A stretch of 64,000 nt of DNA from Trichosphaerium sp. ATCC 40318. Lineage: Eukaryota; Protista; Tubulinea. The stretch spans positions 62,001 through 126,000 of the forward strand of contig JALMLS010000561.1 of NCBI GenBank assembly GCA_038496445.1. Reading direction: 5' to 3'. Positions 1-64,000 of the stretch are shown here, in pieces (positions within the stretch are counted from its first letter, which is position 1; every line of letters begins with the position of its first letter). The notes beneath the pieces are model-generated. The model was not told the origin of the DNA. It saw nothing but the letters and a program-made list of their open reading frames with translations, and did not search any database. Both the position numbers and the translations under genes were made by a program.

Positions 1-338
1 CCCACATTAACGGATGATGAAGTTGTTCAGCTCTAAGCTCTGGATTCTTCTCAAGCAACCAAGTGACGTGCTTTGAAGCCTGGAACCAGTTCGTTTACGA
101 GCAACAGAAAAAAAATCCAAAAACAGCTAGATACGCGCTAGTTATGATGTACCTCTTTAATGAGCTCTTTATCAATAACGTTTCGCACTAAAACAACAGT
201 GTGACACTTTAAAAATTAAATCAAGCGCGTAGCGAACCTATAACATAGCCATCTCTTTCAAAACGCTTTGCTATGTCGTCACCTTGCTCTTTATCCATTG
301 TTTGGGTTGTTTTGAACCGTAAACGAATTCGTTTGAGC

Positions 339-693
339 AAAAAGTCTGACAGTTTCCTTCCATCCCGCACCAGCCAGAGAATGTGATTGCTACTACCATA
401 CTGTGGTCTTAGGTCTTACAGTACAAGACTACGCATATGGGTACTAATCGCGTAGAGCTTTAGAGTGGAGTAGGCTGCACGCGTGGTATGGTTCGTAACC
501 ACGCGTACAGCTGTTTTCCACAGATACAGGGAAATAAATTCCTGAGAAAAGTGAGGAAATGCATCCATTGTTCGTTTGCCTAACAAGTTTCATGAGTTTA
601 AATGCAAAAGACGACACTAAAACTGTTTGTTTCTTTTGTTTTACGACTCAGCGGGAAAATTAACGTCACAAAGGATCGGAGACTCTCACCACA
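339..693 (-). ncRNA. Candidate structured ncRNA (unknown family)
   Basis: Perfect DUSE-like ACCCACAA on the - strand at 745-752. Hairpins at 474-511, 429-455 and 413-429 gain G-U pairs only on the - strand. 5' UGUGGU can pair with ACCACA (402-407). T5 run at 339-343. No convincing ORF. Confidence 0.45.
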
Positions 694-1086
694 AGAATAT
701 ATGTTTTCCCAACTCATCAGAGTGTTTTTGATAGTAAAAAGGAGTTGTGGGTAGGGTAAAATACGTACATTTGCAAGAAGTGATGCGAGAGTAGTGAGAT
801 TGAGAAATAATGTTGATATGAGCTTAATCACGATTAAGTGCGCAAAAATCTGTTGTTTTGGTGACACATGGCGTCCGCTCACGAGGCTCTGGACCTTGTC
901 TATGTGGAAAACGTCGGTGCGAAGTGAGTGTCAAAAATCCAACATTTTCGTTTGACTAGTTTTGAAGAGAAAGCTCATTGGTATACGTAAGTAACCTTAC
1001 TGCGCGTAGATTCGCTTATTTAACGCGTTATTAGACACGCCTATCGCCAAAAACATTGTCAAAGTATCAATAGCGTCTAAAATATC

Positions 1087-2000
1087 ATGATTCTCCTTGG
1101 ATTAACGGGAGGCATCGCCTCAGGCAAAAGTACAGTAAACAAAATGTTTGAGTTACCAATGATCGATTTGGACGTCATATCGCGTGAGATATTTGTTCCA
1201 GGACATAGCGCGTACAAACAAACGTTCGTACATAAATTTTTAGCAGTGTTTTAGTTTATTTAAGCCTAAATCGCCTGTAGGGTGGCTGAATTCGGTAAAG
1301 ACATCTTAAATGAGGACGGAACAATTAACCGAAAAAAGCTTGGCGCTATTATCTTTAATGACGCTGCACAACGCAAAAAACTGAACAAAATAACGCATCC
1401 AGCCATTTTTACGTCTATGGTAAAGCAAATATTATGGCATTTCATAATCGGAACGAAAATCCTTCTTATTGATTCACCTCTGTTATTTGAAAGTGGTTTA
1501 TCAAAATGGATGAAGCACACCATTGTGGTTTATGTACCACCAGATCTTCAATTGGAACGGTACCATACCAATCGCACAAGTTGCCTTTTTTTGAAGTGTT
1601 CGAAATTCTATTCAAAAAAAAAATACTTGTAGTCACAACTCCTTGTTCCTCATCTCGTTTTGCATAGACTAATGGGACGTGATAAATCAACATCTGAAGA
1701 AGCACAACAACGTATTAGTTCTCAAATGACGTTAGACAAGAAGAAATCAATGGCAACTTATGTTATCAATAATTCAGGAACACTTGAGGCACGTGATGAG
1801 TTTTTAGGTTTTTTTTTATTTATTTTACCGATGCTTTCAATGTCGATATTGGAATATAACACTTGTTGCAGGAAACAAAAATGCAAGTGAAACGGCTTAA
1901 AGAAAAGTTAAATAACTCTACTGTATTATTGAGTAGGAACAACTTATTAATGCTATGTGCTGTACCATTATTGTACTATGCTTACCAACTTGTAATGTAA
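1087..2000 (+). CDS. DCAKD: Dephospho-CoA kinase (DCAKD/CoaE), 4 exons
   Basis: [18 protein letters not shown]-loop, [38 protein letters not shown]-terminal hydrophobic tail. Third intron is GC-AG (1789-1871). Confidence 0.93.
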
Positions 2001-2611
2001 CTGAATTTTTTTCACATGCTTTGTAAAATGTATTTGATGTCTATTTTGCGTAATGACATGACACGGTAAAACAAACATTGGCTGTTTATCCTAAACACCA
2101 ACGCTGCAATAACACCAACTGCACTTTGTATTGTAGAGCACGGTAGCGGAAGCCTATCGTCTTCGTAATACTTTGCTCCGTTTGTTGAATAAATTAGTTC
2201 CGCAATTCTCTCGCTGGATTACCCACTACGCCAAAATTATACTCCCTAAATGACGTAGAACATTATGTGATATCTGGTATCTGTTTCGCATTTTCCTGAA
2301 AAAATAGTCGCTTTTACTTTCAGCTGTGATTTTCGACCTTGGGACGGTGACCGAATAGATTTTGCTCGCGAATGCGTCCAGTAATAGTTTTATATGTCTA
2401 CGTTGTGCTTATACATCATATATGCGCTATTTTTGTCACGAAGAAAAATACGGATGCCAAAACCTTTGCAATTTTCTTCGCGATTTCTTGCACTTTAATT
2501 CTACACTTTCAATACCGCTCAACGCAATTTTAAAGAACATTTTACTTTATTTTACAGGTTATTATCATATAATTTACTAATTTAAAATGTCTAGAAAAAC
2601 CAATAGGCGCA

Positions 2612-2779
2612 TGGTATGCGTTGTTGTGTACATTTTAGTTTGCAATGACATTTTTTTTGATCATACCACAATTAAAAATATGTGTTGCATGATAAATCAT
2701 GTTCAAGTGCAGCCAGTAAGTAACCTTCTCGGCCTTTTGGCTAAGATCAAGTGTAGTATCTGTTCTATTCAGTTTAATC
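2612..2779 (+). repeat. ~168 bp inverted duplication (partner 4051-4219): U2 promoter plus first ~58 nt of U2
   Basis: Near-identical reverse complement, seen directly. Confidence 0.95.
2664..2673 (+). promoter_or_regulatory. snRNA upstream element (DUSE/PSE-like) TACCACAATT
   Basis: ~59 nt upstream of the U2 start; 1 mismatch to the Dictyostelium DUSE WCCCAYAA; retained in the duplicate. Confidence 0.6.
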
Positions 2780-2914
2780 TCTGAATGGGGGACGAATGTC
2801 CCCCACAAGATTAAGCGAATTTTTTCCGGGGGCAGGGGATTGTCGGACTGGCTTGCCTTTCCACCCCTGCAATGATCTGTCAGGCCTTACACTACCCGCC
2901 AGATGAGGTCAACC
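2722..2914 (+). ncRNA. U2: U2 spliceosomal snRNA
   Basis: CUUCUCGGCCUUUUGGCUAAGAUCAAGUGUAGUAUCUGUUCU 5' end with branch-recognition GUAGUA; stem IIa (auucag/cugaau); stem IIb (ggggga/uccccc); Sm site AAUUUUUU at ~2818-2825; 3' stem-loops. 3' end approximate. Confidence 0.96.
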
Positions 2915-3034
2915 CCTTCTCTAAACAACAAAGAAAAACAATAGCCACCTTCGGAATGGGAAGGCAATCTCTATCTTAGTACCTAAATTTACTGAAAAAA
3001 TTTTATAAGTCGAAAAATTTTGCTAAATTTCGTT

Positions 3035-3057
3035 GATACTACACCTGATCTTAGCCA
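3035..3057 (-). pseudogene. Short U2-derived fragment (branch-recognition region)
   Basis: tggctaagatcaggtgtagtatc, 22/23 identical to U2 2738-2760. Confidence 0.7.
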
Positions 3058-3276
3058 TAAAATAAATCACTTTTTTTTTCGTTTTCGAAACCTGTCGGAA
3101 GAATACAGAATCAAATTGCTGTTGTGTGTTCTTCTACGTCTAAAAGCTATTAACAACTCATTACTTTTTTTTTCCGTTATCAACATGATTGGACTCGGAA
3201 TATTACGTCACTTACTTACAATACTCAGCTGTCACAAATACCTCGAACTCACTAAAACGTTTTTGAGCTTTAGCGG

Positions 3277-3641
3277 ATAATTGAAACATTAAAAAGCGCT
3301 AAAAAAGAGTTGTACGAGTTGTAAGAGTTTGTAACTAAACTCATTGATTCAAGTGTAAGTTCAAGTGGTAAACTCCACGGCCGTTTCATAGGAAAGGGTC
3401 GGTCAAGCGTGCCAATATCTTTTGTTAGACTAACACCTACGCGTTTTATAGTCCTTTTTAGTAAATAATTGTACACTAGTTAATGTGCATTGCTCTGATA
3501 GAATGAGTTAGATTAAGCGTACCATAAGTACTAGTCTCGAGTGTTCTGGCTGGTGTTCGGTGTACACAATTCTTAATGGTGTAGGGTGCTCTGGGTTAGT
3601 AAGGTGGGATGTTAAATACTTCGCCATAAGGATGTGGTTTA
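3277..3641 (+). ncRNA. Diverged member of the 17065-17351 structured RNA family
   Basis: Shares tgttagact...gtctcgagtgt, tggcYggtgttc, aatgg, gggYgctctg and gggttaNtaagg in the same order, with stems kept. Ends approximate. Confidence 0.55.
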
Positions 3642-4017
3642 TTGCCAGTGCTTTGTTGCATAGTCAACTTTGATAATGTACAAAACTGAGTAAGTATTGC
3701 AATTCTCCGAGTAATAAAACATAAATCTTGCGTCGTGTGCAGTAAATACTGCGTCTAGATAATTTGCGCTCTAGTCTAAACATAAATCACTGTTTTAGAG
3801 TGTACCATTTTCAATGTTCACTCTACCCAAAGCCAGATGTTGTTGCAAGCAATTTGTAGCATGCTGTAATTGTGCAACTCGAGGGAATTACCTTGCAATG
3901 TCTTCACTAAGATGTGGTGCTTTACAAATTCTTCAAAATTGGTGGTTGTACTGTAAGATCGGTCAAATAGAAACTGATAAACAGGAGCAAGTGGTTTTAG
4001 ATTTTTTTTTCTCTCTT

Positions 4018-4108
4018 GGTTGATCCTTCTATGATGCTTAGCTAAGATCCGATTAAACTGAATAGAACAGATACTACACTTGATCTTAGCCAAAAGGCCG
4101 AGAAGGTT
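4018..4108 (-). ncRNA. Truncated fold-back U2 variant (U2 nt ~1-58 plus self-complementary tail)
   Basis: Identical U2 5' end and promoter. Tail gatcttagctaa...agaagg pairs with ccttct...ttggctaagatc. No Sm site. Confidence 0.7.
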
Positions 4109-4631
4109 ACTTACTGGCTGCACTTGAACATGATTTATCATGCAACACATATTTTTAATTGTGGTATGATCAAAAAAAAATGTCATTGCAAACTAAAATG
4201 TACACAACAACGCATACCAAACAGCACATGTTTTTATTTAAGAAAGTTGGTTCATTAAGAAAACCACAAACTGAATGGGCCGTACAAACCATGTGGCACG
4301 AAAATATTAAGTCTTGGGCAAGCGCCATTATACAACAAATTTCAGATGCTTACAATTTAGCATTGCATTTACTTCCAAGGTAAAATGTACATGTTGTTCT
4401 AAAAGAAGTTTGTTCAACCCTAACCGTGTGGCAATAGTGGGTGGACCTTGTTTATTTCTTGAACGTACAAGGGTTTTTCTGAAAAGTGCAAAAAATAACG
4501 TGGTTTCAGTATTTGTGTAAATAAAGGGTTTGGCTTCTTAAAATGAAACAAAATTACAACGAAAACAAGCTTAGTTTATGAAAACTCTTTTGTTCTTTAT
4601 ACATTAATTACAGTTTATGCAAATATTAAAC

Positions 4632-7600
4632 TCAAGCTATACAATCGCCAATTAATGCAAAAATACTGACGCTGTATGCTTGTCGATTTGCCAAGTTAAG
4701 TAAATTGAATCTTGCACTAAGAAAAAAAGAGTAAGGTATGGAATGTTGTGTGACTTGTATTTCATGTCACGTACTCAATTGTGTATCCACCTCTACTTCT
4801 TGATACTACAATTCTATTAACGCCAGGAAGTGGCGTTGCAAGGTAAAACACATTCTATTAAAACAGTTAGTGGTATTTTTGACAAAACAATTAAAGAAAA
4901 AGTTGAGAAGTCTGTACATTGAAAATGAGTAAGCCCTGTCTTAAATCCATTGACATCAATCTACCTGACCCGATAACTCGGACATTACTAGAAAAAAGTG
5001 AGAAGAGAGAAACAAGTGTTTTGTTTAAGCGTACTCAAAGAGTGTCACAAATGGAGCCAAAGAATTTCTTTGCCTACCTCCATGAGTTACGCCAGACATT
5101 CTTATGGTTTGAGCGACAGGATCAAATGTAATTTTGGCATCATTGCCGATGCATGACATAGTCACACTATTCTAAAAATAGTAGTGTTAAACATTTCAAA
5201 GAGAAAACCGAAATAGTACCCGACTATTGCCACGACCCAATTGCATACAATCAGTGTAAGAATCTCCCATAGAAAATACACCTGTTGGAAACCCTTGAAG
5301 ACTGAATGGAGAACATGTCGAAACTGCGTTTGTTGGAGGCAGTGTTGTAGTTGGTGGCAGTGTTGTTGGTGATAGTGTTGTTGGAGGATTGGTTGTCATG
5401 GGTGCCATTGTTGTTGGAGGCGGTGTTGTAGGGGGGTCAGTTGTTACTGGAGGTAGTGTAGTTGGAGGCGGTGTTGTAGGGGGATCCGTTGTCATTGGTG
5501 GTAGTGTCGTTGGTGATAGTGTTGTAGGAGGATCCGTTGTCATTGGAGGTAGTGTTGTTGGTGCCAGCGTTGTAGGGGGATCAGTTGTTGCTGGAGGTAG
5601 TGTTGTTGGCGATAGAGTTGTTGGAGGATCCGTTGTCATTGGAGGTAGTGTAGTTGGAGGCGGTGTTGTAGGGGGATCAGTTGTTGCTGGCGGTAGTGTA
5701 GTTGGAGGCAGTGTTGTCGGGGGATCAGTTGTTGCTGGAGGTAGTGTTGTTGGAGGTAGTGTTGTCGGGGGATCAGTTGTTGCTGGAGGTAGTGTTGTTG
5801 GCGATAGAGTTGTTGGAGGATCCGTTGTCATTGGAGGTAGTGTAGTTGGAGGCGGTGATATTGGAGGTAGTGTAGTAGGTGATAGTGTAGTTGGAGGGTC
5901 TGTCGTTGTTACTGGGAAAATATCATCGCATTCTACTGTTGTTGAGCCGTGAACCCAATTAGGGAGGCAGTTTGCAAAGTTATTTGGAGAAACTGCGTAA
6001 ATGTTATCAAACACGTTTTTTTTTTCTGATTGTACCTCTTCTCCATGCAATTGCAGCTCTTAAAAGAATAGGAACACGTTCGCTGTTTGTACCATAGAAA
6101 CCAGCTCTACCAAGATAAGCCACTCTATTTGTCTCCCGAGGACATCCAGTCGACATAAGTGATGCTACAATAGCAAGTCAAAATAGATAGATAAATAATT
6201 ATTGTACCGTCATCTGGTACAATACTTCCTGGAGTACATCCATCTCCACCAAAACCACATCCGTCTATAGACTCAGTATTCTCATATCCAGGTATAGGAA
6301 CATTCAATCCTCCGTAACAATGAGAATGTTCACTGCCAGCGTTATGACCAATCTCGTGAAACATTACTTTCTAATACCGATTAGAGAAAGCTGAGTTTGG
6401 TTGCTTCTTGGGAAAGTACCATTGATCCAGAAGCAAATCTCCATCCAATAGACGAAGAAGTATATCCAGGTGCACAGAATACATTCAGACCAGCCAATCC
6501 TGAAGCTCCATTACTTATATCACTTCCGAAAATAACCATAGTTGACTCTCTTTCAATTGAATTCTTGGCGCTTTAAATAAAAAGTTAGTTTTTGGAACAA
6601 AAGTACTAAACGGGATTAGCATACGGTGTATCCCGGTATTGGTTTTCTAAGGCAGTCAATGCGGTTCCACTGTTACTTGTTATACCATTATACGGATCAG
6701 TGTCTATAAGAAAAAAGTGTGAGAGGCTTTATCAGTGTGATTTTTATGTTTACTTTCGTCTGTGTAATAGAAAACTGAAGCTAGTTTGAGTTTAAGTGCA
6801 AAGTCTCTTTCGAAAACCCAACTTCCCCATGCGTAAGTAGCAGTTACCCAGTCAACAACAAATTGTTCAGACTGACCAGAGTTACGTATTACATCAGATG
6901 TAATATCGACAGAATACTAAGTTGATCGAATAAGTTTAAAGCTTCGAAGTTGTAAAGGCAAAAAAAACATACCCTTGCTGTATAGTATGGCGCATGTAAA
7001 TCTAGGCCTGCATTATACGTGTACTTGAAAAAAGGAGATCCACCTCCTTGACGTTTTTCGTCTTCGGACACTCCATCGTGATAGTGGTCATGTTCATCGA
7101 AAGCACAAGATGTTGCTATTTCAAAAACAACATTAACTTTTTTTGGCGTGTTTAGTTTTCGAGCGTACTTGGTCTTTCGTCTTTAGAAGTACTTTTCTTT
7201 GAACTAAGGTCAGGAAAGAAGAAGTATTCGTTCATATATGCTATAGTGCTTCCCTGGGCATTGGCTGTACCATGTATGATTGTTGCAAACTGACTCTAAA
7301 CAAAAAGTAAATAATTATTAAACGAAAAACACGTGGATTAAAATAAAAGGTAGTACTTCATCATTGTAGCCTCCAAAAACTTGTAAAGTTTCTTTATCTA
7401 CCATTATAAAAGCTGCAGAATTATCTCTATCATTGGAGCTTGCGACATCACCGTAAAAATACCATTTATCTGGATAGTATGCGGGTTAGTACACTTTTGT
7501 TTTTGCGCTAAAAATAGAAACGGTTCAACTCGATTCCACGTGATTTTTCGAAACGACAATTGCTGCGGAATTATCCGTGCAGACTCAAAAATATCGATTT

Positions 7601-8015
7601 TCCCTGTAAAGAAGGCTAGCACATACTTGGGAGTGGTTGGAGTTCGTTGTCATTTCTTGTTATTGTTGTTGTTGATAGAAAAGGTGTATCGATTCTAAAT
7701 AGTTCAAACTGTAGAGAACCATCGCTTATTATCCACGTGACTGTATTAGCGCTGTTAATAGTGTCCTGGCATGATGAAGAAATATCAGTAAGGAACTCCG
7801 CCCAAGAGACAGTCATTTGGCGCTTGGCCGTCGACGCCGTAGCACCTACATTGTGGTTACCAAACGAGGTTTAAAGTGGAAAAAACAGCTTGCTAATTTT
7901 TTAATTTGTATGGCGTCAAAGGGATTCGTGGTTGTATGTGTGTGTAATTGCATTTCGTACATGTAAGAATCGACAAAAGAAAACAAAGAGCGATAAGCGT
8001 AGAGATGCTCTTCAT
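4632..8015 (-). CDS. Secreted M12B/reprolysin-like metzincin metalloprotease with Pro/Thr mucin stalk, multi-exon
   Basis: Signal peptide MKSISTLIALCFLL; HEIGHNAGSEH zinc motif; SLMS Met-turn; PTT repeats. Apparent 1-nt frameshift near 5133. Confidence 0.85.
5330..5910 (-). repeat. Coding tandem repeat, ~45 nt (15 aa TTDPPTTLxPTTLPP-like) units
   Basis: About a dozen units visible in ORF 5196-6050. Confidence 0.95.
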
Positions 8016-9106
8016 GTTGATCAGGTTGTTCCACTATGGTTTAATGCAGTTTTGGTCAATAAGTCTGCTTAACTAATCGATTCGTTTATGTGAACTTGTT
8101 TTCGGGTTTCCCCTCGACTGTTCTTTCCTTGTATTGTTCGTAAGAACAAACAATGCACGGTTAATATTTAGGAATTAAGAGGAGCAATGGTATCCTAGTT
8201 CGGAGATACAAAATACTTCCTAAAGAAAAAAGGTAAATAGTCAAACCCGTTTTGTAAAAATGCTCTACAAGTGGTAATGAAAGATATTTACAATGGTACT
8301 TCTATGATGTAAACGCTGTAGGTTTAAAATGATCATTTCACTTTCTTATCGCTATAACCAGCTCTTCTACGCGCTGAGACCCTGAAATACAACTTTTAAA
8401 ACTCCATGTATGAAAATCACGTGATACAAAATTAAAGCAGTTTTAATGGTTCAAGGTACATGTCACCATCAACTAGAACAACTTATCTAGCGTACTAGTT
8501 AAAGAACGCTACTTGTACAACATTGTTCTGTAGTATCAACAGAAGTTCTTCTGGTAATTCACTGGTGGTCAGCGTAAAGGCACATTCTAATGGTGTTTAA
8601 GAAAGTTAAGCCTCGGTCAGGTAGTGTCAATGGAGAAAAAAAAGCTTGTGTTAAGTTGAGAAGAAAGTACAAGATTGAACATTTACAACACTGCTCTTAT
8701 TTACAGCACTAACTGCGCAAAGAAAAGCTTTGATGGAATTCTCGTATTAACTCCGTAATTCAGCGTAGTATGCCGACTCATGCGACTTAACTTTAGAATC
8801 TAAAAACAAGGTAATGCTCTTTAAATATTTGCTGTTTAGTGCCAAGGTTGTGTTGCAAATGCGAAAACAATCATCTTAATGAGTGTATAAGATCATAATC
8901 AAGCTACCAGAGTATCCAAAAAGTGTTGTAATAGATCTTATGGAGGTCTGTCGTTCGAGGGAAAAGACAAAGTAGAAAGAAAATGACGTACGCTGGTATG
9001 TCAAAGTTTATATAAAACTCTTGACTACGATGATGGTATTCCCGTTGATGGTCTGTATCAGAATAGGATAAAACTCATACCCTGATTAGCAAGTGTACAA
9101 TCAAAG

Positions 9107-9457
9107 ATGGAAAGATTAAAGGATATCACACTGACTTTCTCCAGAGCAAAAAACTCTGAAACAATTACTTTTGAAAATGACGATGGAGCACAAACAACGG
9201 TCCTAATACTAACAAGGTCACTACCAGATCAACACGTACAGGACCTAAAGAATGGTATAAAAGTAGGAGAATTTTATTTTGATCATGGACAACATGAGTT
9301 TGATGATAAAGGCTTGCTTATCAAACAAGCTTTTCACTTTATGGCAGGGAGGAAAAGACGCATTCTCCTTCACGGAACACCTTCAAGCATTTTGTATGAA
9401 GTCAATAATTCAAGTATCTTGTGGAATGCAGTGGTGTTTTTAGGAAGCAGCTACTAG
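9107..9457 (+). CDS. Hypothetical intronless 116-aa ORF, possibly a remnant of a longer decayed ORF
   Basis: ATG-stop ORF with protein-like composition; no recognisable motif. Confidence 0.3.
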   Translation: MERLKDITLTFSRAKNSETITFENDDGAQTTVLILTRSLPDQHVQDLKNGIKVGEFYFDHGQHEFDDKGLLIKQAFHFMAGRKRRILLHGTPSSILYEVNNSSILWNAVVFLGSSY

Positions 9458-9568
9458 CTTTGAGCATAGTGACAAAAGCGGCTTATACTCTTGGCTTAAT
9501 AACATTAATGTCTTTAGACTTTGCACTTAAGGCCCGTCAAGTAGAATGTGATTAACAAATAAACAGAA

Positions 9569-9640
9569 GGAGACTTGGTGTCAATGGTAACATATGAGAA
9601 TGTGGCTCTCGAGTTCCGGGTTCGATTCCCGGAGTCTCCT
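9569..9640 (+). tRNA. tRNA-His (GTG)
   Basis: GGAGACT/AGTCTCC acceptor stem; TGAGA-ATGTGGC-TCTCG anticodon arm; CCGGG-TTCGATT-CCCGG T arm; discriminator T. Confidence 0.92.
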
Positions 9641-9651
9641 CTCTTCCCCAC

Positions 9652-9724
9652 GATCCTTTGTTGTAATTGGTTAGCATACTAGGCTCTGAATCTGGTGATC
9701 TCGGTTCAATCCCGAGAAGGATCT
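9652..9724 (+). tRNA. tRNA-Gln (CTG)
   Basis: GATCCTT/AAGGATC acceptor stem; CTAGG-CTCTGAA-TCTGG anticodon arm; CTCGG-TTCAATC-CCGAG T arm; followed by a T6 terminator. Confidence 0.92.
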
Positions 9725-10108
9725 TATTTTTTGCTTTCAGATTGTATGTTTTAAATGCAGGTAACATCGTATGTGAACAAGAGATTACATTAGAGTTTTT
9801 TTTATTTGGAATAAGACGCAGTGCTGTTGCATCTAATTTGTGTAGTATGTGTTTTACAATTGAATACTACTAATAGATATACGAGTGCACAATAGGGTAT
9901 CACTTGGGAGAACCAATCGTAGAGACTATAACAAAAGGATTGTAGAAAAAAGTGCTAGATTGGGAGGCTAGGTTTACCTTCATCAATTGTACACAAGGAT
10001 GACGGTTTAAAATCTGGCATACATGGCGAGGTGTGGAGGCGCAATTTACTTACATCCAAGTAACGCGACAAGATTTCTATTGACTTGTCGAAGCCATATT
10101 CAAATAAT

Positions 10109-10990
10109 ATGACAAGCATCACAGCTCTTATTTTACTGTTTTGTATCGCCGTAGTAAACGCTGATGTATGCGATGGTCATTTGTCATGCTCCACGTGTAC
10201 ATCAGAGACAAGCCAAACTTGTTATTGGTGTCCGGTTGACCAAAACTGCCAACTAACGGAATCTTGTACAACAGGCAACTCTGTATCTGATTGTACGATT
10301 TATCGAGTTATCACGTGATTATTTTTTGTTTAAAACTCATTTTTTTCAAATAAACCGTATAGGTAGCTGTAGAACAGCAAAAGGCTGTGAGACATGCGTC
10401 ACGATGCCTGGTTCATGCGGATACTGCAGGTACGTTGATCCTTACCTTCTGAGGAAAGTTTTCTGAGAAGGAACACCAAAAAAACGGTTTGTTGAATTTA
10501 GTAAGAGAGTTTTTTGTTAATTACTTCTTTTAGAACTACTGGGATGTGTTCTACAAGTATGGGATATTGTAGGTATAGCGATTGGGCTACTATTAGCCTT
10601 AGATGTAATTGGGATACTCACCTACGTACCATGAAATGAAGTGATTTTTTTTGAGTCTAACTTTTATTTTTTTGACCAGATTACAATGTTTCTCTGACTT
10701 TGGGCATCGTTATGGGTTGTGTTGCATGTGTTCTGTTTATAACTGTTGCATCTATCTTAATTATAAGACACAGAAGGCGCAGAAGCAAAGTTCTTGTTGG
10801 TACGAACAGTTCTTATTTATCAGTTGTCTTACTTTTTTTTCAAAAAGTTCCCATAACAACTTCTCAATACCCTCAATACGGTGCTTATACCCCAAATGTA
10901 TACCAACCACCCCAACCATATGGTGCATCTTACCAACCTGATGAGTATGCCCCAAGGTATAATCATCCTCAGCCGCCGGCTGTACACTAA
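10109..10990 (+). CDS. PSI-domain single-pass membrane protein with Tyr/Pro/Gln-rich tail (paralogue 1)
   Basis: Signal peptide, SCSTC...CYWC...C, second CxxC...CGYC module, TM segment then RHRRRR, QYPQYGAY tail. Confidence 0.85.
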
Positions 10991-11336
10991 ATAAAGGGTT
11001 TGAAAAAAGAAGTCACTACTAATTTAAAAAGCTTGCAACTCTGCTTGGTTTTGTTTTTGAAGCACGTGGCTCGTAGAACAATAGCTTCTTAAGCTAGAAA
11101 AGCTGCACTTACATTCTTTTCGAGTGTAGTATAGGCACAAAGTGGACAAAGAAGGAAAAAAACGTGCATGTTTTTTTTAGTTGCCAACGGCATAACTCGA
11201 GGCGTTAAACCCGTAAAAATAATACGACGGCGTTCCTTAGTTTTTAACGGCACTGGGAATACTAGAAACGGTCGGTCAAATTCGTTACACGAGCCGTTTT
11301 ATTAGTATTCAACGTATTAACGATTAGACGCACGCA

Positions 11337-13021
11337 ATGGCAGACACGGAAGTATTTCAAGCAGCTGGACATGGATCCGTTGTTGTTGGCAAAAAAGGCA
11401 CTGTACTAAAGGTAACGTTGTTGTCTAGATGCTTTTTAGTAGTATACGAGTGTATTTATTTGATTTTAAACTAAATCGTTAAAATAATTGCCGTTAGGAA
11501 GTTCAAAAGCAAGAATTAGAGTTCTACGAGAAGATGACAGCAGGTGCATACGGTTTAACAGATGATGAGAAAAAATTGTTCTGTGGCTACTTTGGCAAGA
11601 AAGAACGTGATGGCAAAGGTACATTTTAGGCATTGAACGCGTTTACACCATTAGAACGCTAAACTAAACGTGCTGCTATTTCGAGCGATGTGTCACAATT
11701 TTTTTTCTGAAGCTGATTTTTTTTTTAGAGTACATCGAAATTGAAGATTTAAGGGCTGGCTACGCCAAAGTAAGTGTGGTGTATTGATAGTATAAACTCA
11801 TTTGTATCCTAGGCATGTATTATGGATATTAAAATGGGCACTTCAAGCGCAGGACCTGATGCTAAGGTACAGTTTTATTTTTCAGTTAGCTTTTTTTATC
11901 CGTTAGTTGGTTTTTGTGCTTGCTAGTTGAGCTGTATGCTTCATGTTGTCATATGATCATTCAGTGCTATACTGCATGATGCAATTTGAATATCATCGTC
12001 AATTTATGACGTCTTGTTTATAGGGTGATAAAAGAAAACGAATGGAAGCAAAAGATGCTCAAACTACAACGACTTCTCTTGGTATTAGAATCTCTGGCCT
12101 TCGTGTACGTCTTTTAGACAGGACTCTTATTTTATTGTGCAATATTTAATTTAATACTTTTTCGAAATCACGTGATACGAATTCTAACTGACTTTTTACA
12201 TTCTGGTTTTGCATCGTTCTAACTTTTTATTATTATTTAGTCGTACATTCTTGATAAGGTATAGCTCGCTTACCTCGTTTTATTTTTGTCTAAACATAAG
12301 CTTGTAAGGATGACTATGATTCCAGAGATAAACCATGGGGAAAGAAAGTTACTGATAAGACAATGAAAGAATCTCTTACGTTGTTCTTTAACAACGGCAA
12401 AACAATTAGGTAAAAAATTGCCTTCAAACTTTTCCAAGTTGCGGATTTTGAAGGCCTGAGAATTATTCATTCTTATTGAGAGTTTTTATATTAACTCATG
12501 CCATAGGAAGGATGTCATTAAAATGTTTTTGGAACAGCTAAAGCCTGTTCAAGAATTTTTCGAACGTCAGAGTAAGATTAAGGTTTTCTCTAGCTCTATT
12601 CTATTCGTTTATGATGGTACGTTCTGCTCCAGTTACATGTTTTTCTTGCTAGTCACCACTTTTTTTGCAAGTATCAGCCATATCTCGACCATATTTCCGT
12701 GCTGTCAATCAAGACAATCCTATTAAAAACCAACGATGTCATGAAATCGTTTTCTTTCTTAGTTGACTTTTTTTTTTGTGACAACCAAGTCCTGCCATTT
12801 ACTTATTAAATAGGTGCTTCAAAAGATCCAGTTGGACGTCTTCGCATAATAGATATGGCTCATGTTTTCCCTATTACTGATAAAAGTAAAGACGAGGTAT
12901 GTCACCTAATGTTTCCTCTGAAAAGAAAAACTGTTTTTTCTTATGTTTGGATGTTTAGGGATACCGTGTCGGTATGAAGAACTTGATAGATGTATTCACC
13001 CAAATTGCTGAAAGCAAATAA
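11337..13021 (+). CDS. Inositol polyphosphate kinase (IPK/IPMK family), multi-exon
   Basis: FQAAGH, ELEFYE, YIEIEDL, CIMDIKMG, SLGIRISG, SSILFVYD, RIIDMAH, DEGY. Confidence 0.92.
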
Positions 13022-13453
13022 GTACCTCGTGATACAACTTCGAGAGGCATTTACATTATGTGTACCTTATACAAATGGTATTAATAAACAGTTCTAACTA
13101 ACAACCAGCATGTGGTTGTTGGTTACACATGAGCAAGGTTATGCATTATGCAATATTTCGGTTGTACATTTCTTTGACTCTATTATCTCCTGTTCTAGCC
13201 GCGTTAATGCATTGCTTTTCGACTTACGTGAAAAGTACTTCGTACAGTAAGTTAAGTGTAGTCGCGTATTTTCAAGAAACCAGAATCCTCAACACTGATA
13301 AACATCAATTAACGCTAACAAACCTTCATATATACTAAGGTTATTCAATACTCCTTTGACACAATAAATAAACTTGATCACGTGACGATTAATCTACTAA
13401 AACCTTAAAAATCGGAAAAACAATTGACAAAATAAGCCTAAAGAAGTTGGGAG

Positions 13454-15925
13454 ATGTTTCTATCACGATTGGTTTTATTTGTACTCGTTTTCGCTTTATT
13501 AGCAATTGGCGACTCAATAAGCTACAGCCAGCCTCAAATTCAAACTATTTTCTTGGCACCAGATGGAGACGACGTAAAAGTAAGGTTTTCTTCTTTTTTT
13601 TACATTGAAACACGTGTTTAAACAAGAAGGGTAGCGGAACAGTTTTGGAACCATACAAGACGTTAGAAGGTATTGGTATTCACCCTAGCCAAGGTGTATG
13701 TAATGGAGGACCAAACTCTGTTTGCACGGTGTACTTCCAAGGTCAGTACTGTTGTTTGGTCTTTTTCTAAAGACTGTTCGTAGGTGGTAATTACCCAAGT
13801 TCTAATTACACTCTGCAATGGAATAAAAAAACGAGGGGAGGTTTAAACTTAGAATGGCGTAATTGGCAAGAAGGAGGACCTATATCAAAGCCGTCAAGTC
13901 CAGATTTCTTTGTACAATTCCCTAAATAATCAGCTTGTTTCATCTTACCCAAACTGTAGAAAATAGAAGGAATCAACAACACGGAAGACAACATTACTAC
14001 AGTAAATGTGACTGGTTTGAACGGAAGACAAAACTACATTAATACCGACGTTAACCTTTATAACTGCAGTTTCACAGGAGTAGAACAGCGTATGCATCTA
14101 TTTAATTCAACACGTGATTTCTTACTTTTTTTTGTTTGAACACAGTTACTGTATACAATATTATTGATATCTTTACAAGTGTGCGTATTGATTCATGTAT
14201 ACTCGATGGATCTGCACTTCACATAACTAGCGTTCAAAGGGTTCTATTATCTAATATTATATGGACAAATGCGAATCAGACTTTGAGAGGTTTGGTTTTT
14301 TTCAGAACTCATTCAATCAGACATTGTTGATTTTTTTACATTACTACTTTGAGGACAATAGTCTATATTTTATAACAATACCATGAATTTTAACCTTTTG
14401 TTAATGACCAAATTATTAAAGTAGTGTACTCGGACACCTAACACGTGTACAGTTTGACAAAAGTGTTTCGCTTTTTCATATCAACTCCTTTATTTTATGT
14501 TTCAACTAATGATTCTTACATCTAGCGATTACTGTACAAATACTAGATAGTGTTATTGATTTCAATGATAATGATGGAATTTATCTAGCTTATACTGCAC
14601 CTTTAGTAAACGTTCAACGTACCAGTTTTATTAATTGCAATTCTTCGGAAGCTGTAAGTCAATTTTTTTCTTTTTTTTTCTTCCTTCATTGATTCTTCAT
14701 TAGGACTATGGCTACTTACGCCTTGTAAATGAAAATCCGTTTATCGTAATATGGAATATCACTGGAAATAATTTTACCGGAATGGGTCCTTACGTTGCAG
14801 TAGAATGGGATTCAGATACAGCAGAAGCAGAAATTTTCATAGCATCGAACACATTTAGCTATTCTGTATGTTGTTTTTCATGTTTTTTTCGTACAGTCAC
14901 GTGGGTTTTTTGTCGTTTTCATTAGACTAAAAGCATACTATAATAGCGAATTATAAAAGATGATTTACGATAAACCTAAAAGCCCTCACCAACAAAAAAA
15001 AAACCACTTTTTGTTTACTGTTTATATTGTCTTTGTATTAACTTTTTTTTTAAAAGAGGTCATTTGTGATTGTAACAGATAGTAACTTTACAATGAAGTA
15101 CCTTTTCCTAAGAGCAAAGAATAATATAATCGCTAAAAAAGGTACTTTCTCAACTTTTAAGAAATCACGTGCATGCAAACTTTGATTAAGTACAAACGTA
15201 GAAAAATGCAAACCTGGAAATTATTCCTTCCATAATCTTTTTCCATGCATACCATGTCAACCCGGTACTTTTTCACAAGACCCATACGACCTTTATTGCA
15301 AACCTTGTTCTGTTGGTACTTTTTCACATTCTGGAAAATCTACATGTTCGCTTTGTCCTGCAGGAACACATAACAACAAAACGTAAAGGAACACATGTAT
15401 ACAAATACTAAAATTCTGTTTTAGAGGTCAAGAAAAATGTGAGCCGTGTTATCCTCCTTATTACGCCCCAACCGGTTCTATAGACTGTATTTTATGTCCT
15501 CCCGGCAACGAGGCAAGTGTAAATGGAACACGGTGCACTCAGGTATGAAAAGCTTGTTGACATATATAATGTATTTTTTCTAAAATGATTTGACATTCCA
15601 GTGCTCGGAGGGACAATATGAAGATGAAGGCAAATGTAATAACTGTTTATTTCTAACGTCTATGCCTGGATCAACGTCATGTCAGCTAAGTACGTATAAA
15701 AGAGCTATACAATAGCATGTAGTTAACTTTCTTTAAGTTCCATTGTGGTCATATATTGGAGTTGGTGTTGCAATAGCTACTATTCTATTTCTAGTCAGTA
15801 CGTCCACATTACTGTTTCTCAGCATTATACCATCTTACATTATTCTAGTATCCATTACTATTTGTGTACGTTATTGTCGAACCAAGAAGTATAAGAGATT
15901 AGATCCATCATTGCAAACCCAGTAA
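13454..15925 (+). CDS. Type I membrane protein: beta-helix-like N-terminus, Cys-rich (GCC2/GCC3, ephrin-receptor-like) repeats, TM
   Basis: Signal peptide; FLAPDGDD..GSGT..PYKT motif; CxPGTFS...CxxC repeats; C-terminal TM and short tail. Confidence 0.75.
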
Positions 15926-17005
15926 ATATGTAATAAAAAAAGTAAACAGGTTCATAAATGTCAGTTTTTTTCTTTCCCACAGCTAATACTAATACTATTC
16001 ATGCACACCAACTAGTGCAAGCATGCTCATGCTAGTTTTTTTGGAATAATAAAGTGGTTTTACTTATTCCAAATCAAACACGTGGCGAGAAATCAGCACA
16101 AGAATACAGTCCTTACTAACACTCAAAATAATAGTGCACGGAAACATCATCCTTTTTTTGGAAAATGGCACCATAATCTTTTTGTGCTGGGTCACGTGAC
16201 ATCTTTTTGTTCGCAATAGTTGCCGATGTGGTAGTTGTACCCAATTAAAGACAATACGAACGCGAAATACATTTACATGGAATATACACAAAAATACGCC
16301 AGCCTGTCTGCCGTTAGTGAATTGGAGCATTGTGTAAGCGTTTCGAATTTCTTGAACGAATTTGAAGACAGAAGCTATTTTAACAGCCAAAATTCACTGT
16401 ACGTTATCAAAAAGGTGGATGTACGCACTCTATAACGTTTCGAACCGTTTTGGTAAAAATACGGATTAAAAAAACGTGATCTACGTTGTTTGGCTAAATC
16501 TCTACAGAAACTAATTTGGTATGCGAATTTCTTTGTTCCACGCGTCGTTCTATATGTTTCTGGTATCAAAACTCATTTTGACTGTTGTAGAAGCCTGTTC
16601 AACCTAACTTCCTACAAACGCAATTTCTTTACTTTCAGCGACATTGAAACAAAGTAAAATGGGTATTTACAACAATACCGGTTCGAAAGTAAGGTGGAAT
16701 TCGAGCGGTATCCATTTTTTTGAATTTGAGTTTAACCGTTAAATATCCAACTGAAGTAAACGCTTTCAGAGTGTCGAAGGTGTACTTCTGAGCGTTCTAG
16801 CGTGTGTAACAGTGTTTAATAAATTACTCACTTGAAAACGAACAAAATGAATTCGAAGTTGGATGTTGATAGGTGCCGTTACCTCTACTACATGTGCATT
16901 ATCATTACATTCACTACACCTCCAATATCTCGGTTCAACGTATATCAATTCAATCCAAAATCTCGAACCTCTAAACAGCACGACAAATGCTACAACTTTG
17001 TGATA

Positions 17006-17013
17006 TCCCACAA
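17006..17013 (+). promoter_or_regulatory. DUSE-like element TCCCACAA (also 47123-47130 on the - strand)
   Basis: Perfect WCCCAYAA; same ccacaatt core as the U2 promoter. Confidence 0.6.
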
Positions 17014-17064
17014 TTTATTTCGTGGATAAACTTGGAGGTACAAAAGGATTTCTGGATTCATGAG

Positions 17065-17351
17065 ATAATGGAAAGCAAAAGGAGTGTGTGTTCTCTTGGC
17101 GCTTTCTAAATAGAAAATAACGACATGATTTGAAGTTGATGAGAGAATTCAGTACCTCGAGGTATCGTACCTGATTCTCAACACAAACATCAATCTAGGA
17201 TCATGTTAGACTGAGGGAAACTGGCATGAACTGGTACAGTTCCTCGGTCTCGAGTGTCCTTTGGCCGGTGTTCCAGTGTACGCCGTTGTCAATGGAGTGG
17301 GGCGCTCTGTGGGTTATTAAGGAGAGGATGTCTGCTCGGCCCTATCTTTTT
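17065..17351 (+). ncRNA. Novel ~287-nt structured ncRNA candidate, copy A
   Basis: DUSE at -59, five consecutive hairpins, T5 end, structure-compatible differences from copy B. Confidence 0.65.
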
Positions 17352-18080
17352 GTGAAAAAAAGGATTAGAAGAAAAATATTGCCTATTATCTAAAACATTG
17401 TTGGCGTTAAATGTATTTCTTGTTCATGAGAGCCAAGGACTGCCTCTGGTGTGGTTACAGCTAATTTACTCTACAAGCGAATCAGATATTTCGGCGCGTT
17501 AGGGCAACCCACGCTTCACAACTTGTAAGCACAGAACATTTTGCTATTCGTTTGTTGGCTTGAACTGCTATGTGAAAAAAAGCTAGAGGTGCTTGTACGA
17601 AGCGACTAAAGCACAAGAATTAGTTACTCGTGATCTTTATGAGCTGGTTCATCGCGGCAGTTTGTTTTAAAGCTGAAATCAGCATTTATATTTCGCTAAA
17701 ATAATTCGACACGTGTGTTGTCGAAACGTTGTTTACCCGTAAACTAATAGTAAAATATCTTTGACTGCAGTAAAAATGCAGCGCGTAAATCGTTCTGGGT
17801 CCTCCCAAAATGTGTCGTTAGGAGTTATCCTTTTCGTACATGTAGAAAAATGCAAAACATTAAAGAATGCATAAATGGTAGCCATTGAAGCTACTCTCAA
17901 CTAATTCTAAAATTCCTAGTTTTGTCGCTAGTACATTCGCTAGTTGTATTATCACCTAGTAATAGTACTCTACTCGTCAAATATATGTTGTGATGATGGC
18001 GTGTTTCATAAAAAGAAATTATTCGGAACTATTTTTTGTGTTAAGTCTTGTGCGTGCAGTGAAAGTAAATCTCCGCTACG

Positions 18081-19086
18081 ATGACATCAGAAGGCTCTGT
18101 TTCTTCTAACTCTTTAAGAAGGCGTAAAAAATCATCAAAGGTTCACTTGAATATATATACACTCTCCCAAGCAAAGGGAATAAGCAACAAACTCTCAAAC
18201 AAATTTGGGTTTAAAAAAGCATACCACACAGCTGTAGAAGGTGCGCATCTACTCTATAAACAACTAGAACTTACACCAAATGCAGTTTATGGTATAGAAT
18301 ACAGCTACGATGAAACCAGAGGCACGTGATTTTGATAAACCCAGTACTAACATCATAAAGGCATTTATGCTGCAAAGCCCAGAGAGGTAAAAAACGCGAA
18401 ACTTAAAAAGGCATTGTATATGGGAACTGTACGTGCGCCTGTTGGTTTACCTTCTGTTTAACAAAATGTTTAGGCTAATATGAAATGGCCTGAAGTAAAG
18501 AATATAGTATCAGAATTGCGGTGCGCACCCAGTAAAGACACAAAACTTCGTTTCGTTTTTGGAGTCCAAAAAAATAAAAAACAGTTATTTCTCCATTTTT
18601 GCTCCTTCTACGCGCGTAAACCTACACGTGAATGGTCACGTGCGCGTAGGTTTTTCGTTAGTTGGTTATTCCGACATAAAATTTAAAGTTAAAAAAACTC
18701 CAACCACTTTTTTAACTCATCTACGAAGTAGTGAACAATATGATATAGACAACTACGATTTGATTACACGCAATTGTCATCATTTTTGTGAAAGTCTTTG
18801 TCAAGAATTGGTGGCTATGAGCATCCCATCTCACCTTACAAAGCATAGAAAGGCAGCACAACTTCATAAACCAATTATACCAAGAGTCTTAGCTCAATCA
18901 ACGGCACGCTCTTTAAAATAAAAAAAGCGAAAGTCGGTTAACAGTTTTTTTGTTTAGCCTCCAAAGGGTGACAATATTGAGCGTACGCTATCCACTGTAA
19001 ATATCTGGGCGAACTCCGAGCTACCTAACGAAGATTTCAAAGATTCTTACTCAGAGTCCGATGAGCTTTGTTACGAGATGTACTAG
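18081..19086 (+). CDS. DeSI/PPPDE (peptidase C97) family protein
   Basis: VHLNIY, YHTAVEVYGIEYSY (catalytic His), YDLITRNCHHF (catalytic Cys). Two GC-AG introns. Confidence 0.9.
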
Positions 19087-19439
19087 AAGCGAAACGAACC
19101 ACAGAGTCGACAAACAATTTTTTAAACGCTCAAGGCGATTTGTAAATAGAAAGAAGCCAAAGTGCGCATAACAATATATGAAAATAACGTATTTTGAGAA
19201 CGACAGCGCGTAAAATGACAGCCAGAATTGAGTTTTTGGAAATTGAGCCAAAATACGCTCACACGATAATAAAAAGCTTCACATGCCGTTAAACCAGTGT
19301 ACGACAATAATAAACGTACTGGGGTTTTCTGCCTGACAGTATCGATGACAACACTACGTCCACTCGTTTCTATTGTACAACCTACACCGTGTACGCTGCC
19401 AGTACGCAGTTTTTCTCTTTCCAAACTAAATTTGATAAA

Positions 19440-19847
19440 ATGTCCAAAATATGCGATATTTTTCATCTCGCGAATACCAATAAAACCACAACAACACAAA
19501 TGGAGAGTAAAGCTACGATAGATTATGAGCAAAGATGGCAAGAAATGGCTGTTTATGTCCTCTCTAAGCACTTTGTGAAACCTGACCCTACACCGCGAGT
19601 TCTCGCACCATGTACGTTAGATACACTAGTGTAACGCTACAATTTCTCAACGTTCATTCGTAAAGATCCATCCCTACGCAACCATACCTTACTGACGTTA
19701 TTAGTGTGTACCAACGGACCTATAGAGAGTATAGAGTCATTTGTCCCCACAAAACGTAGCTTCAAAGACATTAAATACACTCACAACAACACGATAAAAG
19801 GCGACATGCGTGCACTAGAGAATTGGCTGGACATGGCTAACATGTAG
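19440..19847 (+). CDS. Hypothetical 2-exon protein (~117 aa)
   Basis: A gtacgt...aag intron joins two open frames in phase. Confidence 0.5.
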
Positions 19848-20094
19848 CTGAGAAAAATCGAGTCTGCGCAGTTTTTTAATGCAGACTCGCTTTTACAGCG
19901 ATGAAACTATACTAGTTATAGTTATACGCTGCTTGTACATACGATAGAACAACCTTTGTAAATAAATAGCCTTCTTGAAAAAGTCCCTGAATTCCACCGC
20001 CAATTTAAAAGTCGTTTAAACGAAGTACTTAGCAAAGGGTAAGGTATCAAACGAAACAATACGTGTGGTTTTAGAGGTGGTAATAATTTACAAT

Positions 20095-21437
20095 TTAAAT
20101 GAGTCTAAACGAAGAACCTTCGTCGTCATCGTCAGAGCTATCGTCTTGATCTGGTAATACCTCTTTAGGCTCTGAAATCTCTTTTTCCTGCTCTGGTTCT
20201 TTGTTTTCTACAGTTTCGGTTTTTTCGCCTTCTGCGGTTTGGTTTGGCTTATTTTCTTGTGATTCGCTTTGTTCAGGCGTTTTTTCTGTTATAGCCTTGT
20301 TTGTACCATCATCCGCTATTTGTCTGATGTTGTATTTTTTGAACTCTTCGAATTTTTCGACTGTGCCGAGGAAACCAACTGTCATAAGTACTCTTATAAC
20401 TAGTATACGTTCTGGTTTATCACGTCTAAATAGATGATTGACTGACATTGTCTCTCGGATGAGATCTTTGATATCTTGTTTTTGTTTTTTTATGCCTGTA
20501 TTATTAGTTACTTTCAAATCAATATCATACTAAACGTAGGCATTAATAAGGGCTAAAACAACTTGTCTAGATAGATTATATATGTGAGAATACAAATAAC
20601 GTACCGATATAGGGATATCATTGGGGTAAGCTTTAGGAATAAACAACTTTATCCGCTCTAGAATCTCACTTGCTGGGAATGTAGTCTGTATAGGCAAGAA
20701 CCGGTTACAGTATCTGGAAAGGGTTTTAGATTATGGTGATGAGTGTGTTGTATTGAAACGGACCTTGTACATTGCTCCTTAGTCTCGATAATACGTTCAA
20801 AAATTTTAGTTACAAATGGGTTTATTGGGATTGTACTGTCAACGCAAGCCATGAATATGTAGCTCTGTGCTGGTTCAAGCCAGTAGAATCTATATTAAAG
20901 AACATGAGCGACATTATAGAGGTGTAACGGGTTAATTGGCAAAAAGTTAGAATCCCTGAATAAAATTGTACCTTCTCGCTTCTGTTGATTTCAATTCTGA
21001 TAATTCTGCTTTTAATTCATCTGCAAATGATATGTCTTTATCTTCCGTTGTAGTTTCTTTTGGTTCAACAGGATAGAACTCTTTTGAAAACTGTATTGCG
21101 TTTAGTAAGCTTCAGGAGTGCGTTAGTAATAGTAGACGTACTCTGTTCAGTAAAATAGTAAGTTCCTACACAGAACGGTTAGATTCATTGTTTAATGCGT
21201 GATTTGGGTCGAGTAAACGCGAAAATAGGTATAGGTTGCGTTTTTAAGCGTACTTGTGTGGCTTTTTTTTCTCGTCTTCTATCCACGCTCACCAATATAC
21301 CACGCAGGTTATCTGTGAACGCAGGACCATTCTTTTGTTTTTTCTACGCTACATTAACGTACTATTTTGCTTAATATACGCACAGAAGCTGTTTTATAAT
21401 AGTTACGCTTTCTCTTGTTATTATTTTTACGTGACAT
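20095..21437 (-). CDS. THUMPD1: THUMP domain protein (THUMPD1/Tan1-like)
   Basis: Basic N-terminus, LRGILVSVDRRREKKATQELTILL, INPFVTKIFE, KKYNIRQI, acidic tail. Confidence 0.75.
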
Positions 21438-21520
21438 TCTATCTTTCGTTCAAAGCGAGTTGAAAAAATCACATGAAAGATATTGACTGAATAAGTTCGT
21501 TGTGCTGGCCTGTACTGTAC

Positions 21521-22890
21521 ATGAGTTGCGTCTTCCAGTGCTTGAGGCTCTTGTGCTGCGTTGGAGACCGTCCTAGGCATTTTGCAGTAGAAGTAGCTCC
21601 GCTAGAGGAAGAAGAGGCCCTAAACGAGGGTGTAGATCGTACTCACGACATTGAGGAACCGTTAAATACATTATCAACGGAAGAAGCTGAGTTGGCTGAA
21701 CAAATAAAACGTACGTACCACGCTGTTTTGCGCTTTTAAGTACATAAAACTGGTGTAAACACAATCCAATATAATCCTAAACCAAACTCTTTAAATTGCA
21801 CTTTTTCACGCCATAACTCGTCAAAACCCGCGTTATTCCTTGTATTTTGGTTCCCCCGTCTGCTGAACTTTTACATCTTGACATTCTGCGAACGCCATCG
21901 GTTTAACTTCAACACGCTGTCCATGCTTCCCTTGGCTGTTTTTAAAAGCTAATACGACGTTTAGAAGCATTATCAGAACCGCAAGCATCAAATAATGACA
22001 CAACAACGTTACTAGCGTATATTGATGATGTTCTTTCGGATATACCTTCAGAGATACTACCAGTAGTTATATACGATATGTTTAGTCATGAAAGACGAAG
22101 ATGGAAGCATGTCAGCGAGGATAAAGCGTTTTCTTGGCTTCAACAATGTGTGACTAGTATTTTGAGTATCAAAGAACAAGAAGAGCTATTACAGTTGGTA
22201 TTGGACTTACCACCAGCAGTACTTGGTGATGAAGAAGGTATTGTAACGCTATACAAGTATAGCGTTAAATCACGTCAAATTTTCTTTTCGAAAACAAAGA
22301 TGACACATTGTGACATGTTTTTCTGTGAATTGAAAGCACTGTTTGTTATTTTTGTTAATGTATATTAATAGCTCGAGAGTCTACACGTGTATTGGTAGAT
22401 ATATTTTCTGATATAAGAAGAGCACATAGCGAGCAGAGACGAAAGTTTCCTCGATATAAAAATTTGGTAAAATATCAATTGTTTCTCTTTTTACGTTTTC
22501 TCTTTTCTTTTGACAGTTTGAACTTTTAGACTCGTATGGCTAGTGAAGAGCTTCATAAAGCATTTTGTAGACGTGTGGATATGTCGGTATGCTTAGATTA
22601 GTGTTAAAAAAGTGATAGTGATTTTTCTTTTGTAGGATATTTTGAATCATATTGCTCGTACTTTAAATCCGAGTGAACGCTTTCGTATTGTTATGGCTCA
22701 AGTGTTACTTTCAAAAATATTTCCAGCTAGAAGCGATGAACGTATTGACATAATTAAAGTATTTTTCGATGGTGCTATTTGTGCTACAGTCCTAGAAAGG
22801 TAACAACAGCTTTTCTTTCAAAAAATGGATTCTCATTTTTTTCTAATTTTTTTTCACAGGGACATCAATGAGAGTCTGATAGCCTTGTAA
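21521..22890 (+). CDS. Hypothetical multi-exon protein with an N-terminal Cys cluster (MSCVFQCLRLLCC)
   Basis: Exons join in phase through GT-AG introns; divergent from the THUMP gene, ~85 bp apart. Confidence 0.6.
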
Positions 22891-22989
22891 ATAATAAATC
22901 TCACAAACAATGTAGCCTTTTATGATTTAAGTAGCAGTGGTGGATAAATATTTCAGTGCAAGCCGTTTGAAGAAAGCTCATCCTTTTTA

Positions 22990-23205
22990 GTTTAGGCCGA
23001 GTTGTAAGCCTTGTTTTGTCATCGTATACCGTCCAGGAGATAGTATATAGATTTGTTGATATGTGATAGGCATGCGTGCGGACATAGGCTCGCAGATATG
23101 AACACGGGTCGTAGTAAAGCTTGAGTATATTCGCAATGGCTCAACGAGACCGGTGAATGATCAGTTTTATATGCAGGGCGTAGTCTGTCAGTCTACACGA
23201 TCAAA
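22990..23205 (-). ncRNA. Highly diverged relative or pseudogene of the 17065 RNA family
   Basis: gatcgtgtagactga...cggtctcg and aagg...ctcggccta in the same order as copy A. Confidence 0.35.
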
Positions 23206-23950
23206 CCAAGTCTTCTTGCTGCAACAATATATGACGGTAAATATACTCGTAATGGCGCTAAACACGCATGAATGCTAGCTAGAGCGTATTAAAAACAAGT
23301 ATGAGTGGTTTTTTAATTCGAAATTGGATACTGCATGTAGTATGATAATGCACACTTACATCTTACAATTTTTTACAAAGAGCGCACGGAATGTGCGCAC
23401 GTATGTTATGTGCGTGCTTTAGAGACGTTTTAGTAAAACTGGAGTGATACCACAACCTTTTATTTTAGTAGCTTGTGCCCTTTATAAATAATTCATGATT
23501 ATTTACTATTGATTGGCAAGGTAAACCTCCTTTACTTAGAATGGGCAGGTACCAGAGGCAATGGATTTACAGGATGGGTACGACTAGTTTGTAGGTAATA
23601 GTTATTAGGGTTGACAGGATTGACTTGGGCGATAAGGGATGGCTTGCAGAACGGTAAATATGTAGTGTTACTTAGTATAGCTAACTATTGGAGATCGGTT
23701 ACTTCAGGGCAATGTTTGTTTAATAATAATAATCCATAAATAAAAAATGGACTCATATTTTTGTTTTGCCACGTTTTTTTTTTGGACAGAAATATTCCAA
23801 AATTGTAAACCGAGGTTGAGTCCCTTTTATAGTGTGATTTCAGCTTTGAACTCTAGCAAGAATTGTTGTTCATGGTGTAATGGACCAAAGGTATTTTTAT
23901 TTGATCTGTTTTCTTTCTAAGTATTATTATTACAAGGTCACCTGGTTTTG

Positions 23951-25280
23951 TTAAGTCATTTCTAGATCAGGTGAAGATCTATTCTTATGCAACATAACCT
24001 CTTTTAGCCATGGTAAAAAAGTCTTGATGGCTAAATGGATACAAAGTATACAAGAAGCAATGAATACTGTGTTTATGGCTATCATTACCAATATAAAAGC
24101 AATCTTTGCTTTACTTATTTTACCTTCAAATGGCTCTGCAGTCAATACAATAGGTTTATCATAACGGGATACTTGAGAATCATCAATGGCCTAAAGAATA
24201 AATCAGAATTGAAAAGAGAAGGTGCTTTATCATTCTTACACTGCGAATACGTCCAATGCTGAGTTCTGGTACTATTGATGCTCCTTCAATAAACAAATGG
24301 CTGTCAGTTTCACTATCAAACCAACCTTGCATGCATGGATCATCAGTCTTTTGTGCACAAGAGGTACTACCTAGACCAACAAGTTCAAGATCTGGGACTT
24401 TACATCCAACGAAGAATATAATTTGTTCCTACAACAAACATGTCAATCACAAAAAAAATTATACACAATCTCATGATAAAAACAAAAGGTAATTCTTGGC
24501 GTGACATTGATATTGATCATAATCGGCTTTATATTGAATTAAACTAATGCTGAAAGAAAAAAGTTGACACAAAATCAAACGTACAGTTCCATTAAGAAGA
24601 TTTGTTCCAGGGTTAAGTGAAACAGGTGCAACGCAATAACCTGTACTAATACACTTAATATTAGATGGGTTAGGGTTAAAACGTGAAGGCGTAGAGCAAG
24701 CCCCAGCACTAAAGTAACCCCATCTAAAAAACAAGTAAGTATAAGAAAAAAACAAGAAACAAAGACATACTTTGATGAATCGCTTACTACTTCAGAAGGA
24801 ATATCAAATTGATAACCAAACCCTTCAAAATATGATACATCATCACCACTCTGTATTGCATTTTTATCGTCAATATCAATAACACGTGTACCTAAAACCA
24901 AAAATCAAAAAAAAAAACAATTCCCATTCGGTCGACACCAAAAACGGATTTAGAGAAGGCGCTAGCAGTTAAATAGAATGCTACACAGGTCCGTACCGAG
25001 ACTGATAGTTAGCATGTAAGGTCTACATACTGTTCCAAGGAGTATTGCTAAGATTATAGCCGTAAAACAAGCCAATAGAGCAAATCCAAGTCCGAGCTGC
25101 ATGAATATCTTATCAATAGATTTATCCTTCTCCTTGAACGTCGCATACGCCAGGAAGTAAGTAGCACCTCCTAAAAAGCCAATACAGGCAAAAATAATAA
25201 CCTAAACGGGTATTAGCCATTTTACGCCTGTTAATGCTTAGTGGTGCACGTATAAACCCAATATGCTGGTTTTTGAGAGA
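23951..25280 (-). CDS. Hypothetical membrane protein with Cys-containing ectodomain; 5' end uncertain
   Basis: Spliced exons in phase; N-terminal and C-terminal hydrophobic segments. Confidence 0.65.
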
Positions 25281-26159
25281 AACTATCAACGTACTACTAA
25301 AATTAACCATTTGCTCCCTTTGGCTTCTTTTATTAGACCCAAACCAAACCCAATACCGTTTATTGGTATTAAAAGTAAAAAACCAATCGCAAGAGCGTAA
25401 AACGCTCTTTTATGAGCAGCTGATATATCCACCATTCTTCCAGACTTGTGGTGTAATTACACGACAAGTTTAGTGATTTAAACTGCTTCTTGGGTCACTC
25501 TGCACACTTTTCAATGAAAGGCCCAATAGAAGTCTTGCCAATTCCTCGGCTGTGCTTGCCTTCTATGAAAAACCAGCCATTGAATCAAGGAAAGGTTATA
25601 AAAGCAGTTCAACGGGTCGATCTAACCGACTTAGCCGTTGTAAACACAGACAAAAGTTTATGCACAAAATTAGTTAAAACAGACTCATTAATTAATGGGC
25701 TTTTCAGCCACTCGACATGTAGAACTTCGTATTTTACAGCGTGAGACTAATCCGGATGAAAAAAAAGTGTCAGGTGGTTGACAATGAAGTCAACTTCGCA
25801 CAAAGTCCGAAAGAAGCTAGTGCCGCCAATGTAAGTAATTGATAGAAACTGTATGCTTATTAACTGAGTACCAGTCGTATTTATATGATCAATCCATAAG
25901 GCTTGATCGTCTTTTAGTACACTCTTGGAGAAGCGAGAACATCTTAATATGACAACAAGTTCATGAAACAATACTCGTAGTTTTTATCACTTTATGTACG
26001 AAAGGTTCACTAGTGTTCTAGAGAAAGTTCTACTGACAAACTCACCCATTAGTCGTTTGACTTAAGGGTAGACAGATTCATATATTACTTTAACAAAAAA
26101 TGATGCAAACTGTTTCTTATAATCAAAGTTTGTTTTATTCGTTACTACGTGGTTTTGTT

Positions 26160-27109
26160 TTAAGATTTAGGTGGTCCCATTGCAGGTTGTCCCATTGCAG
26201 GTTGCTGTCCCATTGTTGGTTGATATGTAGGTGTAGTATAAGGCTGTTGAGGAACTTGGGCATATGGTTGAGGATTGTAAGCACCACCGTATTGAGGATA
26301 TTGAGAGTTGTTTACAGGTACTAAAAGAAAATGAATTAGTTTGAAAGAGTTAAACGTATTTTGAATAAGCACCTGTCACGTGGACTTCTCTTCTTCGCCT
26401 GTTATTCCTTCGTACTACGAGTACAACGATAACAACAATTAAAATCAAACAAGCGCATCCGCCACCAATCAGACCCAATACAATAGAAAGTACGTAATCT
26501 TGGGGAAGGTGTTATTTTTTGTAAAACTGAAATAAACTTCGGGTTTGCGAGATGTTTGCTTGTAACGTACGAATTGGGTTTGTCCACGAGCATTCAGATC
26601 TTACAAGAGCCCAATCACCATAACAATACGCGCTCGAATCGGTACAAGAAGCTGTATTTCTACAAAAAACAGAGTTTGAAAAAGTGATAAACCCAAAAGT
26701 TTAAGAAGTGCTCCTTATAAAATGTCACGTGAGGATTTTTTTGCAAACGTTGTTCTAATGGAACGTTTAAAACACGTACCTGCAGTATCCACAAAAAGTA
26801 TCCATGGCAACACACGTCTCACATCCAACAGCAGCGCTACAAGAACCTTTGGTTTAAAGTAAGCACAATACGATTATCTCGCAGTTTAGAGATGATAGAG
26901 CGGGTTTAATGAGGAGAGAGCGTACATGAGCTTACTGAGAATCCGTTATCGCAGAATATTGAAGCTTGGCATTTACCATCAACAGGACACCAACTACATG
27001 AGGGATAATTTGAAGTACAAGAAGTACAAGAATAATACTCGCTACAATCTTGTGCGAGTGTTATGTATAAAAGGGTAGCAACAACAGCAAAAATAGTCGC
27101 GTATTTCAT
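26160..27109 (-). CDS. PSI-domain membrane protein, paralogue 2
   Basis: MKYATIFAVV signal, CSWCPVDGKC, QYPQYGGAY tail with MGQxP repeats. Confidence 0.85.
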
Positions 27110-27721
27110 CACGTGTTGTAGTTATTGGTTGATTTTGTTAATTTTGAATTAGATTTGTGTTGACTGTCGCTTCAGCTTGTTTTAGAAGAGCCTCACCTAT
27201 GTTCGCTTGTAATACGGTATTAATTTCTAATTTCTTGTAGCTTTGATTATTCAACCAAACCTAAAATTTCACGAACACAAAACGTTTTTCCGACAGTTTT
27301 CTTGTTTCTTTGTCACGTTTTTAGGAATCTTGGCCTCAAGCGAAGTCGTAAAAGATGTGCCTGTACGAGGCAATCTAATATTCGTAAGTTGCCCAGTTCG
27401 TGGAAACTGTGAAGTACCAGGCAACAGGTTCGAGGTTAGAGAAACAGTAACAAGGCCAAGGAGCCATAAAATGGCATGAATTAATAGTGCTTTTTGCATG
27501 TTAACCTACTAGGCACTGGCACATCCAGGCGTAAAGAGGAGTATTTAACGTGAGATCGTTACAATCTCAAAGAAACTTACAAGCGCTCCCAAAGTATCTT
27601 GCGCTGAGTGTACGGTATTAACATAGCGTAATAATCTGTTTCAGAGTATAAGAGACAAGTGCATATGCAAACTGTTTATTACAATCAAAGTTTCTTTTAT
27701 TTGTTACTAGTGGTTTTGTTT

Positions 27722-28412
27722 TTAAGATTTCGGTGGTTGCCCCATTGTTGGTTGATATGTAGGTGTAGTATAAGGTTGCTGAGGAACTTGAGCATATGGT
27801 TGAGGATTGTAAGCACCACCATATTGAGGATATTGAGAGTTGTTTACAGGTACTAAAAGAAAATGAATTAGTTTGAAAGAGTTAAACGTATTTTGAATAA
27901 GCACCTGTCACGTGTACTTCTCTTCTTCGCCTGTTATTCCTTCACACTACAAGTACAACAATAACAACAATTAAAATCAAACAAGCGCATCCGCCACCAA
28001 TCAGACCCAATACAATAGAAAGTATGTTCTCTTGGAAAAGGTGTTGTTTTTTTCAAAGAAAGAAACTGAACAGTGGTTTGCGAAACATTCTCACTTACGA
28101 AATGGGTTTGTCCACGAGCATTCAGAGGCTACAATAGCCCATTCACGGACACAAAATTCGATCGAGTCGAACAAACCGCTATATTTCTTAAAGAGTGAAA
28201 AAAAATGAATCCGAAACGTTTAAGAAGAGGGTCGCGGTATTACATGTCACGTGGAGGTTTTTTCAAAATCGTTCTCATCTACCGTTTTAACACACGTACC
28301 TACAATACCCACAGAAAGTGTCCATGGCAACACATGTCTCACATCCGATAGCATCGGCACAAGAACCTTGGTTTATTATGAGTACGAGTACCTCGCTGTT
28401 TAATGAGGAGAG
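27722..28412 (-). pseudogene. 5'-truncated PSI-domain paralogue 3
   Basis: Tandem copy of paralogue 2 from exon 2 onward. Similarity stops inside intron 1; no signal-peptide exon found. Confidence 0.6.
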
Positions 28413-28746
28413 GGAGTAATGGCACCTGCTGATAACGATGGCTCGATTAGTAGATAATAAATAAGTAGATACAAAATCAAATATACTAGTATTGAATTTA
28501 ACAAAGCAAGCACCTCTTTTATCAGGAGGTGACATTTCAGAAGTTGTTCTTGCATGTGATTTTTTGGAAAGTATTGTTCTTTTGCTATGTTGGTGCAACA
28601 TTGTTAAAATTTTTTAAGACTAGGCGGCCAAACCCAAGGAGGAAAAAACTGTTTATGTGATAACAAAAAAGTTTGTTTATTTCTTCTATTCTTTTATACT
28701 TCACTAAGACGAAATCTTACATAACTAAAGTGATTCCCTCTACCTT

Positions 28747-30903
28747 CTACCAGGTCGGCGTAGAAAATGCGCCAGCCAGCCGAAGTGCTTTTATACCTTT
28801 GTCACTCACTTTTGTTCCTCCCACGCTAATAGTGTGAGCACCTGCTAGGGCATTAACACATTCATCTGTAACACTTGTATATCTCAGAGAAATATTGTGG
28901 ACGCCACCAAGTGCTTTTACACCTTCATCTGTAACTGTAGTGCCAGCTAAATCTATAGTGTGTACACCTGAAAGTGCTTTGACCCCTTCATCTGTAACTG
29001 TAGTGCCAGCTAAATCTATAGTGTGTACACCTGAAAGTGCTTTGACCCCTTCATCTGTAACTTTAGTTTTCCTAAGATCAATCGTATGAACACCACTCAA
29101 CGCTTTTATACCTTCATCCGTTATCAGGGAAGAATTGGCAAGTTTAATGGTATGAACTCCTGCAAGTGCTTTTAATGTTTCATCTGTAACTTCAGTGTAC
29201 ACCAGGTCAATGAAATGGACTCCTGCAAGTGGTTTTACACCTTCATCAGTCACTCTTGTAAAACGAAGGTATATTGTGTGAACACCAGCAAGTGCTTTTA
29301 CACCATCATCTGTAACTTTAGTTCTTTCCAGAATAATTGTGTGAACACCAGAAAGAGCTTTGAGACCTTTATCTGTGATATTAGATCCCCAAAGGTTGAT
29401 TTTGTGCACGCCGGCCAGTGATATAACACCCTCTTCTGGAATATGACATGCTGCAAGGTGTATAGTATGAACACCTGCCAAAGCTTTCATTCCTTCAATT
29501 GTAAATTTCTTGTTCATTCCAAATCTGATTGTATGAACGCCCGCAAGTGCTTTCAAGCCTTCATCTGTTATTGAAATTCGCTCTAAACAAATTGTATGAA
29601 CCCCTGCAAGTGCTTTGACACCCCTGTCTGTAACCTTGGTATCATTAAGGTTAATTGTATGAACACCAGCAAGTGGTATCACACCTTCATCTGTAACTTT
29701 AGTTCCTTCCAGATTAATTGTGTGAACCCCAGCAAGAGCTTTTACACCTTCATCTGTAAATTGAAAACAACAACTAAGATTAATCGTATGAACACCTGCC
29801 AGAACCATGAGCATCTCGTCTGTAACCACTCCAGCCAAATTAATCTTGTGAACTCCTTTAAGCGCTTTAATACAATCAATAGTACACTCGCAGCTGTCGA
29901 AATCCATTGTGTGAACACCAGCAAGCGCTTTTAGACCTTCAGCTGTAACTTTCGTCGCTCTATTAAGGCCAATAGTATGAACACCTTTAAGCGCTTTGAT
30001 GCCTTCATCTGTTACTTCAGTACTACCAACATTAATAGTGTGAATCCCAGAGAATACTTTTATTGAACTATCTGTGGCTTTGGTATATCTTAGGTTGATA
30101 CTATGAGCACCTTTAAGCACTTTTATACCTTCATCTGTAATTCTTTGCACTCCGTGAAGATTGATTGTATGAACACCTTTAAGCGCTTTTAAACCTAACA
30201 CGTGATAAGCTTTTCAAAAAAACGTGTCATCATCGTTGAATACAAAATTAAAAAAACGTGATTGGAGTTGTATTAAACTGGTAATTTCATCAGAAGCTTC
30301 GCGTTCCATCGTAAAGTCAAGCACCGAGTGAAGAAGAGTTGTGTTATTCGAAGTTGTAAAAGAGAATAACACTAAGTCATGTTTGACTTATCTTAGAAAA
30401 CAGAAATTACTCGTATAATCGTATTAAAATACGATAAACGAACATGAGTGTTTTCAGACCGGACAGTCCACGTGTTTAAGTTTGAATGAGTTTGAATGAG
30501 TACCTTTGTCTGTTATCAGAGTTCTCTTTAGGTTGATGGTGTGTACACCTGATAAGAACGATAATGCTTCGTCTGTTACATTGGTATACTTAAGATTGAC
30601 ACTACGAACGCCTTTAAGCAGTTTGATGCCTTCGCTTGGCACTGATTTGAGTACTTTTACATTGGTGTGTTGTAGAGCGCCCTTGTACTTTGCGAAAGCC
30701 TTGGCATCATCTATCGTCTTCAACGTCGCGCTGTAGTACCCAATAACATCATGAACAATTGCAGCAAGTCTGCTACAACTCTGAGCGGCTGAATAACGTG
30801 CTTTGGTAGTAAAACAGAGAATGACGCCCAAAATCTCATTAGGCAGTGTAAAGAGGTTTGCGTTAACCTTTGTACGAGGGTCAGACGGTGTGTATTTATC
30901 CAT
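28747..30903 (-). CDS. F-box + LRR protein (21-22 aa GVHTINL repeats), 2 exons
   Basis: LFTLPNEILGVIL F-box; more than 20 LRR units; intron 30195-30503. Confidence 0.88.
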
Positions 30904-31814
30904 TTGGCTAAAATACATTAAAAAACAGCGTTTTGTGACTTTATCCAGTTCTCTTACGTCAGTTGGCGTTTATTCTCAGCTCCTTTGTTATCTACCTCGG
31001 ACTGAGTTCGTTTTGGATACATGGCAGCACGTTGGCTAATAAATAAAAACACGCGTTTTTACTACCAGTGACCAGTCTGTGTGGTTGTTACAAACAATTA
31101 CTTACAACCCAGTTTCTGAGTCAGAGAATATTCAGATGCTGATTTCCAGAAGTTCCGGAAATTTTCCGGAAGGTTCATGTAACCATTTCCAGCAGCTTAC
31201 AAACAAAAAAGAGTTTATTTACAAGCAAATATACAGTGGTTTCGCGTCTTTCGTGTTGAAGAGACGTGACAAATCTGCAGTAGACACATTTGCTCACTCC
31301 AAATTGTTCTAGCAATGTAGAAGTGTCAATTAGCGTTGTTTGCTTTGTACCGCTTGAAGTGTCATTTAAACATGCGTGCTTTTGGTGTTTTTATGTTTTG
31401 ATGACAATCAAAGCAAAAGCGAGCGCTAGGTCCTTCTGAAAAAATTTTCCAGTTTTTCCTGAAAGTCCAGAAATCAGTGCAGCGATGAAGCGAGGAGGTA
31501 AAACGCACGCACGTTTTTTTATTGTCTGAACATGTGCAACATTTCAATCTGATGTTTAGTATACACCAACTATAATCTCACCCTCCGACAACACTCTTGT
31601 ATGATCTTTTGAGTTTCGACAACCAGATACCATCGAAAATATTGTACAATCAACGTGTATGTCCTTGGCGCCTATTTGAACAATAGAGTTGTTCATAGTA
31701 CCTGGTACTGTCTTATCTTCAGAAATCTGGATATTGCTTGAGATACACATATTTATACCAAAGTATAAACTCCCATGTATGTGGAACTATGACTATTGAA
31801 TATTGAGCATTACT

Positions 31815-33907
31815 TTATTGATTACAAATAATTTTATGTTGATCAGTAATATTTGTAACGTTTTTACCAAGAGACAAACAATCACCCCAATAAGGTTGTT
31901 TATCATTTTCATTGAAAGTAACAATAGTGTTCTCAAATGAAATGTTGTTAATGTACTCCAAGTAAATACCGTTTGTATTTGATTTAACTTCTTCTGGATA
32001 CTGCCAAGAAGGTCTATAATCACGTGATGGGTGAGTCCAATTACTTGTCCACTTGTCAATATTAATGTGAACATTAGAAAACTTTATCATGTCAAGTGAT
32101 GTTGTTACACCTGATAACATTGCTCCGTTTTCACTTTTTGTTGTAATGTTCTATCATTAATGTTAACCACTATTTTTTGGTATGAATTGGTGCTCAATGA
32201 GCGTGGAAGGTTGAGATGGCTAGCAATCAAATTTATGCAGTGCTAGCTTTTTTTTTTAATTCCAAAATTAAATGCCTTGTTGTACCTTGAATGTGATATT
32301 AGAGACCTTTCCTATCATATCCCCCTTGTATCTTTGAATAGCTGTGATCCAAATTGGCTCGCCATCACCCCACCACCGATGTGCGTTCATTCGTGTTTCA
32401 ATCTAATTTTTTACTTTAGAGACAGAATAGACATACAAAGTAGTGTGTTAGGAGTTATTCACATACCGTCATGTTCGCATATGTTACGTTTGTCATGTTT
32501 CCTGGACCTCTCACTTGAATACCAATGCCCCTATGATAACATTAGGATAGATATTTATCAATAGAAAAAACCTGTTAGAATCCCAAATGTCGATATCATG
32601 AAAAATAATGTTTTTGTAGTTCGCATTAAATGATGACCCAAACTTTATTGCTGAACTCTTTGACCTAATACGACAGTATCTTACAGTCACATTAAGAGCG
32701 TCACCATACTAAATACAGAATTAGAAGAATCTCAAACATTTCAAAAGGTTCTTTGTAAGTACCTCTTCAGAACTTGCTTTTAAACATACACCGTCATCCC
32801 CAGTACTTACATTACATCGCTGCACCAAAACATTGCGTGAAGAATCAATATCAATACCTACAATAAGGAAGTAAGATGACTAAATAAACATTGACCAAAT
32901 ACCATCGTTGTTTGGCCACCTAGAAGAGGAAATAAGAACGAAGTTTTCTAATGTATGAAAGAATGACTGTTTTCTGTATTGGATTTATTTTGTGCCTTAG
33001 GTCTCCTTGTACGGTTACGTTATCAATTATAACGTTTTCACAACCTTGGTAATGTGACGTCCAGTCTGGAGAGTTACTCAAAGTAACACCTTGAACAAGT
33101 ATATTCGAGCAATTTATAAATTGTACTTGTCTTGGTCTACACTCTCCCACACAGCCGTTGATATTCCATGTAAATGGCTGATACCTTCAAAAATAAGCTT
33201 GATAACTAATCCATTAATAATTACCTATCATCAATAGAGCTGTAGTATTCAATCATTCCAGGAACCTTTATTGTAATAAGTAGATTAGTGACATGATTTT
33301 AGTGTGCTATTAACGTACTGCTTGACCGTTTACAGTACCGTAGCCACGTATTCCAATCTTGTTTTTATCATTGGCATAAATAAGCCTCCACAATGATGGA
33401 TCATCTGGGTAATCCTTCGGGTTTAAAGAACCTTAAAGGCATTAAGAACAAAGAGTACAAAATAGAAAACACTATTTTTTTTTTTTTGCCGTGTCCATTG
33501 GTTCCTTTTGGTCACGTGACGCAAAAAAGCTTTTTCAATTTTCAAAAGTTGTACCTAGTATTTCTACATCTTTACCTATCCACAAGCAAACGTTTGATAG
33601 TAGTATGATCTGACCTGTTAAATATTTTCCTTTTTCAAAAGAAACATAACGAAAACCATCTGTTGATACAGTTCCGTTTTCTGACGCGTATTCGATAGCT
33701 TTCTGAATAGAAAGGGTATCTAACGTTTTACCATCACCTTTGGCACCAAAAAGTGTTACACTAACAGCATGTGGTGGTACTGTCATTGGTAGAACCGGTA
33801 CAACCATATCAGGTGCTTGGGATAGGACGCTACCAAACGTTGCCAATAAAACGAGAAGAACACCGAAAACATGTTCACTAGCACTGTAATTAACACAATA
33901 GTATCCA
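31815..33907 (-). CDS. Glycoside hydrolase family 28 (polygalacturonase-like); start approximate
   Basis: FGAKGDGKTLDT..IQKAI, NSPDWT, PNNDGIDID, GDDGVCLK, AIKFGS. Confidence 0.9.
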
Positions 33908-34559
33908 TCGAATATCTATCCTTACTTTTCCGTCATCACGTGTGATACTTCTGGTGAAAATGTAATAAGTGATTGATTTATTTGACTATGTTTTACTTAG
34001 TCGAGCACCCTTCACGTTACATATATATAGCACAACAAGCCTCTTTACAAGTTTTGTTATGTGTATTCGTTGATTAGATATTCCTCTCCGCCTCCTCACT
34101 CGTTCCTTTACCCGTTTGAGTTTGATTGCATGATTTACTTTTCTGTTGATTACTGTTTCTTCTTTGACAATACACAATCCATCTAAGAGAAAGCGACAAT
34201 TCTTTATTCAAGTTGACGGCTATGCCATGGATTCGAATACATCCAAGGCAAGGGAATGTTGTGCCAGTAAGGTATAAGTCGTGAAACACGAGTACTTCTT
34301 AATTGTTGCAGCAAGCGATAGTTGAAGTTACAATAAAAATACCAACAGATCGAAGTGTCATATTGCGATGTTTACAGCTGAAGGTATCTCGATACACTCT
34401 TATTTTGGCTTAATTAAGGTGTATTTAGGTGATTCTGATCGGTTTATTATCATTAAAACTCCATCGAGACCTATAATCAATTTGGTATTTCAGAGCTTAA
34501 AAAAAGCGATATCAATTCAATGTAAAGAGTCAGTTCTGGAGGCTCAGGTGCAATTCTTT

Positions 34560-35330
34560 ACAAGGTGCACGAAAAAATTATCTTCCTGGATACTCACAGC
34601 TGCAAGGTGAATTGGGGACCTGGCTTGGTCGCCGTAAAAGTATGGAAACAGAGTAATGAAGATAATTTAGACGAGAAATCACTATTTTAAGGTATCAACC
34701 CACACTAGCGCTGTTCACTTTGTTACTAATTATGTACTTAACAGTCAGGTTCAGCATCCAAATATAGTGTTGTTGATGGCAGCTGTAATCGAGCTTCCTA
34801 AATTTGGGATAGTGATGAATACATGGAACTCAAGAGTTCATCAAAATAAAGTAAGTTGTTTTGAAGTGAATTACCTTCTAAACACCTTGCAATAGACTGA
34901 GCTTACTGCAAAGGAAAAGATAAATATTCTATTAGATACAACGAAGGGTATAAATCACATACATAGGCGGGGTACGTGAGGATCGATACTATCCAAACAA
35001 CAATATGATACTTTTTGTTATAAGGCTTCGTTCATGCTGATTTGAAGAGCCTCAACTTGCTTCTATCAAGAGATTGTACAACCACAAAAATATGCGATTT
35101 TGGATTGAGCAATACTACAAGAAAACCAACGGATGGTATCATAGGATCAACACATTGGGAAATATAAAGGACACTCTAAGACTCCAAACATAATCGGGTA
35201 CTTAGATGGCACCTGAAGTGATAACAAACAGCGGAGTTTCTAACAAAGTGATGTGTGTAGGTACCCTCAATACTTATTTCTCTAATTGGAAATATCTCGT
35301 CTTGGCGTGGTTTGCACGTGCGCTGCAAGA
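34560..35330 (+). pseudogene. Decayed TKL-type protein kinase
   Basis: VAVK, HPNIVLLMAA, HADLKSLNLL, KICDFGLS, MAPEV; frameshift in the MEYM segment (~34819). Confidence 0.75.
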
Positions 35331-35455
35331 ATTACTACATCATCACAACTAAGGGTTTGTGGAGGGTAAATCGAAGTATAAGGAATGACAACAGATTTTA
35401 AGTAATTTGCTATTTTATTAGCTTCTTTGTTTTAAAAACATATTCAAACACTTCT

Positions 35456-37454
35456 TTATCTGCGAGGTCCATAGAATGGTATGTAATCAATCAACCTGAA
35501 AGTCTAAGAAAAAAACCATTGAGTAAATACAAGGATAACAAAACAACTTACAGCTCCATTGTTACGTTTAAACACACGAATCATCAAGTCCTTTAACATC
35601 ACAGGATAAGGCATATCATCAACGGATACCTTAGATACTACAGGAACTTCACCAGCAATAGTCTTACCAGCTGGGTAATACTTGACCTTCCTCTTTGGTT
35701 TGTTGACATGGCATATATCAACGACTAAAAAAAAAAAGTGTTATTTGAGGTGATACTAAAACGGCGAAAGGAATTGTTGCTGCGTACTGAATCCTTGCTC
35801 AGCAGCTGATTTATATAAAGATACACCAATGTCAGCATCTTTTGAATCCCAATCGTTACTTAGACAGAAGTGTTGTTCCATAAAATGAACCGTTTTACTC
35901 TTGTCATCAAATTTAAGGTTACCAGATAATTGTTTCTTAGCTTTGTCATAACTGAGAACTCCCTACATTAAAAATTAACAACTTCCGAGTATGCTGTAGT
36001 AGTACATACCTTCCAACCATATCTTTTTGTCAATTCGCCCATAGTACCTTGCCAGACAGAAGAAACATCTAAAGAAAGAAAGAAATCAGAATCAAGAAAA
36101 TCAAAAGGTATGAATTTTGTTTCGTTCTTTCTTTGTCCTAATGGACAACCTTGTTGTCTATTTAGATGTAATACGTACCGCAAGTGTTCACTGTGATAGA
36201 ATCAAAACGAGCGTAAAGAGGTATATCATCGATTTTGGTTTCAGCAAAGACATTGTACATGCCAACTCTGACAGGATTTTTATGTGTTTGTCTCCTCACT
36301 TTGTAATCAAAGTAGTCTGCACCAGCAACATTCAAGTACAACTCCAATAATTTTCCTAAAACAACACACGTGTTAAAATACTAAACTCAAAAAAATAACA
36401 CATCCAAGGCGCATAACTACCAAAGGGGCAGATAGTTTGTGGTTTTTTTTGGATTTTTTTTTTCAAAAGAACAAGAATTACAATTGTGTACCTTGCGAAT
36501 AAGTATTTTGAGTCTCCAGTATGTGTACATCAACACGTTCACCCTTTTCCCATTCAATCTTAGCAATAAGACCAGGCATACTTGGATGTTTTATTGGCAA
36601 ATACCTGATAGAAAGCGTTAAGTTGAGCATTGTGAAGTGGAATTATTGATTGTTCAATAAACCGTTATTTAAAACGTTACAAAGTGTTCTATGAAGTGAA
36701 TTATATGCGTATTAAAAGCCGTACATTGTTTGTTCCTTCATTCCAGGAGCGAATTGAGCGCCAGGCATGTTCAGACCTCTCATTCCACCAAATGAGTAAA
36801 CCCATCCTAGTGATACAGTAATTGTTGGTTTACCTCCTTTGGACTTATATCCTACACTCATATTAATGATTTAGAGCATAACTGGGTGCGTAGATGGGTT
36901 TATACGAGTTTTGAGACGTTAACGATTATTGGTTTTACCCATGATAGAAAACGTTGCGCTTGCGCGTTTAGTACCTTTTTCAAGCTGCAGATCGTATGTT
37001 TGAAGGACCGAAGGCCATTGTACTTTCTTTGCGTCGATAGTTACTGTAGCAACCTTGTCGTCTATTTTAAATAGGTTTAGCTTTGAAATGGGTAAAAATA
37101 ACAATAAAATACCAGCGCTCAGTTTATCGTAGTCGTAGATAGTAATGATGTATTTTGAGGCGGTTCCAAGATGCGGGAAGTGATGATTCCAAACAGGATT
37201 AAAGTTCTTTGTCACAGTTCCAGTTTTAGTGCTTTTCTCGCCCGCCTAGTTTTCTCATTAGCGCTTTGAACGAGATAACGAGCAGATTTAAAGTACATCG
37301 TCAGTTTTAACTGTAATCTTCGCATACGCGTCTATTTTACCAAAGGTATCGGCTAGAGCGTTTATGTTAGAGAAATTAGATCAACGATTTTTGTGCCTTT
37401 AGGTAAATTATTAGCTTTGTGGAGAAGAAACAACGCTTGTGTTGGAGCAGCCAT
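35456..37454 (-). CDS. C2 domain protein with an unrecognised C-terminal region
   Basis: NLPKADTFGKIDAYA, KNFNPVWN, IYDYDKLSA(D)D calcium-type C2 motifs. Confidence 0.8.
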
Positions 37455-38139
37455 TGCGATCACTGTATTTTTAGGAATCTACTTGAATTTTTCACACAAT
37501 AAGATTTCGGGTACCCGAACCGGAAAAGGTAAAATCTATTTATTGATGGTGTGGGGAGAAAAAGCACTTCCATCATACTTTCTTTACATTTCCAGATTTT
37601 ACACTCCACCCGAACACATTTTGTGCTACACGTTATTGCGTCCTTCGTGTTCCACATCACGTGCCTCAAGTTGTTTAAACTAGACAACACATACGCCCAG
37701 CAAAAAGACGAACTGGGTTAAAGGCATCCATGGATTAGCGTACATGAGGATTTGAAAGGTTTGATACGCTCTGAAATACTGCGCGCTTCCTCATTGTATA
37801 CAGTATGTATCTTGTTTTAACCAGTGCTTGTACATCAGATCTACTCAAGTGTATCTGCACTTATCAAGTCACGCGTTCAAAAAAGCATAAGAATGAGTTC
37901 AGTTGGTGGCACATGTACATGTTTATAGAAATTAAAAGTAGCTCAACATGACAAGTTTCCGCTTTGTCTACTGGCTATACAAGACTAGTAACTAAGTAAC
38001 TGTAATAAAATTTGTTTTATTTACAAGAACTGATGAAACACATGTTTCGAGATGCTTGTTAGGAGATGGAAGTTTTGTCCACTTGAAACACTTGAGATTC
38101 TTATCTTTTTTTTTTGTGTTGTGGTGTTTTGTTTTTTCC

Positions 38140-41100
38140 TCAATCCCATACATCATCTTCTGAATCAGAATCAAAGTCATCCAAGTCATCTATTTCTTCA
38201 GCATTTCTTACTGACATAAATCGTTTCTAAATTCAAAAAATCACGTGTCAGTTACAGTACTTTTGTAGGCAATCTAGTTTTTTCATAATTTTGTATTTTT
38301 GGAATGAAAGTTTGAATGAATTTTAATGTTTAGAAACGGTTATTGTTAATGACGTACATTTAAGCTACTCAATAAAATGTGTCCAAGATCATCGCTTGAA
38401 TTCTTTTTTGCTGTCTGTCTTGGATCTGGTTTTGTCATATCAACACTTGATAGTTGCCTTTTCTTTTTAAACAGCTCTGCACGAAGTACAAAAGTAGATC
38501 GTCTGAAATCTTTTTCTGCCTTCTTTGCTTCATCCGGAGTATGCTCTAAATAACAGTTAAACACATGAAGGATATTAATAAAGCAAGAAAATAGTACTTG
38601 AAAGAGACTTGACGCCATTCATTAGCGCAGCTGCTGAAGGTCGATTTGAATTTTGTGGTTTGTTTGTGATACCATTTGTTGTGTTGCCGTTCGCCTTGGG
38701 CTTTGGCGGATTTGGTGCTTGTGTTGTTATTTCTTGGGAAAGTACAAGAGGTGTTGTAGTTATAGTTGAGTTTCGGTACGTCTTCAGTTGTCTTGTAGAT
38801 GAGTCTACTTTTGATTTCAACCGCTCATTTTCAGAACGAAGAATATCCATTTCGTTTTCAAAAAATTCCTATTTTGTCGGCCTTGGTTAGCAACGAAGTA
38901 GTAGAGCTATCATCATTTAAATACGAACCTGTTGATCTGTAGCTTCTTTTAATTTTGATTTCATACTCTCATTTTCAGTAGCAAGAGACTTGTTCTTCGC
39001 TTGGATCTAGGTTGAAAAATTAGATCAAATCATGTGAGTTGTTTAGTACTTGAGTCTGAGCTTGTTTGCGCTTTTCAAGTTTCTCCTTTTGGTTAGTTAT
39101 CTCGCTTTCAAGTTCGCTTAACTATAAGGGTTGTCAGTGTATAGTATTGTAATAGCATAAAATAGCATGTTAGTCGTCACCTTTTTATCCTTTGATGCTG
39201 TTTCATCTTTTGCTTTTTTAAGCATTGTAGAAACTTGTTTATTCTTTTCTACTGCTGCTTTATGATCACGTGATAATTGATTACGTTTAGCATTCAACTC
39301 TTCAATTTCATTTTGAAGCGTTTCTTTTTCACTTTTCAAAGAATCTAATGCGTCATCTTTACTCTTCAATGCAGCAGCTTGGCTCTTTAAACAAAAAAAA
39401 ATAAGCAAATCGTAAACCTTCGATAACTTGCCTTGACTTTATCTTGTGCTGCGTTCAATCCTGATTGTAGGGACGCCCTTGTTTCTTCTGCTCTAAAAAG
39501 GGGTTAGAAGTTACCAGAACTTGAGAGTGTCATACTTTGATTTAAGCTCTTCCATCTCGTGTTGAGTGCTTGATTTTTCTTGGAGAAGTCTGTTAAGTTT
39601 TGAAGTCATCTCAGTTTTGAACGCTTCTTTGCCTTGACTCAGCTACGAAAGATGTTGTGTTAGACCACATGGATCACATCTAACAGATAGTAAAAGTTCA
39701 TATCGTACTTGTCTGAACTGTGCTTCCATTTCTGCTTGAAGTTTGCTTCTGTCATCTCTTGCATTGTCATTTTGGATTTTCATTTGTTTGTGAAGATTAC
39801 TATTTTCGTCTCTTAGAGCTGATACTTCAACTGAATGCTCCTCTACAAGATCCTTATTCGTCTGTTTTAACACCTCGTTTTGGTTCTAAATCATAATTAG
39901 GTTAGTTTATATCGTCTAAGAAGCTTCAAGTGCAAAAGTACCTCAGCAAGTGATAGTTGTTTTTGAAGATTAGAATACTTTGATTTCCGCTTTTCGAGCT
40001 CATCTTGCAATGACTCGATATATTGCTATCATGAACGTTATGTCATACTTTAATAGAGTAAGTGGTTACCTCTGCACTTTCTTGCATATCAACAAGACTC
40101 TGTTCGTTCTCTTCGATTGTATTTTGTTGTGTTTGTACATGTCTCATTAATTCTTTGTTCATGTTACTTTCTTTTCTTAGTTTTGATTCAAGCTTCTTTA
40201 TACGATTCTCGTAATTGCTTATATTATATTCCAGACTTGTATTCTCTTCTTGCATATTACTAATCTCTTCTTTCAATAAATTCTGAGCGCGTTCTTGCTA
40301 AAGAAATGTTAAGTTATGTGAGGGTTTTTTTTAATGTGTTCAGGGAATTTACCTGTTTTAATGCTCTTTGTAGTCCTTGTATCTCGCCATTAGACTTTGA
40401 TCGCGCCATTTCTAGGTACAGCTTTTCATTTTCCAATTCAATAATTCGGTTCACTTGCTCTGATATCGTGTGGCTAAAGGCAGAAAAAATTGAGAAAAAA
40501 TAGGAATGTATTTTTGTGCCGCACTTCATTTCTGTTTCCTTTTGCCTGTACTGTGTATTAGCAGATTCAAATTCCTCCTCAATCTGTTCTTTAGCTTTAG
40601 CTAATCCTTCAAATAGATCACAAAGCTCTTTAAATTCATGTGTCATCTCTGTGTCTCTGTCTTTCATTCTCTTATTCAAACTTTGTAGTTTCGACGTTTG
40701 CTCTAATGTCGTACTTAGCAAGGTGATTATCTAATACACTTCACCATACCTTTGTATTTTGTTAATTCCTCCATGAATTCTGTTCTCTCTTTAGTAGCTG
40801 TATTCAGTTTTTCATCCATCGCAGTGATGACACCTCTTGCAGCACCCAAATTGAAGTTACTGTCAACAAGAGACCACACAAACTCTTCGTTATAGAATGT
40901 ATTGGTAGCACTAGGTTTATACTGTTAACGCATGTTTTATATTGTTTATATTATTAACAGTTGGCACGTGCCTTCCCATACTAAGTCGTTTAATGTCTAT
41001 AACAAAAAGTGTAACTGATTTAAATTTTTTTCCAAGTCCGTAATAACCAAGTGTTTTTTTATCATCTAGAAGAAATCCATTTGTTGATCCTAATTTAAAA

Positions 41101-42812
41101 CGACTATCCACAGAATTAGTAAACATAACTGGCGTCAAGTATCTACCTTTCATCCGTGATTCCATATTTTTTCCTCAAAAGAGCAACGACCTAAGCAAAA
41201 GTGTTAAATTTATGATGACTTTGGATTGGTTTTTTTCGTACCTTCTCAACTGATAGTGCTGGGTTCACCTTTTGCAATTTTTGTGCTAGCCCATCAAATG
41301 CTGGTACAGGAGGTAATACGAAAGTAACAAGATATGACTCTCCTTGACAAACTTGTAAATGAACTGAAAAAGTAATTAGTTTTGTACAAACCTTTCTTTT
41401 TTGCCATTTCCGATTCAGTTTGTTTCACAAAATTCAAGTCCCAGTGAGGCAGGATAGATCCAAATCCGTACTTCCTGAAGTCTATTTGGATGGTTACTTA
41501 AGTTCACGTGATTTTTTTATCACGTACCTGAGCTAGGTTTGAGCCTGTAGTGTCGAAGTGTCTCCAAAGAATAACCAAAAGGTGGACGGAGTTTACATTT
41601 TCGGCAAATATTTCCGATGACCTTACGAGGCACGTGAGTTGTTATATGAATAAATATCGCTCTATATGTTTCTTTAAATGCCTGGGAGTACGTACTTGTC
41701 CCACAGTACTTGTTGGTTTTATTTTAAACACTCTGGCCTCTCCGAGAAGATTTCGTATTGCTGGAACCTATACAAAGATACAAAGATCACTATTTTTGCT
41801 CTTATACGCTTCAAAAGTATTATACGTACGCCTGTAAAGTGAAATTTTATCGTTGTCATTTCTTTGCTATCAACAAAAACGCGAGGATCTATAATCCAAT
41901 AAGTACACTAAAGATTTTTTTTTTGGAACATTCTAACCCATCAATGTTTCTTTGTATGTAGTCTCAAGTTCTTTGAGTACTTTCTCGTCTCCCTGAAACA
42001 ACTCTTCTTCTGTAAATTTTTGACTGAGACTATTAAACAACTTCATTCTCTCATTCCTTGGCGTTGTAGTTATCTTACGCCCTGAAAGCGAAGAACTCTG
42101 TCAAAAAAAAAATTAGTTAAAGAGGCCAAAAAGAAAACCACAAAAAAGAAATTAGAAAATCGGTTTAAACGAACATGGGTTGATAATTACTTTTAATAAC
42201 TTGGTGTGAAGTGTTTCATATGCGTACCCTTGAGCTCCGTGTACTTCTAACCCACTCTGTCTCGTTTTTTAAATTCCCTAGAGCCACTTTCTTTGAAGAC
42301 TTTCTGCCGGTTGCCCCGTCATCTAAAACGTAAAAATAAACACGTGATAAACGTGATCATATCAATAATCAATAAATAGAAAATACAATAACTCCGTACG
42401 TAAACGAGGTAAAGACCTACTACGCATCAAGTCATCACGTTTAGATGATATTGAATGACGTTTGCTTTTTCTTTTCTTGAAGGTTGTTCTTATATCATAT
42501 TTGGTACGTGATCTACGCCTACCATCTATATGCTCCTCTTTTGGTGACCACTTTACACCCTTTTGTTTACTATTCATAGCGTTCATTGCGCTCGTTTTGG
42601 CTTCCTATAACGTACAACTTATTACTGTACACGGTTGTTTTTAACCCGAAGTGGTTTTTACAACAGACATTAAAAATATTACACGTGAGGCTAAGTGTTG
42701 TGTTTTTTTTTTTTTTCGAAACGAAATTAAGACGTACCCATGCTTTAGCTTTCCAAAACGACATTGATTGCTTGTAAGTATCGCCCAGCTTCTTACCTTT
42801 GCTTATAGACAT
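38140..42812 (-). CDS. Ubiquitin-like/RA-fold + long coiled-coil protein with C-terminal WH2-C-A (WCA)-like tail
   Basis: LDDKKTLGYYGL Ub-like signature; heptad-rich exons; terminal DLGHILLSSLNKRFMSVRNAEEIDDLDDFDSDSEDDVWD*. Confidence 0.75.
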
Positions 42813-43112
42813 TTTTATAAGCCTATACGCTTATCCACGTGATAAGAACTGAAAGGGAATACAAAAGGGATAAAAGGGGTAGAATAATAAAAAAAAACCC
42901 ACGTGGTACGGGTCTTCGTCGGTAATAACCGAAAAGACTGAATGATAAAACTGCACAAGTATTACAGTCTTTAGGAATTCAATAACGAGAAATAAAGGCC
43001 TTAAAGATTGGCGTGGAAGAGTAAAAACAACTTTTATTTCGGCACGAAAATATATTTATAAAAACAATGTTCAAGCTCGACAATAAACGTTTACGCTGTT
43101 ATACGTAGTTAC

Positions 43113-45293
43113 TTAGTTATCTACTACATTTTGCGCGTATACTTGCATTGCTGCCCATATTTCATCACTTGTAGGTAAGATTTCACTTGCAGGTAAGTTG
43201 AAGCCATAACGACCTTATTACAAACAATTAGTTTTGTAAAGAAAAACCACATAAAATATTATGCATTTCAGCACGTGAGTTTTATCCAAAAAGGATGGCG
43301 ATACTGAGCCAGAGTTTGAATTTAAAATCTTGTACCTGTATCTCTCAATTCAAGAGTGTAACTGTATACACCTCCAGCGGCTCCATAACCCCAATCGTCA
43401 GCTCCACCTTCACAGAAATAAGGCGGATGGAGAAGAAAGGGCAAAAATGATGTTTTCGTGTCAATGTATTTACGTACCAGAAGCAACATATAGAAGAATT
43501 GCAGAGTTACCATAAGTGTATGTTTTTGCTTCTGGTTGCCCTTTGATAGCATTCTATGAAAGTAAATTAGTGAGGAATAAATCAAAAACAAGTTAAAAAA
43601 AAAAGTTTTTTTTTTCCGAAATATCAGGTACGTACAACACAAGCAATAGCGCAAGAACGCATTGCTACATCATCTGCAGGTCTTGTACTAGTAGTATAAC
43701 CCCTATTAAAAACATAAGAAAGGAGTATAACAAAAGTAACAGCTCAATATTACCATGGATACAACCAATATTGACCATATGCGTGAACATCAACGAAACC
43801 AGCAAAGTTTGGAAGTGTGCTAACAAACTTTTGTACATTATCAGTCTCAGGCTCAGAGAAAGGTCCAGTGCCTATCAAAAGCTTAGAAGATCGAAAAAAA
43901 AACGAACTAGAAATTTTATTTTTTTGGTTGAGGTTTTTCGTATGTCGTACCATGGTATGTATCAGAGCTTGGGTTACTGGATGAACCACCAGTGTTCCAA
44001 CGATATCCAAAGTTTCTGTTCAAATCAACACCTCTTGCTGTTGTTCCTTGATTAACACGTCTGTTCTTTCTCCATAACCGATTGCTCAATCTGAAAAAAA
44101 AATAAAATGAGATATTGAACATCAATCACGTGATTTTTAATTTCGAAAAGTCTTTTGAAAAAAAGTAAAGCGAAATAAATTAGGGTGGAGCGCGGAAATT
44201 AATACACGTGAGCTTAACAGTCGCTCTTGCGGCTCTGAAAGATTTTTTTTTATATTTTGCATTAAAGTACCTTGAGAACTCAAATCCGTCTGGGTTGGAA
44301 ACTGGGAGTATGTACCAATCAATAGAGTCTACTTTACTCTTCAACACAGGGTCAATTTCTGTGTTCTCAAGAATTTGTGTTGCAAGGTAAACTAAGAAGA
44401 ACGGTGAGTTGTCAAGGCTTTTTTCAAGTACACAATATTTAAAAGACTTACGAACTGAAGGTGTAGTAATCCACTCTCTTGCATGTATAGTTCCCTCAAC
44501 GTATACACTCTTTCTGTTCGATCCTGTACCTTCAATCTTCAAAACAACTAGGTCTCTTCCTACACTTGCATTGAGACTAACGAGCCGACAGTAACAAAAA
44601 AAAAATCAAACAAAACCTGAAATTTCCATCGCTTTTTGCAGGTCATCTAGGATTTATCCCGTACCTTCGATGGACGTTCCGATTACTTGTGTTGATGCTC
44701 TAGAATATTTTGATGCTAGATCTTCAATGTAGGCAACATTTTCGGCAAAAGAATGATACTGTGTGAAGAACTCTACGTCCTTCAAGCCAAACTGAGTGAC
44801 ATTTCCCTATTTGATAACACGTCAACAAGCAATCAAAAAACTACGACAAGGTACACCACAGAGGTTTAACGAAGCGTTTGAAGGTAATTAAAGCGGTAAA
44901 ACGTGACAAAAAGCTGTAAAACACCAAACTTACTGTGAACGGTTCCATCTCTTTGTTGATATTACTTTGAACATCCTCAACATACACAGAGTGATCAATA
45001 CCAATTTTTCCCATTAATAACTGTTGTTCGGGCGTCAACTACTCTCATTAGCCACATAACACATTCTAACGCATTTACAATGGTGTATTACGTACTCTGA
45101 TATCAATGTGGTTGTCTTTGGAGGCAATCTTCCATACATCCAAGCTCAACTTTTCAGCAATATCCAACAGAATTTGGAACTGTCCGCTTCCATTTGGCTC
45201 AAAGCGCCATACTTGATGACCAGTAAAATCTTCCTTTGCGAAAGTGACCAATACGCATATTGCGATCAACGCAATATTCAAAACACGTGTCAT
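43113..45293 (-). CDS. Zinc carboxypeptidase M14A (CPA/CPB-like) with propeptide
   Basis: [43 protein letters not shown]. Confidence 0.95.
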
Positions 45294-45823
45294 GAGGCGT
45301 CACCAATAGAAAAGATCTTTCGAATGAATAAGTAGTAATGTAAAGTCAAGTCACTTTTTTGGCAACAAAGCTACTTCAGGGACGTTTTAATTCACTAAAA
45401 AGGGTTGGTAGCCAACTGCACATGCCAAGCGCCTTTCGTAGATACAAGAGAAAGCAAAGTACACGTCATCGCTTATTAATTGTTTATTTCTCGACACTAG
45501 GCTCTGATAGCATCACGTGTAACTTGGTAAAGGTGTCGCAATATGACCGTAAGCGTATACAGTGAATGGAGTGGTGCACGATCCTGTTTTGTATTTTTTT
45601 CAACCCTGACTTACACGCTGATTCTTGAAGTGTTATTTATCGATTACTATCGCTGTGACATGCGCATATTTAAATATAGTACTGGAATAGTCCGAGATTA
45701 TAACGTGGTATCAAGAGCGCTTCGAGATTTAAGTGAACGGAGTTAAGGTCATAACTTTACGTCTACTTATAACCATTATCAATAACAACCAACAACAACA
45801 ACTACCACTACTAAATCAACAAA

Positions 45824-46560
45824 ATGTCTGACTCTGAAAGCGTATGTGTTTACTATCGTACTGACATTTTTTTTCTTTTACTAACACGTGATTTTAGACA
45901 ATCAAAATTAAAGGACACTACTTCGGACCTACTGCCATTGGAGGTGTTCAGTCCGACTTAAAATCACTTCAAGAAGAGATAAATAATGCTGACACTATCG
46001 TATCTCCTATTGGCTATTGGTACCGTGCAATAAAAAACCGTCACTTGCTTATTCTCTTAGGCCATTTCATATGTTCAAAACAGCAAGTCGTGCAAAACCA
46101 ACGCCTTGTTTCATTATGGCCTACGTTCAAAAGGAAGACGAAAGAGTTCAGAATGCTCTTCTTGTCTTGTATGAAGAAAGCAGAGGTACAATTTGAAGAC
46201 CTTCTCAACGGTTGGTCCTTATTCTTGCTCAGGACCTATTGGACAACCTAATCACTGTATCCCACTTGTACTTCGTGGAGACAAGCAATGGACAATGGGT
46301 AAAATCACAAATAAAACTTCTAAAGATCAAGTGAGGCTCTATGCACGTGATCCAGACGGCAAAGGTACTGTCTCTAAAAATACAAAACCTAAATCTAATG
46401 GTTGTTAGGGACTACACCTTGCTTTGCAGTTGGCAGGAAGAACTTGAATGATTTTGCGAAATTACTAAAACCTTATGTTCGAGTTATTACTAAGGATAGA
46501 AAAAAGAAACTTGGTGTTGCACTTGAGGCTTTTGATGATCCTTCACTTCTTTCCGATTAA
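45824..46560 (+). CDS. Hypothetical protein, 5 exons
   Basis: Four GT-AG introns give one continuous frame; no recognised motif. Confidence 0.7.
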
Positions 46561-46784
46561 TCTTTGTATCAATAAATTGTATATTTTTTTCGAAAAAGAA
46601 AATACATAGCTTACAAGTACTAGTTACTAGCTTTTGTGTCCTTACCTTTAATCCTCAAACTTACTCTTGGAAAAAAAACTAAAGTACAATGTTGAGAATA
46701 GCCATAAGTATCAATAGACCAGTAAGAGGCCAACAGTGTTTTTTAGATAAATAGCAAAATAAAACTTCTAATCCTTTTTTTCAC

Positions 46785-47071
46785 AAAAAGATAGGGCCGA
46801 GCAGACATCCTCTCCTTAATAACCCACAGAGCACCCCACTCCATTGACAACGGCGTACACTGGAACACCGGCCAAAGGACACTCGAGACCAAGTAACTGT
46901 ACCAGTTCATGCCAGTTTCTCTCAGTCTAACATGATCCTAGATTGATGTTTGTGTTGAGAATCAGGTACGATACCTCGAGGCACTGAATTCTCTCATCAA
47001 CTTCAAATCATGTCGTTATTTTCTATTTAGAAAGCGCCAAGAGAACACACACTCCTTTTGCTTTCCATTAT
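46785..47071 (-). ncRNA. Novel ~287-nt structured ncRNA candidate, copy B
   Basis: 5 differences from copy A; DUSE and T5 retained. Confidence 0.65.
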
Positions 47072-48276
47072 CTCATGAATCCAGAAATCCTTTTGTACCT
47101 CCAAGTCTATCCACGAAATAAATTGTGGGATATCACAAAGTTGTAGCATTTGTCGTGCTGTTTAGAGGTTCGTGATTTTGGATTGAATTGCTACACGTTG
47201 AACCGAGATATTGGAGGTGTAGTGAAAGCAATGACAATGCACATGTAGTAGAGGTAACGGCACCTATCAACATCCAACTTTGGTTTCATTTTGTTCGTTT
47301 TCAAATGAGTAATTTATTAAACACGATTAGAAACGCTAAGACGCTCTAGTGTATGCCTCTAACGCTGTGAAAGCGTTTACTTCAGTTGGATATTTAACGG
47401 TTAAACTCAAATTCAAAAAAATGGATACCGCTCGAATTCCACCTTACTTTGAACCAGTATTGTTGTAATACTATCGCTTTTATTTCATGTGAAGCAAGGA
47501 AATTTAATTTGTAAGCGGTTAGGTTGAACAGGCTTCTACAACCGTAAACAGGCGTTTTGAAAAGAAAAACATTAAGAACAACGCGTGGAACAGAGAAATT
47601 CGATATAGAAAACAGTTTTTGTAGCGATAGCGAAACGATTTGTAGATCACGTTTTTTTACCGAATTTTACATCAAAACTGTTCAAAATGTTATAAATCAT
47701 ATATTTACACTGCTGATGATAACTTGCCGGTGCATTTTGGGTGATACAAACTCAAGTACGTGTAAAATCTCTTTTTGGCTCTCAAATAAGCTCAAACACT
47801 TCGTGACGCCTGAATAACACTGACGAATTGCTCCAGTTCACTTACGACAGAAGCCATTGTATTTTCACTTAATTCGACTAACGTGATTTTCTCGTGTCTT
47901 TATTGCATAGAATTACGACTGACTGATTCAAGCGTTTACAACCAACTGAGTATCAACGTATGAATGACATATTAGATTCACACGTAGTTTTTTTGTAGTT
48001 GTTACACTTCACGCTTCACGTTGATTGACAGTAACTTCACAGTTAACATCCAGTTAAATTGTTAGTATCATAGAATGAAGGATGTTGTAAAAAAAAGCAC
48101 GTGAAAGTAAAAATGCACGAGTTTTCTGTTTAGTTTTTCAATTGCTTACGTACTCTACAACAACTGTCTACCATTCAAAAATTCATCTAGTATAATACAG
48201 CGTTACTACAGTTATCAAGAAGAAGTTTAAGATGCTACAGCAGTTACAAAGAATTCGTCACCAGCTGTGTTGATGA

Positions 48277-48735
48277 ATGCTCTTTAGAATTCTAGAACTT
48301 ACCCGCTTATACCTACGTTTAACCCCTTGTCCGATTACCAATCTTACGATTATTAGAAGTACCTGCCACCTATACACCAGCTACAAAAACAACAAGCTTA
48401 CAATTTACTTTCAAGCGACTATGTTTGTTGATAATAAACTGCATGGAGAACGCAACGAATGGCATGCAGTTCGTACACGGTACAACTCGGAGTTGCAAAA
48501 ACACGGGGTATGGACATACTGGCGCAGCGACGGAATGAAGATACGATGTACGATGGCCAACGGTAAACGGCATGGTACATGGAAGGAGTGGTTTGGCGAT
48601 GGACAACTCAAGGTACAATGTATTATGGTAAAGGGTAAACGACACGGAGAACTAAACGAGTGGTATCCCAATGGACAACCAAAGACGCAATGTGATATGA
48701 TCAAAGGTAAACTGAAAGAGTGTGGCACATACTAG
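48277..48735 (+). CDS. Short MORN-variant repeat ORF, possibly a fragment
   Basis: KRHGxWKEWFGDGQLK-type repeats; no clean start. Confidence 0.55.
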   Translation: MLFRILELTRLYLRLTPCPITNLTIIRSTCHLYTSYKNNKLTIYFQATMFVDNKLHGERNEWHAVRTRYNSELQKHGVWTYWRSDGMKIRCTMANGKRHGTWKEWFGDGQLKVQCIMVKGKRHGELNEWYPNGQPKTQCDMIKGKLKECGTY

Positions 48736-50093
48736 GGTCTGACGACGACAACGAGGAAGACAATGTCGTAGAAGGTGAGGAATCGAAAACTGAACAAGTT
48801 TTTTACAAAGAAAACGTTTTTTGAAAACAATCTAAAGTCTTACCGATAGAAAAACCGCAAAGTTTTTTTTTTTTTTTTGTAGGTGTGAGGCAAACCAACC
48901 ACCTCAGTAGCTCGTCACATGGAATAGCAAATACTTTAGCTACAAAGCTGCATATACCGTATGAACCGATATATACGTTGAAAGATTGGAGACAGCTACT
49001 GGGAGAAGCCTCACAAGGCTTTGTGTTAAAACTGTTTTTTTTTTTTCACACTAATGGTTGTAGAGGCAAATATACCAGAACATGGTATCAGATTCTGAAA
49101 CAAATCGCATAAGTCTCGAATTTCATAGGCTTGCAAAAAAACGTCACTTGCCTTACACGCCAGTAAAGACGATAAAAGGCTGGCGTAAACTGCTCGGGAA
49201 CCCACCTAAGGATCAGTACTAGTGTCTAAGCATCAAAAGTGCAAGCAAACAAATCGCCTTGGCGATGAGGAAAGTTGTTAGCAGGGGATAATGTGTGACA
49301 TTGAGCGTGAAAATATGCATTTTACTTTGCTTGAGTATGGCACAATAGCAGCTGAAATTTTGCAAGTCACAAAGGATAGTCTTTTCCCTTTGTTTATCTT
49401 CGTTTTGGTTTTTTTTTGAGTGAAACCGTCTGACATTTTTGGCAGTACTTGAGCTGCTTTGCGATACAAGGTGTAAATATTTAGTGCTTTAGTTCACACC
49501 ACAGAGGTACTTTATGTGCTTTTAAGCAAGACAAAACAGTTAGCCTCTACTCCTTGATGACACATGAACTTGTACAACTTTCTCTTTGCTAAAAGATCGC
49601 AGAAGCAATCACATTTAATTAAGCTTCTACCTAATTAGACAAGAATTCAAAAAAACTTTACCATACCAAGATTGCCTCTACGAGACACGTCAGAGAATAT
49701 CTTGTTGATAGAGGCTTGCAATTGATTTTAAGGACAAGTAACCCTTTCAGTTTTGGTTGAATACCTTCACTGAATACAAAATAACATTTTTCAAACCTGT
49801 ACCGATGAAGTTGAGGAAGCTTGTAAAGGTACAACTTCTAAACACGTGATATTGTCAAAATACGCAAGATGTAGTCTCTCGAGGAAAGCAAACTTGAACA
49901 AGTTGAAAGTAGTAGTAATTAACTACTAATTGTCTCTTCAGTAAAAACAATATCAACAATAGACAAAACTGGTAGAGATGTTGTAATACATATATACTTT
50001 TGGTTACATCCAAACTTAAGAAGTGGTCCCAGAGCCTGCGCATATATTGGATGTGTACCATCTTGCGTGGTTCAACACCAACAAAAAAAAAAT

Positions 50094-51878
50094 TTACACA
50101 TTAATTATTCTTGATGCAGCTTTTCTTATTCTATTCATAACCGCAAGTCCCTACACATTAAATATTTAGTAAAACTAATAAACCAATAAAAGAATCACAT
50201 GATTAAAATATTAATAAAGTGAGCAGTAGTACCTCTTTTTCTTCTGAAATACCTTCCATAAAAATAACATCAACTCCTTTTCCATCTAATTCTCTAAGCG
50301 CTTTAAATAAACCACGTGCAACTATATCAGGGTTTTTCCCATCTCCAAGTTTATATAAAATAAACTTTTCTGATTCTGTAAATGAACTTGGTATTGTAAT
50401 ACTATCAGGGAAAGTATGTATCAATCCAACAGATAATTTTTCATCTTCAACTGATTTTTTAAGTTCTGTTTTTAAGCTCTCTTCCATTGCTTTTAAATCA
50501 CTTCCTTCAAATAATACAACCTTATCATTACATTAAGGATATAATAAACAGTCTATTGTACGTACTTGAGCATTAGGGGAGTAATGTCGGTACTTCAAAC
50601 CTGGAGTTGCAGGTCGCTGTTCCATTGTAGGATCTGAATTTTTTTTATATAATTGTGTTTCAGGTAAAATCTCTCTTATTTGCTCTATAGTTACGCCACC
50701 AGGCCGTAATACTGTAGGAGGGTTCCTCATAGCATCTATAACCTACGATAAAGCCTTAGAATTGTTGAACTTGCTTCAGTTTTGAGTGCATTTGCTACAT
50801 TGTTTTTTTTTTCATTTTTAAACTTAGACTGAAACGCTAGTTCGTACTGTGCTTTCAACACCAACTTGACAAGCTCCTCCGTCTATAATACAACCAAGTC
50901 TACCTTGAAGATCATCAAATACGTGCTGTGCAGTTGTAGGACTTGGTCTTCCTGATAAATTTGCAGAAGGAGCAGCAACAGGTACTTTTGCTAAACTAAG
51001 CAGTTTTTGGCTAACTGGATGTGAAGGAAACCTTACAGCGACTGTATCTAGACCACAAGTCACAGTTTCAGCTACCTTAATGAACATGAGAAGGTATAAA
51101 TGCAACGACAGCGCGTCAAGCGCCTGTTTTTAACTGTAAAGTACCTTGCTTGTTTTTTTGAACAAAATAGTTAAAGGACCAGGCCAGAAAGCCTTCATTA
51201 ATGGTTTAACCTATAGGAATAGCGTAAATAATTTGTATTCTATGGTTCTAGGGAGTTTTGAAGCAACACTCAAGTTTTAGGTGCCATTCAGCGAAACGCT
51301 TGCACACTTTTTTTTTGTTGCAAAAGTATAGCGTACGCGTTCTGGTATATCACTAGCTAGTTCTGATAGCATTTCCAAGTCGCTTATGTGAACAATGAGT
51401 GGATTATCTGCAGGTCGGTTTTTAGCAGCGTATATCTGTATTCGATGGTTAATAGAGCGTATTAAGCGTTTAGTGTATTATTAAAATAGTTATGTTGTTA
51501 TAATCGCTGTTTACTGCTAGCAAGCTAGTTGTGCGACTTGTAATTCAACAGGCGCGTTTATAAAGTTTGTACGAGCTACTTTACCTTTTTTGCTGCATTA
51601 TCATCAAACGCATTCGCACCGAGACCATACACTGTTTCCGTAGGAAATGCAACTAATTCCCCTTTTTGTAATAGATCGGCAGCGTATTTAAAGTCTTCAT
51701 CGTTTAAGTTGTCTTTGTCGACTTTAATAACCTTTGTAGTCCATTTTGTGTCTTTTGGCTTGTTGTCTGCCATTACAACTCGTTTTAGTGATATATAGCG
51801 TCTGTTAATATTTTTATGGCGTCGGAGATTGCGTCCAACGAGTATTGGGTTTGTTGAGTGCCAGCACAGTTTCAGCAT
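50094..51878 (-). CDS. SUA5: Threonylcarbamoyl-AMP synthase (Sua5/YrdC)
   Basis: VAFPTETVYGLGA, KNRPADNPLIVH, FWPGPLT, AAPSANLSG, GVEST, PGLKYRHYSP, C-terminal SUA5 domain. Confidence 0.96.
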
Positions 51879-52130
51879 GAATTCACTTTGACCAAAATTG
51901 GCTTTTTCTGCGATATTTCTGGTAACGCTTTTCTCTCCACTGACTCAAACACATGGCAAGAAACTTAGTAGGTATTTATCCATCTTCCGAGAATACTAAC
52001 ACGTGACTTTTGCCACATATTTTGTTACATCATTTTTTTTTATTGTACAATTTTTTTGTTTCAGTTTGGAATCACCATTCAATATCTGGCCTACATCAAT
52101 ATTAAGGTAAATGTCAATACTGTTACACTC

Positions 52131-53589
52131 TTACCTTGACTCTTGTATTAATGCTACAAGACTCTTTGTAGTTTTATCCCACCAGTGTGGCACATATACA
52201 ACTGAAATACCCATACTTTCACAAATTTCTTTTTTTAGAGCATCACGTTTCTTTTGAACCTCTACAGGTCCAACATGAAGAAAAAAAGATTGACTTGCTC
52301 TAGAATGTTGTTCACCTAGAAATAAAATCAATTTCATTTGATTAACAGGCATAATGAGCCAGGGGTCAGTTGTACCTTGGTATTCAAGTGCTAAGTTAAG
52401 TTCTTTAATAAATACATCAATGATTACACGCATTTTTCCCGAATGAACAATGTACTCTTCTACTACTTCAAAGTCTGGGAAGATACGTTGTGCTTCCATA
52501 AAAACAACCCTACAAAAATGATGAGTACAAAGAGCTATCTGGTTAAAGGAGTGTACCTTTGTTGAGACTTTTTGGCTTTGTAGTTGAAATTGGACATTTC
52601 CCATTTAAAAGTAGGATGAAGGCTTCGTAAAGCAGCAGGGAATTGAGGTAATATACCGCCACCATTTAGTTCTATTAGTTGAGTATGAGATATTCTATAC
52701 CATCCCTCAGGAGAACTAATTTGGAGTGAATGCTCAGCACCTGCAGAATGTCAAAAACAAAAATTATAAGTTATATACATACGTTTCAAAAAGTTAACGA
52801 CAGCGCGGTTTGTCCAGTATCCAACTTTGTGAGTCCTTTCAGAACCTTTTCTAATATAGTATTGGTTTCTAATCATAGTGTAGATGTATACCTAAATCGT
52901 TCCAAGTTCCAATTGTGATCAGTGTAAGTCTGACTGATTATTGTAGCAAGTGAAAAATTGAATCTAAAAAAAAAAGTGTTAACTTTTTCGTGTCAGAAGA
53001 GTTGCTCACCTACTAAGCATCCCAGCTCCGGCATGTCTCCTAAACTCAGATATAGATACATTATACCAATCATTTAAATCATTAATAGCAAGTTTATCGC
53101 TCATATACTTCATGAAATCGAGACGATTTCGTTTAACAAACCAATATCCTCGTGAAACTTGCCTATTCGTGTAAAAAAAAAAAAGTCAAAACCAAAATCA
53201 CGTGTGTCATACTGAGTAGCGTATGCAACGTAAAACAACGTGTTAAATACCTACTTGAATTTCCAAGGTATCCAACCATGATGAGGGTACAACGCTTGAA
53301 GAACTTGGTGCAAAGAGTCGTTGTATCTACGAAATTTTTTCAAACAATCAGTAAATGCACTATTACTGGATTCGTTTTAGACTTACCGCCATAGTAATGA
53401 TCTTCCACCACTTTTACATGCATCTACATAAGTTACACTGTACCAATCGTCGAGTTTGTTGATTCCTAACTCAACAGCCATCTCATTTTCTAAAAACTCC
53501 TTCTGGTTCTTCACAGACGCCCAATATTCTCGTGGCTTACGTATTACGTCAACGAGATTGTCGTTGATATCTCGTCGGACTAATCTCAT
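52131..53589 (-). CDS. Helical YW/DWY-repeat protein with C-terminal PD-(D/E)xK-like nuclease domain
   Basis: Repeats YW...N...F...L.I..L.DWY; C-terminal IDVFIKELNLALEYQGEQH...RDALKKEICESMGISVVYVPHWW. Confidence 0.7.
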
Positions 53590-53914
53590 CAATTAATGAA
53601 TGAAACGCAGTTTAGGAATGTGTAAAAGCGTTTTCAATCGGTATAAAGTGATTTGGTTCTGAGTACGTTAAAACAATGCGTTATTTTACAATTTCACTTC
53701 TGAAGTGTATTTTAGAGCGTTTTAAATGCTATCAGACCTAAACCAGAAGTTTTTAACGTACCCAGTTTACGTGGAGCTGCAGGCTGCAAACAACGACTGT
53801 GTATACGTTTGAAACTCATAGTCTTGCTTCAAGTGTCAGGCATTGCGCCTGTATGCCAAATTAAAGCAGAATTTTTCAACAGCGGTCTTTATTGTTTGTG
53901 TTACGCCCTTAATC

Positions 53915-56900
53915 ATGCAGGAAATACCATTTATTATAGCCTTGATTGGGTTACTAGCTTGTACGTTCGTTTTAAACCATCCTAATAATTAACTAGTCCA
54001 CAGGCGTTTCAACTCACAGTTTAACATCAGTGAGCGTAGAGAAATGCCATAATGACATGAATAATCAAATATGGATCGTAAACACTGCCACAGGCCAAAT
54101 AAGGTAGAATGCATGCTTCTTTCTTTCAATGTTCGGTTCGCTGTTCCCTTATACTAAACCATGCTTCCAACCACGTGTTTGCGTTTAACACTGTTTTAGT
54201 TCTTCGACCGTTAGGATTGGTGATTCGTTTTACGATTCTCAATGGATACTGTCAGAAGGAAGGATAGTGTCAAAAGTACTTCATTCGGTTTTAGGAAAAG
54301 TAAACAGAGTATTTCTTTGTTTTTTTTGGTTCACACGTGACGAATACATCACGTTTTTTATGTTAGTTTGTTAATCTCATATTTCTTGCAGGTCAGTGAG
54401 AAGTGTATTGGTGTTACTACGTTGAGGAGTCCTGAAGCAAAGTAAACCGAATTTCGCGATTTATTTTAATTTTAAAATAAATAAAAAATTGCTCATTGAT
54501 GTGTTAGGCTTCAACTTGAAGATTGTGGTGCCAGAGAACAATGGGTATTTGATGAAGAGCATGGCTATATCATGTCGTTGATCACTAGCGAATGTCTGAC
54601 TTTCATTGATGCTCCTAATCATTATGTGGTTGATTTGAAACAAACTGAAAGAACTTTTGAAGGCGTTGGAGCGCTATCAGGTAACACCTTTTAATTGGTT
54701 TTGCTGGTACTGAAACCAAACAGGTGGCGGTGGTACTTCAAGGCTTCTTTTTGATTATCCAGAGCCTACACGTTCTGAAATTCTTGATATACTTTTTGTA
54801 CCTAATAAAGGTGCTTCATTGGATATTTTAAAAGTTGAAATTGGAGGTGATGCACAAGTACGTTGCAAGAGATATTCGCGTAATTGATGAAGCGTAGAGT
54901 ACAGAAGCAACTGAAGCAAGTCATATGCATACACGTGATGACCTTGATTTTAACAGAGGTAAGTAAATTCGCACAGGATGAAGCAAGTTTGCCCATTTTG
55001 TCTGTCCGTTTGTTCGTTAATTAATTTGATTCCAAGGCTATGAGTGGTGGCTCATGAAAGAAGCTAAGAAACGAAACCCTGATATTCTTCTTTATGGACT
55101 GGCTTGGGGTGAGCAACCAAGAAACTTTGGTTTATTTCATTTTTAAATATGAGTGTAACTTAAGTTTTTGATTTAGGAGCACCTGGATGGATAGGAGACG
55201 GGCATTACTATTCCGCTGATATTATTGAATACTTTATAACATGGATAAAAGGGGCTAAAACAGTTCATGGTTTAGATATAAACTACATTGGCATGTGGTA
55301 CGAGTTGCAAAAAATCGAAATAAGTTCGAACCGATTTTTATTTTTCATTTTATTTTCGTCTTTCTATCCACTCCAACAATCTCTGCTTGATAAAATGAGT
55401 CTAAAACCATATCAATTAATTGTCCGGTGGAACTGACGTTATAAATTGAATACGTTAGAGCTCTATTTTGGCTTTCAGTGTTGACTTCTTTAATCTTGTT
55501 TTTTTCTTGCTTTTTTGACTTTTTTCATCCGTTCAGGAACGAGCACCAACAGAATGATACTTGGATAAAAGAATATAGAATAGCTTTAAATGATGCTGGT
55601 TTTGAAAATATTGAGATTGTCGCACCTGATGGTAGATGGAATATTACAGAGGATATGTTAAAAGATAAGGAACTTTTTAACTCTATTTCAAAAGTTGGAG
55701 GACATTATCCTTTCAAGTACAATGACTTCGTTTCTGAAGAGTTTATGGTACGTTGTTTTAAATAACGCAATATATCTCTTTACCACCAGAGAGCACACTT
55801 TTGACACGAGTCATAAGCAATGCAAGTGAGAAATACTAAATTTAGGTCAAATCAAGCCTTAACATGCTTACACTTTTGCGACGTTTACCAGCTTCGAATA
55901 ATACTAATTTTTATTTCATAAGGCTACTGGTAAGACTCTATGGGCTAGTGAGTGCTGGGATTTGAGTAAAGTTGGTGATTGGGATGGTGCTATGCGATTG
56001 GCTCAAATGCTAAATGGAAACTACAATAAAGGCAAGATGACTGCATCAATCATTTGGTACATTAAGCTTAGCTCCATGTATCCGGCTGTATATTAACGAT
56101 ATCTAAGGAATCTTGTGTTCGGATGGTATAGTATCCTGCCATTCGCCCACGCTGTTGAAGGTGAAGCCTTAGTTATTATTTGTATTAAGATGTATTAGGT
56201 ACTGTTGGAGGTGCAGGGCATTCTTTAATGTATGCAAATGAGCCTTGGTCAGGTTATTACTCAATACAAGCTCCAATATACGTTGTGGCTCATACAACAC
56301 AGTTTACAGCGATAGGTACACTAAACATTACGACTTAACAAGCCACTTAAGTGCTGATCTAAAAACCAAGGCTGGAAGTACCTGTCATCATCAAATGAAG
56401 GTAATCTTACTGGTGGTGGTACATATGTTGCTCTTAGTGATGGGAAAGACTTATCTATTATCGTCGAAACATACAAAGTAAAAACCAAGCAAAACGCTTT
56501 TTTTCAGTTAAAAAATGCAGCAGCAATAACATTAATGCATGTTTGGTATGCTTATCGTTCTCATAAAATGCTTGCTTATTCTCCTGAGGGTAACAAACAA
56601 AACACATTGGTTCGAACAGCTCGAAGATGTTCAAGTACGCGATGGCATAATTGGACCAATCAGTATAGACTATGACGCTGTGTACACTATTTCGACAACA
56701 GAAGGACAGGTAACACCACTTTTTTTTGTTAAAGGAGGAACTCACAGAACGTCTTAGAGTAAGCCCCCAGTATCTGATATACCTAAATCAAAACCATTTC
56801 CTATTCCTTACATAGATGATTTTGAAAAGGTACTACTTCCTTAGAGTTATGGACCGAAGACTTTTGGTTTGCTAATTTTGAAAAACAGTATGAAGAAAAC

Positions 56901-57637
56901 GCAACTGTAAGATACTTTGCAGATCAAGGAGGTTCATGGGCTTCTTCAAAATCGCCAAGTGATCCTAATAATATGGTATTTAAACAAGTGGTTATACAGC
57001 CGCCAATACCATGGAGTAGAAACCCAACACCAGGCACGTGCTCACAATCTGAATCAATTGTATTTTCTGAAACGAAATCTTTTCGATTCACGTATTGACT
57101 GATACTACAACTTTGCCGCAACACTAGCGTTATAAATAAAAGTTGCTTGTTGTTTTGTTCGTGTGGTTTCTGAATAGCAAGGAAGAAACTGCAACGCTCC
57201 TTTTTCTCACAGTGCTCTCGCACTTACAAACAACTTTAGTATCTATTCTTGGTGATAGGACATGGACTGATTATTGTGTTCATGCTAAAACATACATGAC
57301 GTCGACAGAACCAAGCGCTTTTATAGCTTTATACGGACGTATAGGAACGTTTGATACATTCACTGTCACACAGCCACCTGGTTACATCATCACCTTTTCG
57401 AGGAGAAGCGTAACTATATCCTCAGGCGAGAACGTTATCTTCAAAGGAGTTGCTTCTTTTCCTTTAGAAAAATGGCACTCAATATCAGCTTGTTTCAAAG
57501 GGGACCTTATATCCGCTTCTTTAAATGGAATAACTATAGCAACCGTTCATGATAAAGAATATGAAGAAGGCTTAACTGGTTTAGCTTCAGGGTGGCATTA
57601 CGCATTTTTTGATGAGTTTTCAATAAAAGAAACTTAA
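53915..57637 (+). CDS. GALC: GH59 galactocerebrosidase with N-terminal ricin-B lectin domain
   Basis: [45 protein letters not shown] and LWASE catalytic motifs; three QxW/QW repeats upstream. Confidence 0.92.
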
Positions 57638-57895
57638 TCAGTACGCCTTGGTGCAAAATGTTCAAACCTAGCGTTTTAGTTGAAGTTTGAAAGAGCACGT
57701 GGATTTGATTGAAGTGAAATTATTAGAGTTTCATGTCAAGAGTTTAAGCTATAAGTGAATCAGCAACACGCTTACTCAGCGCTCAATATTTGAGAAGGTG
57801 AACATGCTACTTTGGTTGACGTGAAACGACTTAACATTTGAAATATTTGCCAAGCGATCTACTTGTGATAAGATTGTGATAACTTCATTTCTGTT

Positions 57896-60800
57896 ATGAA
57901 GCTAATTATTAGCTTGTCATTTGCAGCTTTAGTATTGCTTGGTAACTAAATTAACAATTCATCTCTAAAACGAGTTATACTTTACGGAGAGATTTCATAC
58001 AAGGCATAGGTACAACATTTGGACAAGATATAATCACGTGGACAGAATTTATCACAGAAGTATCTACCACATGTCAAAATACTATAAACGCAACAAATTT
58101 GATCACGTGGAACGTAAGAGATCCCACTGTGCCTATTCAATTCGAGTTTTTTCGCATAGACACTCCGTTTACGACTACAAGTGAGATTATACGAAATAAC
58201 GCATACGATACACCTGTAGCGAATCCACGTGCGTTTTTAAAAAATTGAAAAACTTCAATTTTGATAAAAAGAACTTCTTGCTCATCGGAACAAGGCAAAT
58301 GGTATTTTTATGGTGATGTTGTATCTAGCTCGATGAGAGATAGGTCTAGTGCTTTCTTGATGATTGATAAAGATACACAGCAAGTCCTCGGAGGATACAA
58401 CTTATTCGAATCTGTACATTTAACACCAACTTTTGTTTTTATGCCTTTTTAAGGTTTGGTTGCTGAATTGTCGTAGCGACCTGCTTTTGCAACAATAATA
58501 AGAGGAGGTCCTGGAAGTATATTATATCAATCAGAGGGTTCTTTGTTCCCTATAACAACAAAGCGAGATATGTTGATGGACGGTAAGAAATCGAAAAAGT
58601 TTTTGTTTTCTCTTTTCTAAAAGTAGCACTAGTGCCAAAGCATTCTTTACATTGTACGAACTCAGAACATGATCACATACACAGTCATAGCAAAAGAGGT
58701 TTCTTTGGATACGCACATAATGTACTACCATTAAACTATCCTTACTACACCGCGAGGGTACGACAGATTTCAAGTTTCTACCAGAAAGTTAATTGGTTTT
58801 TCGAGATAGCTTTCAATAGATATCACTTCACAAGTTTTTCAGCGCAACAGACAAAGCGATGAGTTCGTTCTTGACTGGATAACTGGTACTATTGCATGGG
58901 GTAGTTGGATATACGAACGTGATTACGCAGTCAAGCTAAAAATAGCAAGCATCTTCTACTATACAGAAGCAGGTAAGACCATTCTTCTTTGATTCTAAAA
59001 TTCTTCGGACCAAGTAATTGTGTAGCGTTGGATCCTTATGATGGGTTGACTGGTGATAGCGAACAAGCTCTAGCAGCTGTAGAAAATCAATACAGTTCCA
59101 ACACGTGCGCTTTCTTTAAAGACTTCGAAGTAATATTTAAAACAGGAACAAACAAGCAGTGCCTAGAGAGACTGCAATGGTTATATTCTCTAGCGACTCA
59201 ATCTTTTCTACAAGTGGTTTTGCAGATATAAATAGTTTCTGTTCATCACGGAGTGTTGCTGCAACTTCGATAGGATGGGCTTTTGCTTATGGGTCATTTG
59301 TATGTCTATCAGCAAGAAAGTGAACAAAATGGGTATTAACTTTTTGTAAAGACAGTAATGTTACATGAAATAGGACACAATGCAGGGAGTCTCCACACTC
59401 GCTGTTATGGTACAGTAAGTATACCTGGATTTGAAGGACTTGGAAATATTGATCGTTGTGGAACTGAGAATGGTTGTGATACTTCAGGAACAGAAGCTAC
59501 TCAACGTACAGTGTTTCTGACATAGATATTTTCAATGAGATTGTTTACTTTATTCCTAGCATCAATAATGTCTACTGGATGTGACACACCTCTTGCTGCA
59601 TACCTAGGAAGAGAAAACTTCTATGGTTTAAGTAGTGAACGTGTTCCAATCACGTTACGTGCAGCAGTAGCTTTCCGCAGAGGCACGTTAAAATTGGTTA
59701 CTACTAACATGTTAATAAATCCGTTTAGTTACTTCACAGCTCTCAGATTGTTTACCCGATTGGGTTCACAATGATGTGACAGTGAATTGTGCTGATTTAT
59801 TTGATACTATCCCGCCTACTACATCGCCAACAACTCAAATGCCAACCTTATCCCCTACTGAGTCACCAACTGATGCACCAACGGATCTACCTTCGAACCC
59901 TCCAACTGTTGCACCAACGGATGCGCCTACAACCACTCCAACTAATGCACCTACTGAGTTACCAACTGCATCCCCTACAAACGCGCCAACCAATGCACCA
60001 ACAGACACTCCAACTGATGCACCAACGGATCCACCTACGAACCCTCCAACTGTTGCGCCAACTGATGCACCAACAGATGCGCCAACTGATGCGCCAACTG
60101 ATCTACCATCAACGTCACCTACAGCTGTGACAATGCCTCCTACAGTAACTCCAACCACAGAACCTCCTTCAACAAATGCCCCAACTTTAGCACCAACAAC
60201 AGCTCCAACAACACTACCCACTACCATGCCCCAAACGACTGCATCGCCAACAACTCAATCACCAACTAATGTACCAACCACAGCGCCTACGGTGATGCCC
60301 ACTTCACCCCCTACAACCGAGGCTCCAACTATAGAGCCTCCAACAACGCTTACACCAACTACAATAATGCCCCAAACTACCCTACAGCCTGTTACACAGG
60401 CTCCAACAAACTCTCCAACTGTTGCTCCCACGAATATCCCGACACTACCTCCAACTACACCACATCCTACAACACTAACTCCAACAACGATACCTACTTC
60501 TGTACCAACAGAAACGCCTACAGCATCGCCTACCGCTGTTTCAGCACCTACCCAAGTTCCAACTATTGCTCCAACTGTTGCACTAACAAACGCTCCAACT
60601 TCTGCTCCTTCAACACAACCAACAACAATGGCCACAGCTTCTCCAACTCCTGTGACACCCACAGTAGATTCCACAGCCGTACCAACAAGTGCTACTTCAC
60701 CAACAATTGGTACCACTCCTATTCCGCGAGTGGATGTAGAACTGGCTTGCATAAGCCTTCAAGGAACTAGTTGCATGTAAGGGCATTACCTAACTCGAGT

Positions 60801-60967
60801 GTGCTTCTTAAAACTAATTACTTCTTTGTAGATGTTCTAGAACTGCTTGCCCATGCACTTCCTCTTCTTGTACATGCACAAGACCTTCAGGCTTTTTTTT
60901 AGCATGTGTACAAGTATTAACCTCCCAGAGAGTTCGTATAGCTGCAAACGGCATGGCGTGTTGTTGA
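57896..60967 (+). CDS. Second M12B-like metzincin protease with Pro/Thr stalk and Cys-rich tail
   Basis: Signal peptide, HEIGHNAGSLH, SIMS, YLGR..FYG..SERVPI.LRAA shared with 4632-8015. Confidence 0.87.
59810..60725 (+). repeat. Coding low-complexity PT(D/N)A-type mucin repeat
   Basis: 4-aa (12-nt) periodicity in ORF 59776-60780. Confidence 0.9.
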
Positions 60968-61172
60968 TTTTGTATATTTATTTTAAATACATCGTATTAG
61001 TAGCACGCACCCATCTATTTGTAGATTATAGAGTCAATTCCATAGACACATGATTTTTTGAACAATCGAATCACTTTGTTAAGTAACGTATCTTGCCTTA
61101 ACGTAGCCTTTTGAACTCTTCATAGTATCCAAAACGCTTTCTACTTGCCGCATTACATTAGCACAATCAAGA

Positions 61173-62883
61173 ATGAACAACGGAAGGTAACTTTAAACGT
61201 TTGTTGACTCATCCCGCCAAAAAAATACTTATCAAACTGCCTTTTGTACCTTTCTTACGCCATTTAGTGTTAACGGTACAGCTTTTCCGACTAATTTACT
61301 CAGTTTACCACCTGACATACTGGTACACCTCCGCAAACGCTAGAAATACCACTACTAACGCGCACATAGGTCGAAATTAGTAATTACGATAAAGACGCGT
61401 TCATTGCCGTCCATTCCCTGTCAAAACAAGCGGCTGTAAGCACTCATTTTACTAAGTACGATATTTTGATACACTTGACATTCAGTGAACGATGTGTTAT
61501 TGATTTTTACCGCTTTTAAGGAGTCTGAGCAAGCGTGGTTTATGGCAGCTCTGGCATAAGAATGGATGTATAAAATACAAGCACTACTTCAAAGACGGTA
61601 AAGAACATGGGCCAATCATGGAGTGGTTCGACAATGGGCAACTACATCAGAAAACTCAAAAAAAGAATGGTAAATATTTTGGTCAAATGAAACTATGGCA
61701 TGAAAATGGTCAATTGTCATTAACTGGTTCTTTAAATTGTAATCAAAAGGCTGATGGAGAGGTAAAACAGTGGTATGACAATGGTAACTTGAGAAGCTGT
61801 ATTGTGTTTAAAGATGGTAAACCTGATGGAGAGTCCAAAGAGTGGCATGATAATGGTCAATTAGAAAATCACAGTTATTTCAAGGAAGGTAAGAAGCACG
61901 GAGATGTTAGAAGATGGAATAAACAAGGAATTATGATGTTCAGTGGTAGCTATAAGGACGGACAAGAACAAGGTGAACATAAGACTTGGGACGGAGAGCA
62001 TATTATAGAATTTCTTATCTATGGAAAGACAAGTTGTGGCCATGTGTCAGTTGAGGAGAAGAGCTATCACCTAGGCATTTTGTTAAGCTCAATATGCTAC
62101 AAACAGTATGACGATGATGACAAACAGTGTTATGAAGAGGATGGTAAAGGAATCAGGATCAGAGATAGACGTATAAGTAAGCACTATAGGCGTAACAAAC
62201 ATGAATCAAAGCATGGAGAATACGTTAAGTATTCTACAGGTGGAGTACTTGAAGTTCAGTGTTTTTACAAAGAAGGGCGTAAAGACGGTGCTCACAAAGA
62301 GTGGCACAGTAATGGTCAGTTAAAGTCTGAAATGTTTTACAAAGATGACAAGATGGAAGGAGAAGATAAAGCATGGAATAGCAGAGGACAATTGGTCAGA
62401 CAGTTTAACTATGTTGAAGATGAGAAGGACGGAGTATGTAAAGAATGGAGTGATGGTGGATGTTTAATTACACTCTGTTGTTACAAGAAAGGTGATCTAG
62501 ATGGAGAGTTTGAGACGTGGCATAGTCGTGGTATTTATAATACTCATTGCTTCTATAACAACTCGGTTAATGTTGGGAAGTATCAGGAATGGAATAATAA
62601 GGGGAGATTGATAAAAGAATGTTTTTACAACAAAGATGGAAATAAAGAAGGAGACTACAAAAGATGGTATGATTATGGAGAATTAGAAAAGTCTTGCTAT
62701 TACAAGAATGGCGTAAAACATGGGTTGTTTATGCATAATAAGAAAAGGCGAGGTGTTGAATATAAAGGCTTTGATAATGGCAAAGAAATCAATTATAAGG
62801 AGATATATGACGAGAATATGGCACTTAAAGAAGAAAATGTAAAACTTAAGGAACAAATAAGGGCATTGTTAAATAAACAGTAA
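61173..62883 (+). CDS. F-box-like + MORN-variant repeat protein with coiled-coil tail
   Basis: Short 5' exons encode NLLSLPPDIL; the long exon has many G..K.W..NG.L repeats. Confidence 0.8.
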
Positions 62884-63745
62884 AGTTTTGATTCATGGAA
62901 GAAAATAACAGAAGTATTGTTTAAGATATCCAACGTGGATATGTACAATTCCACACAAGTAGATGACAAGTTTGTGCTTGAACGTAGGGTAAACTTGTCC
63001 TTATTTTTAAGAGAACTATTAATTCAACTGGAGCCAAATAAGGCCTATTAAATACTGACTAGCATTTATTGGGCCTTCTTGGATGAGCGAAAAGCGTACT
63101 TTGGCACCTAAATAAACTCGTTATTTTGACAGAAGTTTACTTGTGTCACGTGACCTACACAAGCAGCGCTAAACAATAGGCCACAAAAACCAGTACGTTT
63201 ATTGATAGTCATAAATATCCGCACGTGTAACGTAAAAATGGCAGTGAAAAAATGTCTGTTTGAATGGTCTTGATTTTCTCGATTTCTTTTTGTTTTTATC
63301 TCCTGTGTACACTTTGTTCCGTATTGCCGAACAAAATTACGCGTCATTTAGAGGTTAGTGAGTTTGAAAACGCTTTTGTTGATAAACCTTTATTATTTCT
63401 GCTCTAAACGCCAAGTGGTCTTAAGAAACCGCGTTTACCAAACTATAAAGCCTTCTCATAGTTTTTTAGCGAAAAGAAGTAAGAAACGTACTGAATCACT
63501 CACAAACACCTTAAATGAGATTGAGTCGCACGTATACAGATGTTTGGACCGTAATTGATTGCAGAAATGGCGGTCGTAGAATAAAAAGGCTACCAGTCGC
63601 ATGTCCTACGATGGCAGAGGCCAACGCTGAGGCCAAAGCGATATTCTGGTCGTACGGTAGTGACTTAGATGATCCAGACGAAACAGACGAGCCAGGAAAA
63701 CCGTATGAAGCATTTTCTTCAACTTGTATTGGTTCTGGATCTATT

Positions 63746-64000
63746 ATGATCACAGTAGAAGAGCTATCACCAGGTTATATGACAGTCAAAGAACTAAGAG
63801 CGCTGTGCGAGAAGTGGGGACTCTCAAGCAAAGGGAAAAAAAATGAGCTTAAATCAGCTTGTTTTCAAGAAATGACAAAAATCCAAGCGAAAAAAGAAGC
63901 AGATGAAGAAGAGGATGAGGATGAAGATGAGGACGAAGAAGAGGCTGACGATGAGGATGAAGGTAGTGTTAGGGATGATGGTAAAGTAGAAGCGGTGAAA
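63746..64000 (+). CDS. SAP-domain protein with acidic tract (runs off the window)
   Basis: MTVKELRALCEKWGLSSKGKKNEL followed by a D/E-rich run. Confidence 0.75.
   Translation, partial: MITVEELSPGYMTVKELRALCEKWGLSSKGKKNELKSACFQEMTKIQAKKEADEEEDEDEDEDEEEADDEDEGSVRDDGKVEAVK

Follow-up and report, generated by a model that had tools for sequence, protein, structure and literature searches.

Does the upstream element of a U2 snRNA gene in this protist also mark a class of mid-sized structured RNA genes in the surrounding DNA? An earlier note proposed that it does, citing three perfect matches to the octamer WCCCACAA that each appeared to lie about 59 nt upstream of a hairpin-rich stretch of 290-350 nt ending in a T5 run. 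We evaluated this proposal within the window, which is the whole 64-kb stretch of DNA that was analysed (Table 1).

Table 1. Positions of the U2 genes, motif matches and candidate RNA features in the window
Feature	Position	Strand	Remarks
Structured, ORF-poor intergenic stretch (c1)	339-692	+ or -	between PhyH-like and dephospho-CoA kinase genes
C/D-box-like arrangement in and upstream of c1	648-719	-	UGAUGA 719-714, CUGA 651-648
Motif ACCCACAA	745-752	-	flanks unlike the U2 or c2 element beyond CCCACAA
ATACCACAATT, containing DUSE-like TACCACAA (2664-2671)	2663-2673	+	57-58 nt before U2 5ʹ end
Full-length U2 snRNA gene	2721-2918	+	Rfam RF00004, 150.9 bits, model 1-192; reference for promoter motif
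Diverged third copy of the unit, core only	3530-3621	+	79% over 85 nt; indels of 2, 1 and 2 nt
Inverted U2 promoter (110 nt) and first ~59 nt of U2	3989-4219	-	inverted repeats; 100% identical, then unrelated sequence
Repeat unit, copy A (c2)	16431-17405	+	from repeat comparison with copy B
ATCCCACAATT, holding TCCCACAA (17006-17013)	17005-17015	+	10 of 11 positions equal the U2 upstream element
Presumed ~290-nt RNA, copy A	17062-17351	+	5ʹ end inferred
Repeat unit, copy B (c3)	46729-47694	-	motif 47121-47131; presumed RNA 47074-46785

The U2 upstream element and the abundance of its motif

In Dictyostelia, the DUSE is an octamer of the form [AT]CCCA[CT]AA, for which some species have a two-C variant, and it is situated about 60 nt ahead of the RNA start. 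Pol II and Pol III genes alike use it, among them those for spliceosomal snRNAs and for Class I and Class II RNAs (PMC7919456, PMC3188802). A DUSE-like element is indeed present upstream of U2 in the window: TACCACAA lies 57-58 nt before the 5ʹ end defined by Rfam (59 nt in the earlier note), a position that agrees with that of the dictyostelid element (PMC7919456, PMC3188802). Measured against the previously defined dictyostelid motif (PMC7919456, PMC3188802), the probability that a DUSE-like octamer falls about 60 nt from U2 by chance is approximately 1e-3. The motif copy at 4157-4167 is not independent of this element, because it resides within the inverted and 100% identical copy of the U2 promoter, where Rfam recognizes a partial U2 (63.1 bits). 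The two U2 copies also exhibit the pattern typical of multi-copy snRNA families under concerted evolution.

Perfect WCCCACAA sequences occur in the window only at 745-752(-), 17006-17013(+) and 47123-47130(-), as reported previously, and all three are intergenic in that they lie between recognisable coding exons, with overlapping short ORFs that yield no Pfam match. Their number is no greater than expected (3 observed versus 4.08±2.21 in the 64-kb window), and the same is true of the relaxed form WMCCAYAA (24 versus 23.0); the 11-mer ATACCACAATT with at most one mismatch was found 5 times versus 2.39 expected. Moreover, there are two independent loci rather than three, because the 17006 and 47130 sites are copies of one repeat of about 975 nt. 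With counts at chance level and two of the three loci derived from a single duplication, the proposed role of the motif as a marker of an RNA gene class is not supported.

A T5 run does follow each motif (17347-17351, 46789-46785 and 343-339), but such a run is expected at any position: the average interval between runs of five or more T residues is ~234 nt for the + strand and ~287 nt for the - strand, and therefore a T5 run after 290-350 nt is uninformative. The combination of motif, terminal stem and T-run was found at 9 loci, versus 4.0±2.0 in shuffled sequences. The claim that each motif precedes a hairpin-rich stretch stands for the 17006 locus (z -2.9) and is marginal for the 47130 locus (z -1.6 to -1.8) and for 339-752 (z -1.8 to -2.1), where random 300-nt segments used as a control gave a mean z of 0.04 (sd 1.13), with 5% below -2. 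The best-folding stretch after any motif match, at 10717(-) with a z of -3.4, resides inside a coding exon of a + strand gene. That the three loci form an RNA cluster governed by a single motif is not established.

The intergenic stretch at 339-752

This locus lies outside the ~290-nt family considered below for the other two, and its motif is probably coincidental. Assignment to the same RNA class is not supported, in that it has no sequence in common with the other loci and its opposite strand folds better, with energies of -110.6/-114.9 kcal/mol (z -4.1 to -4.5) for the + strand versus -94.9 kcal/mol (z -1.8) for the proposed minus strand. As a motif-driven RNA locus it is doubtful.

We lean slightly towards a different interpretation, in which the stretch is a structured divergent promoter or leader between the PhyH-like gene, whose ATG is at 298 on the - strand, and the + strand gene for dephospho-CoA kinase, or else a + strand RNA, and ACCCACAA is coincidental. 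Consistent with this, the stretch fills the whole 570-nt gap between the two divergent genes, its T5 run is located merely 41 nt before the PhyH-like ATG, its stronger fold is on the + strand, and it exhibits neither sequence similarity to the ~290-nt family nor a match to model R1, having just 7 nt of motif in common with the 17006 locus. However, fold energy says little about which strand is transcribed, because the two strands of the genuine U2 gene fold about equally well (-69.4 versus -69.7 kcal/mol). In addition, the 14-bp hairpin at 474-511 contains a U·G pair on the minus strand alone, and a terminal stem of 8 bp directly borders the T-run, with the spacing from the motif that would be expected, although such stems are common.

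The duplicated unit and its candidate RNA

Over the whole ~975-nt unit, copies A and B (16431-17405 versus 47694-46729) show 89% identity, which rises to 94% across 710 nt, and similarity ends beyond 17405. Identity along the unit forms a mosaic of 100%, 59%, 93% and 98%. It is ~60-78% at 16431-16689, reaches 100% in an island at 16690-16768 that carries a T7 run, falls to 59% in the spacer at 16769-16812, and rises to 98.3% at 16950-17371 (7 changes in 422 nt). This last block spans from about -112 relative to the presumed RNA start to 20 nt beyond the T-run; a simple Pol III terminator would not need conservation that continues for those ~20 nt, a point against the proposed gene. The surroundings of the two copies differ: one lies next to a tandem PPPDE gene and the other next to the 3ʹ end of a convergent gene, and thus a reading of the unit as leader to a duplicated protein gene falls away.

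A third copy, which is restricted to the core, resides between the two arms of the inverted U2 duplication. Its similarity to the unit is well beyond chance (Smith-Waterman score of 41 versus 11.7±1.5 in shuffles, E of 1e-11, 83.2 bits with model R1, which has 3 matches in 64 kb), whereas its 5ʹ half, motif and terminator are not recognisable, and it is probably a relic. Because its indels are 2, 1 and 2 nt long, a conserved reading frame is ruled out in the core. A protein-coding gene was rejected for the unit as a whole, given these frame-breaking indels, the lack of a Pfam match for any overlapping ORF, and the truncation of ORFs between copies (a 65-aa ORF of one copy is shortened to 37 aa in the other). 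For a 55-aa ORF, no homologue was found.

Several features of the presumed RNA point to constraint at the RNA level. The proposed strand folds far better than its complement in both copies (-97.3 versus -70.5 kcal/mol for copy A, -86.4 versus -61.1 kcal/mol for copy B), and these folds hold 17-18 G·U pairs. The structure predicted for copy A places a 5ʹ hairpin at 17069-17108 (z -3.3), which contains an internal loop, ahead of central hairpins and of a conserved core at 17243-17344 that is followed by the T5 run. The RNA of copy B differs from that of copy A by 5 substitutions, one of which is in a loop, while two are C-to-U changes that convert G-C into G·U on the proposed strand only. The relic retains 15 of 17 core pairs, including one exchange of C-G for U-A. 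Other observations are less favourable. One predicted pair is changed on both sides to yield A·A in copy B, which counts against an RNA gene, and pair statistics, which rest on the three sequences of this window, fall short of significance (162 of 500 shuffles do as well as the real alignment). Two RNA runs that were compared contain just 5-6% of the words of window positions 1-6000. The terminal stem has a pair probability of 0.002 once upstream sequence is added, and such stems are common; because they are no more specific than in shuffles, no start site is fixed independently, either for this RNA or for the 339-752 locus.

The element ATCCCACAATT sits inside a perfectly conserved 65-nt stretch, and its distance to the presumed RNA start is the same as that of the U2 element to the U2 start. 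Matches of this quality to the U2 element are expected by chance about twice per window, which counts against a promoter function. That the WCCCACAA-type motif is the promoter of the ~290-nt family is a tentative and rather unlikely proposal.

The chief alternative holds that the unit is a dispersed repeat or an old segmental duplication, perhaps a mobile-element fragment or a regulatory module, which yields no functional RNA, has undergone gene conversion in its 3ʹ part and carries the octamer by chance. Motif counts at chance level would fit this explanation, as would the presence of two full copies and one fragment and no more, the moderate fold z-scores (-1.6 to -2.9), and the lack of an Rfam family or of any external homologue in the searches made. 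Gene conversion by itself could suffice for the near-identity of the copies, and identities of 98-100% suit a recent conversion tract. However, the mosaic calls for several conversion tracts or for selection, and the strong strand asymmetry of folding and the G·U-preserving substitutions point to the RNA. Furthermore, a SINE, MITE or solo LTR would be expected to show terminal repeats, a target-site duplication, a poly-A tail or A/B boxes, and many copies; we found no terminal inverted repeats, poly-A tail or target-site duplication common to the copies (an 18-nt inverted pair at 16258/17408 near copy A is missing from copy B), and model R1 has three matches in 64 kb. We regard this alternative as possible but on balance unlikely.

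What is seen of the 17006/47130 unit is in keeping with a genuine non-coding gene present in several copies, because it is selectively homogenised or conserved, its core is kept in a relic, its fold is strand-specific, and it stands autonomously in two gene contexts. Whether it represents an unclassified family of ~290-nt structured ncRNA genes is, on this evidence, an evenly balanced question. The best overall explanation, to which we assign slightly less than an even chance, is a small lineage-specific gene family with two intact copies, a relic and an snRNA-type promoter. Each intact copy, 17062-17351(+) and 47074-46785(-), would reside within its ~975-nt unit as an autonomous snRNA-type gene, whereas the relic would retain the 3ʹ core alone. 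Transcription would depend on an external promoter within ~110 nt upstream, including the DUSE/PSE-like ATCCCACAATT about 56 nt before the start, like that of the neighbouring U2 gene, and would end at the T5 run in a manner resembling RNA polymerase III. The predicted fold of the transcript combines a 5ʹ hairpin, interrupted by an internal loop, with several hairpins in the centre and a conserved 3ʹ core of two helices. Selection, gene conversion or both may hold promoter and RNA near-identical, as in other multi-copy small-RNA genes.

Comparison with known RNA families and promoters

The earlier note had placed the candidates outside known RNA families, and Rfam searches at E≤5-10 agree in giving chance-level matches alone. 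One possible exception concerns the 5ʹ part of the 339-752 locus, which could form a box C/D snoRNA of ~100 nt (~744-640, - strand), perhaps an acetylation guide like SNORD13/U13, with the octamer immediately upstream rather than as a -59 element. The features in common would be C and D boxes, an internal stem by the kink-turn, a gene of its own and a 3ʹ extension able to pair with the 5ʹ region (PMC9670809). Specifically, UGAUGA and CUGA lie 62 nt apart, each beside one strand of a perfect 7-bp helix formed by GGGAAAA (710-704) and UUUUCCC (659-653), the full snoU13 model of Rfam aligns over this stretch, and a 6-bp outer stem (UUUUAC/GUAAAA) links the 5ʹ region to the 3ʹ extension, as in pre-SNORD13 (PMC9670809). 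However, the outer stem is not next to the boxes, the snoU13 score is far below threshold (12.1 bits, E 8.9, versus a gathering score of 46), and for the two antisense elements by which a U13-type guide would flank the target C of 18S helix 45, duplex energies against the conserved 18S 3ʹ end are not better than those of shuffles (p 0.33 and 0.43). The arrangement is also incompatible with an RNA that starts at ~690, and we consider a snoRNA here improbable.

U3 snoRNA carries boxes Aʹ/A (GAUCAUUUCUAUAG), Cʹ, B, C and D; RNase P and MRP RNAs have a P3 arm and a P4 helix formed by CR-I and CR-V; and SRP RNA has Alu-domain loops and a helix 8 motif. It is highly improbable that the ~290-nt RNA is a very diverged U3, RNase MRP, telomerase or SRP RNA missed by covariance models: its size, copy number, snRNA-like upstream region and T-run suit U3 or MRP genes of some lineages, UGAUGA occurs at 17137-17142, a UUUCUAAAUAG stretch bears a faint likeness to U3 box A, and the 5ʹ hairpin with its internal loop recalls P3, but the U3, MRP, RNase P, SRP, 7SK and telomerase models all score above E 10 on 1.4 kb with lax filters and give nothing at E≤5 on the whole window, and the RNA lacks GAUCAUUUCUAUAG, a box D near its 3ʹ end, a GAAAGUCC-type CR-I and, on the folding strand, a TTAGGG-type template of at least 8 nt. 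Individual families were likewise rejected. For U3, there was no family match at E≤10, and UGAUGA and the loose UUUCUAAAUAG stand alone with no CUGA near the 3ʹ end. For RNase P and MRP (RF00009/RF00030), searches of both strands of the segments 1-4400, 200-960 and 16300-17700 gave no match at E≤10, and an apparent P4 in the 339-692 stretch (AGUCU/AGACU) is merely its closing stem. No SRP-family match in Rfam was found for the candidates or the whole window.

Class I RNAs of Dictyostelia are 42-65 nt in length, with a short terminal stem and a conserved motif of ~11 nt by the 5ʹ stem; T-runs follow many of their genes, 5ʹ and 3ʹ ends pair, and families are multi-copy (PMC7919456, PMC3188802). 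The candidates here, at ~290-350 nt, were rejected as Class I RNAs. The likeness to dictyostelid DUSE genes consists of the two-C form 57-58 nt before U2; expression data demonstrate that the dictyostelid genes depend on the element, whereas here the motif is known from sequence and is not enriched. Mid-sized RNA genes driven by a PSE or USE encode RNAs of 100-330 nt of the RNP-scaffold type, with a T-run terminator in the Pol III members. Those of animals and plants (U3, 7SK, RNase MRP, Y and vault RNA genes) are alike in having an external upstream element at a fixed distance, although none matches the ~290-nt candidate in sequence or structure. Concerted multi-copy snRNA families similarly combine a near-identical promoter and coding region with diverged flanks and nearby truncated or relic copies, whereas just two copies and a relic are visible here. 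From its size, gene organisation and nearness to U2, we would offer a nuclear or nucleolar-type RNP scaffold as a weak guess for the ~290-nt RNA.

At present, the duplicated unit is a good candidate gene family with an attached promoter hypothesis, which is unproven. If it is transcribed as proposed, this protist lineage gains an uncharacterised family of mid-size RNAs. To our knowledge, the DUSE-like element has so far been documented in dictyostelid social amoebae only. That it serves small-RNA genes generally as their promoter in this protist of 37% GC and short introns, driving U2, the ~290-nt family and possibly a ~350-nt RNA at 339-690, is distinctly unlikely on present evidence; if true, these RNAs would be much larger counterparts of dictyostelid Class I RNAs, and the lineage would possess a sizeable specific repertoire of mid-size ncRNAs. 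If the duplicated unit is transcribed as proposed, its fixed-distance upstream element would provide a handle for the whole ncRNA repertoire of the genome, as the DUSE did in Dictyostelium, and would show whether DUSE-type promoters are older than the dictyostelids.

The duplicated unit and its candidate RNA

Two inverted copies of a ~975-nt unit lie in the window, and they are 89% identical overall and 94% identical over 710 nt. Identity is unevenly distributed (see the table); the near-identical block reaches from ~112 nt upstream of the presumed start of a ~290-nt RNA to ~20 nt past its T5 run, and the DUSE-like octamer of each copy falls within a 65-nt stretch that is perfectly conserved between them. 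One intact copy has a PPPDE peptidase gene in tandem ~730 nt downstream, and the other has a convergent gene beside it, with the 3' end towards the copy. With such different neighbours, the unit is therefore autonomous. A search of the unit for transposon hallmarks found none, and a terminal inverted repeat at 16258/17408 is absent from copy B.

Features of the window, with identity between copies A and B by segment (copy A coordinates)
Feature	Position	Strand	Identity or evidence
Copy A of the unit	16431-17405	+	
Copy B of the unit	47694-46729	-	
Presumed RNA, copy A	17062-17351	+	
Presumed RNA, copy B	47074-46785	-	
Segment of A vs B	16431-16689		about 60-78%
Segment of A vs B (T7 run within)	16690-16768		100%
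Segment of A vs B	16769-16812		59%
Segment of A vs B	16813-16949		93%
Segment of A vs B	16950-17371		98.3% (7 changes in 422 nt)
Segment of A vs B	17372-17405		falls away
Segment of A vs B	beyond 17405		none
Third copy of the 3' core	3530-3621		
Intergenic candidate locus	339-752		
WCCCACAA, intergenic locus	745-752	-	
WCCCACAA, copy A	17006-17013	+	
WCCCACAA, copy B	47123-47130	-	
Complete U2 snRNA gene	2721-2918	+	Rfam, 150.9 bits
Truncated U2	3989-4109	-	Rfam
tRNA-His and tRNA-Gln	9569-9724	+	Rfam

The 79-nt segment of complete identity (47368-47446 in copy B) forms an island with diverged flanks ~300 nt upstream of the motif, and its T7 run occupies 16715-16721. A distal promoter element, a conversion tract or a second small RNA might each account for it. 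Further conserved blocks of the unit are found at 16467-16484, 16524-16551 and 16584-16608, and the region 16586-16722 folds unremarkably (z -0.3).

Coding potential was sought in the open reading frames (ORFs) overlapping the candidates, which gave no Pfam match. The homologue search for a 55-aa ORF over the candidate RNA was empty, no database record was found for the spurious ORFs over the candidate RNAs, and a 65-aa ORF of one repeat copy is shortened to 37 aa in the other. Folding depends strongly on the strand: the proposed one yields -97.3 kcal/mol for copy A (vs -70.5 for the opposite strand) and -86.4 kcal/mol for copy B (vs -61.1), with 17-18 G·U pairs in the proposed-strand folds. 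When the substitutions between the copies were placed on the pair table of copy A, one of the five within the RNA fell in a loop, two were C-to-U changes and two affected both partners of one pair, which ends as A·A. The two C-to-U changes turn G-C into G·U and are neutral on the proposed strand only.

A third copy, restricted to the 3' core, sits between the two arms of the U2 inverted duplication. It matches the core at 79% identity across 85 nt (E 1e-11), with an alignment score of 41 vs 11.7±1.5 in shuffles. A covariance model of the core gives it 83 bits and finds no fourth match above 11 bits in the window. Its indels (2, 1 and 2 nt) are incompatible with a conserved reading frame. Of 17 pairs, 15 are kept; the changes include one replacement of C-G by U-A and four of G·U type, a pattern that is not significant with three sequences. 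This copy is much older than the other two, and it is probably a relic, because it lacks a terminator and fails to fold (z +0.2).

Upstream motifs and the proposed RNA class

The octamer that the earlier note reported upstream of U2, TACCACAA, is present at 2664-2671, with the 5' end of U2 57-58 nt downstream. It fits the upstream element (DUSE) of dictyostelid ncRNA genes, and its spacing from the gene is the canonical one (about 60-63 nt; PMC7919456, PMC3188802). We estimate the chance of such a coincidence at about 1e-3, given eight allowed octamers and seven positions, and this is the sole motif result significant a priori. The second U2-like locus adds no independent evidence, since its upstream sequence and 5' part belong to a 100% identical inverted duplication (2612-2779 vs 4051-4219), which takes in the first ~59 nt of U2 together with the 110 nt upstream. 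On the minus strand the copy then runs into unrelated sequence that can pair back with the 5' part of U2 (GAUCUUAGCUAAGC), and an A9/T9 run comes next; this copy may be a pseudogene or a truncated derivative of U2.

The exact WCCCACAA matches also stand where they had been placed, but the proposal that the motif marks a class of RNAs, each with structure and a T5 end, is not supported. Its counts in the window are those of chance, with three matches vs 4.08±2.21 in dinucleotide shuffles, and 24 vs 23.0 expected for the looser WMCCAYAA. Runs of T5 or longer are common, occurring once per ~234 nt on the plus strand and once per ~287 nt on the minus strand. Moreover, one unit in two inverted copies supplies two of the three loci, which leaves the claim with only two independent loci. 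The U2 11-mer ATACCACAATT yields five matches with at most one mismatch vs 2.39 expected, two of them the U2 duplicates. Exact ATMCCACAATT is confined to the U2 pair and the pair of unit copies, and this count of 4 vs 0.08 expected is circular because the pattern was written from those same sequences. That the octamer serves as the promoter element of the duplicated unit is a tentative reading, and on balance a doubtful one.

For each of the 24 WMCCAYAA matches we folded a 300-nt stretch that begins 58 nt beyond it, with random windows as controls (z 0.04±1.13). Copy A and U2 fold low (z -2.9 each), followed by the intergenic locus (-2.1) and copy B (-1.8), but the lowest value, -3.4 at 10717 on the minus strand, falls inside a coding exon of a plus-strand membrane-protein gene and was rejected as a further RNA candidate. 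That the top fold lies within coding exons is a caution about false positives. The stretch 10659-10484 on the minus strand, which follows ACCCATAA at 10717, runs antisense to exons that code for a PSI-domain/transmembrane protein.

Terminal 5'/3' stems (GAGAUA/UAUCUU in copy A; GAGAGUCU/AGACUUUU in the intergenic locus) were considered as an independent anchor for the RNA 5' end. They disappear in folds that include more of the upstream sequence (pair probability 0.002), and a permissive pattern (motif and stem separated by 52-68 nt, the stem having at least 6 bp and ending against a T-run 200-420 nt onward) finds nine loci in the window vs 4.0±2.0 in 200 shuffles, which together rule out that use. 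The stems being unspecific, the RNA starts are taken from the motif and not established independently.

The intergenic locus beside the dephospho-CoA kinase gene

The remaining motif-bearing locus takes up all the sequence separating a minus-strand PhyH-like gene (ATG at 298) from the plus-strand dephospho-CoA kinase gene. As a relative of copy A or of the relic it was rejected, since alignment scores equal those of shuffles and the core model gives no match; its motif has only CCCACAA in common with that of copy A. The locus is clearly structured, and the predicted folds favour the plus strand (-110.6 to -114.9 kcal/mol, z -4.1 to -4.5) over the proposed minus strand (-94.9 kcal/mol, z -1.8). 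The example of U2 warns against reading strand from fold energy.

Rfam models of RNase P and MRP find no match here. On the minus strand, UGAUGA (719-714) and CUGA (651-648) resemble C/D boxes, each adjoining one strand of a 7-bp helix, and Rfam aligns snoU13 to the unit at 648-744 below threshold (12.1 bits, E 8.9); the unit pairs with the 18S 3' end no better than shuffled sequences do. The C/D-box reading is incompatible with an RNA start at ~690. We consider it unlikely that this locus encodes an RNA of the proposed kind. Nearby, 869-1090 on the plus strand holds a short spliced upstream ORF (MASAHEALDLVYVENVGAK...) of about 45 codons if an intron at 926-1010 is removed, and its stop overlaps the ATG of the kinase ORF (ATGA).

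Known RNA genes and the identity of the candidate

The window is eukaryotic in character, with a GC content of 35-40% and GT-AG introns of 50-110 nt. A tandem duplication (26103-26854 vs 27665-28374, ~1.5 kb apart, blocks 78-95% identical) probably represents a pair of paralogous genes. Three coding stretches are internally repetitive (28765-30633 on the minus strand, 5234-5953 and 59830-60612), with a 63-nt (21-residue) repeat in a 484-aa ORF, a 48-nt repeat with strong GC skew and a 12-nt Pro/Thr-rich repeat. MORN-repeat proteins are encoded at 48277-48735 and 61618-62883, and the nearest Atlas clusters of the latter include amoebal (Tubulinea) and viral entries.

At the gathering threshold, Rfam recovers four genes in the whole window, two of U2 and two of tRNA; tRNA-His(GUG) and tRNA-Gln(CUG) are in tandem with a 10-nt gap and may form a dicistronic pair. 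Relaxed searches of the window (E<=5) and of 1.4-kb and 0.76-kb segments covering the loci (E<=10, laxer filters) add only chance-level matches to unrelated families, and none of the candidates matches a known RNA family. RNase P, MRP, U3, SRP and a telomerase template were rejected: none of these families gave a match in the relaxed Rfam searches, and inspection of the candidate loci by eye gave no convincing U3 boxes, MRP/P elements (CR-I, CR-V, P4), SRP features, Sm site or TTAGGG-type template.

Relatives were sought more widely. A strict core pattern had no match in metagenome contigs, a looser one had 67 loci with blastn similarity beyond the pattern in none, and searches of prokaryotic-genome and viral contigs found nothing. 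The best relative of the neighbouring dephospho-CoA kinase, at 56% identity, comes from a EukProt transcriptome only and so offers no genomic context for synteny. Two RNA sequencing runs contain 5-6% of the words of positions 1-6000.

The original observation is confirmed in part and its interpretation supported in part: the coordinates hold, but a motif-defined class with three independent loci is not established. The candidate RNA family of the unit is unclassified, and we put the existence of a real ~290-nt ncRNA gene family at roughly an even chance. Concerted evolution of a small ncRNA multigene family would be expected to give the pattern seen in the duplicated unit, and the U2 copies of the window share that pattern.

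Follow-up and report, generated by a model that had tools for sequence, protein, structure and literature searches.

Positions 17062-17351 of the + strand appear to hold an independently transcribed gene for a non-coding RNA of ca 290 nt. This gene would belong to an uncatalogued family, with two near-identical copies in the window (the whole 64-kb stretch of DNA analysed here) and a promoter of the snRNA type. We hold this reading with moderate confidence. A U2-type element at the U2 spacing, a strand-specific fold, a terminal T run, the near-identity of the copies and the lack of an Rfam family together make an unassigned RNA gene the best reading of the locus.

The upstream element of copy A, ATCCCACAATT (17005-17015, + strand), is USE/DUSE/PSE-like and matches ATMCCACAATT exactly, as does the upstream element of copy B (47121-47131, - strand); both copies have ATCCCACAATT upstream. 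Exact matches to this 11-mer occur only four times in the 64 kb, at 2663 and 4157 (- strand), where they precede the two U2 genes, and at 17005 and 47121 (- strand), where they precede the two copies. ATCCCACAATT differs by one base from the U2 element ATACCACAATT. The looser 8-mer MCCACAAW is found at chance frequency, so that the signal is carried by the full 11-mer. The U2 gene has 58 nt between the start of its element and +1 (2663 to 2721), and this distance would put the +1 of copy A near 17063; the first stem begins 57-64 nt after 17005. The candidate gene thus shares with the U2 of this genome, as a snRNA-type gene should, both the upstream element and the spacing from it to the predicted +1. 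The proposal of an earlier note, made from the sequence of the window, that a DUSE-like element sits at the U2 spacing is confirmed before both copies.

A candidate TATA-like box, GATAAA (17025-17030, + strand), starts 20 nt after the start of the element. The U2 gene has its GATAAA at 2691-2696, 28 nt after the start of the element and 30 nt before +1. In copy B the box is changed to GATAGA (difference at 17029, corresponding to 47107). Position 17029, inside the box, is the sole difference between the two copies from the upstream element to the predicted start. Because copy B reads GATAGA, we only infer a function for this box. At the other end, a T5 run at 17347-17351 (+ strand) is a candidate Pol III terminator. 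It follows the stems, as the earlier note had it, and is the sole run of four or more T in 17062-17351. Each copy ends in its only such run. The U2 gene has no T run at its end. In Arabidopsis, the USE-TATA spacing is 23-24 bp in Pol III genes and 32-34 bp in Pol II genes (PMC8287931). The TATA-like box placed 8 bp nearer to the element than in U2, the absence of an internal T4+ run and the oligo-T end favour Pol III. By analogy, and from two independent promoters, the candidate gene would therefore probably be transcribed by Pol III.

This organization resembles that of the Pol III type 3 genes of plants and ciliates (U6, plant U3, plant and ciliate telomerase RNA), in which a CCCACA-type external element is also combined with a TATA-like box. 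There too, the same element serves Pol II snRNA genes (here U2), the spacing from element to TATA is shorter than in a Pol II gene, and termination occurs at oligo-T. The spacing gap differs, however (8 bp here versus ~10 bp), and the candidate RNA has no telomere template, no U3 or U6 boxes and no Rfam match.

The U2 region itself contains a perfect 129-nt inverted repeat (2651-2779 / 4051-4179) that includes the U2 promoter together with ~59 nt at the start of the gene. The other U2 gene (3989-4109, - strand) is truncated or rearranged and scores 63 bits, against 151 for the first. A further candidate RNA was seen at 339-752 (- strand). It has a degenerate upstream element, TACCCACAACT, at ~752-742 and a T5 run at ~349-345 after ...CUGUCAGAC; it has no Rfam match at gathering thresholds.

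The RNA of copy A (17062-17351, + strand) would be 290 nt long, including the terminal U5, with its 5' end placed from the U2 spacing. Its minimum free energy (MFE) fold, at -97.3 kcal/mol, is composed of a terminal stem and five hairpins. In the terminal stem, GAGAUA (17062-17067) pairs with UAUCUU (17343-17348) with a mean pair probability of 0.92. A start at G17062 gives the 290-nt RNA and leaves a 3' U tail beyond this stem. Hairpin 1 (17069-17108) has an energy of -14.7 kcal/mol (z -3.59, 0 of 200 shuffles as good), against -9.2 on the minus strand. It is followed by an A-rich linker (17109-17121), single-stranded in the MFE structure, and by hairpin 2 (17122-17207), a long stem in three segments (-25.8 kcal/mol, z -3.23). 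Hairpin 3 (17208-17250) has an energy of -18.2 kcal/mol in copy A (z -3.66), and hairpin 4 (17252-17307) one of -25.2 kcal/mol (z -3.15; -10.1 on the minus strand). Hairpin 5 (17311-17342) is weak (-9.0 kcal/mol, z 0.05, 94 of 200 shuffles as good). Five stems in series had been described. Four of them stand out from shuffled sequences (z -3.15 to -3.66, 0-1 of 200 shuffles as good), and the fifth is at chance level.

For the whole RNA, the + strand folds at -93 to -97 kcal/mol (z -2.85) and the - strand at -70 kcal/mol (z -2.25). G-U pairs make up 17 of the 94 pairs, and hairpins 1, 3 and 4 are weaker by 4-15 kcal/mol when the opposite strand is folded. The 17 G-U pairs thus make the fold specific to the + strand. 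As a control, equally conserved upstream blocks are unstructured (z -0.7 to +0.7). Within these folding models, both controls, the unstructured upstream blocks and the strand asymmetry due to G-U pairs, support a fold formed at the RNA level on the + strand. No ORF longer than 64 codons is found in 17062-17351. Intermolecular pairing with U2 is no better than with shuffled sequences (198 of 300 as good).

Copy B (46785-47074, - strand) is the reverse complement of copy A in the window and was found by nhmmer with an E value of 2.4e-88. The copies differ at five positions over the 290 nt, as had been counted before: 17154, 17216, 17242, 17245 and 17303. No other difference appears when the comparison is extended to 17030-17371 (5 in 342 nt, 98.5% identity). 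The copies had been taken for a duplicated 287-nt gene. Their near-identity holds, but they do not form an isolated unit, since both lie inside an inverted segmental duplication of ~1 kb. Arm A covers 16431-17395 (+ strand) and arm B 46741-47694 (- strand). The arms are 29 kb apart, the RNA copies are at the inner end of the duplication, and no terminal inverted repeats are found at the ends of the duplicated unit (best local score 6).

Identity between the arms is uneven. It is 100% over 16686-16768, ~60% over 16769-16811 (~40% divergence) and 95% over 16812-17028 (11 differences in 217), and it falls off fast from 17372, ~20 nt past the T run. The outer flanks, which had been described as much more diverged, are not simply so: the 5' flank remains 95% identical for ~220 bp, and the collapse occurs only ~20 nt past the T run. 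Conservation of the RNA is sharper than that of its surroundings (5 differences in 342 nt versus the ~40% divergence of 16769-16811). Nevertheless, judging from the sequences, this conservation could be due to gene conversion and not to selection on the RNA, because high identity also spans the 220 bp of DNA on the promoter side.

The identical 83-nt block 16686-16768 directly adjoins the 43-nt patch 16769-16811, in which 17 substitutions and no indels have accumulated; the counterpart of 16686-16811 in arm B is 47325-47450. The structure of the block is unremarkable on either strand (z -0.7 and -0.2) and it has no Rfam match. The contrast between block and patch could reflect a conversion tract, or a functional element beside a variable segment. 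A divergent protein-coding gene upstream of the RNA was considered and rejected. The similarity ends at ~16431/47694 and lies in mixed reading frames, which leaves coding conservation unsupported there. Elsewhere in the window, three collinear pairs of direct repeats (26200-28374, 78-95% identity, ~1.5 kb spacing) indicate a tandem duplication of a ~1.5-kb segment.

A third, fragmentary copy, C3 (3533-3611, + strand), is homologous only to 17246-17330 (nhmmer E 1.8e-5, and alignment). It sits between the two inverted U2 genes; upstream it has an internal T5, and it does not end in a T run. C3 keeps the hairpin-4 module, its best conserved part. It is probably a decayed copy, a pseudogene. Within the 64-kb window, nhmmer thus finds two full copies and one fragment.

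Three of the substitutions between copies A and B had been read as turning Watson-Crick pairs into G-U. This is the case for 17245 and 17303 (G-C to G-U) and not for 17154, which is unpaired in the minimum-energy fold. The other two, 17216 and 17242, had been assigned to both partners of one pair. They are indeed partners in copy A (G-C), but in copy B they face each other as A.A, and the pair is broken rather than compensated. Every change between the copies weakens copy B, the MFE of which is -86.0 kcal/mol versus -97.3 for copy A. Hairpin 3, which holds three of the five differences, drops to -12.3 kcal/mol in copy B (z -1.92), and the z score of hairpin 4 becomes -1.6. The A/B substitutions were rejected as covariation, as no double change keeps a pair and 17216/17242 is broken. 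With so small a sample, this lack of compensatory changes between A and B is no evidence against the structure.

Contigs from public sequencing runs add a few variants: G17081A (G-U to A-U), T17104G (A-U to A.G) and two further changes in the loop of hairpin 1. An A at 17216 is also found in a contig with no other change, hence facing C at 17242 (A.C). When all sources are pooled, six of the nine variable positions are in stems, the share expected from 65% pairing, and half of these six keep the pair. As this is the chance share, it gives no evidence of covariation. A consensus fold of A, B and C3 was also discarded. It is a different and weak structure in which the three sequences show two nominal double changes, and it is uninformative because C3 looks like a pseudogene.

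Our view of expression comes from assembled contigs, not raw reads, of public runs of unstated kind. In the two best runs, from one organism, contigs cover 16907-17080, 17038-17393, 17386-17654 and 17615-18007 at a depth of 5-10. Coverage of the locus at this uniform low depth takes in the promoter and 650 nt past the T run. In the same two small runs, contigs of the neighbouring gene have a depth of 80-165 and end at 18098/18099; these contigs look like RNA. The low depth at the locus could come from genomic background, from read-through or from a long transcript at low level, and it is compatible both with the presence and with the absence of a discrete, non-polyadenylated 290-nt RNA. The neighbouring gene itself (18081-18921, + strand) encodes a PPPDE/DeSI-type peptidase and has at least one intron; in the two small runs its depth of 80-165 is ~15 times that of the RNA locus. 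A transcript from MMETSP encodes a protein 89% identical to this peptidase.

One public contig joins 17340 to 17382 and runs on to 17635. The 41 nt skipped (17341-17381), bordered by CC..TG, are not intron-like and span a T5-GTG-A7 palindrome just past the RNA. The skip may be an indel polymorphism or an artefact of reverse transcription or assembly. Runs of two labelled organisms, as well as a seawater metagenome, also contain parts of the RNA sequence, 98-100% identical and differently flanked. The public contigs include a second variant of hairpin 1 and a variant of the upstream region at 17035-17037. In run X3, from a differently labelled organism, a 155-nt contig is identical over 17171-17301. 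Its 5' part reads ...GTTCTCTTGGCGCTGT, hairpin-1 sequence with three changes, and 17106-17170 (65 nt, the 5' half of hairpin 2) is missing from it. This form could be another gene copy or a chimera. The seawater-metagenome contig has two differences over 17225-17360 and a different flank.

The absence of a recognisable family, noted from the sequence alone, agrees with the Rfam search, which gave no match for the RNA. With Rfam 15 at gathering thresholds, only the two U2 genes and two tRNAs are detected over the window. When cmscan was run at E<=10, 16900-17450 gave 0 matches and 17040-17360 gave noise only. The score of SCARNA8 there is 19.3 bits for a threshold of 53 (E 0.14), and this candidate was rejected on account of an unpaired lower stem and no 3'-terminal ACA. 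At the same E value, the locus does not match the models of 7SK, Vault, Y RNA, U3, SRP, RNase P or MRP.

Individual features of these families were also compared with the RNA. In a U3 snoRNA, box D (CUGA) would lie beside the 3' end, closed by a terminal stem with box C'; here the last CUGA, at 17211, is 140 nt from the 3' end, and the 3' end has GUCUGC. The 5' boxes of U3 (A'/A) are missing from the 5' end, which reads GAGAUAAUGG. A string UAGGAUCAU, seen at ~17195-17203 in the test for U3 boxes, is in the middle of the molecule, inside a stem. U3 snoRNA was rejected on these grounds and for want of a model match. For telomerase RNA, the longest (CCCTAA)n match is 5 nt, at 17340, where a template needs at least ~1.3 repeats (telomere repeat taken as TTAGGG), and this identity was rejected. 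For SRP RNA, known by its helix 8/S-domain motifs and Alu-domain loops, and for RNase P and MRP RNAs, known by the CR-I/CR-V sequences of the P4 helix, no model matches at E<=10. For 7SK, GAUU/GAUC is present only at the base of hairpin 2 and not in a 5'-terminal hairpin, hairpin 5, placed before the U tail as a 3' hairpin would be, is at chance level (z 0.05), and the 7SK model does not match. A Vault RNA or a SINE with a Pol III type 2 promoter was set aside, as no tRNA or Vault model matches in the region. The motif likenesses to U12, U6atac, the U3 box A string and the vault B box are short and without model support, and we take them to be chance. A dictyostelid Class I RNA was rejected too; the RNA is 290 nt long, not short, and has in common with that class only a terminal stem and the logic of the promoter.

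A 22-base pattern from the module common to A, B and C3 was used to look for orthologues in one metagenome scan, and none was found in another species. The single match belongs to unrelated sequence, resembles the RNA only within the pattern itself, and is attributed to chance. Because no orthologue from another species was obtained, an undescribed RNA class for the ~290-nt RNA is stated here as possible only.

Four other explanations were weighed. Both copies may be inactive relics, either pseudogenes or sequences converted from a master gene elsewhere, their similarity resulting from recent gene conversion. Consistent with this, copy B is weakened by every one of its differences from copy A and has a modified TATA-like box, C3 has decayed, and the occurrence of G17081A together with T17104G, the changes at 17035-17037 and the form devoid of 17106-17170 imply further copies or alleles. 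However, the element, the TATA-like box, the fold and the terminator of copy A are all intact, and four hairpins with z about -3.5 would not survive in a relic. We consider this explanation rather unlikely. It is unlikely that the RNA is a known housekeeping RNA too diverged for Rfam, such as a long vault RNA, a 7SK-like elongation regulator or another RNP RNA with a snRNA promoter. Its size, external promoter, oligo-U end and paired termini would suit Pol III RNP RNAs in general, and the GAUU/GAUC pairing at the base of hairpin 2 is faintly like the GAUC repeat bound by HEXIM (PMC8406779). Yet the models named above give no match even at E<=10, the GAUC-like motif is just 4 nt long and outside the 5'-terminal hairpin, and no A/B box or tRNA-like segment was reported.

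It may also be that Pol II makes a longer transcript here, so that the region is part of, for example, a lncRNA or an untranslated region, and the promoter and terminator motifs would be irrelevant. The contigs that span 16907-18007 at an even, low depth, with the promoter and 650 nt past the T run among the DNA covered, and the one that passes from 17340 to 17382 and continues to 17635 would be explained in this way, but low uniform depth with gaps equally fits genomic DNA background or read-through. Moreover, copy B does not share the downstream sequence although its RNA is 98% identical, both structure and conservation stop abruptly at the T run, and the 11-mer is common to U2 and at the U2 spacing. 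A longer transcript therefore seems quite unlikely to us. A SINE, a MITE or another mobile element would account for more than one copy of a compact structured unit with an oligo-T end. It is a most improbable explanation, as there are only two full copies and one fragment in 64 kb, the copies lie inside a 1-kb segmental duplication without terminal inverted repeats (best local score 6), and the promoter is external and common to U2, with no tRNA-like part found. Several observations weigh against the independent RNA gene that we favour. Contig depth is flat from the promoter through the RNA into the DNA downstream, no covariation is seen, one pair is broken in copy B, the TATA-like box of copy B is altered, and the metagenome scan gave no orthologue.

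If the locus is an independent RNA gene, an external snRNA-type promoter would drive it, with the U2 element ~58 nt before the start followed by the TATA-like box. The transcript, ~290 nt long, would begin at ~17062 and stop in the T5 run, Pol III being the more likely enzyme. The predicted fold of the RNA is a closed junction in which the 5' and 3' ends pair and leave a 3' oligo-U tail, with four robust hairpins and one weak hairpin radiating from the junction. To judge from the type of gene, its most likely mode of action would be as a protein-binding scaffold of a nuclear RNP, and the 3' U tail may be bound first by La or a La-related protein.

Some known RNAs have comparable features. In dictyostelids, a CCCACAA-type DUSE that serves Pol II as well as Pol III genes lies ~60 nt upstream of the start of Class I RNAs; these RNAs are short, have a conserved 11-nt motif, pair their ends in a short terminal stem and come from multi-copy genes (PMC7919456). 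The candidate shares the upstream element, the pairing of the 5' and 3' ends in a short stem, the downstream T run and the presence of several copies. Class I RNAs are, however, far shorter and carry the 11-nt motif, whereas the candidate RNA has 290 nt and five hairpins. The likeness seen is one of features. The organism also differs, the candidate's being marine (seawater-metagenome run; closest protein match from MMETSP). 7SK is similar in its size of ~300 nt, its snRNA-type promoter, 3' oligo-U, multi-hairpin scaffold and short GAU-rich paired segment. It differs in that neither of the Rfam 7SK models matches, a true GAUC/GAUC repeat is missing from the candidate, and the candidate's 3' hairpin folds no better than chance. 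Vault and Y RNAs are Pol III products in which paired termini leave a 3' U tail. The candidate RNA is ~3 times longer than these, with no internal A/B boxes detected and no Rfam match.

We propose only tentatively that the RNA is the first member of an undescribed family, one of abundant scaffold RNAs of the nucleus, ~290 nt long and made by Pol III from snRNA-type promoters in a marine protist lineage. It is with the same reserve that we compare the logic of such a family to that of 7SK, Y or vault RNAs, with no homology to them. In its extreme version, in which the RNA would be the functional counterpart of 7SK outside animals, the proposal is very improbable.

At present, the locus is a well-formed gene prediction; it answers no open question and is not exceptional. 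If expressed as predicted, it would add a new structured small RNA to what is known of a little-studied marine eukaryote, and would offer a handle on the snRNA-type promoters of this lineage, where one element would serve both U2 and the candidate gene with a different spacing to the TATA-like box. If true, this spacing would amount to a rule for the choice of polymerase like that of plants and ciliates.
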